Below are positions 1-64,000 of a stretch of DNA of 64,000 bases, piece after piece. The stretch is from Octopus bimaculoides (taxonomy: Eukaryota), in contig NC_068984.1 of NCBI RefSeq assembly GCF_001194135.2, positions 16,003,389 through 16,067,388 of the forward strand. Direction: 5' to 3'. Under the pieces are notes generated by a model. That model saw nothing but the letters and a program-made list of their open reading frames with translations, was not told the DNA's origin and searched no databases. Made by a program: the position numbers and the translations under genes. Numbering within the stretch: the stretch's first letter is position 1; every line of letters starts with the position of its first letter.

Positions 1-463
1 CCAGGTTTCAGAACTATCTGGGAGAGTTTATACATACGTTATACACCAGAAATTTAGTTGTCTCAGATCACACATTTCATATACCTGTCATCTCAGACAA
101 ACAGGGTATGCTAGTATATTTTATTAGTGGTTGGGTCTCTTCATCAATAGCTGCATTCTGTGATTGATAGCTACCCAGATATTGGAAGTGCTCAACATTT
201 TCCATCATCGTCCACATCATTGACTAGCTGAACTAGGTTCCTGCCTGTTGGCTGTTTGGAGATGCAAGATCATAGCTTTATTTATGTTGAAAGTTTGACC
301 TATGCTTTCATATGTGTGGAGAAGATATTGTCTGTAGCTCTTTTTCTGAAGGTACACAAACTGTGACATCTGTGAACTAAAGTTCAAATAATCAAAGTAG
401 TCATGGGCTTTGTTGTGGAGAATGCCAGAGTTAAATGACTTGCTTACTTTGCAGTATGAAATT

Positions 464-870
464 CATCATCATCATCATCATCGTTTAACGTCCGCTTTCC
501 ATGCTAGCATGGGTTGGACGATTTGACTGAGGACTGGTGAAACTAGATGGCTACACCAGGCTCCAATCTGATTTGGCAGAGTTTCTACAGCTGGATGCCC
601 TTCCTAACGCCAACCACTCTGAGAGTGTAGTGGGTGCTTTTACGTGCCACCGGCACGAAGGCCAGTCAGGCTGTACTGGCAACGGCCACACTCAAAATGG
701 TGTATTTTATGTGCCACCTACACAGGAGCCAGTCCAGCGGCACTGGCAACGATCTCGCTTGAAAGTCTTTACACATGCCACGGGCACAAGTGCCAGAAAG
801 GCAGCGGTGGGCACAGGTGCCATCACGATTTCGCTTTTGCTTGCCCTAGCAGGTCTTTGCAAGCCGAGTT
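464..870 (-). mobile_element. SINE-like retroposon family A ((GAT)n tail, internal ~66-bp units)
   Basis: Core GAGTGGTTGGCGTTAGGAAGGGCATCCAGCTGTAGAAAC...CCAACCCATGCTAGCATGGAAAGCGGACGTTAAACGATGATGAT. About 20 copies or fragments in the window, e.g. 5690-5840, 7260-7515, 9000-9150, 11680-11890, 19660-19860, 22730-22900, 28090-28280, 41400-41570. Confidence 0.85.
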
Positions 871-1504
871 TTGTGTCCAATGAAGGAGACTTGCCCATAG
901 TGGGCTTGAAGTATTAGGGCAATTGTGCACTCTTGTCTTACTCCATTTCTCATCATTTAGCACCTGTTTTCCATGCTGGCATGGGCTGGACTCTTTCACT
1001 GGAGCTGATAAGGCTGGGAACTACACCAGGTTTCAAAGTCTGTTTTGGCTTGGTTTCTGCAGCTGGATGCCCTTCCCAACATCAACTGCTTTATAGTGTA
1101 CTGACTGGGTGCTTCTTTGTGACATCAGCACAGGCAGTCACTAAGCAACTTGCCAGACAAAACTGCTTGGCTGGAGGGAGGAGGAGTAGTATTTAGGCAG
1201 GGGTGGCTTTGTGCCAGTTGAGAGATTAAAGGTATAGAGGGACAAGGATAGGTGTCTTGCTGTGGAGTAGATACATGGATGCCCCAGTTAGAAGCATTGC
1301 ACTTCAGCTTTCCTGTCATGCAGAAGTTGCTGGATTGTGATGAGTTTTTGTGAGCATCCCATGTTTGGCTAGCACATTTCACAGGGCTTCAGATTTACAG
1401 CATCAAAGAAAGCCATGTGTAATGGTTTGTGTTGCTCATGTCATTTCTCCCATAGCTGGTGTGCACAGAACACCAGATGAGTAATAGTTCTGAAAAGTTC
1501 TAAA

Positions 1505-1900
1505 CTAGATTTGAACTAGAGATTCTCTGATAATGGGATGAGATGGTTGAGCAGGATTCGAACCAGAATTTTTCCAAGTATTTGACAAAAGTGAGAGTTG
1601 TCTGGACTTGCCACATTCTAATTTGTTTTCTTTCTTGAAGATAGTAGGAATGGTTGCATCTTTGAGGTTGTTTGTTGTTAGTGCTTCAGTTATCAAATCC
1701 TGTCAAATTTGATTGTCTCAACTTTTAGCAAAAAATTGCTTTCTTTCTTGGTTTCTGCAATGTCAGATGGTGCAGCTAGGTTGTTCATCATTTGGTCTTT
1801 GTTTGATGCTGTCTACAGATCTTTTATTTGTTGCACACTCTGCTCCTGCCTCTTTCTCTCATATTTTATCCCTATTCACCTTGCATAAAGTTCCTTCTCT
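1505..1900 (-). mobile_element. Decayed RTE-clade LINE ORF2 fragment
   Basis: DATIPTIFKKENKLECGKSRQLSLLSNTWK resembles the RTE RT motif DATIVTIFKK..CGNYRGISLLS..GK. Confidence 0.7.
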
Positions 1901-2103
1901 CTTCATGAGGTTTGTAGTTTTGCAAGCTGTGTGGTGACTTCACTTGTGCTGGTGGCATGAGAAAAAAGTACCCAGTACATACTGCTTGTATTTGCTGGCA
2001 AACTTTCTTTTTGTACACATTACTCTTGTCATTTTGGTAAACGTGAAAAGCTGCTCACTTTCTTTTGATCACTGGGTAAGGTGTTGTATGTGTGAAACCA
2101 GTC

Positions 2104-2326
2104 TTAGTGTGAGGTGATTGGAAGAGGTTTGAATACAACAAGGGTAAAGAGAGGTGGAGAGACAAATGGCGGGTGTCTTGTGGTGAAGGCTTGTGACAAG
2201 CCTGTACTGAGGAATAGTGATAGAAAAGTCAGACAGGTGACAGCATGCTTGTGAACTAGAGGTTGGAGTATGTCTATGAGTGATTTAATACCAGTTATTT
2301 GAGTGAGCCTTCTCTGGATGCTGTCC

Positions 2327-2357
<31 letters not shown>

Positions 2358-2395
2358 AGCAACAATACTGTTCCAGATGTGGGAGCAGCACTCAG
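2104..2395 (-). mobile_element. Probable CR1/L2-type LINE fragment
   Basis: LDSIQRRLTQITGIKSL resembles LE.VQRRATK.I.GL. Confidence 0.45.
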
Positions 2396-2464
2396 TTTCT
2401 TTTCAAAATCCCTTTGCTACACCACCAAAAACACTGCCAATAAGTTGATTATATTTAAAAGACT

Positions 2465-2918
2465 ATATTGCATATAGTCCGCCCTTGAATATAATACGCA
2501 GGGGATTTTTAGGGGGCTGTACCTCTGAAAAACCTAAACCTTGTGTATAATATGCACCCCTTCTCTAACTTGAGTCAAGGAGGTCTAGATAACGTCCTTG
2601 GTTTGTAAACGTATATACGGTAACGTCCTTTATTATTATTGTATATATAACATAATGCAAGCGTGTAGCTTTTTTGTGCACTTTGAAAATAAAGAAATAA
2701 CAGTAATAACATCAGTGAAAAATAAATATAGCTTAAGGTATTTTCGCACCCGACATCACAAGATACGTCTGAATAAACATTGCCGGACAGCAAATAGAGA
2801 CTCGGACATTGCTTAGAAAATATTTTTCATTTTTAACCTCGTATATAGTACACACTAGGGATTTTGACCTTTAAATTTTGGGAAGAAAATGCGGATTATA
2901 CTCGAGGATTTATGGTAA
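2465..2918. mobile_element. Possible Tc1/pogo-type MITE remnant
   Basis: Right end AAAATGCGGATTATACTCGAGGATTTATGGTA; partial inverted match CTTGAATATAATACGCA near 2485. Confidence 0.4.
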
Positions 2919-3596
2919 ATCATTTTCTTCAATATATTATATGGAATGTCAAAATATTTCAACTGCTAGAAATTACCAGATGGTGGTAGTGTTGTTTTTC
3001 TACACTTCATAGGTTTGGTGGTCTGCCAGCATTTGGCGATGTTCCTTGAGGTAGTGTTGGTTGTATTTTGCATGAATGGAAAATTCAGGTGAAAGCTTTA
3101 CTAATGTTGAATCAAGTTAGAATGGTATTTGTGGGAGTTTTTCTGTTGTTGAAGCCAACATGTATTTTCTGTGTTACGAATTAATATTGTGGTTGAGTGT
3201 TAGGGTATGAATCAGTATTAATTTTTTTCCTTCACATCTACATTCCAAAATTTGCAGTTTTTTGTATATTATTATGTGTTTGGTTTCTTTTTGCAATAAA
3301 TTAAATGTTTTTTCATTAGTGAGAGGAGAACATTTAGTATTCTACTTGAACCACATACAAATTAGAATTTCTCTGACAATGTAAAGTGTGTGTGTGTCTG
3401 AAGGCAGATGTGGCTTTGTGGTTAAGAAGCTTGCTTCCCATTCATAAGAACTTAGGTTCAGTCCCACTGTATAGAACCTTGGGAAGTATCTACTATAATC
3501 TCAGGTTGACCAAATCCCTTTGGTAAACTGAAACTGAGAGAAGCCTGTCATAATAATCATCATCATCGTTTTACGTCCGTGTTCCATGCTAGCATG

Positions 3597-3651
<55 letters not shown>

Positions 3652-5049
3652 ATGTGTGCACACCTTTATGTGTATGCACAGAGCAGAATCTTAGACAAAT
3701 GTCTTCTACTGTAGCCTCAGGCTGACCAATGCTTTGTGAGTGAATTTGATCGGTGGAAACTATGTGGAAGTTCATTCTATATATATGTGTGTGTGTGTGT
3801 GTGTCTGCTCTTGCACTGCTTAGCAATCAGTGTTGGTCTGTTTACAAACCCGTAACTTAGTGGTTCAGTAAAAGAAACCAATAAAATAAGTATCTGACTT
3901 AACAAAAGAAGAAAAAAAAAAACATACAGGGTTTAATATGTTCATCTAAACCCTTCAAGGTGGAACCCTTCAAGGTGGTACCCCCTCATGACTGCAGTCC
4001 ATTGACTGAAACAAATCGATGATAAGCTGGATAGAACTGCAAAAGAATTATCAACTTTATACATCAGTTTTCATTTTCTGTTCACTACAAACCAACTGTT
4101 GATGTTGACCATTCTTTTCAAGTCATCTTTTTCTCACTTTCCTATCTACCATCTATTATAAGTTCACAGAACCTCAATAAATCACTTCCCATCCATTCTC
4201 ATTAAATGTCATTCTTACTCAAGTGTTTTCTTTTAGCAATATTATTTGATATGTCTAAATGTTAATTTGTACTCAACCTACCATTTGGCTTTCATAGTAT
4301 GTTGTAAAGATTGTAATTATTTTATTCTTCGTCATTGCAAATATTCTACTATTGTCTCTAAACTTGTCCTCAGATGCTTCTGTTTTTGAATCTTAGAATT
4401 GTAAACAATTGAGAACTTATTAAAATTCTTCATTTTTGTATCTGTTGCTAATCTTTTTTAACATTATATTGCATAGTATATATCAATATATATGTATATA
4501 GGAAGGCGGTGAGCTAGCAGAATCGTTAGCCATCCAGGCAAAATGCTTAGCAGCTTTTCCATCCATCTTTATGTTCTGACTTCAAATTCCACTGAAGTTG
4601 ACTTTGCCTTTCACCCTTTTGAGCTCGTCAAAATAAGTACTAGTTGAGCCCTGGGGTCAGTGTAATCGACTTAGCCCTCCCTTGAAATTACTGGCCTTGT
4701 GGAAGAGGTAGACCCAGGAAGACCTGGAACGAGATAGAGAAGCATGATCTTCGAATGTTGAGTTTCATGGAGTTGATGACAAGTGACCGAGACCTTTGGT
4801 AATATGCTGTGTTTGAGAGGACTTGTCAAACCAAGTGAAATTGTAGTTGTGGCTGTTGGAGGTATCATGCAAATGGCACTCATGAAATTGTAATCGTGAC
4901 TGTTGCTGGTAGCATGATCTTTGATTGGTGGGCTTCACGGATGACAAGAGACTGAGACCATTTGCAATATGCTGTGCTGAGGAGACTCGTTAAGCTATGT
5001 GGAACTGTAGCCATGGCCATTGCTGATGTCATGTAAATAGTACCTATGC

Positions 5050-5685
5050 TGGTGGCTTTTTTTGTCTTCTTGTCAGTTGAAAAAATTCGCTAGAAAATGG
5101 CGTGCGACTGGTAAAGTCCTGTTTTCACGGGGGCAATTCAAACGTGGCAGCAGACAGAATGATGACTGGCAGTTCAGTGGAGTCTTCTGGTGCACTGCAG
5201 CTTCTTTCGGTTGCCGGAAATTCTTCACTCGGGGGTCACCATTTGTAATGGGAGGCAAGGTTCTCGATATCGGTTGAATATCGCCTTCTCTCATTAATTT
5301 CTTGTTCTTAGTGTTAAGGCTCCAGCAGGTGAGGAAACAAGTCTGAGGTAAAGCGCAGGTTCTCAAACAGTTTTATTTACACAATACACAAAGGTGAAAG
5401 TGCGTTGCTCTCTGCAGCCATCTCATGCGGTGTGAGTTCATCATTCTCTGTTACGCGGGCCCATTGCCTCAGGAGATGTGACGAGCGGATTAGCCTAGAG
5501 GCCCAGCCAGTGAAGTGTGCTCTGCAAGCGGTCACAGGGAAAAAGATCGAATCTGGTTGCTTGGCTGTTTTATCCAGTTTGCCATCACGAGCCTCGTTGT
5601 GATCTCGCGCATGGCAAATGGATGCAGGTGAGATCTCGCTCCAATCTCGGAGATGGCAATGGCTGCCGTGAGATCTCATCCAACA
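5050..5685 (-). mobile_element. Gypsy-like LTR (5685-5244) with PBS and decayed gag start
   Basis: TGTTGG...ATTACA termini, internal AATAAA (5372-5377), then AA-TGGTGACCCCCGAGTGA (tRNA-Trp-like PBS, 5241-5225), then SAATFELPP* resembling Gypsy gag AVSLKLPP. Confidence 0.6.
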
Positions 5686-6288
5686 TGGTGCTGACTGCTT
5701 GTACTGCTACACACTCTTGGAGGGGTTGGCGTTAGGAAGAGTATCCAGCTGTAGAAATCAAGCAAAATCAGACTGGAACCTGTTCCAGTCAAACCGTCTA
5801 ATCCATGCCAGCATTGAATGTGGATGTTAAAGGATGATGATAATGACAGAACTTTAAAGTAAATAACCAACTCAGTGTTGCAGCCAATTTAGTTATGTCT
5901 CTACCGACTTTTATAATCAGAACTACTTCTAAGATCTAAATTTCAGGACATCATACCAACAAAAAAAGATAAGGTAGATATGAATACCACAAGCAATTTG
6001 TTTTTGTCACTACTTCATTGTGACTTTTCCATCCATCCATCCATCAATTAATCATTATTATCCATTTTTATTGCCAAGAACACTAAAATAACTAGAAGAA
6101 GGATATCTTGCCAGTAGATACAAAATATTTTACAGTGTTCTTATATATATATATGTGTGTGTGTGTGAAAGGCAGTGTTTAATTTCCATCTTCAAAAAGA
6201 AAATCTAAATCTACATTTTTTTGATGTTTAGATTAATTTGATGTTTCTGGTTTGGAATGGAAAGTATTTAGATCTCAGCAGAGTTGTG

Positions 6289-7254
6289 TCATCAACCAAG
6301 CTTATCATTGACGTAGAATACTTTAACAAGAGACCATCCATGAATGAGCAATTAATGATGTATTTTAACCCATCAAAATATTAAGTCTTGTGTTATGAAC
6401 AGAAAACAATACAAAATTGCTTTCTTTATACCAAACAAGGAAGCTGTCCAAAATACACTATAATTGATATGTAGTTATGTCTATGAATTTGTTTTGCTCT
6501 AATTATGTTCACAGGCTGTGAACTAATTGCTGAGAGTTATGTGGCAGAATACCAAGGAATTATTCTCTACAAGAAACCCAGCAATGATGCTAACATTTTA
6601 AAAATTACTTTGTTAGACTACACTTTTGGTCTTCATATTAAACTAACAGGAAAGAATATGAACATTCTTTTCAAAGATAACCGATGTCTTGTATGAATTA
6701 TTAGGAATTTCCTTGAGTATTGTTGTGCTTATCCTTTCATGCTGAAGAGCATGATGTCACTCAAGGAAGTGACAGCTCTTAGCATTTCTTGGAGGCCAAA
6801 GTTTGATATGAAACTTTCCTCCCACCAAAAAACCATCTGTATTCTTTCATTGGCAGCCAATATTTTATATATGTATGTATATCGGAGTGGTTGGCATTAG
6901 GAAGGGCATCCAGCTGTAGAAACATTGCCAAATCAAATTGGAGCCTGGTGTAGCATCATTGCTGGGTTTCCTGTAGAGAATAATTGCTTGGTATTCTGCC
7001 ACATAACTCTCAGCAATTAGTTCACAGCCTGTGAACAAAATTAGAGCAAAACAAATTCATAGACATAACTACATATCAATTATAGTGTATTTTGGACAAC
7101 TTCCTTATTTGGTATAAAGAAAGCAATTTTGTATTGTTTTCGGTTCATAACACAACACTTAATATTTTGATGGGTTAAAGTACATCATTAATTGCTCATT
7201 CATGGATGGTCTCTTGTTAAAGTATTCTACGTCAATGATAAGCTTGGTTGATGA
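6289..7254. repeat. 304-bp inverted duplication (6289-6592 and 6951-7254)
   Basis: Arms are reverse complements with about 8 mismatches by manual comparison. Confidence 0.92.
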
Positions 7255-7514
7255 TGATATATACCAGGCTCCAACCTGATCTGGCCATGTTTCTACAGCT
7301 GGATGCCCTTCCTAATGCCAACCACTCCAAAAGTGTAGTGGGTGCTTTTTATGTGCCACCAGCATAGGAACCAGTCATGCGGGCCTGACATCAATCATGT
7401 TTGGATAGTGCTTGTTACATGCCACCGGTACGGGGGCCAGTCAGGGGGTACTGGCAACGGCTACGTTCAGATGGTGCTTTTTATGTGTCACCAGCACGGG
7501 GGCAAGTCAGGCGG

Positions 7515-7546
<32 letters not shown>

Positions 7547-7550
7547 CATA

Positions 7551-7902
7551 CTAGCAGAGACACCAGGTGTTGCTCGGGATTAAAATGGCATAATTTGTAT
7601 ATAATATATTACAGTTATGTTGAAACAGGTGATATGGNNNNNNNNNNAAAAGACAATGTGTTTAGCACACCAATTTGGACAGAGTTATTATTTTTGTAAG
7701 AAGGGATGGATCATATCTGAAAACAGCTTCAGGAGTTGTGAAGAACGAATTTGTATGTAGTCTGTTTCTGAGAGCTATTCTATTGGAATGCCCAGCTCTC
7801 TCATGTATCCATGTTTAAAATTTCAATGAAATTGCATGAACAATACTTGAGTTATAAGCGCACAAACGGACAGACAGACGAAACGGATTTTATATGTTAA
7901 GA
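7551..7902 (-). mobile_element. Non-autonomous Helitron
   Basis: Minus strand A|TCTTAACATATAAAATCCGTTTCGTCTGTCTGTCC...CCCGAGCAACACCTGG (degenerate hairpin) TGTCTCTG CTAG|T. Confidence 0.7.
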
Positions 7903-8466
7903 TATCAAAAATAAGCAACAGGATATCAAGAAGTGACACAGTAAGACTGTTTCAGGCAGCTCCATTTAATTGAACAATGCAATCATTACGTCATTTTAAA
8001 TGCAGTGCTATCATCAGCTGCACAAATAAACAGAATATTAACTAGTTGGACACATTAATATAATTTTTCTCAAATACTTTAACAGAGCAAGAAGATGGAA
8101 GAAATCCATGTTGTCACTATTGTAGTTAAGAATAGACTACACTTCCAAGAATGGCATGAGGTCTACTGGGGTCATAGCTTGTAAAGGATTGTGGTTCATT
8201 TCTAATTTATTTGTCTTTTTATCAAATACTAAATCTAAGACTAGAGGACTGTGTCTGTTTGGAATGAAGGGCAAGAGTGAGTTGACAGGTCATGGCTAAG
8301 TATGGTCATAAATATTGTCATATATATCCTTTTTCCTCAGGGAGGGAAGAAGACATTCGGAGTAGTAAGATGGATATAGAGTAACTGTCTATAAAAGGAG
8401 GCTGGGCACAGGAAGATTCTAAATCATGATGTTAATTACCAGTTAAAGGGGATGATGCTAATAAGA

Positions 8467-8570
<104 letters not shown>

Positions 8571-9682
8571 TAGTTTGGAAAATTTGGTATTAAACTTTGA
8601 CTCCCAAGAAATGCTTAGTTCTGTTGGTTCATTAAATGATTTTCTTTCATCTATTCATACCAAAGGTACTTAGAATGCAACTCTTAATGCAAAAGACTTG
8701 TTATAGCCAAAGTTGAAAAAAAAAAAAATAAAAGTTCATAATCTTTCTAAGCTCGTCATATTGCAATAAATAAATATGGCCAGACGTTATGTGTGAAAAG
8801 TGTCAGTAGCAATGACGGAGGACAATCGGCACTGTAGTCAGTGTATCAGTACGACTATTTTTAATGTCTTTTAGATAGACAAAAGAACTAGAGCTATTAT
8901 GAACCATTAAGAATTTACTGTTAGTGATATATTTGGAATAAATTTTTTCAACTTTGAGAGGGTTCATGTCCTTCAACTTTCCAGTACACTCTGTTAAGTA
9001 TTTGACATTAGAAAAGGTATCCAGCTGGAGAAACCATGCCAAAGCAGACAGCAGAGCTTGGTGCAGTCTTCTGACTTGCCGGTTCCTGTCAAACCGTCCT
9101 ACCCATTCCAGTATGGAAAACGGACGTTAAATAATGATGGTGATGATAATGATGGAGAATGTATGTTTTCACACAATTTTGAAATGGAATTAAAATTCAA
9201 ATAATTGACTGTACAACGACTCTGCTTCATTTGGTTTAAGCAATCATAAGAGACATATCGTAACAGATAATTTCTTTTTTCCTTTCCTCATTTGTATAAA
9301 CGTATTTTTGTCACAAGCAGACGATTCCAGTGTTTAAAATGGTGACGTCGTTAGGCACCCTTTTACTGTAATACAATTCTTAGGCTGATATTGTAAATAG
9401 AAATTGAAAGAGAGGAATTGAATGGGTAAAAAGAGCAAAGAATTTAGTAGTTTCTCTGAATTGTGTTTAAAAGAATTGGCTTTAAGAAATGTAACTCTCG
9501 ATAACACACATGTATTATCTCCCTTGAAGTGATTCTATGCTAGTAAGAGGAAGTCTCGAAGTTAAGAAAACAGTTGTAGATGTGTGTTCGTGGCTACTTC
9601 GTACTCCCTCGAGCATTTCGTTGTGTCCGTTCCTGGATATGTAGTTTTAATTATTACTTGTATGATATATATAGTGAAGATG

Positions 9683-10012
9683 CATGGCTCGGTGGTTAGA
9701 GCATCGAACTTACGATCGTGAGGTTGAGAGTTCGATTCCCGGACCGGGTTGCGTGTTGTGTTCTTGAGCAAGACACTTTATTTCACGTTGCTCCAGTTAA
9801 CTCAGCTGTAGAAATAAGTTGTGACATCACTGGTACCAAGCTGTATCGTCTCCTTTGCTTTTCCCTTGGATAACATCAGTAGTGTGGAGAGGGGAGGCTG
9901 GTATGCATAGGCGACTGCTAGCCTTCCACAAACAACCTTGCTCAGACTTGTGCCTGGGAGGGTAACTTTCTAGGTGGAATCCCATGGTCATTCATGACCG
10001 AAGCGGGGTCTC
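9683..10012 (+). mobile_element. tRNA-derived SINE family D (same head as E, different tail)
   Basis: GGCTCGGTGGTTAGAGC...GAGTTCGATTCCC...TTCTTGAGCAAGACACTT; the tail matches the reverse copy at 42460-42790. Confidence 0.8.
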
Positions 10013-10830
10013 CTTGTATAATATAGAGGCCTGCTTAATATTTATTTATGATTATTTTATTTATTGACTTTTATGTAGCAGTCCCCGAAAACTTAACTGA
10101 AAACTTGCTTATTCTATACAAATCCATTTGTTAATTTTGGCTGTTCTATTGGAGAGTAAGTAAACAAAGTTGAACGAGAGAGAGAGAGAGAGCTCTTGTA
10201 AAATTATATTTTATATTTTAAAATTTTTACAAAAATTACAGATTGGGGCATTTTATTTTGTAATGAAATTAATTCTATGCATTAAGATCCCTGCCCTTTT
10301 TTTGTCAGTGAAAAAATATTTTCAGTTATTATGCAAGACTGCTGGGATTTCAATTCAATTCATTACTATTTTTTAATATTCCCTCGTCTTTCTCCCTGCA
10401 AATTTGTAAGCACCTAATGTAGCTAATTGTGTCATGTTGCCAAATTGTAGAGAGATTTTACATTAAATTAAAAACTCAAACTTTCACTAAACCTTATTAA
10501 ATACAACCTTGAATATTAATCTAGAAAAAATTATAAATTTGGGAAGGTATTAAGCTTCCAAAATTACCTGTTCCAAATAACATGTTAGATCTAAGATTTG
10601 TTCAGTTAACATAATTATCTTAGGAATTCATGGATTAACAACACTAATTATGTTAAACAATGTATAATTATGGTATGATTAATATAGTGATCTAATGTAC
10701 AATTTGACTAGGCTGAGAACAATGAATATAGTTTATCAATTAATATATGTGAAAACTGAAATATTTATAAAATCTTTACTGAGGTTGTTATTTCATGTTG
10801 TTGATTAATTATAATCTGTTTTCGTTTCAG

Positions 10831-10892
10831 AGGAGAAAATCCTGAAGTGACTGGTGTAATTTGCACTGACCAACATGGTCTCTGTCTTGGAG
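10831..10892 (+). CDS. LAMTOR5: LAMTOR5 exon 2 (62 nt, phase 2 to 1)
   Basis: tttcag|A GGA GAA AAT...CTT GGA G|gtaagt; GENPEVTGVICTDQHGLCLG. Confidence 0.93.
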
Positions 10893-10926
10893 GTAAGTCC
10901 CATCCCTCATTCTCATCCTACTTCTG

Positions 10927-10976
<50 letters not shown>

Positions 10977-13900
10977 NNNNNNNNNNNNNNNNNNNNNNNN
11001 NNNNNNNNNNNNNNNNNNNNNNNNNNNNNNNNNNNNNNNNNNNNNNNNNNNNNNNNNNNNNNNNNNNNNNNNNNNNNNNNNNNNNNNNNNNNNNNNNNNN
11101 NNNNNNNNNNNNNNNNNNNNNNNNNNNNNNNNNNNNNNNNNNNNNNNNNNNNNNNNNNNNNNNNNNNNNNNNNNNNNNNNNNNNNNNNNNNNNNNNNNNN
11201 NNNNNNNNNNNNNNNNNNNNNNNNNNNNNNNNNNNNNNNNNNNNNNNNNNCATCTCCCCACCCTCTTTATGTAAATATCCCCCATCTCCCCACCCTCTTT
11301 ATGTAAATATCCCCCATCTCCCCACCCTCTTTATGTAAATCTTCCCATCTTCCCACCCTCTTTATGTAAATCTCCCCATCTCCCCACCCTCTTTATGTAA
11401 ATCTCCCCATCCTTTTTATGCAAATCTACCCATTTCCCACCCGTTTATAAACATTTTATAAAAGCACTGATGTTTGATATCCTTTACTTTTAGTGAAAGG
11501 AAACCTGTCAACATGCCATGCTGGTCTAATTACATCCCTTGCTCATTGTGGTCGTTCGTTACGGCAAGATGAAACTCATTCACCTGTAATCACAATGGAA
11601 TCTGAAGGAGGGTATGTAGTTCATCCAGAATACTAGAGTTGATAATCCAGAACGCTAGAGTTGATAATCATCTTCATTATTTAACGTCTGTTTTGCATGC
11701 TGGCATGGGTTGGATGGTTTGACATGGAGCCGTCCAGCTGGGGAGCTGTCCAGACTCCAATTGTCTGTTTTGGCATAGTTTCTATGGCTGGATGCCCTTC
11801 CTAATGCCAACCACTTCACAGAGTGTGCTGAGTGGCTTTTACATGCCACTGGCACAAGTGCATTTATGTAGCACTGGCAGGGGCACTTTTTATGTGGCAC
11901 CAGCACCTAACAGGACAAACTAACATGTATGGAAGACAGCGATTTTACTTAGCTGCACACATCTTTTCAAGTATAGCAAATTGCCACATTTGCTCTACTT
12001 GAAAAGATGCATCAAGCTAAATAAAATTACTGTCTTCCATACATATAGGCTTGTACTTTCAGGTGCTAGAGAATATTAAAATAAAATATAATAAAAAAAA
12101 CTAGAGGATATTTTCAGTTTATAGTAGTTTTATCTTGTTTTGTTCTGGGTTTATAGCATAAAGATGAAGTTCAACTATTGGCCTTATAGAATCAATAAAA
12201 AAATATGGGTAATGTACTGGAGTTGATTCAACCCATTGTATATCATTTAGCTAATCCTTCGACAACCCACCCGGTGTCCATAGTGCCAGTATTCATCTCC
12301 AGCAACTGTTCCATGTAAAATGCACCTGTATCTGTGCTACATGTAAAGCACCCAGTACACTCTGTAAAGTGGTTGATATTAGAAAGGGTATCCAGCTGTA
12401 AAAACCAAGCCAAGACAGACTATGGAACCTGGTGCAGCCTCTGATGATGATGATGAGTTCTTCTCATGTCAAATGGCTGAGATAGAATGTATGGTTCTAA
12501 TATTCATGGCATTTCAGCTTCAGCTGATATGCATCACTTTTTCACCTGGTGGTCATCAATGTACATCCATGCCTGCTCACAGTGGTTGATACTTCCATTG
12601 CCAGCTGGTCTCTCTCTCAGCCTCACTTCCAGTTGCTCATTGATGCCAGGTAGTTTTACATTTATTCTTTTGTTTCAGTCATTTGACTGTGGCCATGCTG
12701 GAGCACCGCCTTTAGTCGAGCAAATTAACCCCAGGATTTATTCTTTGTAAGCCTAGTACTTATTCTATCGGTCTCTTTTGCCAAATTGATAAGTTACGGG
12801 GATGTAAACACACCAGCATCGGTTGTCAAGCAATGTTGGGAGGACAAACACAGACACACACATACATATATACGACGGGCTTCTTTCAGTTTCCATCGAC
12901 CAAATCCACACACAAGGCTTTTGTCGGCCCGAGGCTATAATAGAAGACACTTGCCCAAGGTGGCATACAGTGGGACTGAACCCGGACCCATATGGTTGGT
13001 AAGCAAGCTACTTACCACACAGCCACTCCTGCACATATTCAACATCTGTATTCAATGCCAAAAATTCATCGCAGTGCAACATTGCATACATTTCAAATAG
13101 TCTGTTTTTTACATTGAGAAATAAATCTTTTTGTCCCCCTGGGCAACTTCTTGATCTTTGATATCAATCAGTCTGAGACTGTCCTTAGTTCTTTGTTTTT
13201 AAGTGATCTAAATTTAAATGTTTCAAAATTTCATTTTGTTGTAGTGGTTGCAGTAGATATATATTTTGAAATTCGTTCTTTCATAAACAGTATAGAAACA
13301 AGATTTTTAACTTTTAATTCACAAAGTCTGAGAATATTCTAATTCTATAATTCAAATGAGTGCACAATCTCTTAAACAAGTATTTTGGTTCATGATTTGG
13401 TTTGTTTATGTTGCATATAATATTCAGGAATGCTAAATGCTTGAGAAAACATAATTAAGAGATACAATTCTGGATATATGACAAAAACTGTATTTTCAGT
13501 TTATGACTGAAACTTCCATATCTGGAAAGAAAATGCCAAAACAGTGTATGTGATCATATTCCAGATCCTTATGTAGCTGAGGGAGCATCATAGCCATGTG
13601 TTGAAAAGAATCTTTTGTGGTTTGAATAATTCACCTCTGGAAACAAGAGTGCTTCATTCATCATCCCTAAACAAACCTTATTTTGAGTGGGATGTGACAC
13701 CCAACCTGAAGAAAATTCTAACTGGGTCCCACCTGCAAGGTTATGCACTGTTTATCTTGATATGAAATCACCATGTCACACACATATGGTTGTGATGCAT
13801 GTGCCTGGTGTATCCTTATTAGATGGGTAGTCATGATGAGTATATTGGGCTTTGTATATTTGTACCCCAGTATCACTTTGATGGCTGCTCCCTCAATAAT

Positions 13901-14065
13901 AATAATAATAATAATAATAATAAAGAGACACACTTCATACCATCTAGCTTCTTAAATGCAATTAGTTATTTTCTTTCTTCTCATTGCAGACAAATATTGA
14001 TGCTAAAAAGTACAGAAAATGTCTCATTTGGTATCATGAAGACAGCACCACAGAGCTGGCATTAA
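10831..14065 (+). CDS. LAMTOR5: Ragulator complex protein LAMTOR5 (HBXIP), coding exons 2-4; exon 1 not located
   Basis: Spliced product GENPEVTGVICTDQHGLCLG-VKGNLSTCHAGLITSLAHCGRSLRQDETHSPVITMESEGG-QILMLKSTENVSFGIMKTAPQSWH* aligns by eye to LAMTOR5 (human [36 protein letters not shown]...PVVCLESDNGNIMIQK). Internal exon sizes of 62 and 118 nt and phases 2/1/2 match the human gene as I recall it. Confidence 0.93.
11251..11440. repeat. 31-32-bp minisatellite in LAMTOR5 intron
   Basis: CATCTCCCCACCCTCTTTATGTAAATATCCCC units at 11251, 11283, 11315, 11346 and 11377, continuing into the gap. Confidence 0.9.
11494..11611 (+). CDS. LAMTOR5: LAMTOR5 exon 3 (118 nt, phase 1 to 2)
   Basis: cttttag|TG AAA GGA...GGA GG|gtatgt; VKGNLSTCHAGLITSLAHCGRSLRQDETHSPVITMESEGG. 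Confidence 0.93.
12654..13031 (-). mobile_element. tRNA-derived SINE family B, near full length
   Basis: Head AGGAGTGGCTGTGTGGTAAG...GGTTCAGTCCC (A/B-box-like), CORE-like ACCTTGGGCAAGTGTCTT, internal (TA/TG)n, tail ...GCCGCAGTCAAATGACTGAAACAAAAG. Other copies at 3405-4020, 25760-26060, 30780-31080, 32405-32680, 37190-37460, 41690-42015, 43970-44327. Confidence 0.85.
13990..14065 (+). CDS. LAMTOR5: LAMTOR5 terminal exon
   Basis: ttgcag|A CAA ATA TTG...CAT TAA; QILMLKSTENVSFGIMKTAPQSWH*. Confidence 0.9.
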
Positions 14066-14078
14066 TCTTAAATTTTGT

Positions 14079-14084
14079 AATAAA
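14079..14084 (+). promoter_or_regulatory. Candidate poly(A) signal for LAMTOR5
   Basis: AATAAA 14 nt after the stop codon; the region is AT-rich, so it may not be the site used. Confidence 0.35.
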
Positions 14085-16654
14085 CAAAAATCTAAAAAAT
14101 ATTTTTTTTTTTAAATCCTTTCAAAAGTTGCAATGTGGACACTTTTCCAGTTTATGTAAAATATAATTTGTAAAACTCAAATACTTATGAAAAAATTTTA
14201 TTATTTGAGGTGAGCTTTATTTTTTTGAAAAATAAGCACCAAAATGTAATTATGGCATTTATTAAAATACAAGCATTTTATTTGCCATTGAAGACTGACA
14301 TACTGTAGTAGTGCACATATTGTGTATTTCTACTGCAATTGTCTTTTAATTATCTTTTCTAAATTATGTATGTTTTCTTTATTAATGCTCTATAAAATCA
14401 TAAAATTTATAAATGCTATCAAACTATGTTATATTTTTATCTTTTCATTCCACATTCTATCAATGCTATTATCCAACAACTATTATCTAATGCTATTTAT
14501 CCAACGCTATTATCTAACAGCTTCTTTCAATTCAAAGCAATGCAAGGTTCTCTGGAATAAAAGACAAACCTACCTTAACCCTTTTGATATCAACCTGTCT
14601 GAAACTGCCCTTTGTTCTATGATATAAGCTTCCTATATTGAAGCGATCTCAATTGAAACCTTAACATCAGCTTTTTAAAAACAGTTATTTTAATAAATTT
14701 TTCATTATTTCCAAAGTTCATTGAAATGAAAGCAGTGTATTTCTGCAGAAATGTGGTAGGGTCTCCTCCTACTGAGCATACTTGGGGCATTCTTTTACTT
14801 CTTCCAACTAGAAGTAATGGCTGCAACAACCCTTGGGGGTGATATTTGAGTTATTTCATTTCATTTCCCTGGCCTTCTCTCCATGGATGGGTGAGTTGGG
14901 AATCACCACTCTCATTTGCCTTTCGTTGTTGCGATGTGCGTTTAGCTGGTATCTTAGAAAAATATTTACCTAAGTGTTTTTTTAATATATCTTCATTTAC
15001 GCCTTTTATATCTCTAAGTGTTTTCAGCAAGGTATTGAAAAACTGTGAGCCACTGCACCTTAAGATGTTACAGTATTGGGTCCTTACTCTACATAGAGAG
15101 ACTAGGATTAAACAACACAGTCCTTTCTAGAGTTACTTCCCCTATTTGAAACTACTGCCGCTGCTAGTCACACTTCCCATATTGTGAGCTACGCACAAGG
15201 GAGCTAACTTCTGCCTGTATGGTCGATCTGCCATAATTTTTGTCCGCTCCTGTCTAACTGGCTCTTGTGTGCTTGAGGTCTTCCTTGAATCTTTTTGGTG
15301 GCAGAAGTGGTGAGGGTGGACTGTTGTGTTCTTCAGTACATGGGCTTTGTAAAAGCTGAGGGAATCAATGGGATGAGGTGGACTAAAGCAGTCTCTTACA
15401 CATAAGACTAACAGAGGGATGAAGGTAGGTTGATGAGGGAGAAAGTAAGCAACAAGGTGTTGAGGGTGGGGGGTGAAGGATTCAAATGGCATAAAGTGTG
15501 TAGGTGGGGCAGTAAGATATATGATGTATGCTTTGCTGAGTACAATGTATCTTAGTCTCTGAACACTATACTCATTTCAGGGTATATTTTGCCATAGGTA
15601 GTTGGTCATTTGCAGCCAATCAGTACAGTCCTTTATCCTCTCTTTCATAAAATGTCTCAGCTTAAAATAATGAATGAAATGGGGGGGGGGGAGATTACCT
15701 AAGAATACTTTCTGCATGAACACGTAGTGAAGCTGAAGATAAGATGCAGAAGGCAGTAAAAGCAGAAAATAAAAAACTTAAAATACACCTTAAGTGCAGA
15801 GAAAATTATCATTAGCTCTGGTTGATTGTAGTAGGCAAGGGAGACGACTCTAAAATTCAAATTTATGAGGCATATAAGTGGGAAGTGACTGTCATCTTTG
15901 GCAAGTACAGTTACAACTCAAGTCTATTGGTTTCAAATTTTGGCACAAGGCCGGCAATATCGGTGCCGGAGCTTAGTTGATTAAATCGAATCCAGTGCCC
16001 AACTGGCACTTATTTTGTTGACCCCGAAAGGATGAAAGACAAAGTCGACCTTAGAGGAATTTGAATTCAGAATGTGAAGATAGAAGAAATTTCACTAAGC
16101 ATTTTGCCAACCATTCTAATGATTCTGCCAGCTCGCTACATTAACAACTCAAGTCTATTAACATAATTTAATAAGGTGTTGTATATTTCCATGCAAATAT
16201 GAAAATATAAGGTATGGTTGTGTGGTTTGGAAGCTTACTTCCCAACCATATGGTTTTGGGTTCAGTCCCCCTTTGTGGCTCCTTTGACGAGTGTCTTCTG
16301 CTATGGTCCTAGGCTGGTGAAAGTTTTGTGAGTGGCCTTGGTAGACGGAAACTGAAAGAAGTCTATTGTATATATGTGCGTACGTATTCGAGTGTGTGTA
16401 CGTGTACCCTTGTTTTGACATCTTGGTTGGGTTGTAAAAGCATCAAATGTATTTCCCCATGTTTATCTGCTTTGATTCTGTCTGACCTGGAAAAAATGGA
16501 TGCTGAAGAAAATCAGGCTGTGTCGCACTTTGCATATTCTTTTAATATCTAATTTTCATGGGTCTTCTCTGTTCTGTTGGCCATGCGATTCAGATGCCAG
16601 GTAATCAATTCCCAAAGATGGTCCTCATCAGTGAGATTGAGGCTGGAGGTAGGC

Positions 16655-17006
16655 CTCACAGACGTCCAAACTTTATTTTTATGATCATCTCAAGCAGTCT
16701 CTCATTATTCGAGCGAGATCGTTGCCAGTGCCGCTGAACTCGCTCCTGTGCAGGTGGCACATAAAATACACCGTTTTGAGCGTGGCCGTTGCCAGTACCG
16801 TCTGACTGGCCTTCGTGCTGGTGGCACATAAAAGCCCCCACTACACACTTGGAGTGGTTGGCGTTAGGAAGGGCATCCAGCTGTAGAAACTCTGCCAAAT
16901 CAGATTGGAGCCTGGTGTTGCCATCCGGTTTCAACAGTCCTCAGTCAAATCGTCCAACCCATGCTAGCATGGAAAGCGGACGTTAAACTATGATGATGAT
17001 GATGAT
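16655..17006 (+). mobile_element. SINE-like family A copy
   Basis: Family core with (GAT)n tail. Confidence 0.85.
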
Positions 17007-17009
17007 CCT

Positions 17010-17225
17010 TTCCAATTGGTTGGAGCCTTTGGCTGTTAATCAGAAGGTATGGAGGTCCACATGTGATGCTGCAGTAGAGCACTCTGAAACCAAATGCAGG
17101 AAACTACATGAAAAGAAGAGAAGATGTTGCCATCAACCTCCTGCGACTGTTATTTGGGGTTACAGTTGGTGCCCTCAGTGACATAGGATCTACCTATCTT
17201 GTATCGGTCTCATCAGTCACGTCTG
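17010..17225 (+). mobile_element. RTE-clade LINE 3' fragment
   Basis: WLEPLAVNQKVWRSTCDAAVEHSETKCRKLHEKKRR...CIGLISH resembles the RTE ORF2 C-terminus (A.DR..WR...SRIGL.SH). Confidence 0.7.
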
Positions 17226-17707
17226 CTCCCATGAAAAACAATGTACTAGAGGTGGATGAGAATGAATGTCTTGGATTGGTGCTGTCATTACCTTTGATGG
17301 GCTGTTAAAAGCAAGCAGCAAGAAAAAAGCAAGCATCAGACATGAAATATAGTGACACATTTGGCTATTGTATATAACATGGTTTTATTATTAGATATAA
17401 AAGATAATATTTATATATTCAAGTAAAATGTTTCTTTTATATTTTACAAGAAATAACTTGCACTATTTAATTGTTATCAACTCAAACATAAATATATTTT
17501 TTTACTTCAACAAGATGTGGGTAGTGTGTGTGTGTGTGGCCCATGACCCTACTTAATTATATAACTGCCATTTAAAAAGAAACCGCCAATATGAATATAT
17601 TTTGTTAAAGTAGTTTTATTTTATTAAATTCTGCTTTCATTTTTGCAGATGTGTTGCTTTCTTGTTGGACTACGATAACATGTTTTATGTTATAATCTGT
17701 TCATATT

Positions 17708-17905
17708 TCATTGCTGTTCATTATCACCAGAGTTATTTAAGTCAATGAGCTGGTCTTCTTGAAAATTTAAATCCTTTTCAAAAGAATAATAGCTTTGGTT
17801 ACTATTAGTTCGTTTAAATAGCATTTTCTTCATTTTCGATCCTGATAATACCTGCTTGCGGTGAGTTATCTTTTCCAAGAGAGCAACACTTTCTGTGAGG
17901 AGTTG
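17708..17905 (-). CDS. FN3-Trx gene terminal exon (acceptor 17905 or 17913)
   Basis: [65 protein letters not shown]; AATAAA about 85 nt downstream (17615-17625). Confidence 0.7.
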   Translation of the reverse strand, partial: QLLTESVALLEKITHRKQVLSGSKMKKMLFKRTNSNQSYYSFEKDLNFQEDQLIDLNNSGDNEQQ

Positions 17906-20900
17906 CTGAATAACTGCAAAGAAAAGAGACACAACTTTAATTAATTGTAAAAAGAGAATGGAGATAAAAAAAAATGTTTGTCTTTTTCTTATTCTTTACT
18001 CTTTTTCTTTTTTTCTGTCTTCTTCCATCTCAAAAAGTGAATGCAAGAGGTGATTGGATGCAGCTGTTTGGAAGCTGACAATTTAGCATGGCTGCCTAGA
18101 CATTCAAGCTGTTTTGGTAACAATACTTTCTGACACTGGAGGGAGGCAAACTGGCACTCTTGGTTATAAGAGTGAGGGTTCCAATTGATTAAATCAATGG
18201 AACAGCCTGCTCATGAAATTAACATGCAAGTGGTTGAATACACCATAGCTACATGTACCCTTAAAGTAGTTCTCAAGGAGATTCAGCATGAGACAGAATG
18301 TGACAAGACTGGCCCTTTGAATTACAGGCACAACTCACTTTTGCCACGTCAAAAATGGTAGAGGAGTAGGGGCTGAAACAGGATGTGATTCTTCCTGATG
18401 ATGTCTTTAGTCCCTGGATCCTATAAAGAAGTGGTTGAGGTAGCGAACCACGAAATGTGGTTGGAATTTCTTCTGAATAAATAAGCTTTACATTTGATAG
18501 AATAACCTGAATGCTAAGGTGTTAAATCGTACAGAAAACAGACGTATAAGTCAAGTAAAGAGTGACAGAACATACATTTGTATCTCAGATTGTGAAATTT
18601 TGATTTGACTATAACTGAAAAATAAAATATGGTTTCAGATCTATTAAACTTGATCTTTTGTGGTTCTGATGAATAAATGAAAAAAGAGAAATCAGAAGAA
18701 ACGGGACATACAGTCTATATCACTGTCTTGAGAATATTCCATTTCGCAATGAATGCAGTTCTTTCTGTTACTTGAGTTCACCTGATGCAGTGCATGAAGC
18801 AGGAAGGATGAAAACAACTTGTAATTCGGTGCACAAAACCTACCATGCCATAGAATGAAACCTGGAAAGGAAGACAAAAAATTCTAATTATGTAAATTTT
18901 CATTGTAAAAGAGAAAGAAATATTAGTGTGAACACTTGGCAGTAAAACTCCTCCTCCTCCTCCTCCGCCTTCCATCCCTCCCTCCTCCTCNNNNNNNNNN
19001 NNNNNNNNNNNNNNNNNNNNNNNNNNNNNNNNNNNNNNNNNNNNNNNNNNNNNNNNNNNNNNNNNNNNNNNNNNNNNNNNNNNNNNNNNNNNNNNNNNNN
19101 NNNNNNNNNNNNNNNNNNNNNNNNNGTTTGTGATCTCAGGTTGGCTATGGAGGTAGCAAAGGTTGTTTCAAGGTGAAAGTGGATCAGGAGGTGTGTCAGC
19201 CCTGGAAGAGTGTGTGATGCCAGGGGTAGTGCTAACTGGACACAAGATGGAACTTCATCAACTTTGGTTGCACAGAGAACCGGAAATGATTGACAGTGAC
19301 TCTCATTTACAACCCTCACACAATGTCAAGACAAGGAAACACATGCACACACACACAATGGGCTTCTTTCAGTTTCTATCAAATTTTAAAATGTCCGTAC
19401 CCATATTATCAGTCAAAAGAATACTTGGCACGCCTTCAATTCCAAGATATTGTCTAAGATCTTTTGTTTCTGTGCATTCATCATCTGGATGTTTGTTTCC
19501 TGCAAAACAATGAAACAAAAATGATTTTAAAAAGACAACAAAAAGGTTATTTTTATGAAAGAGTAAAAGAGAAAAAGTATATTTTAATGCACAATTGGTG
19601 AAGTTAAGTCATTGTTTGTTTTGATAGAAAATATTTTCAATATACCCCGTAAAAAAGTATCCTTGCTGGCCCTACATAAAAAGCACCCAATGCATTTTAT
19701 AAAGTGGTTGGTGTTAGGAAGGGCATCCAGCCATAGAAACTGTGTCAAAACAGACAACTGGATCTTGGTGCAGCTCTCTGAGTTACCAGCTCCTGTCAAA
19801 TCATCTAACCTATGCCAGCATGGAAAATGGATGCTAAATGATGATGATGATGATGACTTTTAGGTTTATAGATGACTTATAATTTCTATTGGTTTCTTGA
19901 GGTCATTACTGAAAAATTAATTTTCATCTAATACATCAAGGGATAGCTGAACCTCCTTTAAGCTATATTCAACCATATCAGTTTATAAAAGATTAATGAA
20001 TTTCAAGTTCTCACGATTGATGAGTGATGTGGATATGACAGAAATAGTAAAGATTCAGACTAAATGCAAGGTAGTATTTAGATTCATATGGAGGTACTTG
20101 GCTTAGTGGTTAAGGTATTGCACCCATGATCTTAAGATTGTGGTTTTGATTCCTGGAAGGGGCAACGTGTTGTGTTCTTGAGCAAAACACTTCATTTCAT
20201 GTTGCTCAATTCCACTCAACTGGCAAAAGCGAGTTATTTTGTAACAGACTGATGTTCCATCCAAGGGAGACCATCCATGCCACAGAACCTGGGAAAACTG
20301 ACCTTATAAGCCTAAGGCTCGGAAAAGATCATTGATCCTCTTTTTTTTTTATTTAGCTTTATACCTCATTTTAAGGGTGACTAGACTTCTATTTCTAATC
20401 TATCAAGCAAATCTTCATTGCAAATGAACTTTACAAACTCTCCCTTGATTGGATTTTAGTTTGGCTTCAGAATTAAGTAGTTGGCTCTTGTCTGAAATTC
20501 TAAATAGCAATAAGTAGAGAAGTTCTTACCAAGTGTCATGTGAGAAGAATAGTGCTTGATGGCTGGTTCTTTATTCCAGTCATTCTCAAGAGAAGTGAGG
20601 TGAGAAGAATCTCCTGCTTTATACTGGGTATCACAGTTTATACACAGGTAGGAGAACTGATATGAAATTAAGCAGGACATGGAAAAAAAACAAAAAAAAG
20701 GAAGAAGATAAGAAAGCTGGCATTTTCAGTAGAAAAACAAAATGTCTGATTACATTGCAATACACTGTAAACAAATAAACAATACTCTTTTACTTTTTTA
20801 CTTGTTTCAGTCAATTGACTGCGGCCATGCTGGAGCACCGCCTTGAAAAACGATGACTTAGCCAGTATAGGGCACGAACCCACGACATTCGCGTTATCAG

Positions 20901-23900
20901 CACGATATTTTAATAAATTTTAAACTTATTTTTTATTATAAAATAACAAATTTATTGTATACAGTGCTCAGGTGCACTACTACAGCTCATCAGAAAGAGC
21001 AGTCAAAAGTGCATGAACAATACATAGAATAATGCACAGGAAGTGAACAGTGAAGGAGCCATTAAAAAAAAAAGGGCGAGGGAACATCCAGTGTTCTGTT
21101 GGTAAATTTCAGGAAACATGGAAATTTTAAAGGATGTAGTATTATACAACATTTCAAAATAATCAAGCAAGAATGTTTTAATCATTTAATCCAAATAAAT
21201 ACAATGCTTATTTCATTTAAGATTAGTGGTTTGGCAGAATAAAGTTCTGTATTTCTTTTAGTATTTTGTTGTAGATCTTTTATGTTCTGAACATGAATTC
21301 TGCTGAGTTCTTTGCCAGCCATTCTTTTGGGATTGATAAATCAAGTGCCAATCAAATACCAGCTGAGGTTTATATGATTGACTATATCACTTCCTCCAAA
21401 TTTTGACCATGTGCCTAAATGTTTACATATTTGATGCAGTTAGCATAAACAGTCTAAGTTGAAATAATTATGTGGTGAGGAAAAGACATTAGTTTAGTGT
21501 TTAATAATGGTTTCAGATTTTTGGTACAAAACCAGCAATTTTGGCAGAGAGGTAAGTCAATCACATTGAACCCAGTGCTCACCTGGTACTTATTTTATCA
21601 ACCCTGAAAGGATGAAAGGCGAAGTCGATCCCAGCGGAATTTGAACTCAGACTATAAAAGACAGACAAAATGCCACTAAGAATTTTTATCTGGCATGCTT
21701 AATAACTCTGCTGGCTTCCTGCTCTGGCTTAGTGTCTAATATTGGCTTCAAAATTTGGCACAAGGCCAGCAATTTCAGTGGAGGTCTTTTATGTTGACCT
21801 CAGTTCTTATTTTATCAATCCTGAAATGACAAAAAGCAAAATTTGAACTCAGAACATACAAATGGATAAAATGCTGCTAAGAATTTTCCCTGGCATGCTA
21901 CTAATACTGAGGAGGAGGAGCACTCCGTCGGTTACGACGACGAGGGTCCCAGCTGATATGATCGACGGAACAGCCTACTCGTGAAATTAACGTGCAAGTG
22001 ACTGAGCACTCCACAGACACGTGTACCCCTAACGTAGTTCTCAGGGAGATTCAGCGTGACACTGAGTGTGACAAAGCTGGCCCTTTGAAATACAGGTAGT
22101 ACTCATTTTTGCCAGCTGAGTGGACTGGAGCAATGTGAAATAAAGTGTCTTGCTCAAGGACACAACACGCCGCCGGGAATTGAACTCACGACCTTACGAT
22201 CATGAGCCAAATGCCCTAACCACTAAGCCACGTGCGTGGCTACCGATACTAAGCACCACCCTAGCTTAGTGACTAATATTATTACTATAACCCTAACTTA
22301 CCAGATTTGGATGTTCTCGCACAAATGTAACCAAAAAGTTCATAACCTTCTTGCAAGGATGGCACCTGTAAACAGAAAAGTTGCAGCGATTTAATTAACG
22401 TGTCATTAAAGAGAATTTAGAATGAAGATCAGACGTTTAGAATGAGAATATTAATACTCACCATGGTATCCAAAACAAAACAAGTGTTGGACATGTTGCT
22501 CCTTGAATTGGAAACACTGGTTCAAAACTGTTGTTGGTTTGGTTCTTTAACAAGCAATCAGGAAGCTGGAATGATTGTTTCATAACACCGGGGTTTGACA
22601 GTTTCTTGCAGAGTTGTTGTTCCTGGCTTAAAGCATCCACGAATTGGCAGCAACCAACAGTTGGCCATCTACATAAGATATTAAAGAAATAAAAAACAAA
22701 ATATTAGATCATCGTCGTTGTTGTCGTCATCGTTGTCATCATCGTCGTCATCATCATCATTTAACACTTGTCTTCAGTACTGGCATGGGCTGGAGAGTTT
22801 GACAGGAGTTGGTAAGCCAGAAGACTGTACTAAGCTCCATGGTCAGTTTTGGTATGGTTTCTACACCTGGATGCCCTTCTTAATGCCAACCACTTTACAA
22901 AGTAGACAGGAGAACGTCAGTAGGTCGAAGATCAAGGGTACGAATAGACTGTGTTGATAGTCTTGTCTGTGCTGATATAGTAATTATACTGTGATACAGA
23001 GTGGACGTTATAACGATCCAATCTTTTATGGATAATAACACTGTATGACTGGCGGTCATACAGTGCCAGATAGAAACATTCTATCAACGACTTTGTAATA
23101 TAACGATATCTGTCAGAGCGACAACCGTCGTCAAAAGACAGATACAACATTAGCAAAAGACTGCTTTACAACAGTTTGTATGTATGTGGAATGAATTTCT
23201 CTCCCTCTTTCTTTTCCTCTCTCTCTCTCTCTTGCTATCTTTATCTATATGTGTGTAACTCCCCGTCTGTGAATGTGTGTGCATGCATATGTGTGCGTGC
23301 GTGTGATGTGTGTGTGTTTGCTTTCCGCCAGCTTCAGGAAGTACTGTCCCCAAAACAGGTTAAAACCCTTTTGTTACCATATTTCTGTTGAGATGCTCTG
23401 TGTTTCTTTCAATTAATTTTAAATATAACAAAGAATTTAATAAAATAACTTAGTTATCACTAAGCTAGTGTTAGGAACATAAATTGTGACTAAGGTTTGG
23501 TGGAAGATTTTAATTCAGAACTTTTGAAAACAAGATTTTTTTACTCAGAGCCAGAGCCGGTTTCAGCCGGGTTGGTATCGAAAGGGTTAAATGTCCAGTC
23601 AGCCAAGCCAAATTGTCAAGTGTCTGGACAACTGCACCCAATCGTTTCAATCCAAACTAGAAGAGATGATTGCCGTCAGTGGATTCATAGAGGAAAAAAA
23701 TGGCACAGATGTAAGTTATCATGTAGATACTGATAAAAAGAATAGAAAACTCTTAAAATTCATCCTTACTTAGCCTCTTTGATGTGTCCTTTGCAGTAAC
23801 AATAATAGGTGAATGGTAGAAATTGAGCTGTGTCGAGGTGTATGACGTTAGATTCTTGGCTGGAAAGTTCAGTATCTTCATATTGAGCTATCATACTGAT

Positions 23901-25972
23901 AGTATGGCTGGAGTCGTCTACCTTTAACTGAAATGACAAGAGCAAGAATACACTCGCACAAAACATAAATAATAATGATAATAATAAGAACACACGGAGA
24001 ACACAAACCTCCACCAAGGCAACACTGACGTCCTCTCAATGATTAGCCAGAGATAATTTTTAAAATGAGAATATCTGAAATAAACTCGACTGCTCTCATA
24101 AATGAGAATACTAAAAATGAACCCGACTGCTCTCGAAAATTAAGTAAAAAGACCAGAAAAATAATCCAGAATCCTNNNNNNNNNNNNNNNNNNNNNNNNN
24201 NNNNNNNNNNNNNNNNNNNNNNNNNNNNNNNNNNNNNNNNNNNNNNNNNNNNNNNNNNNNNNNNNNNNNNNNNNNNNNNNNNNNNNNNNNNNNNNNNNNN
24301 NNNNNNNNNNNNNNNNNNNNNNNNNNNNNNNNNNNNNNNNNNNNNNNNNNNNNNNNNNNNNNNNNNNNNNNNNNNNNNNNNNNNNNNNNNNNNNNNNNNN
24401 NNNNNNNNNNNNNNNNCGATTACATCGACTCCAGGTGGTGGTGGTGGTGGTGGTGGTTAGATTGAGCAGACTTTTGATCGAAGGCATTTCAGCTGTATCA
24501 ACATTGTCTTTTTAGGGCTCTCTCTATTTCTTGACATGAAGCACACTAATTAAAATAAATCTTATCGATGAACAAGGTACTAGCTAGACTGATAAACTTA
24601 CCATTGTTTTGAAATTCCTGCTAGGTTCAGGAATTAAAGTACCAAAGTTCTGTCCATCAAGTAAAAGTTGGTAACCAGTGACTTGAATATTTGGGTTACA
24701 TGGTGTACATTCCCAGCTGATATCAAGAAGAACTTGACCTGAAATAGATTATATTTTATTTATAGAAATATTGGTCCCATGCAGTGAGTTGGCAGAAACG
24801 CTAGCACGCCAGGCGAAATGCATAGCGGTATTTCGTCTGCCGCTACGTTCTGAGTTCAAATTCTGCCAAGGTCGACTTTGCCTTTCATCCTTTCGGGGTC
24901 GATTAAATAAGTACCAGTTACGCACTGGGGTCGATATAATCGACTTAATCTGTTTGTCTGTCCTTTGTTTGTCTGTCCTTTGTTTGTCTGTCCTTTGTTT
25001 GTCCCCTCTGTGTGTAGCCCCTTGTGGGCAGTAAAGACATTGGTGGAATTTGAACTCAGAATGTAAAGATGGATGAAATGCTGCTAGGCAATTTGCACGG
25101 CATGCTAATGATTCTACCAACTTGCTGCCTTTTCAATAATAATAATATTAATAATAATAATAATAATGATAATATTTTCTACCATAGGTATAAGGCCTGA
25201 AATCTTTAGCGAGGAAAATAGTCGATTACATTAACCCCTGGGTTCAAGTGATACTTATTTCATTGACCCCACAAAGTCGACCTCAGTAGGATTTGAACTC
25301 AATGTAAAAATGCAGCTAAGCATTTTGCCTGGCATGCAAATGATGATGACAATGATGATGATGATTATGGTGGTGGTGATGGTGGTGATGATGATGGTGA
25401 TGTATGCACGCATGTATGTTTGTATGTATGTACTAAAAGCTAAAAGGTTACCTGTGTAATTGGAAAGAGCAATGATATACTGTTCAAGTAAATTCTCCAG
25501 TTTCAAAGAAGTCTTGATGGCCAACACTTCCTGCCAAAGGAAATTGCATCAATATTAATATATAAAACAGTTGTGTATAAAAACATATTAGAACCTATGT
25601 TAATGGAGGAAAAAGTATGGGTGGGGGGAGTTAACTAGAGGTTGGTTGCAGACTGGAAAGATGGAGGGAAGAGGCTGGGACACTTCCTGTGCGTCTCCAG
25701 CATCCTTAGGTTACTGGCTTTGATTGATTCCTGTTGTCAGTGGTTAAGGTCTTTAATCTTTAATCTTTTATCTTTTACTTGTTTTGGTCATTAGATTGTG
25801 GCCATGCTGGTGCACCATCTTAAAGAATTTTTAGTTGAATGAATCAATCCCAGTATGTTTTTTTTTAAAGCCTGGTTCTTGTTATATCGGTTTCTTTTGC
25901 TGAACTGCTAAGTTAGGAGGATGTAAACACACTGGTTGTCAAGCGATGGTGGGGGACAAATGCAGACACAAA

Positions 25973-26016
<44 letters not shown>

Positions 26017-29000
26017 CACACTCATATATGATAGGCTTCTTTCGGTTTCCACCTAGGAAATCGACTTATTGTATACAGTGCTCAGATGTACTACAACTCA
26101 TCAGAAAAAGCAGCCAAAAGTGCATGAATGTTACAGAAAGTAAGCACAGGAAGTGAACAGTGAATGAATCATTTTAAAAGGGGAATGGAGAAAGATCAGG
26201 TGTACTGTTGGCAAATTTCAAGAAGTATGGAAGTTTTGAAGGTTGTAGTGTCCCAACAGCTAACAACTGATGTGGGTAGTTTATTCCATGCTTCAGCAAT
26301 TCTGAGCTTGAAAAAATGTTTCCAAAAGTCAAGGGTGCTGCATTGTTTTTTGATTTTGTAAGCATGTCCACGAGTGTTTGACATATGGAATTCAAAAAGG
26401 TGTTTAAGGTTGTTATCAGAAAAATGGTGGATAATCTTATGGGTGTCTACCAAGTCAGTTGCCACACGGCAGAGTTTTAATGTGTCCATGCCCAGGAGAG
26501 CAAGACGTTCAGAGCATGGTAGATGTCTGACGATGGGTATTTATCTGGTTGAACATTTCAGAACAGTTTCCGGGAGATTGATAGCTGAGCAAGGTAAGGG
26601 TCTAGACTGGCGATGCGAACTCTAAGCATGGACATACCATAGGCATATACAACTTTAAATAGGTATCTGTTGCCCCTGGGTAATAAAATCTGCAATAGAT
26701 TTGGTGTTTTATTCTGGAACAAATGTATTTCTTTCTTTCAAAACATTATGAACATTAGGATTATGCATTATAAATCTAAATTTTAAAAAAATCAATAAAA
26801 TATTAATTAGTTTGAATGTCTGAGATGAGTTGTCATTAATTAAACTATAATTTTATGGACTATTAACCTCATCTACGCTACCATTAAAGATCAATATTTT
26901 CAAAATGTAGTGTAGACATAAATATTGAAAAATCTTATGTCTTTAAATGTAAAGATAACAGTCTGAAAAATAATAATAATAACAATAATAATAATTACAA
27001 CCAACCCAGTTTAAGTTAGACCTGTTCAGTTACAATTGTTAAGTTGATAACATGTTGGCGACTTTGCTGATGAATTGTAAGATTTCATCCCATCATGGGT
27101 GCTGTGATCTGCTATGGATGAGACCCTGTGTTTCTTCTGTTTAGTTTACATTGTAGAAGAGTTGATAAGAATAATGATCTTATTGTATACAGTGCTCAGG
27201 TGTACTACAACTCAATGGAAAATGTAAAAGAGTGACAGAAAGCTGAGTCAAGTAAAGAAAGACAGCAATGAAAGCCAAAAGTACATGCATAGTCCATAGA
27301 TAAAACCTAACTGGCACTGATGGTTATGACGATGAGGGTTCCAGTCAAACCAATCAATGGAACAGCCTGCACATGGAATTAACATGCAAGTGACTGAGTT
27401 GTCCACAGACTCACAAACTTTTAATGTATATCTCAGGGAGATTCAGCCTGACACAGAATGTGACAAGGTTGGCCCTTTGAAATACAGGTACAACTCATTT
27501 TTGCCAGCTGAGTTTACTGAAGCAATGTGAAATAAAGTGTTCTGCTCAAATAAAGTGTCTGCTGGGAATCAAACTCATGGTCTTACCACTGTGAGACAAA
27601 TACCCTAACCACTGCACCACACGATTTCACTGAATAAAAGACAAGATGACATGAAAGTGAACAGTAAAAGAGCCCTAAAGAGGAAAAGGTGCACAGAAGA
27701 GAAACAGAAGTTTTGAAGGATGCTGTCATCTGACAGCCAACAAGTAACCTGAGTAGTTTAGGCCAAACTTTGACTATTCTTAGCTTAGAAAAAAGTGTGT
27801 TTCTGGAAGTCATGGGTGTTATGCTGTATATTGATTTTATAAGTATGTCCATGAGTGATTTGTTATTGCGCAACCATAAAAAAGGCTTTTTTTAATGGTT
27901 TGTTGAACACTGAAGAGGTTTTCATTGAAATAATGATTTCTTTAGCAGCATTGCTCTTATGTAATTGCTACTACAATGACTGACTTGATCAGTCTTTACA
28001 CAAACTGATACAGAAATAATCTGATATTGTTATCATCATTGTCATTGTCGTCGTCACCGTCATCGTCCTCATCATCATCGTCGTCGTTGTCGTCGTCATT
28101 ATTTAACATCTGTCTTCCATGCTGGCATGAATTTGATGGTTTGACCGGATCACACATGCTGCAGGACTGTGTCAAGTTCCAATGTCAGATTTGGCAAGGG
28201 TTTCTACACCTGGGTGCCCTTCCTCCTAATGGTAACCACTTTATAATGTGTACTGGATGCTTTTTATGTGGTACTAGCATGAATGACACTGCCCAGTAAC
28301 TTGCAAGACAAGAAACGAAAATGGAATAGCCGTCTTGATTGAATGGGTGGGGATGTATTGATTCTAGCCCAATTAAAAAAATAAAACCTTTGAATGATTC
28401 CAATACATTTTCATCAGTTAAGAAGTTGGTAAAACTTACTTGACTATTTCTAGAATTAGATTTTCTTGTTGGCGTCAGTGAATTTCGGCTAACCTTCTGC
28501 ATATTGTTAAAACTGCTAATTAATCTGAAACAAATGTAGAAGAGTTTTTTTTTCTTCATTGCAAGGAACAGGTGATTAATTAATTCTTTCATAATTATTG
28601 TGGTATTCACACAAGAATATGAGGCAGCTGGAAGATGTTAGACATCAGTCTCTACAGATAACGAGGAGGATAGTTTTTTCTCGTTTGGTTTGCCAAAGAG
28701 CATATTTCTTTTTTTTTTTTTTGAAGTCATTTATTGTTAATGTTTATTGATAATACTGAATAAAAAGTTTGAAGTATGGTTATTTTCATTTTTATAATTA
28801 CTATCTCCCACTTAATTATTCCTTCAAACAGTTCAGAGATGAACTAATGAGGGAGCTCCTACAAAATCTTATATGGACCCCCAAGGATCCATATAAGATT
28901 TTGTTGTTAACATTTATGAGTAATAAATTGGTTACATGTCTACAATACACAAAATATTTCAACAAATCTTTTTATACAATTCCTAATAATATTTAATGAT

Positions 29001-31454
29001 AAAAATATAATGGGATTTTTTAAACATTGAATGGTTAGGAGAGTTCATCTGAGTAAAATGGGAATCAAAGGGTATAAAAATGGTTGAGAACCACCGTTCT
29101 ACTTGGGCACTTTATTTGCTAGAAATAGCAGCCAAATCTCCATCAAATCACACACCAGTGTTTTAAGTATAGAAGTGACTCTTTATATAATGTAGTCTTA
29201 GGTACTCTCAAAAAGATAGGATAATCACGTCTGGATCATCTTTGACTCCCTACTCAATTAGAACTAACTTAGATTACTCAGCAACAGTATGTTGCACCAG
29301 CAAGGGACTTCTACGTAGTTACTGCTAGAAATGACAGCAAAAACTTCCTCAAATCGCACCCAACCCTTTTAACCCTTTTGATACCATCTTCCTTTAGACT
29401 GTCCCTGGTTCTATTGTACAAACTGTTTGTTTTAAAGTGATCTAAATTAAAATTTCTCGTTAAAATTTCATGCTATTTATCTTTCACATATCAACTTATT
29501 AATGACAATTATTTTACTATATTCTTTGCTGTTTCCAAAATTCATTGAAATAAAAGCAGCATATTTCAACAGAAACACAATGCCAAAAAGGTTAAATAAT
29601 CCTTTCTACTATAGGTACAAAGCCTAAAAAATTTAGGGGAGGAGAAAGTCAATTACATCAAGCCCAGTGTTTAACTGGTATTATTTCATTGACCCTGAAA
29701 GGAGGAAAAGCAAAACCAACTTCAGTGGAATTTGATCCCTGAATGTAAAGACTGATGAAATGCTGTTAAGCTTTTTTGTCTCACATGCTAACGATTCTAC
29801 CAGCCTAGTTAAAAAGTTAAATAATAATAATATTTATAGTAAAGTTTAAGATAGTCGAAACCTTATAATAAATCAAATATAAAAAATGCTTATTGGAAAT
29901 GAAAAATAAAAGATTGACAAGGGACATACTTATCTCGAGCATTGAGAAGTTGACATGCTGTCTTCTCCAACAATTGTCGTTCCTGAAGGCCTATAATATT
30001 AACTTTAATGGTAGGAGGTAAGATAGCAGCAAACAGAGTCACTTCAATTGGTTCGGAACATATTATCTTGTTGGTGTGATATATCTAGTATTGAGTATGA
30101 AAATCAGATATAAAGTAGAATCTTTTAAACCAGGGTTACTTTTACAGTTAATCTCAATGATTATATAAGCACCTAAAACAATGAACAGATATTTCTAATT
30201 GTTAAACAAATTTCTGTGTTTCATGGCTTTGGCAAAGGTAGAAGGGTAGCATTGATGATTTTCAGAAAGGTTTCCAAAACTAATAAGGGAAAAGGTGGGG
30301 GGGCAAAAACTATGGAATTATGAATTGCTGCAGTGCATTAAGATAACAAGTTATCAACCTTAAGATTGGAACCATGATCCAAATTCTCACGAAAGAGTTA
30401 CTTAAGCCCTTCACTTCCCATGACATATAGGTTATTGATGGCTTTTCTTCAATGTTCTCAATTCAGGGCTATCTTTTCTGCTTCTCTTCAGTTGGAGCCC
30501 TGCATTTTCAGCTTTGCCTCAGCATCCCACATGGTCCCCTGAGGGAAGGCCTTCCACTCTCGGTCTTGTTGATTTTGAATAATTATCAATATTTTTGTGA
30601 CTTCACTATATTCCAAGTAAGGGTGTTGGCTCTATGCAAACCCATTTTTATCTCTGGGTTAAAAAAGGTGGTCCCTGTTACCCTGACCTCTATCACTTGA
30701 CCTGTCCAGCATGAGAAACACTACCAGGAGCTTGTGCTCCACTGGCACAACTCTCAGGGTCATTGAAGTATACAAGCCACTGGTTTAGTCAAACAAATTG
30801 ACTTCAGTACATATTTTTTAAGTGTAGTACTTATTCTATTAGTTTCTTTTGCTGAACTGCTAAGTTATAGGAATGTAATCAACACAACTAAAGGTGTCAA
30901 GTGGTAGTAGGTGACAAACACAAACACACACACACATCTATGACAGGCTTCTTTCAGTTTCCCTCTACAAGGCTTTGGTCAGCTTAGGGCTATGTAGAAG
31001 ACATTTGCCCAAGGTGTCATGTCGGTGGGACCAAACCCCAGACCATGTGGTCGGAAAGCAAGCTTCTCACCCACACAGCTTATGTTGAAGATAACATGAA
31101 AGTTTTGCAAGGGAAACTGTGATCAACAGCTCACGAGTAAAACTTCTCTTTGAAATGTATTTCACAAATGGAAAACTTACATGAATTTTCAAAGTAATTA
31201 AATAGCATCCCAAATCAAGATCGTCAATTGTGAATGATTGAACATCTGGAAGTATTGGTCCATGTGTTGTTATTACGTCACTACTCGAACAATCAGAACA
31301 CATGATCTGAAAGAATCAAATAATTATAAATGTAAAATTAAACTTTACACTCACAAATATCAACATATTCTGCATCAATTTAAATACGTTTTCATAATGT
31401 ATTTTGTTCCCATTTCCTGGTTTAGGTCAATAATTTAAGTTACAATAATTTAAG

Positions 31455-31517
<63 letters not shown>

Positions 31518-31956
31518 NNNNNNNNNNNNNNNNNNNNNNNNNNNNNNNNNNNNNNNNNNNNNNNNNNNNNNNNNNNNNNNNNNNNNNNNNNNNNNNNNNN
31601 NNNNNNNNNNNNNNNNNNNNNNNNNNNNNNNNNNNNNNNNNNNNNNNNNNNNNNNNNNNNNNNNNNNNNNNNNNNNNNNNNNNNNNNNNNNNNNNNNNNN
31701 NNNNNNNNNNNNNNNNNNNNNNNNNNNNNNNNNNNNNNNNNNNNNNNNNNNNNNNNNNNNNNNNNNNNNNNNNNNNNNNNNNNNNNNNNNNNNNNNNNNN
31801 NNNNNNNNNNNNNNNNNNNNNNNNNNNNNNNNNCGATTAAATAAGTACCAGTTACGCACTGGGGTCGATATAATCGACTTAATCCATTTGTCTGTCCTTG
31901 TTTGTCCCCTCTGTGTGTAGCCCCTTGTGGGTAGTAAAGAAATAACACACAAACAC

Positions 31957-32015
<59 letters not shown>

Positions 32016-32638
32016 CATCTTACCATCTTGTCTTTGGTTGGCCATTTGATCTTGTTTATTGTGCTAGTGACCATTCCATCATACAGATTGTCCATCTGTT
32101 GTCCTTCAGTCATGTGATATGGCCAGCACATTTATATTCCTTACAAAATATTAACTCTCTGGAATTTCCTTCCCTATTAATGCTTTTCCTGAAGGTGTTA
32201 ACTTACAGATGTTCAGGTTGAATATCATCATTATCAATCTCTCCTGTCTCAGAGAACCTGTGAATGTCAAGAGCACTGCCCCTTCCTGTTGTCTAAACCT
32301 GGTCTGGCCAACTCGAATTACATTGCAGGCCACTTTAATCACAGAAAGTTTTTTGAGGGCCACTTGTATACTTTATGCATTAATAGTCAAACAATCAAAT
32401 TTCCATTTTATTCTTTTATTCTTTCATTTGTTTCAGTCATTTGACCTTGGCCATGCTGGAGCATCGCCTTTAGTCAAACAAACCGACCCCAGGACTTATT
32501 CTTTGTGAGCATAGTACTTATTCTATCGCTCTCTTTTGCCAAACCACTAAGTTATGGGGACATAAACACACCAGCATCGGTTGTCAAGCGATAGTGGGGG
32601 GGGGACAAACACAGACACAGACACGCACACACACACAC

Positions 32639-32678
<40 letters not shown>

Positions 32679-35547
32679 TGTTTAAAATTATAAAATTGTA
32701 GGCTGTTGTGTTATTGCCACAGATAAATTNNNNNNNNNNTAAATATATATAGCATTAAGAACTGATAGGGAAGGGAAAGCTTTGCCAGCATAAAAAAGGT
32801 ACATTGATCTTGTTTGCTAGAAAGAACAGCTAAGCTGGTTTAGGTGTCTGTTGTATGTTAGTGTAAGAAGAGGCAGTCAAAGGAAATGTACACCTTTCCG
32901 GTGAAATATAGTCTTGTTTTTGAGACAGTCAAAGAAATTGTTAATGTATACCTTTATCCTTTCTTACCTTAAAGTATTTAATTTTGATTCCAGCTGTAAC
33001 ATAGGGTTTATCCCAACTAATGGTTAGATCTGGCCCAAATGGTGGATCTCTTCGCAGTATTGGTGCTACAACACCAGGCCACTGAACTGTTTGGGGATCT
33101 GAGATTTTACTTGAGAGCCATTCAAAATTAGTCAATGCCTGTCATTTTCAGAAAATAAATGATTAAAAAAACAAAATAAGAAAGAAAGAAAAATTTTATG
33201 TCAGGTTTAATGATGAACACACTAGGACAATTAATTTGGTGTACTTGCTCAATTATTGGTGTTTTCATTTCATTAAACAAATATCCAACTGCTGTAAACA
33301 GTGTAGAGAAACTTAGTCAGCTTATTTGATATAACTTCTAAAGTTAAATCACAAAAAAGTCAGGTGTTAGGTTTTTTTTTTTAATGTTTGGAACTCTACA
33401 TCCTGCCACTTCTCAAAAAAAAAAAGAAAGAATGAAAAAGAGAAGTGCTTTTTGGTTTGAATTCAGTTATTCTCAACAGTTCTAATATTTTCTTTTTATG
33501 GATGAGTAAAGGAAGCTGAGANNNNNNNNNNNNNNNNNNNNNNNNNNNNNNNNNNNNNNNNNNNNNNNNNNNNNNNNNNNNNNNNNNNNNNNNNNNNNNN
33601 NNNNNNNNNNNNNNNNNNNNNNNNNNNNNNNNNNNNNNNNNNNNNNNNNNNNNNNNNNNNNNNNNNNNNNNNNNNNNNNNNNNNNNNNNNNNNNNNNNNN
33701 NNNNNNNNNNNNNNNNNNNNNNNNNNNNNNNNNNNNNNNNNNNNNNNNNNNNNNNNNNNNNNNNNNNNNNNNNNNNNNNNNNNNNNNNNNNNNNNNNNNN
33801 NNNNNNNNNNNNNNNNNNNNNNNNNNNNNNNNNNNNNNNNNNNNNNNNNNNNNNNNNNNNNNNNNNNNNNNNNNNNNNNNNNNNNNNNNNNNNNNNNNNN
33901 NNNNNNNNNNNNNNNNNNNNNNNNNNNNNNNNNNNNNNNNNNNNNNNNNNNNNNNNNNNNNNNNNNNGGTGTGGTCCCCTAAAAAGTCCAGGTTTTGGAT
34001 CTGGGCTGGATATTAAAAAGGTTGAGAACCACTGGTGTGAAGACTTCCTTAACTTATAATGGCAGCTTATACATCTGCTAAATCCTGACTGAGCAAACAT
34101 ATAATCAAAGGCATTCCACTCATGAGATCCCAGTCTTTTTAAAGTGTACATATAAAACTATAATACACACTATGTCCTTCCTTCTCTCAAGATGGTATGG
34201 TATGATTCAAGAGAGATTTAGCTTCTATTTTTACCAGGCCAAGTCACCACAGAAAGTTTCTCATTGGTTCATTGTCTGCCATCTGTTGCCTAGTGGTTAG
34301 GGTGTTGCAATCATGATCGCTAGCTCATGAGTTCAATTCCTGGATTGAGCAGAGCATTTTGTTCTTGAGCAAAACACTTGATTTTACATTGCTCCTGTTC
34401 ACTCAGCTATAAATTGTTAACCCTGAGATGGATTACTCACTTAGCCAGCAGGATGGCATCATTCAAAAGCTAAAACGATGCAAGTGTATTGTGACCTGCA
34501 ATAACAACATCTGACAGTCTGGTTGATCATGTGATCACACGATCTATTGAAGAGTAAGAGGCCAAAAATATCATGCATTCTGTCTCTACTCTTGATTGCA
34601 AATGAACTTAAAAGCATTTGACAAATTTATTTTTGGGTTAATTTTTTTTTGACAGAGACCCTCACTAGTTACTGTCTGTCTGGTTTCACTCACAGAACAC
34701 TAGAGGAGCACTCTGTTGGTTACGACGACGAGGGTCCTAGTTGATCCGATCAATGGAACAGCTTGCTCGTGAAATTAACGTGCAAATGACTGATCACTCC
34801 ACAGACACGTGTACCCCTAATGTAGTTCTCAGGGAGTTTCAGCGTGACACAGAGTGTGACAAGGCCGGCCCTTTGAAATACAGGTACTACTCATTTTTGC
34901 CAGCTGAGTGGACTGGGGCAACGTGAAATAAAGTGTCTTGCTCAAGGACACAATGCTTCGCCGGGAATTGAACTCATGACCTTACGATCGTGAGCCGAAC
35001 GCCCTAACCACTAAGCCACACACCTTCACTACTCACAGAGCATAGCGCAAATAAAGCAGTGGCAGAGTAGTTGCCTTGGGTGGAATACAATGAGATCAGG
35101 CTCAGAGCTGTGTGATGTGATTATGAAGTGGCCATGCCTGTGTCCATATTTTTCCAAATGTTTTTTTAAAATATGTCAAATATTTCAATTGTAATTGCTT
35201 ACCTGAACCTGAAAACTGTATTCTTTGCACCATTCTCCCTCTGTAAAAGTGTACGCAGTTTGGTCATCGGACAGATTTGCTTCCAAAATATTGTTGATAA
35301 ACACCAGATAACCATTTATTTTAGCTTCACCATATTCTAATGGTCTGTTCCATTCTATGGAAATATATTGGAAATTACAGGCTCTGGAATAAACGAAAGA
35401 ATTCATAATTAATAATATATCGGAATCTGGTGCCGCCCCGCCCCTGGTTTACCAGTTTTCAGTCAAACTGTCTAACCCATGCCAGCATGGAAGGCAGAAT
35501 TAAATGATGATGATGATGATTTATAGACATGCAAGCATACACATACA

Positions 35548-35588
<41 letters not shown>

Positions 35589-38574
35589 ACACACATACAT
35601 GCACATGCATCCTTGGATTAATAAAAGAGATTCTACTTAGTTAATTAACATGTTTGATGTGAAGTTTCTCCACTGAGACAAAGCAGACACACTGGTGCTG
35701 GTTCCATAATAAAATAAATTGAGTACACTCATGGCAGATGAAGCAGAAGAACTCAATACAGTCAGTGGCAAAAATGTGTGGCACAACTAGGACACTCTCT
35801 TGATGGGATACAGACTGGTGGTTAACCTCTGTGGAAGAAATTGGGACTACACCATATATATAATTGCAACTGAATTAAATCATAATTCTTAGATGGTGAT
35901 TCTTGTTATTCAACTTGCTGAGAGCATATGATATCTTTCTTTCTTCTTTTCACCCTTTTAAAGCCTAGCCAGGCTCATGGGCCCGGTTTCCTGGTTTCTA
36001 TGGCGTATGTGTTCCCCCCAGCTGGACGGGACGCCAGTCCATCGCAGTGTTACTCAAGAAATAGGAAGAAAGAATGAGAGAAAGTTGGAGTGAAAGAATA
36101 CAACAGGGGTCGCCACCACCCCCTGCCAGAGCCTCGTGGAGCTTTTAGGTGTTTTCGCTCAATAAACACACACAACGCCCAGTCTGGGAATTGAAACTGC
36201 AATCCTCTGACCACGAGTCCGCTACCCTAACCACTGGGCCATTGCGCCTCCACATATGATATCTACTGACTGATTAATAAAGTGGTTGACAAATCAGTAA
36301 AGACAATGAAGACACTTAATCTTGTATTGCTGAGGATAAAGCAACCCTACCTGTGTTGGTGTCATGGTAAAATGCATCCAGGACATTCTGATTGAGTGGA
36401 GACAATGTAAGGCTGAAATAATCCTAGTTTTGTGTTGTTGAGAGCACAACAACTCTAGTGCCACAATAAAATATACCTGTTACACTCTGTAAAGTGGATG
36501 GTGATAGGAAGGGCTTCCTGCTGTAGAAGCCATGTCAAATTTAATTACATTCAAACAAAGTATAGTTTCCCAACCTTAAGATACAAATAACTGTGAATAA
36601 GAATTGACTTACATTGTGACAATCCATTCAACCCATGGCAGTAAGAAAAACAGACACGAAACAATGAGGATGTTGACAATGATGAGAAAAACATTAGGAA
36701 TTATAACCTCACCTAAGAATCACAGCTGGCATATTTGGTGGCGCTGATGTCTGTGTTGTTAGGTAGTGAGATTCATCAAGAATGATATCATTTGGACCAA
36801 CGGAAATGAGCCGTAGATAATGTATTACCCCAGACAAACATTTATTGATGATGCAACTTTTATCAGATGCAAGCAGACAGACTTCTTTTGCCTAGAAATA
36901 ATAACAGCATATTAGTACAAGATTTGCAAAATACAACACACACATGCACACGCGCATGCATGCACACACACACACACACACACACATGTAGCCATGCATA
37001 AGTGCATATACTGGTGCATACATATACACCGATGCACATACATACAAATACAATATGACAGTCATAATTTTGTTCTTTTTGGTGATTTGTTTGCACAAAA
37101 AATTCTTGACCGACAGCATGTTGCTCTAATTTCACAGCCGAGTAACTGGCAGTAGAAAGGGTGTCCAGCTGTGAAAAACATGTATTCTAGGAGTGGCTGT
37201 GTGTTTAAGAACCTTGCTTACCAACCACGTGGTTCTGGGTTCAGTCCCACTGCGTGGCACCTTGGGCAAGTGTCTTCTACTATAGCCTTAGGCCGACTAA
37301 AGCCTTGTGAATGGATTTGGTAGACGGAAACTGAAAGAAGCTTGTCAAATATATATATATATATTTCTGTGTCTGTGTTTGTCCTCCCACCATCGTTTGA
37401 CAACAAATGTTGGTGTTTACACCCCTGTAACTTAGCAGTTTGGCAAAAATGACCGATATATAATATCTCACTATGAGGATATCTAAACCTCTTATAGGGA
37501 TAGTCTTATCCAAGATACCCTGGTTTAATATATTATATTTTGAAGAGATATTTCTTCAATAAATATATTATAAAACATCAGCTATTATTAATAACTTTGA
37601 AAATGGAGAGATTCAATGGATATAAATTAGTTTATTAATTAATTAACATTGCCTACAATTGTTTCTCTTCACACCCAGTTTAAATTACAAAGCATATATG
37701 ATATATTATATATAATAATATAAGTTTGCATACAACTTAGAGGTTCAGCAATAGAGACTTTAAAAAGATAAGCACTGGAGTCAATCAGTCCAGCTAAAAT
37801 TCTTCAAAAAGGTGCCCCAGCATGGCTGTAGTGTAATGAATGAAGTAAAAGATAAAGGTAAAAGACATGTATCATACTTATTGTCTACACTTTAGTGACA
37901 CATCGGTTACTGCAGTATTTGTCTTGGGATGATGGTTAATGGTGACAATAATGGTTATGGGGTGAGAGTGATGGTGGTGGCATCAATGTTGTTATTGGTG
38001 ATGACAGATATGAGGAAGACGACAGTGTTGCTGCTGATGACGATGATAAAGACGATGTAGAGTAGATATCAATGAAATGAAAGGAAGCCTATTTACCTCT
38101 GGCTGAGCAACACTGCTCCACTGGATTTTGTATGATTCCAAACCTTCTGGGGCCATGTAAGAGTTCCATTCTAAGTGAATCTTTGTATCCGTTACCTTTG
38201 ATGCCTTTAAATAGTTTGGATCATTTCTACTCTCTCCTGGAAACATTAACTGATGCCTACCATTCCTCCACCCATTTGTCGATGCTGTCATCACCACCAA
38301 TGTGTTTGACTTTGCTGAGTCGCCATATTGCCAGTTGCCTGATAATGCCACTAAATTAAACTTGTAAACTCTAAAAAAGAGACACAAAACAAAACAAAAC
38401 GAAAAATTAATTAATTAATTGGTTGGCATGGCTGCATGGTTAAGAAACTTGCTTTGCAGCCATTTGGTTTTGGGTTGAGTCTTGCCTTGGGTAAGTATCT
38501 TCTACAATGGATTTGGGTCAACCAATGCCTTGTGAGTGAATTTGGTAGATGGAAACTGTGTGAAAGTTTGTCCA

Positions 38575-38620
<46 letters not shown>

Positions 38621-40513
38621 ATATATTTATATTAGGGTGGAGCAATTTTTCATGATTCGTGATGGGGGTAGTGCAGAAAAGTTGTGAATGGACATCAAAA
38701 TAACTGATGCAAAATCTTAGAACTCTGTGACAATATCATCTGCCTCCACAAATGCATCGAAAAATGGAAAAAGCAGGAAAAAAACGCCTCTACTTATTCA
38801 TTAGCTATAAAATACAGTTTCCATTGTATCTTCTTCAAGTAGCTTTTAAATGACTGTAATGAAATTTTCTAAGATATGACTTCAACATGACTTTTTCTGT
38901 GACTTCATCTTCTGCTCCTATAAGGAAAGACTGGAATGTACTGTAATTTACAACTACATGAAAAATTTTCTGAATTTGATAAGTTGCAATATTTATGATG
39001 TTTTTGCATTTTTGAGGCATTTGTGGAGGCAGAAGATGAAATCACAGAAAAAGACTTGTTGGAGTCATATTTTAGAGTAATTTCATCGCAGTCATTTAAA
39101 AACCATCTGAAGAAGATGCAATAAAAATTGTATTTTAGAGTTAATAAATTAGAAGAGGTGTTTTTTTTCCACTTTTTTTCTAATTATTACTTCCAAGGTT
39201 CTGATAGGAAACATATGTAGCCTGGATTTTTACCTGCTCCAATCCCTCAATTTGGATTTCATCATCATCATCATCATCGTTTAACGTCCGCTTTCCATGC
39301 TAGCATGGGTTGGACGATTTGACTGAGGATTGGTGAAACCGGATGGCAACACCAGGCTCCAGTCTGATTTACATATATTTATATATATATGCATACATAC
39401 GGGGGCATGTAAAAAGCACTACTCGAATGTGATCAATGCCAGGTCTGCCTGGCTGGCTCCCATGCTGGTGGCATGTAAAAAGCACCCACTACACTCTCAG
39501 AGTGGTTGGCATTAGGAAGGGCATCCAGCTGTGGAAACCATGCCAAATCAGACTGGAGCCTGGTACAGCCTTCTGGCTTGCCAGTCCTCAGTCAAACTGT
39601 CCAACCTGTGCCAGCATAGAAAGCAGACGTTAAATGATGATGATGATATATATATATATAGCGCTAACAGCACCATCAGAGTGGGATCACTGCCGGTGAC
39701 ATGTAAAAAGCACCATTTGAGCATGATTGTTACCAGCGTCACCTTACTGGCACTTGTACTGGTGGCACGTGAACAAAACATTCGAGCAAGGTCGTTGCCA
39801 GCACCACTGGACTGACTCCTGTGCAGGTGGCACGTAAAAACACCATTTGAGCGTGGCCATTGCTAGTACCGCCAGACTGGCCCTTGTGCCAGTGGTACGT
39901 AAAAGCACCCACTACACTCTCAGAGTGGTTGGCGTTAGGAAGAGCATCCAGCTGTAGAAACACTGCCAGATCAGATTGGAGCCTGGTGCAGCCATCTGGT
40001 TCGCCAGTCCTCAGTCAAATCGTCCAACCCATGCTAGCATGGAAAGCGGACATTAAACGACGACGATGATGATGATGATATATATATACATCATTTAGTA
40101 TACACTATTTACAAAAGAGTTACTAATAGCTGCATGCTTCAAAGACACAATAATTTAGCAGATTTATACATTCCATAGATCTCCAAGCAATCTTTTAGGC
40201 TAAGTGCATATCATTAGATGTATTTAAAAACCAGGACACTGGTCTATGAGAAAACACGAGAAAAAACAAGAAGGAAAAATGTGAAGAAGGTTGGTTTATT
40301 ATAGACGAGTGTAAGACTATTAAATAATATTGTGTATGCCATTTACTCACCTTTCTGCTAAACAGGAGTAGTTGTAAAAAGTTGTGTCACTATCCAACTC
40401 AGCTGTTGGTTCACCATTAACATAGAGCTGCAAAAGCAAATAAATAAATACAGAAAAGCTAAAAACTTTGGAAAATTTTAGTATTGAAGCAACTTCTTCC
40501 ACCTTCCCCGACA

Positions 40514-40573
<60 letters not shown>

Positions 40574-40698
40574 GGCAGATTGCCACCTTCTTGGTAATAA
40601 TAATAATAGTGATAATAAAATGATCAAACTTCAGCAACATAAATGAACACAACTCCACATTATTTTCCATTAAAACTAGCAAGAGTTAAATAGTCTAG

Positions 40699-40743
<45 letters not shown>

Positions 40744-43700
40744 GCAGTCTTAGCTTCAAGCTTAAATATTTTTAGCTGTATAATGAAAATCACACACGCA
40801 CCCACACATGCAAATAGAATTTTAAATGGAAAAACAGTATAAACAGTAGCAATAACATCAGCGCCATCTTCAGCAGCAGCAGCAACAACAACATTCTGAA
40901 GCAAAAAGAGAAAGAATAGATGCAATGTGTAACATAAGAGAGTGCCTCTTTTCCTGACAATATATCTAGGAAAGTTAAAGGAGAAAGATGGGAAATATTT
41001 CTGTTTCTTCATAAAAAATCATAATAAAATTGAGTAACAGAGTTGGGGTGGGAACAAGTGTTTCCTCAGAGCTCTTCTGACAGGAATGCTAGAAAGCTCT
41101 AGATAATGTGAAGCTGAATATATATATCATTAAAGTGGCATTTATTCAGCTCTTTACATTCTGAGATCAAATTTCACCAAGTTAATTTTGCCTTTTAACC
41201 TCTTGGGAGTCGATAAAATAAAGTGTCAGTCAAGCACTGAGGTTCATGTAATCAACTAATCCTACTTACCATCTATAATTGCTGGCCTTGTGCCAACATT
41301 TATGAATCATCATCATCGTCATCATCATCATCATCGTCATCATCATCATCGTCAACATCATCATCCTCATCATCATCATCATCATCATCCTCATCATCAT
41401 CATCATCATCATCATCGTTTAACATTTGCCTTCCATACTGGCATGGGTGGGATGGTTTGACAGGAGCCAGCCATGGTGAAGTCTGCAACAGGCTTCTATG
41501 TTTGTTTTGGCAGGATTTTTATAGCTGGATGTCCTTCCTAACACCAACCACCCAGTAGAGTGGACTGAGTACTTGTTCTCTCTTCCTCACCCTTTTTTTT
41601 CTTCTTTAACTTTAAATCCTCTCCTTCAAACACTCATATGTCAAAATCAACGGGAGCAACCATAATTGTTATTATTAATTAATTATTTCTCTTTTACTCT
41701 TTGTAAACCTAGTACTTATTCTATTGGTCTCTTTTCCAGAACCACTAAGTTTTGGGGACATAAACACATCAACATTGGTTGTCAAGCAATGATGGAGGTC
41801 AAACACAGACACAAAGACACACACTCATAAATATACATATATACATACATACATACATGACAAGCTTCTTTCAGTTTCTGTCTACCAAATCCCCTCACAA
41901 GTCTTTGGTTGGCCCGAGGCTATAGTAGAAGACACTTACCCAAGGTGCCAGACAGTGCGACTGAACTCAGAACCATGTAGTTGGGAAGCAAGCTTCTTGC
42001 CACACAGCAACACCTGTGCCTATTATTAATTTTTATTGTTCTTACCTGGTAAGCTGTTATTGTAACATCACCATATGTTCTAGGCTGTTGCCAACAGAGG
42101 CAAATCACTGAGGAACTGGCAGAGTCCAGTGTTATCAAGGGTGGGTCAGGTTCTCCTGGACTTATAGCATGAATAGCTTGTGCTGATGTTTCAGACTCTC
42201 CCTCTCTAGAATGACTTTCAATTGTGATTTCATATATTGATCTACAAAAAAATTATAGATTGTTATACGTAGAAGCCAAAAGGTAAGAATACATTGAACG
42301 CATGTAGGATTATATTAGATTTGTTAGAAAATCGTTTGGGTCATATATAATAGTTGTAGATATGGCTGTGTGGTAAAACAGTTGGCTTAGCTCCAAGTTG
42401 GCTGATACCTTGTGACTGAAACTGGATGTCTGGAAGTTTATCATATGAAAATGCAAAAAGACCCATCCCTGGTGATGACTGACCATGGGATTGCACTTAG
42501 AAAGTTACCTTCTGAGATACAAGTCCAGGTAAGGTTGTTTATGGAAGACCAGTAGTTGCCCATGCAGACCAGCCTCCTCTCTCCATGCGACTGATATTGT
42601 CCAAGGGAAAGGTAGATACAGCTTGGCACCAGAGACGTTGCAACTCATTTCTACAACTGAGTGAACTGTTAGCAACATGAAATAAAGTGTCTTGCTCAAG
42701 GACGCAACACACAGCCTGGTCAGGGAATCAAACTCACTACCTCATGACAACGAGCCTGATGCTGTAACTACTGAGCCATGTGCCTTCACAGGATATTCAC
42801 ATGTATTATCACCATTAGCTGCATGGGTTGGATAGAATTTATTGAGGCAGATTTTCTATAGCTGGGTGCCCTTCCTGTTGCCAACCCTCACTCATTTCCA
42901 AGTAAGGAAATATTTGTAGCATATTGGAAATGAATGATATTGATTGTATGACAGTGACAATTATTTACAGCTATCACATGCTGTCAAGGCAAAAAACACA
43001 CACAATTTACATATATATATATACACATAGATATTACCACACAGCCACTCTTATGCCTATATATATATATATATATATACGTATACACAACGGGCTTCTT
43101 TCAGTTTTCATCTACCAAATCCACTCACAAAGCTTTNNNNNNNNNNNNNNNNNNNNNNNNNNNNNNNNNNNNNNNNNNNNNNNNNNNNNNNNNNNNNNNN
43201 NNNNNNNNNNNNNNNNNNNNNNNNNNNNNNNNNNNNTGTTGTGACAAGAGGACGTGCCAAGCGATCATCTAGGTGTTAGGAGAATCAGCTGCTATTTCTA
43301 GCGTTCTTCGGGTCGGGCCAACTGCGAGGATCGGATACCGCAGGACAGACTCGTGCAAGGGAAGGAAAATGAGGGAAGCTGATTACTTCTACTCGCACGC
43401 ATACACCACATGAACTGAACGAGAAAAAGAAACCAAAACTTACTTGAGTCTGTTCACTGGGATATAACAATGTAACTTGTTGACAATAAGTGATTTGGTT
43501 ATGGTCACTTGATCATTGTGCAAAAACCACTTGATTGAAAACTCTTTGACGGCTTCTTGGGAAGAGACTGACCAGTCAATCAGAAAGTTTCCTTGTGAAT
43601 TTGTGTCTTCATTTTCTTGGAATATAGCTCTAGCAGAAGTTATTGAGGCTGAAAATATATAAGGAAAGAGAAGAAAAAAAAATAAAAAAACAAAAACAAA

Positions 43701-46700
43701 ACAAAACAATAAGCAATATATAAATACAAATAAATTTTTTAACCTGTTTGACTTGTTGAACTGTGGCTATGCTGGGGCTCTGCCTTGAAGGGTTTTTGTC
43801 AAACAGATCAACCACCCCAGCCTGATACTTATTCTCTCAGTCTCTTTTGCTGAACTGCTAAAGTATAGGGACATAAACAAACCAACATGGGTTGCTAAGT
43901 GGTAGTGATGATGAACACACACACATGCATGTCTTTCTCTCCCTCTCTCTCTCTTTCTATGTATGTAAATATACCTTTTAATTTTTTTCAGTCATTACAC
44001 CGAGGCCAAGCTGGGGCAACACTTTGAGGAATTCTAGTCGAATGAATTGACCCCAGTATTTATTTTCTTTTTGAGCTTGTTGGCCTCTTTGCCAAACCGC
44101 TAAGTTAAGGGGATGTAAACACACCAATATCGGTTGTCAGGCAATGGTAGGGTAGAAACACAGACAAAAAGACACACACATGCACACACAAAACACACAC
44201 ACGCATACGATGGGCTTCTTTCAGTTTCCATTTGTCAGATCCACTCACATGACTTTGGTGGGCCTGAGGCTTTAGTAGAAGACACTCAAGGTGCTATGCA
44301 GTGGGACTGAACCCAGAAGCATGTGCTTNNNNNNNNNNNNNNNNNNNNNNNNNNNNNNNNNNNNNNNNNNNNNNNNNNNNNNNNNNNNNNNNNNNNNNNN
44401 NNNNNNNNNNNNNNNNNNNNNNNNNNNNNNNNNNNNNNNNNNNNNNNNNNNNNNNNNNNNNNNNNNNNNNNNNNNNNNNNNNNNNNNNNNNNNNNNNNNN
44501 NNNNNNNNNNNNNNNNNNNNNNNNNNNNNNNNNNNNNNNNNNNNNNNNNNNNNNNNNNNNNNNNNNNNNNNNNNNNNNNNNNNNNNNNNNNNNNNNNNNN
44601 NNNNNNNNNNNNNNNNNNNNNNNNNNNNNNNNNNNNNNNNNNNNNNNNNNNNNNNNNNNNNNNNNNNNNTATATATATATATACACACACACAAGCGTTG
44701 GGCCTTGTGGAGGCAAAGTGGCTGAATTCCTTTTAAGCGTTGGGCCTCACAGAAGCAATGACTAAGACCTTTGGCATTATGTCATGCTTGAGAAGAAGAC
44801 CCATCAAGCTGAGCAAAATCGCAGTCATGACAGATATCAGTGTCACGTAAACACACCCTAGTGTCATGCAAATGGCACCTGTGCTGGTGGCATATAAAAA
44901 GCATCCATTAGACTCTTGGATTGGTTGGCATTAAGAAGGGCATCCAGCTGTAGAAACCATACCATATCAAACTGGAGTCAAGTGCAGCCTTACAGCGTGC
45001 CAGCTCATTCAAACTGTCCAACCCATGCCAGCATGGACGTTAAATGATGATGATGATGAGGATGACAATGGGCTTCTGCACAGTTTCTTATTTCTTTATT
45101 GCCCACAAGGGGCTGTACATAGAGGGGACAAACAAGGACAGACAAAAGGATTAAGTCAATTACATCGACCCCAGTGCACAACTGGTACTTAATTTATTGA
45201 CCCCGAAAGGATGAAAGGAAAAGTCGACCTTGGCGGAATTTGAACTCAGAACGTAACGGCAGACGAAATACCACTAAGCATTTCGCCCGACGTGCTAGCA
45301 TTTCTGCCAGCTCGCCGCTTCTGCACAGTTTCTGTCAACTAAATTCACTAATGAAGCATTGGTTTGGCCTAAACCTAGAGTAGAAGACACTTGCCCAAGG
45401 TGCCACACAGTGGGGTTGACCCCAAAACAACATGGTTACAAAGCGAGCTTCTTAACCATGCAGACATGCCTGTGTCTATAAATATACAATATTTTAAAAA
45501 CTTTAAATCTTTTATTTTAAAAGTGATTTTTTTTTTATATACAGCTCAATGGAAATTGCCATGGAGATAATAGAGGAAAAATATATTACGAAAGAAAATA
45601 ACATTTGTACATGGTTGAGATTTACATATTATGTAAATTTCTTGTAAATGTTGCTAAAGTGAAATATTATTATACCAAGAGTTATTATGATCACATTTAA
45701 AATGCATTTATTACTTTTGTTGCTAAACAAAATTCATAGTTAATGTCTTTAAAAATGGTCATATGGATGCTTTTAAAGCAATCGATTGTAAATGTAATTT
45801 TATAGGTTGTCTATATAAATATTTGAAGTGAAACAAATACTTATGGTATTATTTAAAGTGTTGATGTATGGCAGATATTTTGAACTGAGAGACAGAGATG
45901 TTCAATGAAAATTTGATTATGTTGTGAGGTGCATAACCTAGAAGAGTAATGTGATTATAAAAAAAGCAAAACAAACTGTTTTATAAATCTGCTTAGAGAC
46001 AGTCATGGCTGTGTGGTTAGAAGGCTCGTTTTGTAACCATCTGGTTCCAGGTTCAGTCTTACAATGCAGCATCTTAGGTAATTGTCATTTGCTATAGCCC
46101 TGGGCTGACCAATATCTTGTGAGTGAATTTGGTAGACAGAAACTGTGTTGAAGCCGACAGAAAAGGCGGTGAGTTGGCAGAAATGTTAGCACACCGGTTG
46201 AAATGCTTAGCGGTGTTTCGTCTGCTGTTACGTTCTGAGTTCAAATTCCGCCAAGGTCAACTTTGCCTTTCATCCTTTTGGGATCGATAAATTAAGTACC
46301 AGTTATGCACTGGGGTCGATGTAATCGACTTTAATCCCTTTGTCTGTCCTTGTTTGTCCCCTCTATGTTTAGCCCCTTGTGGTCAATAAAGAAATAAAAA
46401 AGGAAATAAGAAACTGTGTGGAAGCCCATCATATATGCAAACACACACATTCAGCTCACGATTGTAAGGTCATGAGTTCAATTCCTGGTGACACACTGTG
46501 TCTTTGAACAAGACACTTTATTTCACGTTGCTCCAGTCCACTCAAATGGCAAAAATGTGTGGTACCTGTACTTCAAAAAGGGCCAGCCTTGTCACATTCT
46601 GTGTCACGCTGAATTTCCCAGTGAACTATATAATCTGTGGAGTACTCAGCCACTTGCACGTTAATTTCATGAACAGGCTGTTCTGTTGATCAAATCAACT

Positions 46701-49700
46701 GGAACCCTCGTTGTCATGACTGATGGAGTGCCAGTATATATATACATATGTATACAGCGTCACCTTCTAGCACTTGTGCTGGTGGCACGTTAGAAAATCA
46801 TTCGAGCGAGTTTATTGCCAGTGCCGCTGGACTGGGTCCTGTGCAGGTGACACGTAAAAAACACCTTTTTGAGTATGGTCATTGCCAGTACCCTGTGACT
46901 GGCCCTCGTACCGGTGGCACGTTAAAGCACCCACTATGCTCTTGGAGTGATTGGTGTTAGGAAGGGCATCCAGCTGTAGAAACCTTGCCAGATCAGATTG
47001 GAGCCTGGTGCAGCCTTCTGGCTTGCCAGTCCTCAGTCAAATCATCCAACCCATGCTAGCATGGAAAGTGGACGTTAAACAATGATGATGATGATGATAT
47101 ATATATATGTATTTATGTGTATCTTTGCTTTTGTTACCAGTCACCACTTGACTACTTAGTTTGTTTATGTCCCCATAAATTAGCAGTTCAGCAAAATAAA
47201 CTGATAGAATAAGTAACTGACTTTAACAACAACAACAACATCAACAGCAAAAAGTACTGAGATTTATTTGTTTCACTAAAACCCTTCATGAAAGTGCCCC
47301 AGCAGGGCCACAATCCACTGACTGAAGTAAGCAAAAGATAAAGAATAAAAGATAATTTATTTTTTGAGTTGTCAAAAAAAAAAAAAAATCAAACAAACAA
47401 ATAACTGTGCTGCTACTGCTGCTGCTGCTGTTGCTGTTGACATAGTTGAAGTTACTTTAGAATAAAACAAAATCAATAATGGAATGATTGAATGTAAGTA
47501 GTTCTGAAAATAAACACAAACCTTTTGACTTTGATGGTAGCTTGATGTTAAGAGGTTCTGAAGCAGTGTAGTCAACACCATTATTCTGAGACGTTATAAG
47601 TGGCCAACATTTATTTGGTGGATTCTTTGGGTGGCACTGTCAATTCAAAAATAACTTCGTAAATAAATAATGGTTTGTAAAGACATTAATGTCCAATTAG
47701 TTTAAAGTTAATTGGATCCATTCTTTAATTGTAAGACCATTGCAATAAATGTCATGCAGTATTTCTTCTGGCTCTCCATGTTACGAGTTCAAACCCTGCC
47801 AAAATCAACTTTGCTTTCTGTCCTTTTAGGATTGGTAAAATAAAGTACCAGTCAGACACTGGGGTCAATATAATCGAGTAATCATCATCATCATCATCAT
47901 TACCACCATCATCATCACCATCATTATCAATGTTTAAACACTTTGTTGGTTGTTATTCATCATTTTTAGTTCATTACTTGTTTTCAAATCAGAGGATGCC
48001 TCAGAATACAGACCCCACCAGAAACATTCATTGGCAGATATGTGAAACATATGGTCCAGCCAGTGCAAATAGTACAGTGTAAACAGTTGAAAATAGTTCA
48101 TCTGAACATTATTCACTACTTTTTTCCCTCATCACCATAACCGAACAGCACTCCATAAGTAATTGTACTCAAAAAACAAAACAAAACAAAAAACACAGCC
48201 TTCTTAGAATAAAGTAAATAATAATTGTGAAGAAACATACAAAATAGCAAAGAATAAATAAAAAAAATGAAATAAACTAAACTCATTTCAACTTACCTTC
48301 CATTTTTTCACTTTATTATTGTTTTGGTAGCTGGACATTACAACTAGAATTACAGAATAGTTTTTACCAGGTTTGCATTTTTGTAAAGTACATTGTTTAT
48401 CTTCAGGTCTCAAAGTTGCATGAAGTGAATCATTGATGATAAGTTGATAACCAAGTAAATAACATTTTTGATATAATTCTTTGCCATTTTTATCTTTTCC
48501 AACAATTGATGTCATTCTTGGTGTTTCCCAGAAAAGATTCACAATGGGACCTTTATAACTTGAGACATAGATCTAAAATAAACAAACCAGATACCATGAT
48601 ATAAAAAGAGCAAATTAATATGAAGGCATAATTTCACTCATATTCCATATTCACTATCTGTATGACCGTGACACAAATACTATAACCACTAAGCCAAGCA
48701 TCTTCATACAATAATGTATACAGATAATAATGTTTACAAGGTGGTGCCCCAGCATGGCCTCAATCTAATGACAGAGACTTGAAACAAGTAAAAAGAGAGA
48801 ATATCAACATTTTGCCTTTAACTAATAACAAATTATAATTTTAACTATGTCTTACCTTTGGTGTTGGAATGGATATCTGTGTTGAAGCCACCAGCGGTTG
48901 AGAACAAACACAAACAGTTCTCCATTTGTTGTCACAATTATCGGCATCTAAGGAAGTTTTCAGATTAACAATGGTTTCTACAGTAATACAATACTGATAA
49001 CCTGGTGCCAAATCTTTGATTTCAAAGAAATTAGCATCTTTTGGAAGTTTTGCAAGCTGACTAATCGACAATTCTTTGTTATTACTAGCCTTTTCTTCAA
49101 CGCCAACCCACCTAACAACAATTCTTTGAATTTGGTTTGTTCCATGAACAACAGCATTTGTCCATTTAACTGTTATTGATGTAGTTGCACAGTGTGACAC
49201 TGTCAGATTCGTTGCAGGATCTGTCCCAGAAGTTCTGAAGACAAAGCTAGAATATGGCAGCCACATGGATTCTATTAAGTTCATACTTGTGCCTTCTGGA
49301 ATATACCGTAGTTTCTTCAGACGGTGATTCTTGGGAAGCAAGTCAAAATATTCATCATTTAAAGCAAAGATACGGAAAAGGTATTCACTCTTTTCAGAAA
49401 GATTTTCAAAGACTACTTCTTTGGAATCAGGTCTGAGTTGCAGAGTCTGGAGTTCTGATTCAGTAACATTATCTGCATTATTGGTTATCGGTGTCAGCTC
49501 TAAGTATAACCCTGGATAATATAAAAAAAAAAGAGATTTATATATGTATATACTTACGTATATATATATAGTGGGACTTGTGCATGTTTTAAATATTATT
49601 TCTCTAATCCTCTAAACATAATCTCTAATGGCAATTTCTGATATATTATGTCTGCATAAATGTACTTAACTCCCCTCCTTATTCTCTATGTGTTCTCTAC

Positions 49701-50279
49701 ATATTACAATTTGTTCGTTTTTTTCCGGATGTTTTTCGATGCTCGCATGGGGTAGATCAGTGGTTCTCAACCTGGGTCCATATGGCCCTTAGGGGTCCAT
49801 ATAAGATTTTGTTGTTAAAATTTATTTGCAATAAATCAGTTATACTTCTACAATATTCAAAATATTTTAACATGCTTTTTATGCAATTCCTAATAATATT
49901 TAGCTATAGAAATACAATGGGATTTTATTAAAACTTCAAATGGCTGTAGGGGTCTCGCTGAGTTAAATAGGAATCAAAAGGGCCCACAGGCCAAAAATGG
50001 TTGAGAAACACTGGGGTAGATGAATATGTTGTTTTTGCAACTGGATGTCATTCCTGTTACTAATCCTTACGTGCTTTTTTTTTTTCTCAAGTAAGAGGTA
50101 ACTTTTTCCACAGGTTTTCAAAGTTGCAAAAGCATTGGATGCTTTGCTGACAGCAGGGGAAATGACAACATCATTACTGCTTCTTACTTAGCGACTTTTA
50201 GAGAAGGGCAAATGTAAACACACACACGCACACACATACATGTATGTGTATACATATGTATATGTGTGTGTGTGTGTGA

Positions 50280-50315
<36 letters not shown>

Positions 50316-51455
50316 GTACACACACACATACATACATACACATATTTTCCAAAATTATAGTATTATATATCCATCACAGCTGATATTACCAATTGGTTTT
50401 GTGCAAAGGATGCAATTGAGTGTTAGATAACAAGCTGATTATATAACCTTACACTCATCAGAGGTAACTGATATGGAAGGGAATATGCCACCTGCTCTCT
50501 ATTGTCAGAGGTGGATTAACGCAACCGGTCAGTGGCTGCTGTAAAAAAAGTTGGTGATATGAAAAAGGGGCCAGGGGATTATGTTAGACGTTATGTCCCT
50601 TGGTTGGGTATGCTGAGAGGCCGGTAAGAGTTATCTTGAAGTGTTTGTAGGGGAAGTGGGCATTATTAACTGTGGTGCTCCTGTGGGGATAGGGGATGTG
50701 ATATGTGCTGTGGTGTCAAATTCATAATTATTTTTGGGGGTGTAGGTATATATAGCTGTGTTCATTGGTTCTGTAAAGGATAAGGTCGTGGGGGATTTTA
50801 TGTTAGCATGCAGTATGCAATGTATGTGTGTGTGGGGGCCTATATATGTGTGAGGGGTGTATATATGTGTGTATACACACCCTGAGACACACACCCTTAA
50901 ATCTAACAAAATACTCATATGCTCTGATACCTGTAATTTCCACACCATGTTCTCTTGGTGAGGTCCAGGCCAACTTGACACTGTTACAAGTCGATGACAC
51001 AACTCCAATATTTGATGGTGGGTTTGGAGGACTGGCTGTTTTTAATTTAATCTTTTCTGATTTTGTCGACAAAATAAATATTCTTTCTTCACCATTATCT
51101 GAAATGAAATACACAAATCTAAAGGTTATTATGATCAAGGCAGACAACGTTATCCATTATCGTTTAATTATATAACATTATGTGGGTGTTAATTTGTTTG
51201 TCTTAGTTGAAATTAATGGTATTGATCATATTTTTGTTGGTCAGTTGCATTCTAATAAATATTTCTACAGTCACTATGAGCTGTTAGATATAGCTGTGTG
51301 GTTAGTAAGTTTGTTTCAAAGCCATGTGTTTCTGGATATGATCCAACAGTGTCCTTTATGTCTATCATATACACTCAACAATACCTTCTTATGAGTAGAA
51401 TGTAGCAATAGAAACTGTCTAGAAACCTATTATATATATATAAATGCATACATAC

Positions 51456-51522
<67 letters not shown>

Positions 51523-51741
51523 TAAATGCAAGTTGTCTGTTTGTGTCAAGTTCCTGTCTACACCTGTTAACAAAGGCAACGCTGGTAACAATTAGGCTCA
51601 GATGGTACTATTTACAGGCCACTGGCACGGAAGCCAGACAGCTGCTCTGGCAATGAACATGCTCGACAGTGCTGTTAGTGCTCCACTGGCACGGTGCCAG
51701 TCATCGAGTATGATTCAATTACGATTTTACTTGCCCCAACA

Positions 51742-51832
<91 letters not shown>

Positions 51833-54800
51833 GATAGATAGATGAGTCATTTGATCCTTGTAACATAATACAATAAAGTGTTTCCCTGATGATCTGTTGT
51901 GGTCCAGCATTCAGTTGCATTTGGATCATCCAATGCAGAGAATGTGAATATTCACAACGGTGAAGCATACATGGGGAACAAATGATATAAACTTCTGTTT
52001 ATCATAACTTGTTACACATATACACACATACCTGCATACATGAATATATCTTTTATGGTTTGTTCAATGGAGAACAGCGCAGCAGCACCTTTTATGCATA
52101 AATTAACTCAAATCTAATACTGGTTCCAAATTTTAGCACATGGCCAAAAAATTTGGGGGAGGGATAAGTCGATATCATCAATCCCAGCACTCAACTGGTT
52201 CTTATTTTATTGACCCCAAAAAGATGAAAGGCAAAGTCAACCTTGATAGAATTTGAACTCAGAACATAAATATAGAACATAAATATTGCATAGCATTCTT
52301 CCCAATGTGCTAATGATTCTGTCAGCCCACCACCTTAACACATATCTGATATTTTGACATGTATGAAGTCATGAAGTCTATCCTTGAATTCATTGGTGAT
52401 CCCTAACCTGGCCAACTCCTTTGATAATTAGTTCCATTTTATAAAGATCTTATATCTTTTATCTTTTACTTGTTTCAGTCATTAGACTGTGGCCATGTTG
52501 GGGCACCATCTTAAAGAAGTTTTAGTCAAATGAATCGAGCCCAGTACCTTTATTTTTAATCCATTGGTCTCTTTTGCTGAACTATTAAGTTATGGGAATG
52601 TAAACAAAGAAACACTGGTTGTAATCAAGAAGTGGTGGGGGACAAACCCAGACACAAAGACACATACACATTCGGTACAAGTCTTGCATTTGTAAAATGG
52701 TTCCCTGAAGAGAAAATTACATGTATAATAACATCTTTTATTCTTTTGGAATAGAGTGCATATAATTTTCGAAACATATGTCGGAATTAAAGGAACTTAT
52801 TATATGCATTTTGCTCCATTTATTCTTTATTATATATATGTAGCACCATCCGAGTGTGATCATTGCCAGAGCGGCTAACTGGCTTCTGTGCCGATGGCAC
52901 ATAAAAAGCACCATTCGAGTGTGATCATTACCAGCATTGCCTTACTGGCACTTGTGCCGGTGGCACGTGAAAAAATATTTGAGCGAGGTCGTTGCCAGTG
53001 TCACTCGACTGGCTCCTGTGCAAGTGGCATGTAAAAAACACCATTTTGAGCGTGGCCATTGCCAGTAGCACCTAACTGGCCCTCATGCTGGTGACACGTA
53101 AAAGCACCCACTACACTCTCGGAGTGGTTGGCGTTAGGAAGGGCATCCAGCTGTAGAAACTCTGCCAGATCAGATTGGATGAANNNNNNNNNNAGGGCAT
53201 CCAGCTGTAGAAACTCTGCCAGATCAGATTGGATGAAGCCTGGTGCAGCCATCTGGTTTGCCAGTCCTCAGTCAAATCATCCAACCCATGCCAGCATGGA
53301 AAACGGATGTTAAACGAGGATGACGGTGATGATGATGATATATATGATGGGCTTCTTTCAGTTTCTCTCTACCAAATCCACTCACAAGGCTTTGGTCAGA
53401 ACAAGGCTATAGTATAAGACACTTGCCCAAGGTGCCATGCAGTAGAACTGAACTTGGAACCATGTGGTCGAGGAGCAAACTTCTTGCTACATAACCATGC
53501 AGTGAAGTTTTGTCAGATTACTGTATCGGTTGTTGACTAACTTAGGTCAATGATCTCTCTTCAATGATTGATTGAATCTGAAGATATCATCTTAAGTGAG
53601 AATGAACTTTGTGTTATGTTACAGGCATATATCTCACCACACCACCCTCTTCCATCTGTAGAAGATCCAAGGCACAAATCAATTACATTGAATTTATCCA
53701 CTTTTAACATATCTCCTTCAAGTTGAACACTTTTTGGCACATTTTCATATTTGAGATGTGATCACTTCATATTAAAGCATATTGAAATAGTGATTTTTCT
53801 AATTTTTTATAAAGCCTCTTTTTATTATTTTCAGATTAGTATTAATTTTCTTGAATACAGCAGAGCTGAATGACCTTCTGGTTAATGATGGTGTCATGTT
53901 ATAAATTGATAGAACTCTCTACTACAAAGCCTGCATAAAACTTTCAGCTACAAAGCTTGTGGTTGTTAATGAAAAACACTACAGTTTTATTTCTTGAGTG
54001 AAGACAATAGTATATCCTATAAATGCCACAAAAGAATTTAAACTATACCCTGATATCCACATGTAACTGTTGAAATCAATACACATGTCTACTGAAAGGA
54101 TTTTGCTTTTAAGGCAGTGGTTTATCAGGTAATATTCACCCTACCTAATGGTATCCTGAAGACTCACAATTAATGACCTCAAAGTAAGGTTCATGTATAC
54201 TCAATTAGGTCCAAAGACAGGGAAACTCCCAGTGATGTTTTATTGGAATATTTCAGGACCAGAGAAATAACCTGCTTAACATAACCTGGACCAACCATAC
54301 AAGGCAAGATTCTTCCTTAATCATCTAGTGAATGTAATTGTTGTTTTTGTCTCTCTGAGAAATTGTACATATTGAAACAACCAACTATATCCATTAACAA
54401 AAAGATCAAATTTTCATATTGTTTTGTACTTATAGACTTGAAGCCATTAGTTTATAGCATTGTTTCATAATTTTTACTGAAATTCTACTGATATTCCACT
54501 GCAATTTCTAATAAAAGTAAGAGGAGACAACTCATATCCATTGCATCAGAGTGTTCCCCATTCAACAGCTCATACAACATCAAGTGGTCATCTAGAACTA
54601 TTGACTTCATCATATGACTTCGACTGATGAATGGGAACAAACTTTTTACAAACTTTTTACATCATTCAATGATAAGCAACTTCTTTAGAAATTATGGGTG
54701 ACTCACCACTTAGACTGACAGCGTCTGCAAGATCAGATTTGCTTTTAAGTTTGTAAAACTTTGAGCAATGCAGATTTAAATCATAGATTAATAATTCAAC

Positions 54801-57800
54801 TATTTAACCTCAACAACAGGTACTATGTCTGTGTATGTGTGTGCATGCATGCATGTGTGTGTGTGTGTCTGTGCGTGTGTGTGTGTGTCTGTGTGTGTGT
54901 CTGTGACTGTGTATGTGTTTGTGTGTGTGCATGCATGTGTGTGTGTGTGNNNNNNNNNNNNNNNNNNNNNNNNNNNNNNNNNNNNNNNNNNNNNNNNNNN
55001 NNNNNNNNNNNNNNNNNNNNNNNNNNNNNNNNNNNNNNNNNNNNNNNNNNNNNNNNNNNNNNNNNNNNNNNNNNNNNNNNNNNNNNNNNNNNNNNNNNNN
55101 NNNNNNNNNNNNNNNNNNNNNNNNNNNNNNNNNNNNNNNNNNNNNNNNNNNNNNNNNNNNNNNNNNNNNNNNNNNNNNNNNNNNNNNNNNNNNNNNNNNN
55201 NNNNNNNNNNNNNNNNNNNNNNNNNNNNNNNNNNNNNNNNNNNNNNNNNNNNNNNNNNNNNNNNNNNNNNNNNNNNNNNNNNNNNNNNNNNNNNNNNNNN
55301 NNNNNNNNNNNNNNNNNNNNNNNNNNNNNNNNNNNNNNNNNNNNNNNNNNNNNNNNNNNNNNNNNNNNNNNNNNNNNNNNNNNNNNNNNNNNNNNNNNNN
55401 NNNNNNNNNNNNNNNNNNNNNNNGTGCATGCATGCATGTGTGTGTGTGCATGCATGCACGTGTGTGTGTGTCTGTGAGTGTGTGTGTGTATGTCTGTGAC
55501 TGTGTATGTGTTTGTGTGTGTGCATGCATGCATGTGTGTGTGTATGTGTCTGTGAGTGTGTGTGTGTGTGTCTGTGTGTGTGTCTGTGACTGTGTATGTG
55601 TTTGTGTGTGTGCATATTATTGAAAGGGGATCTTGTTTCCTGCCGTATTTTAAAGGTTACATCTACAAATGACTGATAACAGCCAGCCAGCGTAGACAAT
55701 TACTTCCGACTTGTTTTAGCTTGTAAACAATTTAAATATAAGCAATTTTAAACAACAAACCTGTATTCTCGTTTCTAATCTTCTTCATCGATCTTGCTTC
55801 AACCACAACTGTATAAATGGTGTTTGATTGCAGATTGGTCAGTACAAAATGGTCTTCTGTCAAGTCAATCATGAATAATAGAAATTTAGAGAACAAAGCA
55901 AAGTAACCAAACGATTAGTTAGTATAACATTCAAAACAACTACATTTAATTGGTAACACAAATTCACACTTACACATACATGTGTGCACGAACACATATT
56001 CATGCACAAGCACACATGCACACACATGTGCACAAACACTAATATACATACATACATTAGGTGTATATTGTGAACCAATACTCAAAGTAAACAGTACACA
56101 TTATTGAACTAATTTGCCGACAAATGGCCTTAACACAATAAGACAATATTTAAAGATAGTTTATCAATAATGCAGAGGTATGCACATATATATATATAAT
56201 AAAACGAATGGTTTACACTTGGTAGCTTACTAGAAAAGCACGGTCACTTTCAGAGTGATCGTTAAGTATATAGCTAGATGTGTCAAAACAATTGTTGTGA
56301 TTCGATATAAATTCTCGTATATTTCATCTTCTGTCTTTCATTTGCTATATCATCATCATCATCATCGTTTAACGTCCGCTTTCCATGCTAGCATGGGTTG
56401 GACGATTTGACTGAGAACTGGTGAAACCGGATGGCAACACCAGGCTCCAATCTAAATTTGGCAGAGTTTCTACAGCTGGATGCCCTTCCTAACGCCAACC
56501 ACTCAGAGAGTGTAGTAGGTNNNNNNNNNNNNNNNNNNNNNNNNNNNNNNNNNNNNNNNNNNNNNNNNNNNNNNNNNNNNNNNNNNNNNNNNNNNNNNNN
56601 NNNNNNNNNNNNNNNNNNNNNNNNNNNNNNNNNNNNNNNNNNNNNNNNNNNNNNNNNNNNNNNNNNNNNNNNNNNNNNNNNNNNNNNNNNNNNNNNNNNN
56701 NNNNNNNNNNNNNNNNNNNNNNNNNNNNNNNNNNNNNNNNNNNNNNNNNNNNNNNNNNNNNNNNNNNNNNNNNNNNNNNNNNNNNNNNNNNNNNNNNNNN
56801 NNNNNNNNNNNNNNNNNNNNNNNNNNNNNNNNNNNNNNNNNNNNNNNNNNNNNNNNNNNNNNNNNNNNNNNNNNNNNNATATATATATTTCATATATATA
56901 TATGTGTGTGTTTGTATGTGTGTGTTGTGTATATGTATCATCATCATTGTTTAACGTCCGTTTTCCATGCTGGCATGGGTTGGATGGTTTGACTGAGGTC
57001 TGGAGAGCCAGCGGCTGCACTAGGCTCCAATCTGATCTGGCAATGTTTCTACAGCTGGATGCCCTTCCTAATGCCAACTACTCCGAGAATGTAGTGGGTG
57101 CTTTTTATGTTCCACCAGCACAGGAGCCAGTCAGATGGGCCTGGCATCGATCATGTTTGGATAGTGCTTTTTATGTGTTACAGGCACAGGAGCCAGTCAG
57201 GAGGTTCTGGCATTAGCCATGTTCGGATGGTGCTATTTACATGCCACCAGAACAGGAGCCAGTCAGGAGGACCTGGCATCGACCACGTTTGGATGGTGCT
57301 TTTTACATGCCACTGGAATGGGAGCCAATCAGGGGCCACTGGTATTGGCCACATTCGGATGGTGCCTTTTATATATCACCGGCACAGGGGTCAGTCAGGC
57401 AGTCCTGGTATCATTCACGTACAAATAGTGCTTTTTACATGCCACCGGAATGGGAGCCAGTCAGGGAGCACTGGCTACAGGTACGATTTTGGTTTTATTT
57501 GACTCAACAGGTCTTCTCAAGCATATCATATCACCCGACGGGGTAGATATAGATATATATATTTCATATGTGTGTGTATAGGGTTGGAACAAAACTTCAT
57601 ACTGATTTTCCAGTTGGTGGTGTTTAAACATGTGATTCATTTTTCACAAGACAGAAGCAATGACATATTTTTTGAATGGTTACATTTTAACATGTCTTTC
57701 TATATGATTACTATGTGGATAGTTTATTTCTACTGTTTTTATATTTAAAGTGTAAATGGAGGGATATGAGTTGCTTTTTGTCATTTGGTGCTCTTTAATT

Positions 57801-59739
57801 TCTGGAAAGGAAAGAAAGAAAAACATTGTGCAAACAACAAAAAAAAAAAAGGTACGTGCAGTTTATAGACATGATGCCATAACTGAGAAGACTTTTCATA
57901 AGTGGTTCACAAGACCTGTGAGTGAAAATTTTTAAGTGGGAAACTGTAAATGCTCTGGCAGGCCTACAATCATTGATTATTATCAAATCCAGGTCAGACA
58001 AATGTGACATTGCAGAGATACTCTGCATATCTCATGTGAATGTTAAAAGATATTTAAAAGTACTTGGATATGCAAACCACTATGACATTTTGGTACCTCA
58101 TAATTTAATGGTAAAATGTTTAATGGATTGCATTTCTGTCTGTGATTTTCTACTCAAACACAACAAAATTGACCTATTTTTCCAAGAATGATCACAGGTG
58201 ATGAAAAATGGATTTGTTCTGACCAAAGCCTTGTGAGTGGATTTGGTCGAGAGAAACTGAAAAAAGCTCATCATATATATCATCATCATCATCATCGTCA
58301 TCCTCGTTTAACGTCCGCTTTCCATGCTGGCATGGGTTGCATGATTTTCTGATTTCGTTGATATGAATAAATAAACTTTAATCATTATATCTATTGATTG
58401 AATTAATAAATGTCCAATCATTGCCAGAGCAGCTGTCTGGCTTCCATGCTAGTGGCATGTAAATTGCACCATTTGAGTGTGATTGTTACCAGCATCGCCT
58501 TACTGGCACTTGTGCTGGTAGTACGTTAGAAAATCATTCAAGCGAGGTCATTGCCAGTGCCGCTAGACTGGCTCCTGTGCAGGTGGCACGTAAAAAAACA
58601 TCATTTTGAGCATGGCTGTTGCCAGTACCGCGTGACTAGCCCTCGTGCCGATGGCACGTAAAAGCACCCACTTCACTCTTGGAGTGGTTGGCGTTAGGAA
58701 GGGCATCCAGCTGTAGAAACTTTGCCAGATCAGATTGGAGCCTGGTGTAGCCATCCGGTTCACCAGTCCTCAGTCAAATCGTCCAACCCATGTTAGAAAG
58801 CGGATGTTAAACGATGATGATGATGATGATGATGATTAATGTTAAAGAGCCAGTCATATTAACCAAATGAAAATAACAAAGACATAACATCACATACAAA
58901 ACAGGAAATTGCAATACTGTAACGAGTATTTTGTGTTGGATGTAATTATGAATAAATGTGAGGGAAGAAATATGAATAAATAGATATTAAAAAAAACATC
59001 CTTCGCATATTACTAATTGGACTTCATATGTTACCAATTATTAATTAACAGACGAAATAAAGAAGAAGTTAATTGCCCATTTGAGTATGCAATTTAGTTA
59101 AATGTTTTATAGTAAGATGTCTAAAATACAGACTGGTTGGTTATATGTGTAAAGTCACAAATTCTTCTGTGGTTGAAAGACATTAAAATTATAGAAAAAA
59201 CGCTGTTTCAATGTTTTATTTTTTGTTTTCAAAACATTTGTAGTTATTATGCACGTTCTAATTAAGACTAGACACTCGCATAAACGTAACTATTTGTTCC
59301 CTGGCGAATATGTTGATTTGATTTGGTAAATTTAGTTGTTATTCCTTGTCTCTTCTCTTTCTTTAAGTCTCAGTTCCCCTTCTCTCTCTCTCTTTTTCTC
59401 TCTCTCTCTCCCTCCTCTCTATCTTCCTTTCCCTATATTTTGCATACACACACACACACACACACACACATGCACATTTACCATTGACTTCTTTCAGTTT
59501 CCGTCTACCAAATCCACTCACAAGGCTTTGGTCAGCATGAAGCTATAGAGGAGACACTTGCCCAAGATGCTATGTGGTAAGACTGAACCAGATTCGTTTC
59601 GTTGGGAAGCAAGCTTCTTACCACAGAGATCTTCCCCATGCTATTCGTACCATGCTGTCACACCTGCGATATATAGATACACACATGCTCACATATCTAA
59701 ATACACACATAAATACATATATGTACACACTGACACAGA

Positions 59740-59780
<41 letters not shown>

Positions 59781-61290
59781 CATCATCATCATCAAAATTG
59801 TGATTGAACCAAATTTGATGACTGGCACCTGTGCCAGTGGAGCGCTAAGAGCACTTTTCGAGTGTGATCATTGCCAGAGCAGCTGTCTGGTTTCCATGTC
59901 AGTGGCAGGTAAATAGCACCATTTGAGCGTGATCGTTATCAGCATTGCCTTACTGGCACTTGCGCTGGTGGCACGTGAAAAAACATTTGAGTGAGGTCAT
60001 TGCCTGTGCCGCTAGACTGGCTCCCATATAGGTGGCATATAAAAAACACCATTTTGAGTGTGGCTGTTGCCAGTTCTGCTTGAATGGCCCTCGTGCCAGT
60101 GGCACGTAAAAGCATCCATTACACTCTCGGAGTGGTTGGCATTAGGAAGGGCATCCAGCTGTAGAAACTCTGCCAGATCAGAATGGAGCCTGGTGCAGCC
60201 TTCTGGTTTGCCAGTCCTCAGTCAAATCGTCCAACCCATGCTAGCATGGAAGGCGGACGTTAAACGATGATGATGATGATGATGAAACAACGTGAAAAGA
60301 AAGAGCACTGAAAACACCTTAATGTGAAATAAAGGAAAAAAAAAAAGACAATGTTTATTTACCGTCAGTACAATCTGTGCCGATGCCTTTCTCCGCTTCT
60401 TCTCCAGGCCACCAGGTCAGCTGATACTTCTCTGGCTGGACATAGTGTGCTTTGAGTTCTTCATCTGAGCGTGTAAATTAAAAAGAAAANNNNNNNNNNT
60501 GGTGGTGGTGGTGGTGGTGATGATGATAATAATGATGATGATGATGATGAAACAACGTGAAAAGAAAGAGCACTGAAAACACCTTAATGTGAAATAAAGG
60601 AAAAAAAAAAAGACAATGTTTATTTACCGTCAGTACAATCTGTGCCGATGCCTTTCTCCGCTTCTTCTCCAGGCCACCAGGTCAGCTGATACTTCTCTGG
60701 CTGGACATAGTGTGCTTTGAGTTCTTCATCTGAGCGTGTAAATTAAAAAGAAAAGGAACACCACTATGATGATGAAACTAATTAAACTGAAGGAAGAGTG
60801 TTGTAGTTTGCTGGAAGCATTGTAGTGCAGAAATAGAAAATGAATGAAATGAGAAATAAGGAAAGCTTGTAAAAATGAAGAAAGTTTAAAAAACCTTTAT
60901 ATTCCAGGAGCAAAGGCCTATCTTCAGAAGAATACAGTCAAAGAAATGTGCATTTACATAGGTCCTGCAATTTTTGGATAGTCTGCTGCTTGAGCTAGTA
61001 GCATCTTTATTTCTCATTTCATTCATTATTCTAATTAAATTGATTACTGAATGTTGTAAAATGCAATGTTGAATTATACAAGACTGACATTTTGGGAATC
61101 TCAATCTGTGTCTCTCTGTAACTAGTAATGAATGCTCACAGAACAAACACAGTGACGATAACAGGTTCAATGAAGGCCTTTTCCTCTTCTGGACATGTTT
61201 CCACAGAAGATTGGAAACAACGGTTACTGCAAGAATGATGGTGATGTTTGTTTACACCTATCATGTGGTGTGAAGACACGGAGGTACAAA

Positions 61291-61331
<41 letters not shown>

Positions 61332-63008
61332 ACAGGCTTCTTTCAGTTTCGGTCTACCAAATCCACTTACAAGACATTGGTCAGTCTTCGGCTACAAGAC
61401 ATTTGCCTTAGGTGCCATGCAGTGGGACTGAACCTAAAACCATGTGGTTGGTAAGTAAACTTTACAACTACACAGCCATGTGTGCATCTCTTTGAAGATA
61501 TATCATTATTTATTCTGATCTTCAATGAAATTTCAAGGTTTCAAATAAAGAATAAGGAAAATAATTCCAAACTTACTTTTGTTCCAGACAATAAGAGCCG
61601 AATGTCCAGTAACTTTCTCACACCAAACTTTTGTTGGACACTGGACAAGCCCAATATAATGAAGGTTTAACTTTTGACCAGGTTCACAACAAGAATAATT
61701 AAGATTTTCTGAAATGTCTGCAATAAAATAATGTTATACACATGGTATGTTTTATATATTTTGCTGAAATGAGAAAATAAATAAATGTCAAAAATTTCTT
61801 ATATATTTTGGAATTGACTAATTCTCCATTACTCTTTTACTTGTTTCAGCAATGTGGCTGCAGTCATGCTGCTGGAACTCAAGATTTGGAAATACATTTA
61901 TATATATATTCTGCCAGAGAAAAAGATGCCAAGCTTTATAATATCGGAACAGGGAGCTGACTGGAACTGGGAGCTGACCGGAAGGGGGAGAGGGGCAGAG
62001 GGAGCCACAATTGGGATTTCGTGCCTTTTCGAGCGGGGTCGTTGCAACGCGAAGACGTGCGTGGCGATCGTCCAGATGAGGGAGAGGCAGCTGCTATTTC
62101 TAGCGTTCTTCGGGTCGGGCCAGGCGCGAGGACAGGATACCACAAGACAGGTTCGTGGAGCAGAAGGAAGACGAGGTAAGCTGATTACTTCTAATCACAA
62201 CACCACAGCTCAGTAAAGGTTTAATGATGTTTTCAATTTACTACTGTAACCCACTCTGAATTTAATAGACTACATCCTGTGATTTGGATTAATGGAAGTA
62301 AGCAGAAATGCTGTTGCTAGACAGCTATCAGTCCTAGATATTTAGATTAATATTACAGAAATGGAGAAAAATATTTCAGACTTATGCACATTTGGTAATA
62401 GAGTTGATTAAAGATTGAGCAGAACCTCCATTGAGGTGTGTCAGAAAAGTCAGTTTAGTTCAGTGCTCCGAAACCTTTTTAGACTTGTGGTACACTTATA
62501 TTCTTTTCAAAATTTGACAGCACACTTGAACAAATGATATAACTAAAAGTATAAAGAAAAAATTATATTCAGGTTACGCTGTGGCACACCTAGCATCATC
62601 TTGTGCCACACCAGTGTGTCATGGCACACTGGTTGCAGGGCACTGGTTTAGCTATTTAAGAAGACAAAAGTACATTTATAACTACTTTTGCATTATTTTC
62701 CCCTCGCCTTAAAATTGCTGGTTTTGAATCCTGCAAGGAACCTGCATCTCATTCAGGAGAATGTTGTGATTTTGGTCACTTATATACCATGGAGACCAGG
62801 TAACTGACCTTATGACTTTTAGTGCTCAAGAAGAAAACAAAAACTAGGTGCAGAAGTGGATCTGTGGTAAGAAGTTTGCTTCCCGACCATATGACTCCAG
62901 GTTCAGTCTCACTGTGTGACACCTTGGGCAAGTTTCTTCTACTACAGCCTTGGGCTGACCAAAGCAGTGTGAGTGGATTTGGTAGACGGAAACTGAAAGA
63001 AGCCCATC

Positions 63009-63047
<39 letters not shown>

Positions 63048-64000
63048 TATATATACATGACTGAGACCTTTGGTGATATGCTGTGCTTGAGAAGACCTAT
63101 CAAGCCAAGTGAAATCATAGTCACGGCCGATGCTGGTGTCACGTAAAGAGCACCTGGACCAGAGGCACATGAAGAGTGCATTTCAAGCGTTGGGTCACAC
63201 GGAGTCAAAGTGGCTGAGTTCCTTTTGAGTGTTGGGCCTCACAGAAGCAATGACCAAGACCTTTTGGCATTATGTCATGGCAGATACTGGTGTCATGCAA
63301 ATGGCACCTGTGTTGGTGACACATAAAAGCACCTATTACACTCTCAGAGTGGTTGGCATTAGGAAGGGCATCCAGCCATAGGAAACCATGCCAAATCAGA
63401 CTGGAGTCTGGTGAAGCCTTCCAGCTTACCAGCCCTGGTCAAACTGTCTAACCCATACCAATGTGGACAACAGACGTTAAATGATGATGATGATGATGAT
63501 GATGATATATATATATATATACACATGTATATATGTGTTTTTATATATGTGTGTGTGTATATGTGTGAGTGTGTATGTGTGTGTATGTGTCTTTGTGTCT
63601 GTTTGTCCTCCACCATCACTTGACAATTGGTGTTGGTTTGTTTACATCCCTGTAACTTAGTGGTTCGGCAGAAGAGACTGGCAGAATAAGTACAGGCTTA
63701 AGAGATAAAGTCCTGAGGTCAATTCATTCAACTGCAATTCTTCAAAGCGGTGCTCCAGCATGACCACAGCCTAATGACTGAAACAAGTAAAAAAAGGTAA
63801 AAAAAAAATAAAAAGGTATATAATTAATGGTTGAGAAATTTCTATTCTTACCCTTTTTCTCTTTGTTTATCTTCTCTGAGACCTCTTCATTTACATCCTG
63901 TGTGCTTAAGTCTTCAGTTGGAGGAGGTTTTGTTAAAGCAACCAACTGAAGTGTAATTTCGTCTCCAAGAGTTAGGTCTCTGATTCGTAAGGAATTAATT
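17708..64000 (-). CDS. Large uncharacterised multi-exon gene: at least 11 FN3 repeats plus a C-terminal TlpA-like thioredoxin domain (5' end beyond window)
   Basis: 27 exons join in one open frame with GT-AG junctions and matching phases (4,492 nt, about 1,496 aa). FN3 signatures (W in strand B, Y in strands C and F) recur. The thioredoxin domain reads [21 protein letters not shown]...[25 protein letters not shown]. Confidence 0.9.
18782..18861 (-). CDS. FN3-Trx gene penultimate exon (donor ambiguous: 18782 or 18772)
   Basis: ttccag|..[27 protein letters not shown]|gtgaac; alternative donor aa|gtaaca 10 nt further. Confidence 0.75.
19401..19499 (-). CDS. FN3-Trx gene exon (99 nt, phase 1 to 1) with thioredoxin cis-Pro loop
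   Basis: ttgcag|..[33 protein letters not shown] g|gtacgg. Confidence 0.88.
20530..20656 (-). CDS. FN3-Trx gene exon (127 nt, phase 0 to 1)
   Basis: tatcag|[42 protein letters not shown] g|gtaaga. Confidence 0.85.
20859..20905 (-). pseudogene. tRNA-Ile-derived 3' fragment (positions 27-73)
   Basis: TCGTG-CTGATAA-CGCGA anticodon arm, ATGTC, GTGGG-TTCGTGC-CCTAT T arm, ACTGGCT-A. Close to the invertebrate tRNA-Ile(AAU) 3' half; D arm and 5' acceptor strand are absent. Confidence 0.65.
21909..22236 (-). mobile_element. tRNA-derived SINE family E
   Basis: Head GTGGCTTAGTGGTTAGGGC...GAGTTCAATTCCC then TGTCCTTGAGCAAGACACTT. Copies at 18140-18345, 27310-27620, 34703-35028, 46455-46735. Confidence 0.85.
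22302..22365 (-). CDS. FN3-Trx gene exon (64 nt, phase 2 to 0) carrying the CHPC active-site motif
   Basis: ttacag|G TGC CAT CCT TGC...AAT CTG|gtaagt; (W)[21 protein letters not shown]. Confidence 0.92.
22462..22668 (-). CDS. FN3-Trx gene exon (207 nt, phase 2 to 2), start of thioredoxin-like domain
   Basis: tgtag|..[68 protein letters not shown] tg|gtgagt. Confidence 0.9.
23770..23927 (-). CDS. FN3-Trx gene exon (158 nt, phase 0 to 2)
   Basis: tttcag|[52 protein letters not shown] aa|gtaagg. Confidence 0.88.
24602..24738 (-). CDS. FN3-Trx gene exon (137 nt, phase 1 to 0)
   Basis: tttcag|..[46 protein letters not shown]|gtaagt. Confidence 0.9.
25452..25530 (-). CDS. FN3-Trx gene exon (79 nt, phase 0 to 1)
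   Basis: tggcag|[26 protein letters not shown] g|gtaacc. Confidence 0.8.
26066..26640 (-). mobile_element. CR1-clade LINE 3' end
   Basis: DLVDTHKII...[11 protein letters not shown]...[20 protein letters not shown]...TFK is the CR1 ORF2 C-terminus; its 3' UTR recurs at 20950-21180 and 27178-27300. Confidence 0.85.
28440..28524 (-). CDS. FN3-Trx gene exon (85 nt, phase 2 to 0)
   Basis: tttcag|..[28 protein letters not shown]|gtaagt; needed to restore phase. Confidence 0.8.
29369..29595. mobile_element. piggyBac-like MITE (TTAA-CCC termini)
   Basis: TTAACCCTTTT...AAAAAGGTTAA; related copies at 23360-23590 (inverted), 14575-14760 and 13130-13340. Confidence 0.7.
29930..30084 (-). CDS. FN3-Trx gene exon (155 nt, phase 0 to 2)
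   Basis: tactag|[51 protein letters not shown] aa|gtatgt. Confidence 0.85.
30400..30560 (-). mobile_element. Decayed LINE ORF2 C-terminal fragment
   Basis: [35 protein letters not shown] resembles W.EA...A.DR..WR...LC..G. Confidence 0.5.
31181..31306 (-). CDS. FN3-Trx gene exon (126 nt, phase 0 to 0)
   Basis: tttcag|[42 protein letters not shown]|gtaagt. Confidence 0.88.
32968..33138 (-). CDS. FN3-Trx gene exon (171 nt, phase 0 to 0)
   Basis: gacag|[57 protein letters not shown]|gtaaga. Confidence 0.88.
35203..35383 (-). CDS. FN3-Trx gene exon (181 nt, phase 2 to 0)
   Basis: ttccag|..[46 protein letters not shown]...EYSFQVQ|gtaagc. Confidence 0.92.
35955..36252 (-). mobile_element. tRNA-derived SINE family F (one copy in window)
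   Basis: On minus: GTGGAGGCGCAATGGCCCAGTGGTTAGGG...GTTTCAATTCCC tRNA-like head; GC-richer body. Confidence 0.65.
36713..36891 (-). CDS. FN3-Trx gene exon (179 nt, phase 0 to 2)
   Basis: ttctag|[32 protein letters not shown]...[12 protein letters not shown] ag|gtgagg. Confidence 0.88.
38097..38370 (-). CDS. FN3-Trx gene exon (274 nt, phase 2 to 0)
   Basis: ttttag|..[24 protein letters not shown]...[33 protein letters not shown]|gtaaat. Confidence 0.9.
38825..39120. repeat. Foldback-like inverted repeat (~90-bp arms)
   Basis: 38825-38915 pairs with 39029-39120 (TGTATCTTCTTCA...TTCATCTTCTGC vs GCAGAAGATGAA...TGAAGAAGATGCA); diverged. Confidence 0.75.
39261..40078. mobile_element. Cluster of three family A copies (one -, two +)
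   Basis: Reverse 3' end at 39261-39370; forward copies end in (GAT)n at about 39645 and 40078. Confidence 0.85.
40351..40427 (-). CDS. FN3-Trx gene exon (77 nt, phase 0 to 2)
   Basis: ttgcag|[25 protein letters not shown] ag|gtgagt. Confidence 0.9.
40514..40570. repeat. (ACT)n microsatellite
   Basis: Direct reading. Confidence 0.95.
41303..41416. repeat. (ATC)n microsatellite (expanded family A tail)
   Basis: Direct reading; abuts a family A 3' end. Confidence 0.95.
42046..42241 (-). CDS. FN3-Trx gene exon (196 nt, phase 2 to 0)
   Basis: tgtag|..[10 protein letters not shown]...[38 protein letters not shown]|gtaaga. Confidence 0.9.
43444..43648 (-). CDS. FN3-Trx gene exon (205 nt, phase 1 to 2)
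   Basis: tttcag|..[41 protein letters not shown]...PVNRL aa|gtaagt. Confidence 0.88.
44693..45060 (+). mobile_element. Family A copy with upstream GCGTTGGGCCTCAC / GAGACCTTTGG modules
   Basis: The same upstream modules occur at 4745-5050 and 63058-63300. Confidence 0.75.
45089..45317 (-). mobile_element. tRNA-derived SINE family C with 16-bp target-site duplication
   Basis: GCGGCGAGCTGGCAGAA...GAGTTCAAATTCC...AAAGAAATAAG; CTTCTGCACAGTTTCT at 45073-45088 and 45318-45333. Other copies at 4502-4700, 15925-16140, 21520-21720, 24777-25035, 31834-31945, 52130-52340. Confidence 0.88.
46010..47355 (+). mobile_element. Family B SINE host carrying nested C (46165-46400), E (46455-46735) and A (46750-47098) elements
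   Basis: B head at 46010-46155 resumes after a duplicated AGAAACTGTGT(T/G)GAAGCC; B tail at about 47110-47355. Confidence 0.75.
47522..47636 (-). CDS. FN3-Trx gene exon (115 nt, phase 0 to 1)
   Basis: gacag|[38 protein letters not shown] g|gtttgt. Confidence 0.8.
48297..48572 (-). CDS. FN3-Trx gene exon (276 nt, phase 0 to 0)
   Basis: ttttag|[19 protein letters not shown]...GYQLIINDS...[14 protein letters not shown]...KKWK|gtaagt. Confidence 0.9.
48856..49511 (-). CDS. FN3-Trx gene exon (656 nt, phase 1 to 0)
   Basis: tccag|..GLYLELTPI...EYLFRIFAL...[23 protein letters not shown]...[14 protein letters not shown]...SIPTPK|gtaaga. Confidence 0.92.
49758..50013. mobile_element. hAT-type MITE with 8-bp TSD
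   Basis: CAGTGGTTCTCAACC...GGTTGAGAAACACTG flanked by GGGTAGAT on both sides; degraded relative at 28820-29097 and a right end at about 34035. Confidence 0.88.
50931..51098 (-). CDS. FN3-Trx gene exon (168 nt, phase 1 to 1)
   Basis: tttcag|..[56 protein letters not shown] g|gtatca. Confidence 0.9.
52840..53340 (+). mobile_element. Family A copy nested in a family B SINE
   Basis: B tail at 52455-52670 and B head at 53345-53500 flank it. Confidence 0.8.
53960..54770 (-). pseudogene. Possible decayed copy of an MBT/SLED (SFMBT-like) coding sequence
   Basis: Stop-riddled frame with CNGYELSP (54545-54522), then [18 protein letters not shown] (54316-54284), [12 protein letters not shown] and YQGIV*IL, in the order seen in SFMBT MBT4-SLED; similarity judged by eye only. 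Confidence 0.3.
54825..55615. repeat. Compound (TG)n/(TGCA)n satellite spanning a gap
   Basis: Recurrent GTGTGTCTGTGACTGTGTATGTGTTTGTGTGTGTGCAT higher-order unit. Confidence 0.85.
55761..55856 (-). CDS. FN3-Trx gene exon (96 nt, phase 1 to 1)
   Basis: gacag|..[32 protein letters not shown] g|gtttgt; FN3 strands E-F. Confidence 0.88.
56938..57540 (-). mobile_element. Family A copy with about six tandem 66-bp units
   Basis: TGCTTTTTATGTTCCACCAGCACAGGAGCCAGTCAG... recurs at 57099, 57165, 57231, 57297, 57363 and 57429. Confidence 0.85.
57581..58216 (+). mobile_element. Decayed mariner transposon (left end plus 5' part of transposase)
   Basis: TA|GGGTTGGAACAAAA left end; [40 protein letters not shown]...LVPHNL and MITGDEKWI match mariner HTH, WVPHEL and TGDEKW motifs; stops and frameshifts present. 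Confidence 0.88.
58410..58834 (+). mobile_element. Family A copy
   Basis: Family core with (GAT)n tail. Confidence 0.85.
59815..60285 (+). mobile_element. Family A copy
   Basis: Family core with (GAT)n tail. Confidence 0.85.
60628..60729 (-). CDS. FN3-Trx gene exon (102 nt, phase 1 to 1); identical copy at 60363-60464
   Basis: ctcag|..[33 protein letters not shown] g|gtaaat. Confidence 0.85.
61577..61708 (-). CDS. FN3-Trx gene exon (132 nt, phase 1 to 1)
   Basis: tttcag|..[44 protein letters not shown] a|gtaagt. Confidence 0.88.
61937..62207 (-). mobile_element. Probable solo LTR; related partial copy at 43236-43410
   Basis: Minus strand TGTGGTG...TATTATA; flanks GCTT/GCTC (4-bp TSD, one mismatch); shared core CAGCTGCTATTTCTAGCGTTCTTCGGGTCGGGCCA; CpG-rich. 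Confidence 0.5.
62461..62645. mobile_element. hAT-type MITE with 8-bp TSD
   Basis: CAGTGCTCCGAAACC...GGTTGCAGGGCACTG; flanks GTTTAGTT/GTTTAGCT. Confidence 0.75.
62850..63795 (+). mobile_element. Family B SINE split by a family A insertion (63058-63505) in its central microsatellite
   Basis: B head, (TA)n, A copy with (GAT)n, (TA/TG)n, B tail. Confidence 0.8.
63852..64000 (-). CDS. FN3-Trx gene exon (partial, runs off window)
   Basis: [49 protein letters not shown] g|gtaaga (phase 1). Confidence 0.85.

Follow-up and report, generated by a model that had tools for sequence, protein, structure and literature searches.

FN3 modules and thioredoxin (Trx) domains each have an ordinary fold. The bacterial TlpA-type enzymes (TlpA, ResA, CcmG, StoA and Etrx) are single-domain, membrane-anchored proteins that are periplasmic or extracytoplasmic. 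They have a common Trx core with an N-terminal hairpin and a central α/β insert, the motif FW.xWCxxC at the start of helix 1, and a G(I/V)P cis-Pro loop. A TlpA-like Trx fold is also present in nucleoredoxin, tryparedoxin and NHLRC2 (cytosolic, Thioredoxin_8), in which the active site is WCPPC and the Trx fold acts through protein-interaction modules or is joined to them. ERp44 has a CxxS site, which does not cycle but holds clients in mixed disulfides. The monothiol site of AGR2 acts in the same manner (PMC4940162). Both AGR2 and ERp44 are small ER-lumenal or secreted proteins. PMC9030443 describes nucleoredoxin as acting through redox-dependent partner binding, e.g., with Dishevelled. FN3 modules that are intracellular are found in the RIM-binding proteins, which comprise one SH3 domain, three FN3 modules and two SH3 domains.

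In the window, i.e., the whole 64-kb stretch of DNA that was analysed, a domain with the same predicted core and the same two motifs as the bacterial TlpA-type enzymes stands as a module at the C-terminus of a giant animal protein that is apparently cytoplasmic, rather than being a single-domain protein anchored in a membrane. Like nucleoredoxin, tryparedoxin and NHLRC2, this protein would combine a TlpA-like Trx fold with protein-interaction modules in the cytosol.

Gene Structure

The gene is on the minus strand, from 64000 to 17708; the original prediction had given no strand. Its model has 27 exons (Table 1), all with GT-AG borders and consistent phases, which encode 1,525 amino acids and end at a single stop codon. 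The original prediction had the same number of exons, but had given the length as about 1,496 amino acids. In the window, the protein runs from an FN3 array (a partial module, then ten complete ones) through a Cys-rich linker and a domain with the thioredoxin fold to a tail. This is the 3′ 40–45% of one very large protein-coding gene, probably from a mollusc: about 2,000 codons at the 5′ end are beyond window position 64000, and the N-terminal features are known from orthologues only.

Table 1. Exons of the gene model in the window, with the regions of the protein that they encode.
Feature	Position	Strand	Region encoded	Remarks
Exon 1 (runs off window edge)	63852..64000	-	Strands E–G of 5′-truncated FN3; linker	Donor AGG/gtaaga; aligns with Lingula P0051 amino acids 742-767 and Bulinus P0002 amino acids 1920-1945
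Exon 2	61577..61717	-	Linker; FN3_1 strands A–B	GT-AG, phase 1 to 1; 59–69% identity to orthologues
Exon 3	60628..60729	-	FN3_1 strands C–C′	
Exon 3, identical second copy	60363..60464	-		Assembly duplication; left out of gene
Exon 4	55761..55856	-	FN3_1 strands E–F	Bulinus match; colinear across gap-bearing introns
Exon 5	50931..51098	-	FN3_1 strand G; FN3_2 strands A–C	52–63% identity to orthologues
Exon 6 (656 nt)	48856..49511	-	Remainder of FN3_2; entire FN3_3	FN3_2 F–G loop bears helical insert DEYFDLLP...WLP
Exon 7	48297..48572	-	FN3_4 strands A–F	Orthologue alignment
Exon 8	47522..47636	-	FN3_4 strand G; linker	Colinear with orthologues
Exon 9	43444..43648	-	FN3_5 strands A–E	Bulinus alignment
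Exon 10	42046..42241	-	FN3_5 strands F–G; FN3_6 strands A–C	Orthologue alignment
Exon 11	40351..40427	-	FN3_6 strands C′–E	FN3 register
Exon 12	38097..38370	-	FN3_6 strands F–G; linker; FN3_7 strands A–C	
Exon 13	36713..36891	-	FN3_7 strands C′–G; beginning of FN3_8	
Exon 14	35203..35383	-	FN3_8 strands B–F	47–54% identity to orthologues
Exon 15	32968..33138	-	FN3_8 strand G; FN3_9 strands A–C	Orthologue alignment
Exon 16	31181..31306	-	FN3_9 strands C′–F	Colinear with orthologues
Exon 17	29930..30084	-	FN3_9 strand G; FN3_10 strand A; beginning of conserved helical insert	Insert aligns with orthologue motif GLEERRQIE..C.L(I/L)N(K/R)RDK
Exon 18	28440..28524	-	Middle of FN3_10 insert (LISSFNNMQ...)	Phase fit 2 to 0; resembles Dimorphilus DKLISVINSS and Lingula DKLLRNLNN
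Exon 19	25452..25530	-	End of FN3_10 insert	Aligns with Bulinus IEELLESCFSALDNYTG
Exon 20	24602..24738	-	FN3_10 strands B–E (VLLDISWE...)	Orthologue alignment
Exon 21 (final FN3 exon)	23770..23927	-	FN3_10 strands F–G; conserved linker	Aligns with Bulinus FKPFTYYCYH and Lingula FRQFTFYCFH
Exon 22	22462..22668	-	Conserved GCCQF segment; Trx N-terminal hairpin and strand β1	32–34% identity to orthologues; ends in LVLFWIPW; donor ATG/gtgagt at 22462
Exon 23	22302..22365	-	Active site CHPC (codons 22364-22353); helix α1	Homologous to Bulinus CLSSQKIMNNFARFARENNSL
Exon 24	20530..20656	-	Trx strand β2 (FSYLCINCD); α/β insert typical of TlpA-like folds	Aligns with thioredoxin β2 and orthologue motif NGWRDD...H
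Exon 25	19401..19499	-	Loop; cis-Pro motif GIEGVPS (GVPS at 19434-19423); strand	G, G, V and P invariant in five-sequence alignment
Exon 26	18712..18861	-	Strand FILWHGRF; last Trx helix; second CxxC (CIHC, 18757-18746)	I, W, G and R invariant in five-sequence alignment; this CxxC also in Bulinus, Lingula, Ptychodera and locus L002
Exon 27	17708..17913	-	Poorly conserved C-terminal tail; stop TGA (17710-17708)	The least certain exon, as its tail has no alignment to orthologues

The FN3 register and the orthologue alignment led to a preference for the exon 5 donor at 50931 over 50895. A GC donor after ...VNIIG (29991), joined straight to exon 20, gave a neat FN3 register, yet was rejected because orthologues show a conserved helical insert there, which is encoded by exons 17–19 with normal GT donors. 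A shorter C-terminus (donor 18782, acceptor 17905) was dropped and the junction 18712 to 17913 kept, since the conserved CxxC is in the segment that the shorter form skips. Exon-chaining candidates at 59828-59781, 40895-40806, 37424-37222, 37145-36986, 29804-29694, 25020-24915 and 18506-18339 either had no orthologue counterpart or were inside repeats, and were dropped.

There are 13 N gaps in the window, all of them outside exons, e.g., at 18991-19125 in the intron between exons 25 and 26. Positions 60267-60489 and 60532-60754 are 100% identical (223 nt) and flank a 10-N gap (60490-60499). Exon 3 was counted once because its two copies sit in this duplication; the second copy is an assembly artefact. 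The number of gaps, the exon duplicated at one of them and the introns full of interspersed repeats could be taken as signs of a pseudogene in decay or of a chimeric assembly, the architecture being an artefact of a gappy draft assembly. However, every one of the 27 exons is open, in phase and bordered by GT-AG, and none overlaps a repeat family. Furthermore, they agree in order and content with orthologues from five phyla: when the spliced protein was compared with four orthologues, no residues were missing at any junction across the eight gap-bearing introns, and nothing was extra. An artefact of this kind is therefore highly unlikely.

An Orthologous Family in Invertebrates

An exhaustive HMMER search with the 218 amino acids of exon 6 gave 49 matches, the best having 54% identity (P0001). 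The named matches are proteins of Bulinus, Lingula, Ptychodera, Saccoglossus, Anneissia and Dimorphilus, all called “uncharacterized” or “hypothetical”; no vertebrate, arthropod or nematode protein was among the named matches of this search. The orthologues are from Lingula anatina (LOC106180596, XP_023933288.1, UPI0006988F7C), Ptychodera flava (XP_070557721.1), Anneissia japonica (LOC117115100, XP_033114658.1), Saccoglossus kowalevskii (LOC100370084), Bulinus truncatus (KAH9503746.1, partial) and Dimorphilus gyrociliatus (CAD5112723.1). Orthologues are about 3,000–3,700 amino acids long and have modules in an order colinear with the window. In tblastn alignments, they followed the order of the window exons over 63999 to 22461, and the alignments extend to the C-terminus of the Trx domain. 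Judged by these alignments, the unnamed orthologous group spans lophotrochozoans and ambulacrarians. The matches P0012, P0029, P0032, P0040 and P0044 are not orthologues but repeats or FN3 arrays of a generic kind. A second FN3-array gene, possibly a paralogue, is on locus L004, and locus L006 stops before the Trx region.

The motifs shared by the family are an insert (T/D)EEYFDxLP...WLP...TSGxxP; a helical insert L(I/L)NxRD(K/R) in the last FN3 module; the linker F.PF..Y.(C)F; the block G(C/S)C.Y.D; PT..LFW; G.xGVP(T/S); I.W.GR(F/Y); and the CxxC after the domain. A five-sequence alignment of the C-terminal region has 19 invariant columns, and PT..LFW, G.xGVP and I.W.GR are invariant in it.

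The original prediction could name no orthologue and proposed that the family might be undescribed. Orthologues with the same architecture are in public databases, from at least five invertebrate phyla, but none has been characterised; thus, the family is unstudied rather than unseen. All named relatives being uncharacterised, there was no one-to-one orthology to a characterised gene, the result that had been named in advance as contrary to the prediction. A search of the literature for the architecture and for the orthologue accessions found no relevant paper, and no description of a giant cytoplasmic FN3 scaffold ending in a TlpA-type redox domain. Conservation across at least five invertebrate phyla implies that the role of this protein is probably a basic cell-biological one, which standard model organisms cannot reveal.

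That the FN3 array and the Trx domain belong to one gene, as originally predicted, follows from colinearity: the window exons match, in order, the Bulinus genome and one polypeptide each from Lingula, Ptychodera and Anneissia. Two observations would suit the alternative of two neighbouring genes or separate transcripts, with the Met of GVMKQSF (exon 22) as the start of the Trx gene: when exon 21 is read past its donor, a stop follows one codon on (after …KEAK), so that an unspliced message would end there, and there is an in-frame ATG ahead of the Trx fold. However, exons 21 and 22 meet at a canonical donor and acceptor with compatible phases, and the 32 codons from that acceptor to the Met are open and contain the conserved block (W/Y/F)P..G.C.Y.D. 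In addition, Lingula, Ptychodera, Anneissia and Dimorphilus carry the FN3 array and Trx in single RefSeq/UniParc chains, and the Bulinus genome has an intron at the identical position, separating its last FN3 exon from its first Trx exon. There is very little chance that two genes are involved. With the two parts joined in one gene, what looked like an orphan FN3 array acquires its true 3′ end; likewise, the Bulinus “partial” protein model can be completed from its own genome, which has the same exons downstream of that model.

The FN3 Array

Pfam fn3 (PF00041) scored 147.8 bits against a threshold of 25 (E = 1.1e-43), with six stretches individually significant. Where at least 11 tandem modules had been predicted, the module alignment gives ten complete modules and one that is 5′-truncated, with conservation of the W in the B-strand and of aromatic residues in the C- and F-strands. 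An AlphaFold model of exon 6 had a mean pLDDT of 84.9, and its best matches by Foldseek were tandem FN3 structures (fibronectin, contactin and PTPRD).

A likeness to the intracellular FN3 modules of RIM-binding proteins had also been proposed. The type of C strand is indeed present (G-Y-x-(V/L)-x-(V/I/L)-(N/D)-G), but the likeness is weak, as the window scored 24.9 bits with Pfam Ig_RIMBP2 (cut-off 27); in orthologues, the score was 45–61 bits with no single stretch significant. In contrast to RIM-binding proteins, this family has far more FN3 modules as well as cupredoxin-like and Trx-like domains, both of which RIM-binding proteins lack. A Pfam scan of the full-length orthologues P0002 and P0004 found no SH3 domain, and so no triple-FN3 core flanked by SH3 as in the RIM-binding protein family; the upstream SH3 domains that had been suggested are replaced in these orthologues by cupredoxin-like domains.

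N-Terminus and Cellular Location

Full-length orthologues begin with MGAGAS or MGTGAS (MGxGAS, a myristoylation-type N-terminus); they have no signal peptide, and no transmembrane segment was noticed in them. From the orthologues, the layout of the family would be MGxGAS, several cupredoxin-like β-sandwich domains and a disordered acidic stretch, followed by about 15 FN3 modules, a linker rich in Cys, Trx and a low-complexity tail. The window model is also without a transmembrane segment, as had been predicted: the highest hydropathy over 19 residues is 1.67, on a strand that contains proline. Given the start of the orthologues and the lack of a signal peptide or transmembrane segment in them, the protein is probably intracellular.

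Long FN3 arrays are mostly extracellular, the bacterial fold class (TlpA, ResA and CcmG) is extracytoplasmic, and the Trx domain and linker are Cys-rich, with 15 Cys in the last 300 amino acids. These features would be expected of an extracellular or membrane adhesion-type FN3 protein, with the TlpA-like domain acting outside the cytoplasm. Such a protein is very improbable in view of the N-termini of the orthologues, the lack of a transmembrane segment in the window and the weak matches to the intracellular RIMBP2-like Ig/FN3 family.

The Thioredoxin-Like Domain

The Trx domain (about amino acids 1243-1457 of the window model) is marked by LVLFWIPW/CHPC ... GIEGVPS ... FILWHGRF. Both peptides quoted in the original prediction are present, spread over exons 22, 23, 25 and 26, and both active-site cysteines and the cis-Pro loop motif are intact, as stated there. 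WCHPC (22463-22353) is at the N-terminus of helix 1. The G..GVP motif of the putative cis-Pro loop is invariant across the family; the spacing from CxxC to cis-Pro is about 85 residues. A low-complexity loop before the cis-Pro, long in the orthologues, is short in the window gene.

Pfam Thioredoxin (PF00085) scored 29.4 bits against a cut-off of 23.5, covering only positions 15–64 of the 103 in the profile, and thioredoxins from the PDB align to the domain over β1-α1-β2 only. Thioredoxin_8 was a borderline miss (26.7 bits against a gathering threshold of 27, profile positions 4–90 of 94), with weak matches in four of the five family members. Nucleoredoxin, tryparedoxin and NHLRC2 are also without FN3 arrays, and have WCPPC where the window protein has WCHPC; no orthology with them is indicated.

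Evidence for the fold comes from a model of the Ptychodera orthologue, which is 22–24% identical to the window domain; the window domain itself was assigned by alignment. The AlphaFold model of the Ptychodera Trx domain had a core pLDDT of 80–92, and Foldseek gave ResA, CcmG, Etrx, TlpA and DipZ-C as the best matches (E about 1e-6, TM-score to target 0.7–0.8). A profile search of PDB sequences ranked StoA first. The predicted model thus supports the placing of the domain in the TlpA/ResA/CcmG structural type, in line with the TlpA/ResA-type Trx first proposed. Against bacterial family models, the window domain scored 13–26 bits where the cut-offs are 97–230; among the NCBIfam models, StoA (18.8 bits/210), TlpA (17.3/230) and ResA (13.6/170) were all far below their cut-offs. 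By these scores, the domain resembles the fold class but is not a member of the bacterial TlpA, ResA or StoA families.

Variation at the Active Site

At the position of WCHPC in the window, orthologues have WCLSS, WCLTS, WCLAS, WCLAA, VCAAS, NLNPYS or NLNSYS. WCxxC is absent from all seven other taxa sampled, whereas the first active-site cysteine has been kept in six of the eight taxa. The two taxa without either cysteine are annelid-type members (dinophilid annelids, with NLNPYS and NLNSYS), from which it follows that thiol chemistry is dispensable in at least one lineage. Most orthologues have a monothiol layout, CL(S/T/A)S, as in AGR2 and ERp44, whereas the window copy has CxxC rather than CxxS and is the only one among the sampled relatives with a complete two-cysteine site. 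Because orthologues show CL(S/T/A)(S/A) or no cysteine at the CHPC position, the dithiol site appears to be derived in the lineage of the window gene. The protein had been predicted to position a dithiol oxidoreductase; this does not extend to the family as a conserved role, since the orthologues are monothiol or cysteine-free at that site. On the evidence of these alignments, the function that the family conserves is something other than dithiol chemistry.

The best explanation, and on balance a probable one, would be that the protein is an intracellular scaffold of an unnamed family, with a Trx-like module at its end that may be thiol-reactive and, in the lineage of the window gene, possibly catalytic. 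The scaffold would be modular and possibly tethered to a membrane. Its terminal Trx-like domain could engage partner proteins via the exposed first cysteine (Cys1312 in the window model). The retention of this cysteine as CxxS/A in most lineages would favour long-lived mixed disulfides or thiol sensing over turnover. In the lineage of the window gene, the motif would have become CHPC, which, with the intact cis-Pro loop, would supply a resolving cysteine (Cys1315), so that the domain could be a true dithiol-disulfide oxidoreductase fixed in place by the scaffold.

It is also quite possible, although short of probable, that within the same gene and family the Trx-like domain serves for binding or structure without redox activity, as a pseudo-redoxin, CHPC being incidental in a fast-drifting segment. 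The lack of the second cysteine in the seven other taxa and of both in two is consistent with this, as are the structural nature of the best-conserved positions (PT..LFW, GVP and I.W.GR) and a Thioredoxin_8 score just under the Pfam cut-off. The N-terminal half of the window Trx domain is unusually diverged, having 30–34% identity to other taxa compared with 44–53% among those taxa; the FN3 regions of the window are only slightly more diverged than in other taxa. Such divergence would fit a change of function, and relaxed constraint would fit equally well. However, to go from CL(S/T/A)S to CHPC requires three adjacent codon changes, and these yield a canonical WCxPC beside an intact cis-Pro loop. 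The exon with CHPC is intact with canonical splice sites, and the first cysteine, being kept in most of the taxa, points to a thiol-dependent role.

A more specific form of the scaffold explanation is tentative and rather unlikely to hold in full: the family would be one of undescribed giant N-myristoylated cytoplasmic scaffolds, with an ancestral monothiol CLxS trap and with CHPC secondarily regained in the lineage of the window gene. If true, a trap or sensor would have become a dithiol reductase capable of turnover, i.e., a natural re-activation of a degenerate redox site. The natural series of active sites (CxxC in the window, CxxS/A in most taxa, none in dinophilid annelids) offers a comparative test of catalysis, mixed-disulfide capture and plain binding. 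The active site of the window gene is also split (W/CHPC) by a 96-nt intron between exons 22 and 23, which is absent in Bulinus.

Gene Structure

The window consists of AT-rich eukaryotic DNA (about 38% G+C), is interrupted by 13 N gaps and abounds in microsatellites and interspersed repeats. The original prediction quoted peptides that are encoded on the minus strand; thus, the gene runs on that strand from the edge of the window, which it leaves (see table). To build the exon model, stop-free stretches were listed, and splice sites and codon usage were scored by a small exon-chaining script; doubtful junctions were then inspected base by base and the model was corrected against orthologues. 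The resulting model has 27 exons, all with GT–AG borders and consistent phase, encodes 1,525 residues and has a single stop codon (TGA), in agreement with the 27 exons and about 1,496 amino acids originally predicted. All N gaps are within introns, and at the junctions of gap-bearing introns (eight of eight) the spliced protein aligns through against Lingula, Ptychodera, Anneissia and Bulinus with no block missing. Thus, the N gaps do not appear to conceal any exon. A 223-nt segment is present twice, with 100% identity, on either side of a 10-N gap and contains the whole of coding exon 3, which was counted once; the duplication is almost certainly an assembly artefact, i.e., an unmerged contig overlap.

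Comparison with orthologues gave no homology support for the tail exon (exon 27). Should the donor of exon 26 stay unused, the reading frame of this exon would meet a stop after five further codons (…DIDCMSRFF*), and such read-through is a possible source of an alternative short C-terminus lacking exon 27, judging from the sequence.

Domains of the Protein

The protein matches Pfam fn3 with 147.8 bits (E = 1.1e-43). Ten complete FN3 modules and one cut at the window edge were aligned by their B-strand Trp and their C- and F-strand aromatic residues, bearing out the at least 11 tandem modules originally counted. For the largest exon (218 amino acids, aligned with eight relatives), AlphaFold predicted two β-sandwiches (mean pLDDT 84.9), and one F–G loop contains a short helical insertion; the PDB entries that match this model best are tandem FN3 structures. 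No 19-residue stretch of the protein resembles a membrane span, in line with the original observation.

The C-terminal 300 residues score above the threshold for Pfam Thioredoxin (29.4 versus 23.5 bits) and just below that for Thioredoxin_8 (26.7 versus 27). Both active-site cysteines (WCHPC) and the cis-Pro motif (GIEGVPS) are intact, as originally reported, and so is the strand that follows the latter (FILWHGRF). The fold was examined in a model of the Ptychodera orthologue's domain: AlphaFold gave a confident thioredoxin (Trx) core (pLDDT 80–92) with an N-terminal hairpin and an α/β insert after β2, for which the top Foldseek matches were ResA, CcmG, Etrx1/2, TlpA, DipZ-C and Sco (E about 1e-6; TM-score to target 0.7–0.8). 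In a family profile search, StoA was first among PDB sequences. Thus, the assignment to the TlpA/ResA type was right at the level of fold. It does not extend to family membership: the NCBIfam models for StoA, TlpA, ResA and thioredoxin gave 13–26 bits against cut-offs of 97–230, which places the domain outside the TlpA/ResA/StoA families.

Relatives and Layout of the Family

Word-index searches returned no match; a search with the contiguous 218-residue exon gave 49 matches, the named ones being "uncharacterized" or "hypothetical" proteins from Bulinus truncatus (gastropod), Lingula anatina (brachiopod), Ptychodera flava and Saccoglossus kowalevskii (hemichordates), Anneissia japonica (crinoid) and Dimorphilus gyrociliatus (annelid). 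These are colinear with the window exons from position 63999 up to and into the Trx part, and the gene is therefore no orphan. The closest relative (P0001) has 54% identity; across the FN3 region identity is highest with Bulinus (43–51%), which makes a mollusc the probable source. The GenBank protein of Bulinus (KAH9503746.1) is marked partial and ends within an FN3 module, but its model can be completed, as the last FN3 modules, linker and Trx-like domain follow, correctly ordered, in the next 4 kb downstream. Bulinus and the window share the position of the intron that separates the last FN3 exon from the first Trx exon. The FN3 array and the Trx domain thus belong to a single gene in this family, a layout that the window exons match. 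This settles, in favour of the original prediction, the main condition named as refuting it, separate transcripts for the two sets of exons. The contig of a dinophilid-like annelid carrying an orthologue (L004) has a second large FN3-array gene (1,255 amino acids) on the opposite strand, which leaves the locus; thus, there are paralogues in at least one lineage.

Full-length members have 3,200–3,700 residues, of which the window holds roughly the last 40–45% (in the alignment its residue 1 corresponds to Lingula 742 of 2,376 and to Bulinus 1920), and features of the N-terminal part, which the window gene would carry beyond 64000, are those of orthologues. Four of these (P0002, P0004, P0018 and P0058) begin with MGAGAS or MGTGAS, which is a myristoylation-type N-terminus by the established substrate pattern of N-myristoyltransferase (Gly2, Ser6). 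Their N-terminal part contains several domains that match Pfam cupredoxin and copper-binding models weakly, and a long region of acidic, low-complexity sequence comes next. The Pfam order in orthologues is cupredoxin-like, then CHB_HEX_C_1 and Fn3_assoc, then FN3. No signal peptide was found in the full-length orthologues and no SH3 domain in their Pfam scans. Literature searches for the architecture or the orthologue accessions returned nothing. The fold types are known, and public databases already contain the orthologues, none of which has been given a name or been the subject of a study.

The Active Site and Proposed Function

The residues following the conserved PT..LFW strand were compared between the window (WCHPC) and seven taxa: Bulinus (WCLSS), Lingula (WCLTS), Ptychodera (WCLAS), Anneissia (WCLAA), L002, a metagenomic eukaryote with tiny introns (VCAAS), Dimorphilus (NLNPYS) and the Dimorphilus-like L004 (NLNSYS). 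As C-L-x-S is common to deuterostome and lophotrochozoan members, the parsimonious reading of these sequences is that it is ancestral and that the complete CxxC seen in the window is derived. In the N-terminal half of the Trx domain, the window has 30–34% identity to the other taxa, which share 44–53% among themselves, whereas its FN3 regions differ much less. G..GVP, I.W.GR and several further positions are invariant in all five aligned sequences. In the window, a 96-nt intron falls precisely between the Trp and the first Cys of the active site (FWIPW|CHPC), while the Bulinus counterpart (FWTPWCLSS...ARENNSL) is one unbroken exon; gain or loss of this intron coincides with the most-changed segment.

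The accelerated divergence of the window's domain, and the annelid members without an active-site cysteine, keep alive the main rival reading, in which the Trx-like domain binds partners without catalysis and CHPC is incidental. Most likely, we infer, the protein is a long scaffold of β-sandwich modules in the cytoplasm, possibly tethered to a membrane, and ends in a Trx-fold module whose nucleophilic cysteine is exposed. The monothiol layout found in most lineages would lend itself to stable mixed disulfides or to thiol sensing, as in CxxS Trx-fold proteins such as AGR2 (PMC4940162). Cytosolic nucleoredoxin, too, works through binding of partners that depends on redox state (PMC9030443). In the window lineage the added resolving cysteine would allow turnover, which would make the domain the positioned dithiol oxidoreductase originally proposed.

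A second CxxC lies just past the last helix of the fold (window CIHC, Bulinus HCDNCK, Lingula GCELCK, Ptychodera DCQICK, L002 GCVHCG) and is more conserved than the canonical pair; it may bind a metal or serve as an alternative redox site.

Other Elements in the Window

A 114-codon open frame in the intron that separates exon 18 from exon 19 resembles the C-terminal end of ORF2 of a non-LTR retrotransposon and is probably a dead insertion. A family of ~300-nt interspersed repeats has at least ten copies on both strands (60–94% identity), mostly in introns of the FN3/Trx gene. Several other repeat families are present, including tandem 66-nt units. Downstream of the gene is an inverted repeat of 304 nt (97% complementary, 358-nt spacer), possibly of foldback or MITE-like type.

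Positions of the features in the window and in loci of relatives
Feature	Position	Strand
FN3/Trx gene	64000 (leaves window) to 17708	minus
Duplicated 223-nt segment	60267-60489, 60532-60754	
10-N gap	60490-60499	
Active-site intron	22461-22366	minus
Second CxxC	18757-18746	minus
Read-through of exon 26 (donor 18712)	18712-18695	minus
Exon 27	17913-17708	minus
Stop codon	17710-17708	minus
114-codon frame	26540-26199	minus
~300-nt repeat, example copies	16701-17000, 39349-39648, 39772-40071, 46794-47093, 52971-53270, 58531-58830, 59979-60278	
~300-nt repeat, inverted copy	465-763	
Tandem 66-nt units	7263-7531, 57019-57485	
304-nt inverted repeat	6289-6592 / 6951-7254	
Bulinus, last FN3 modules to Trx-like domain	L001 (JAGDYQ010000069.1) 40858-44804	
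Bulinus, active-site exon	L001 42321-42599	
Bulinus, second CxxC	L001 about 44750-44790	
Metagenomic eukaryote, second CxxC	L002 about 8040-8060	
Second FN3-array gene	L004 16741-17937	minus
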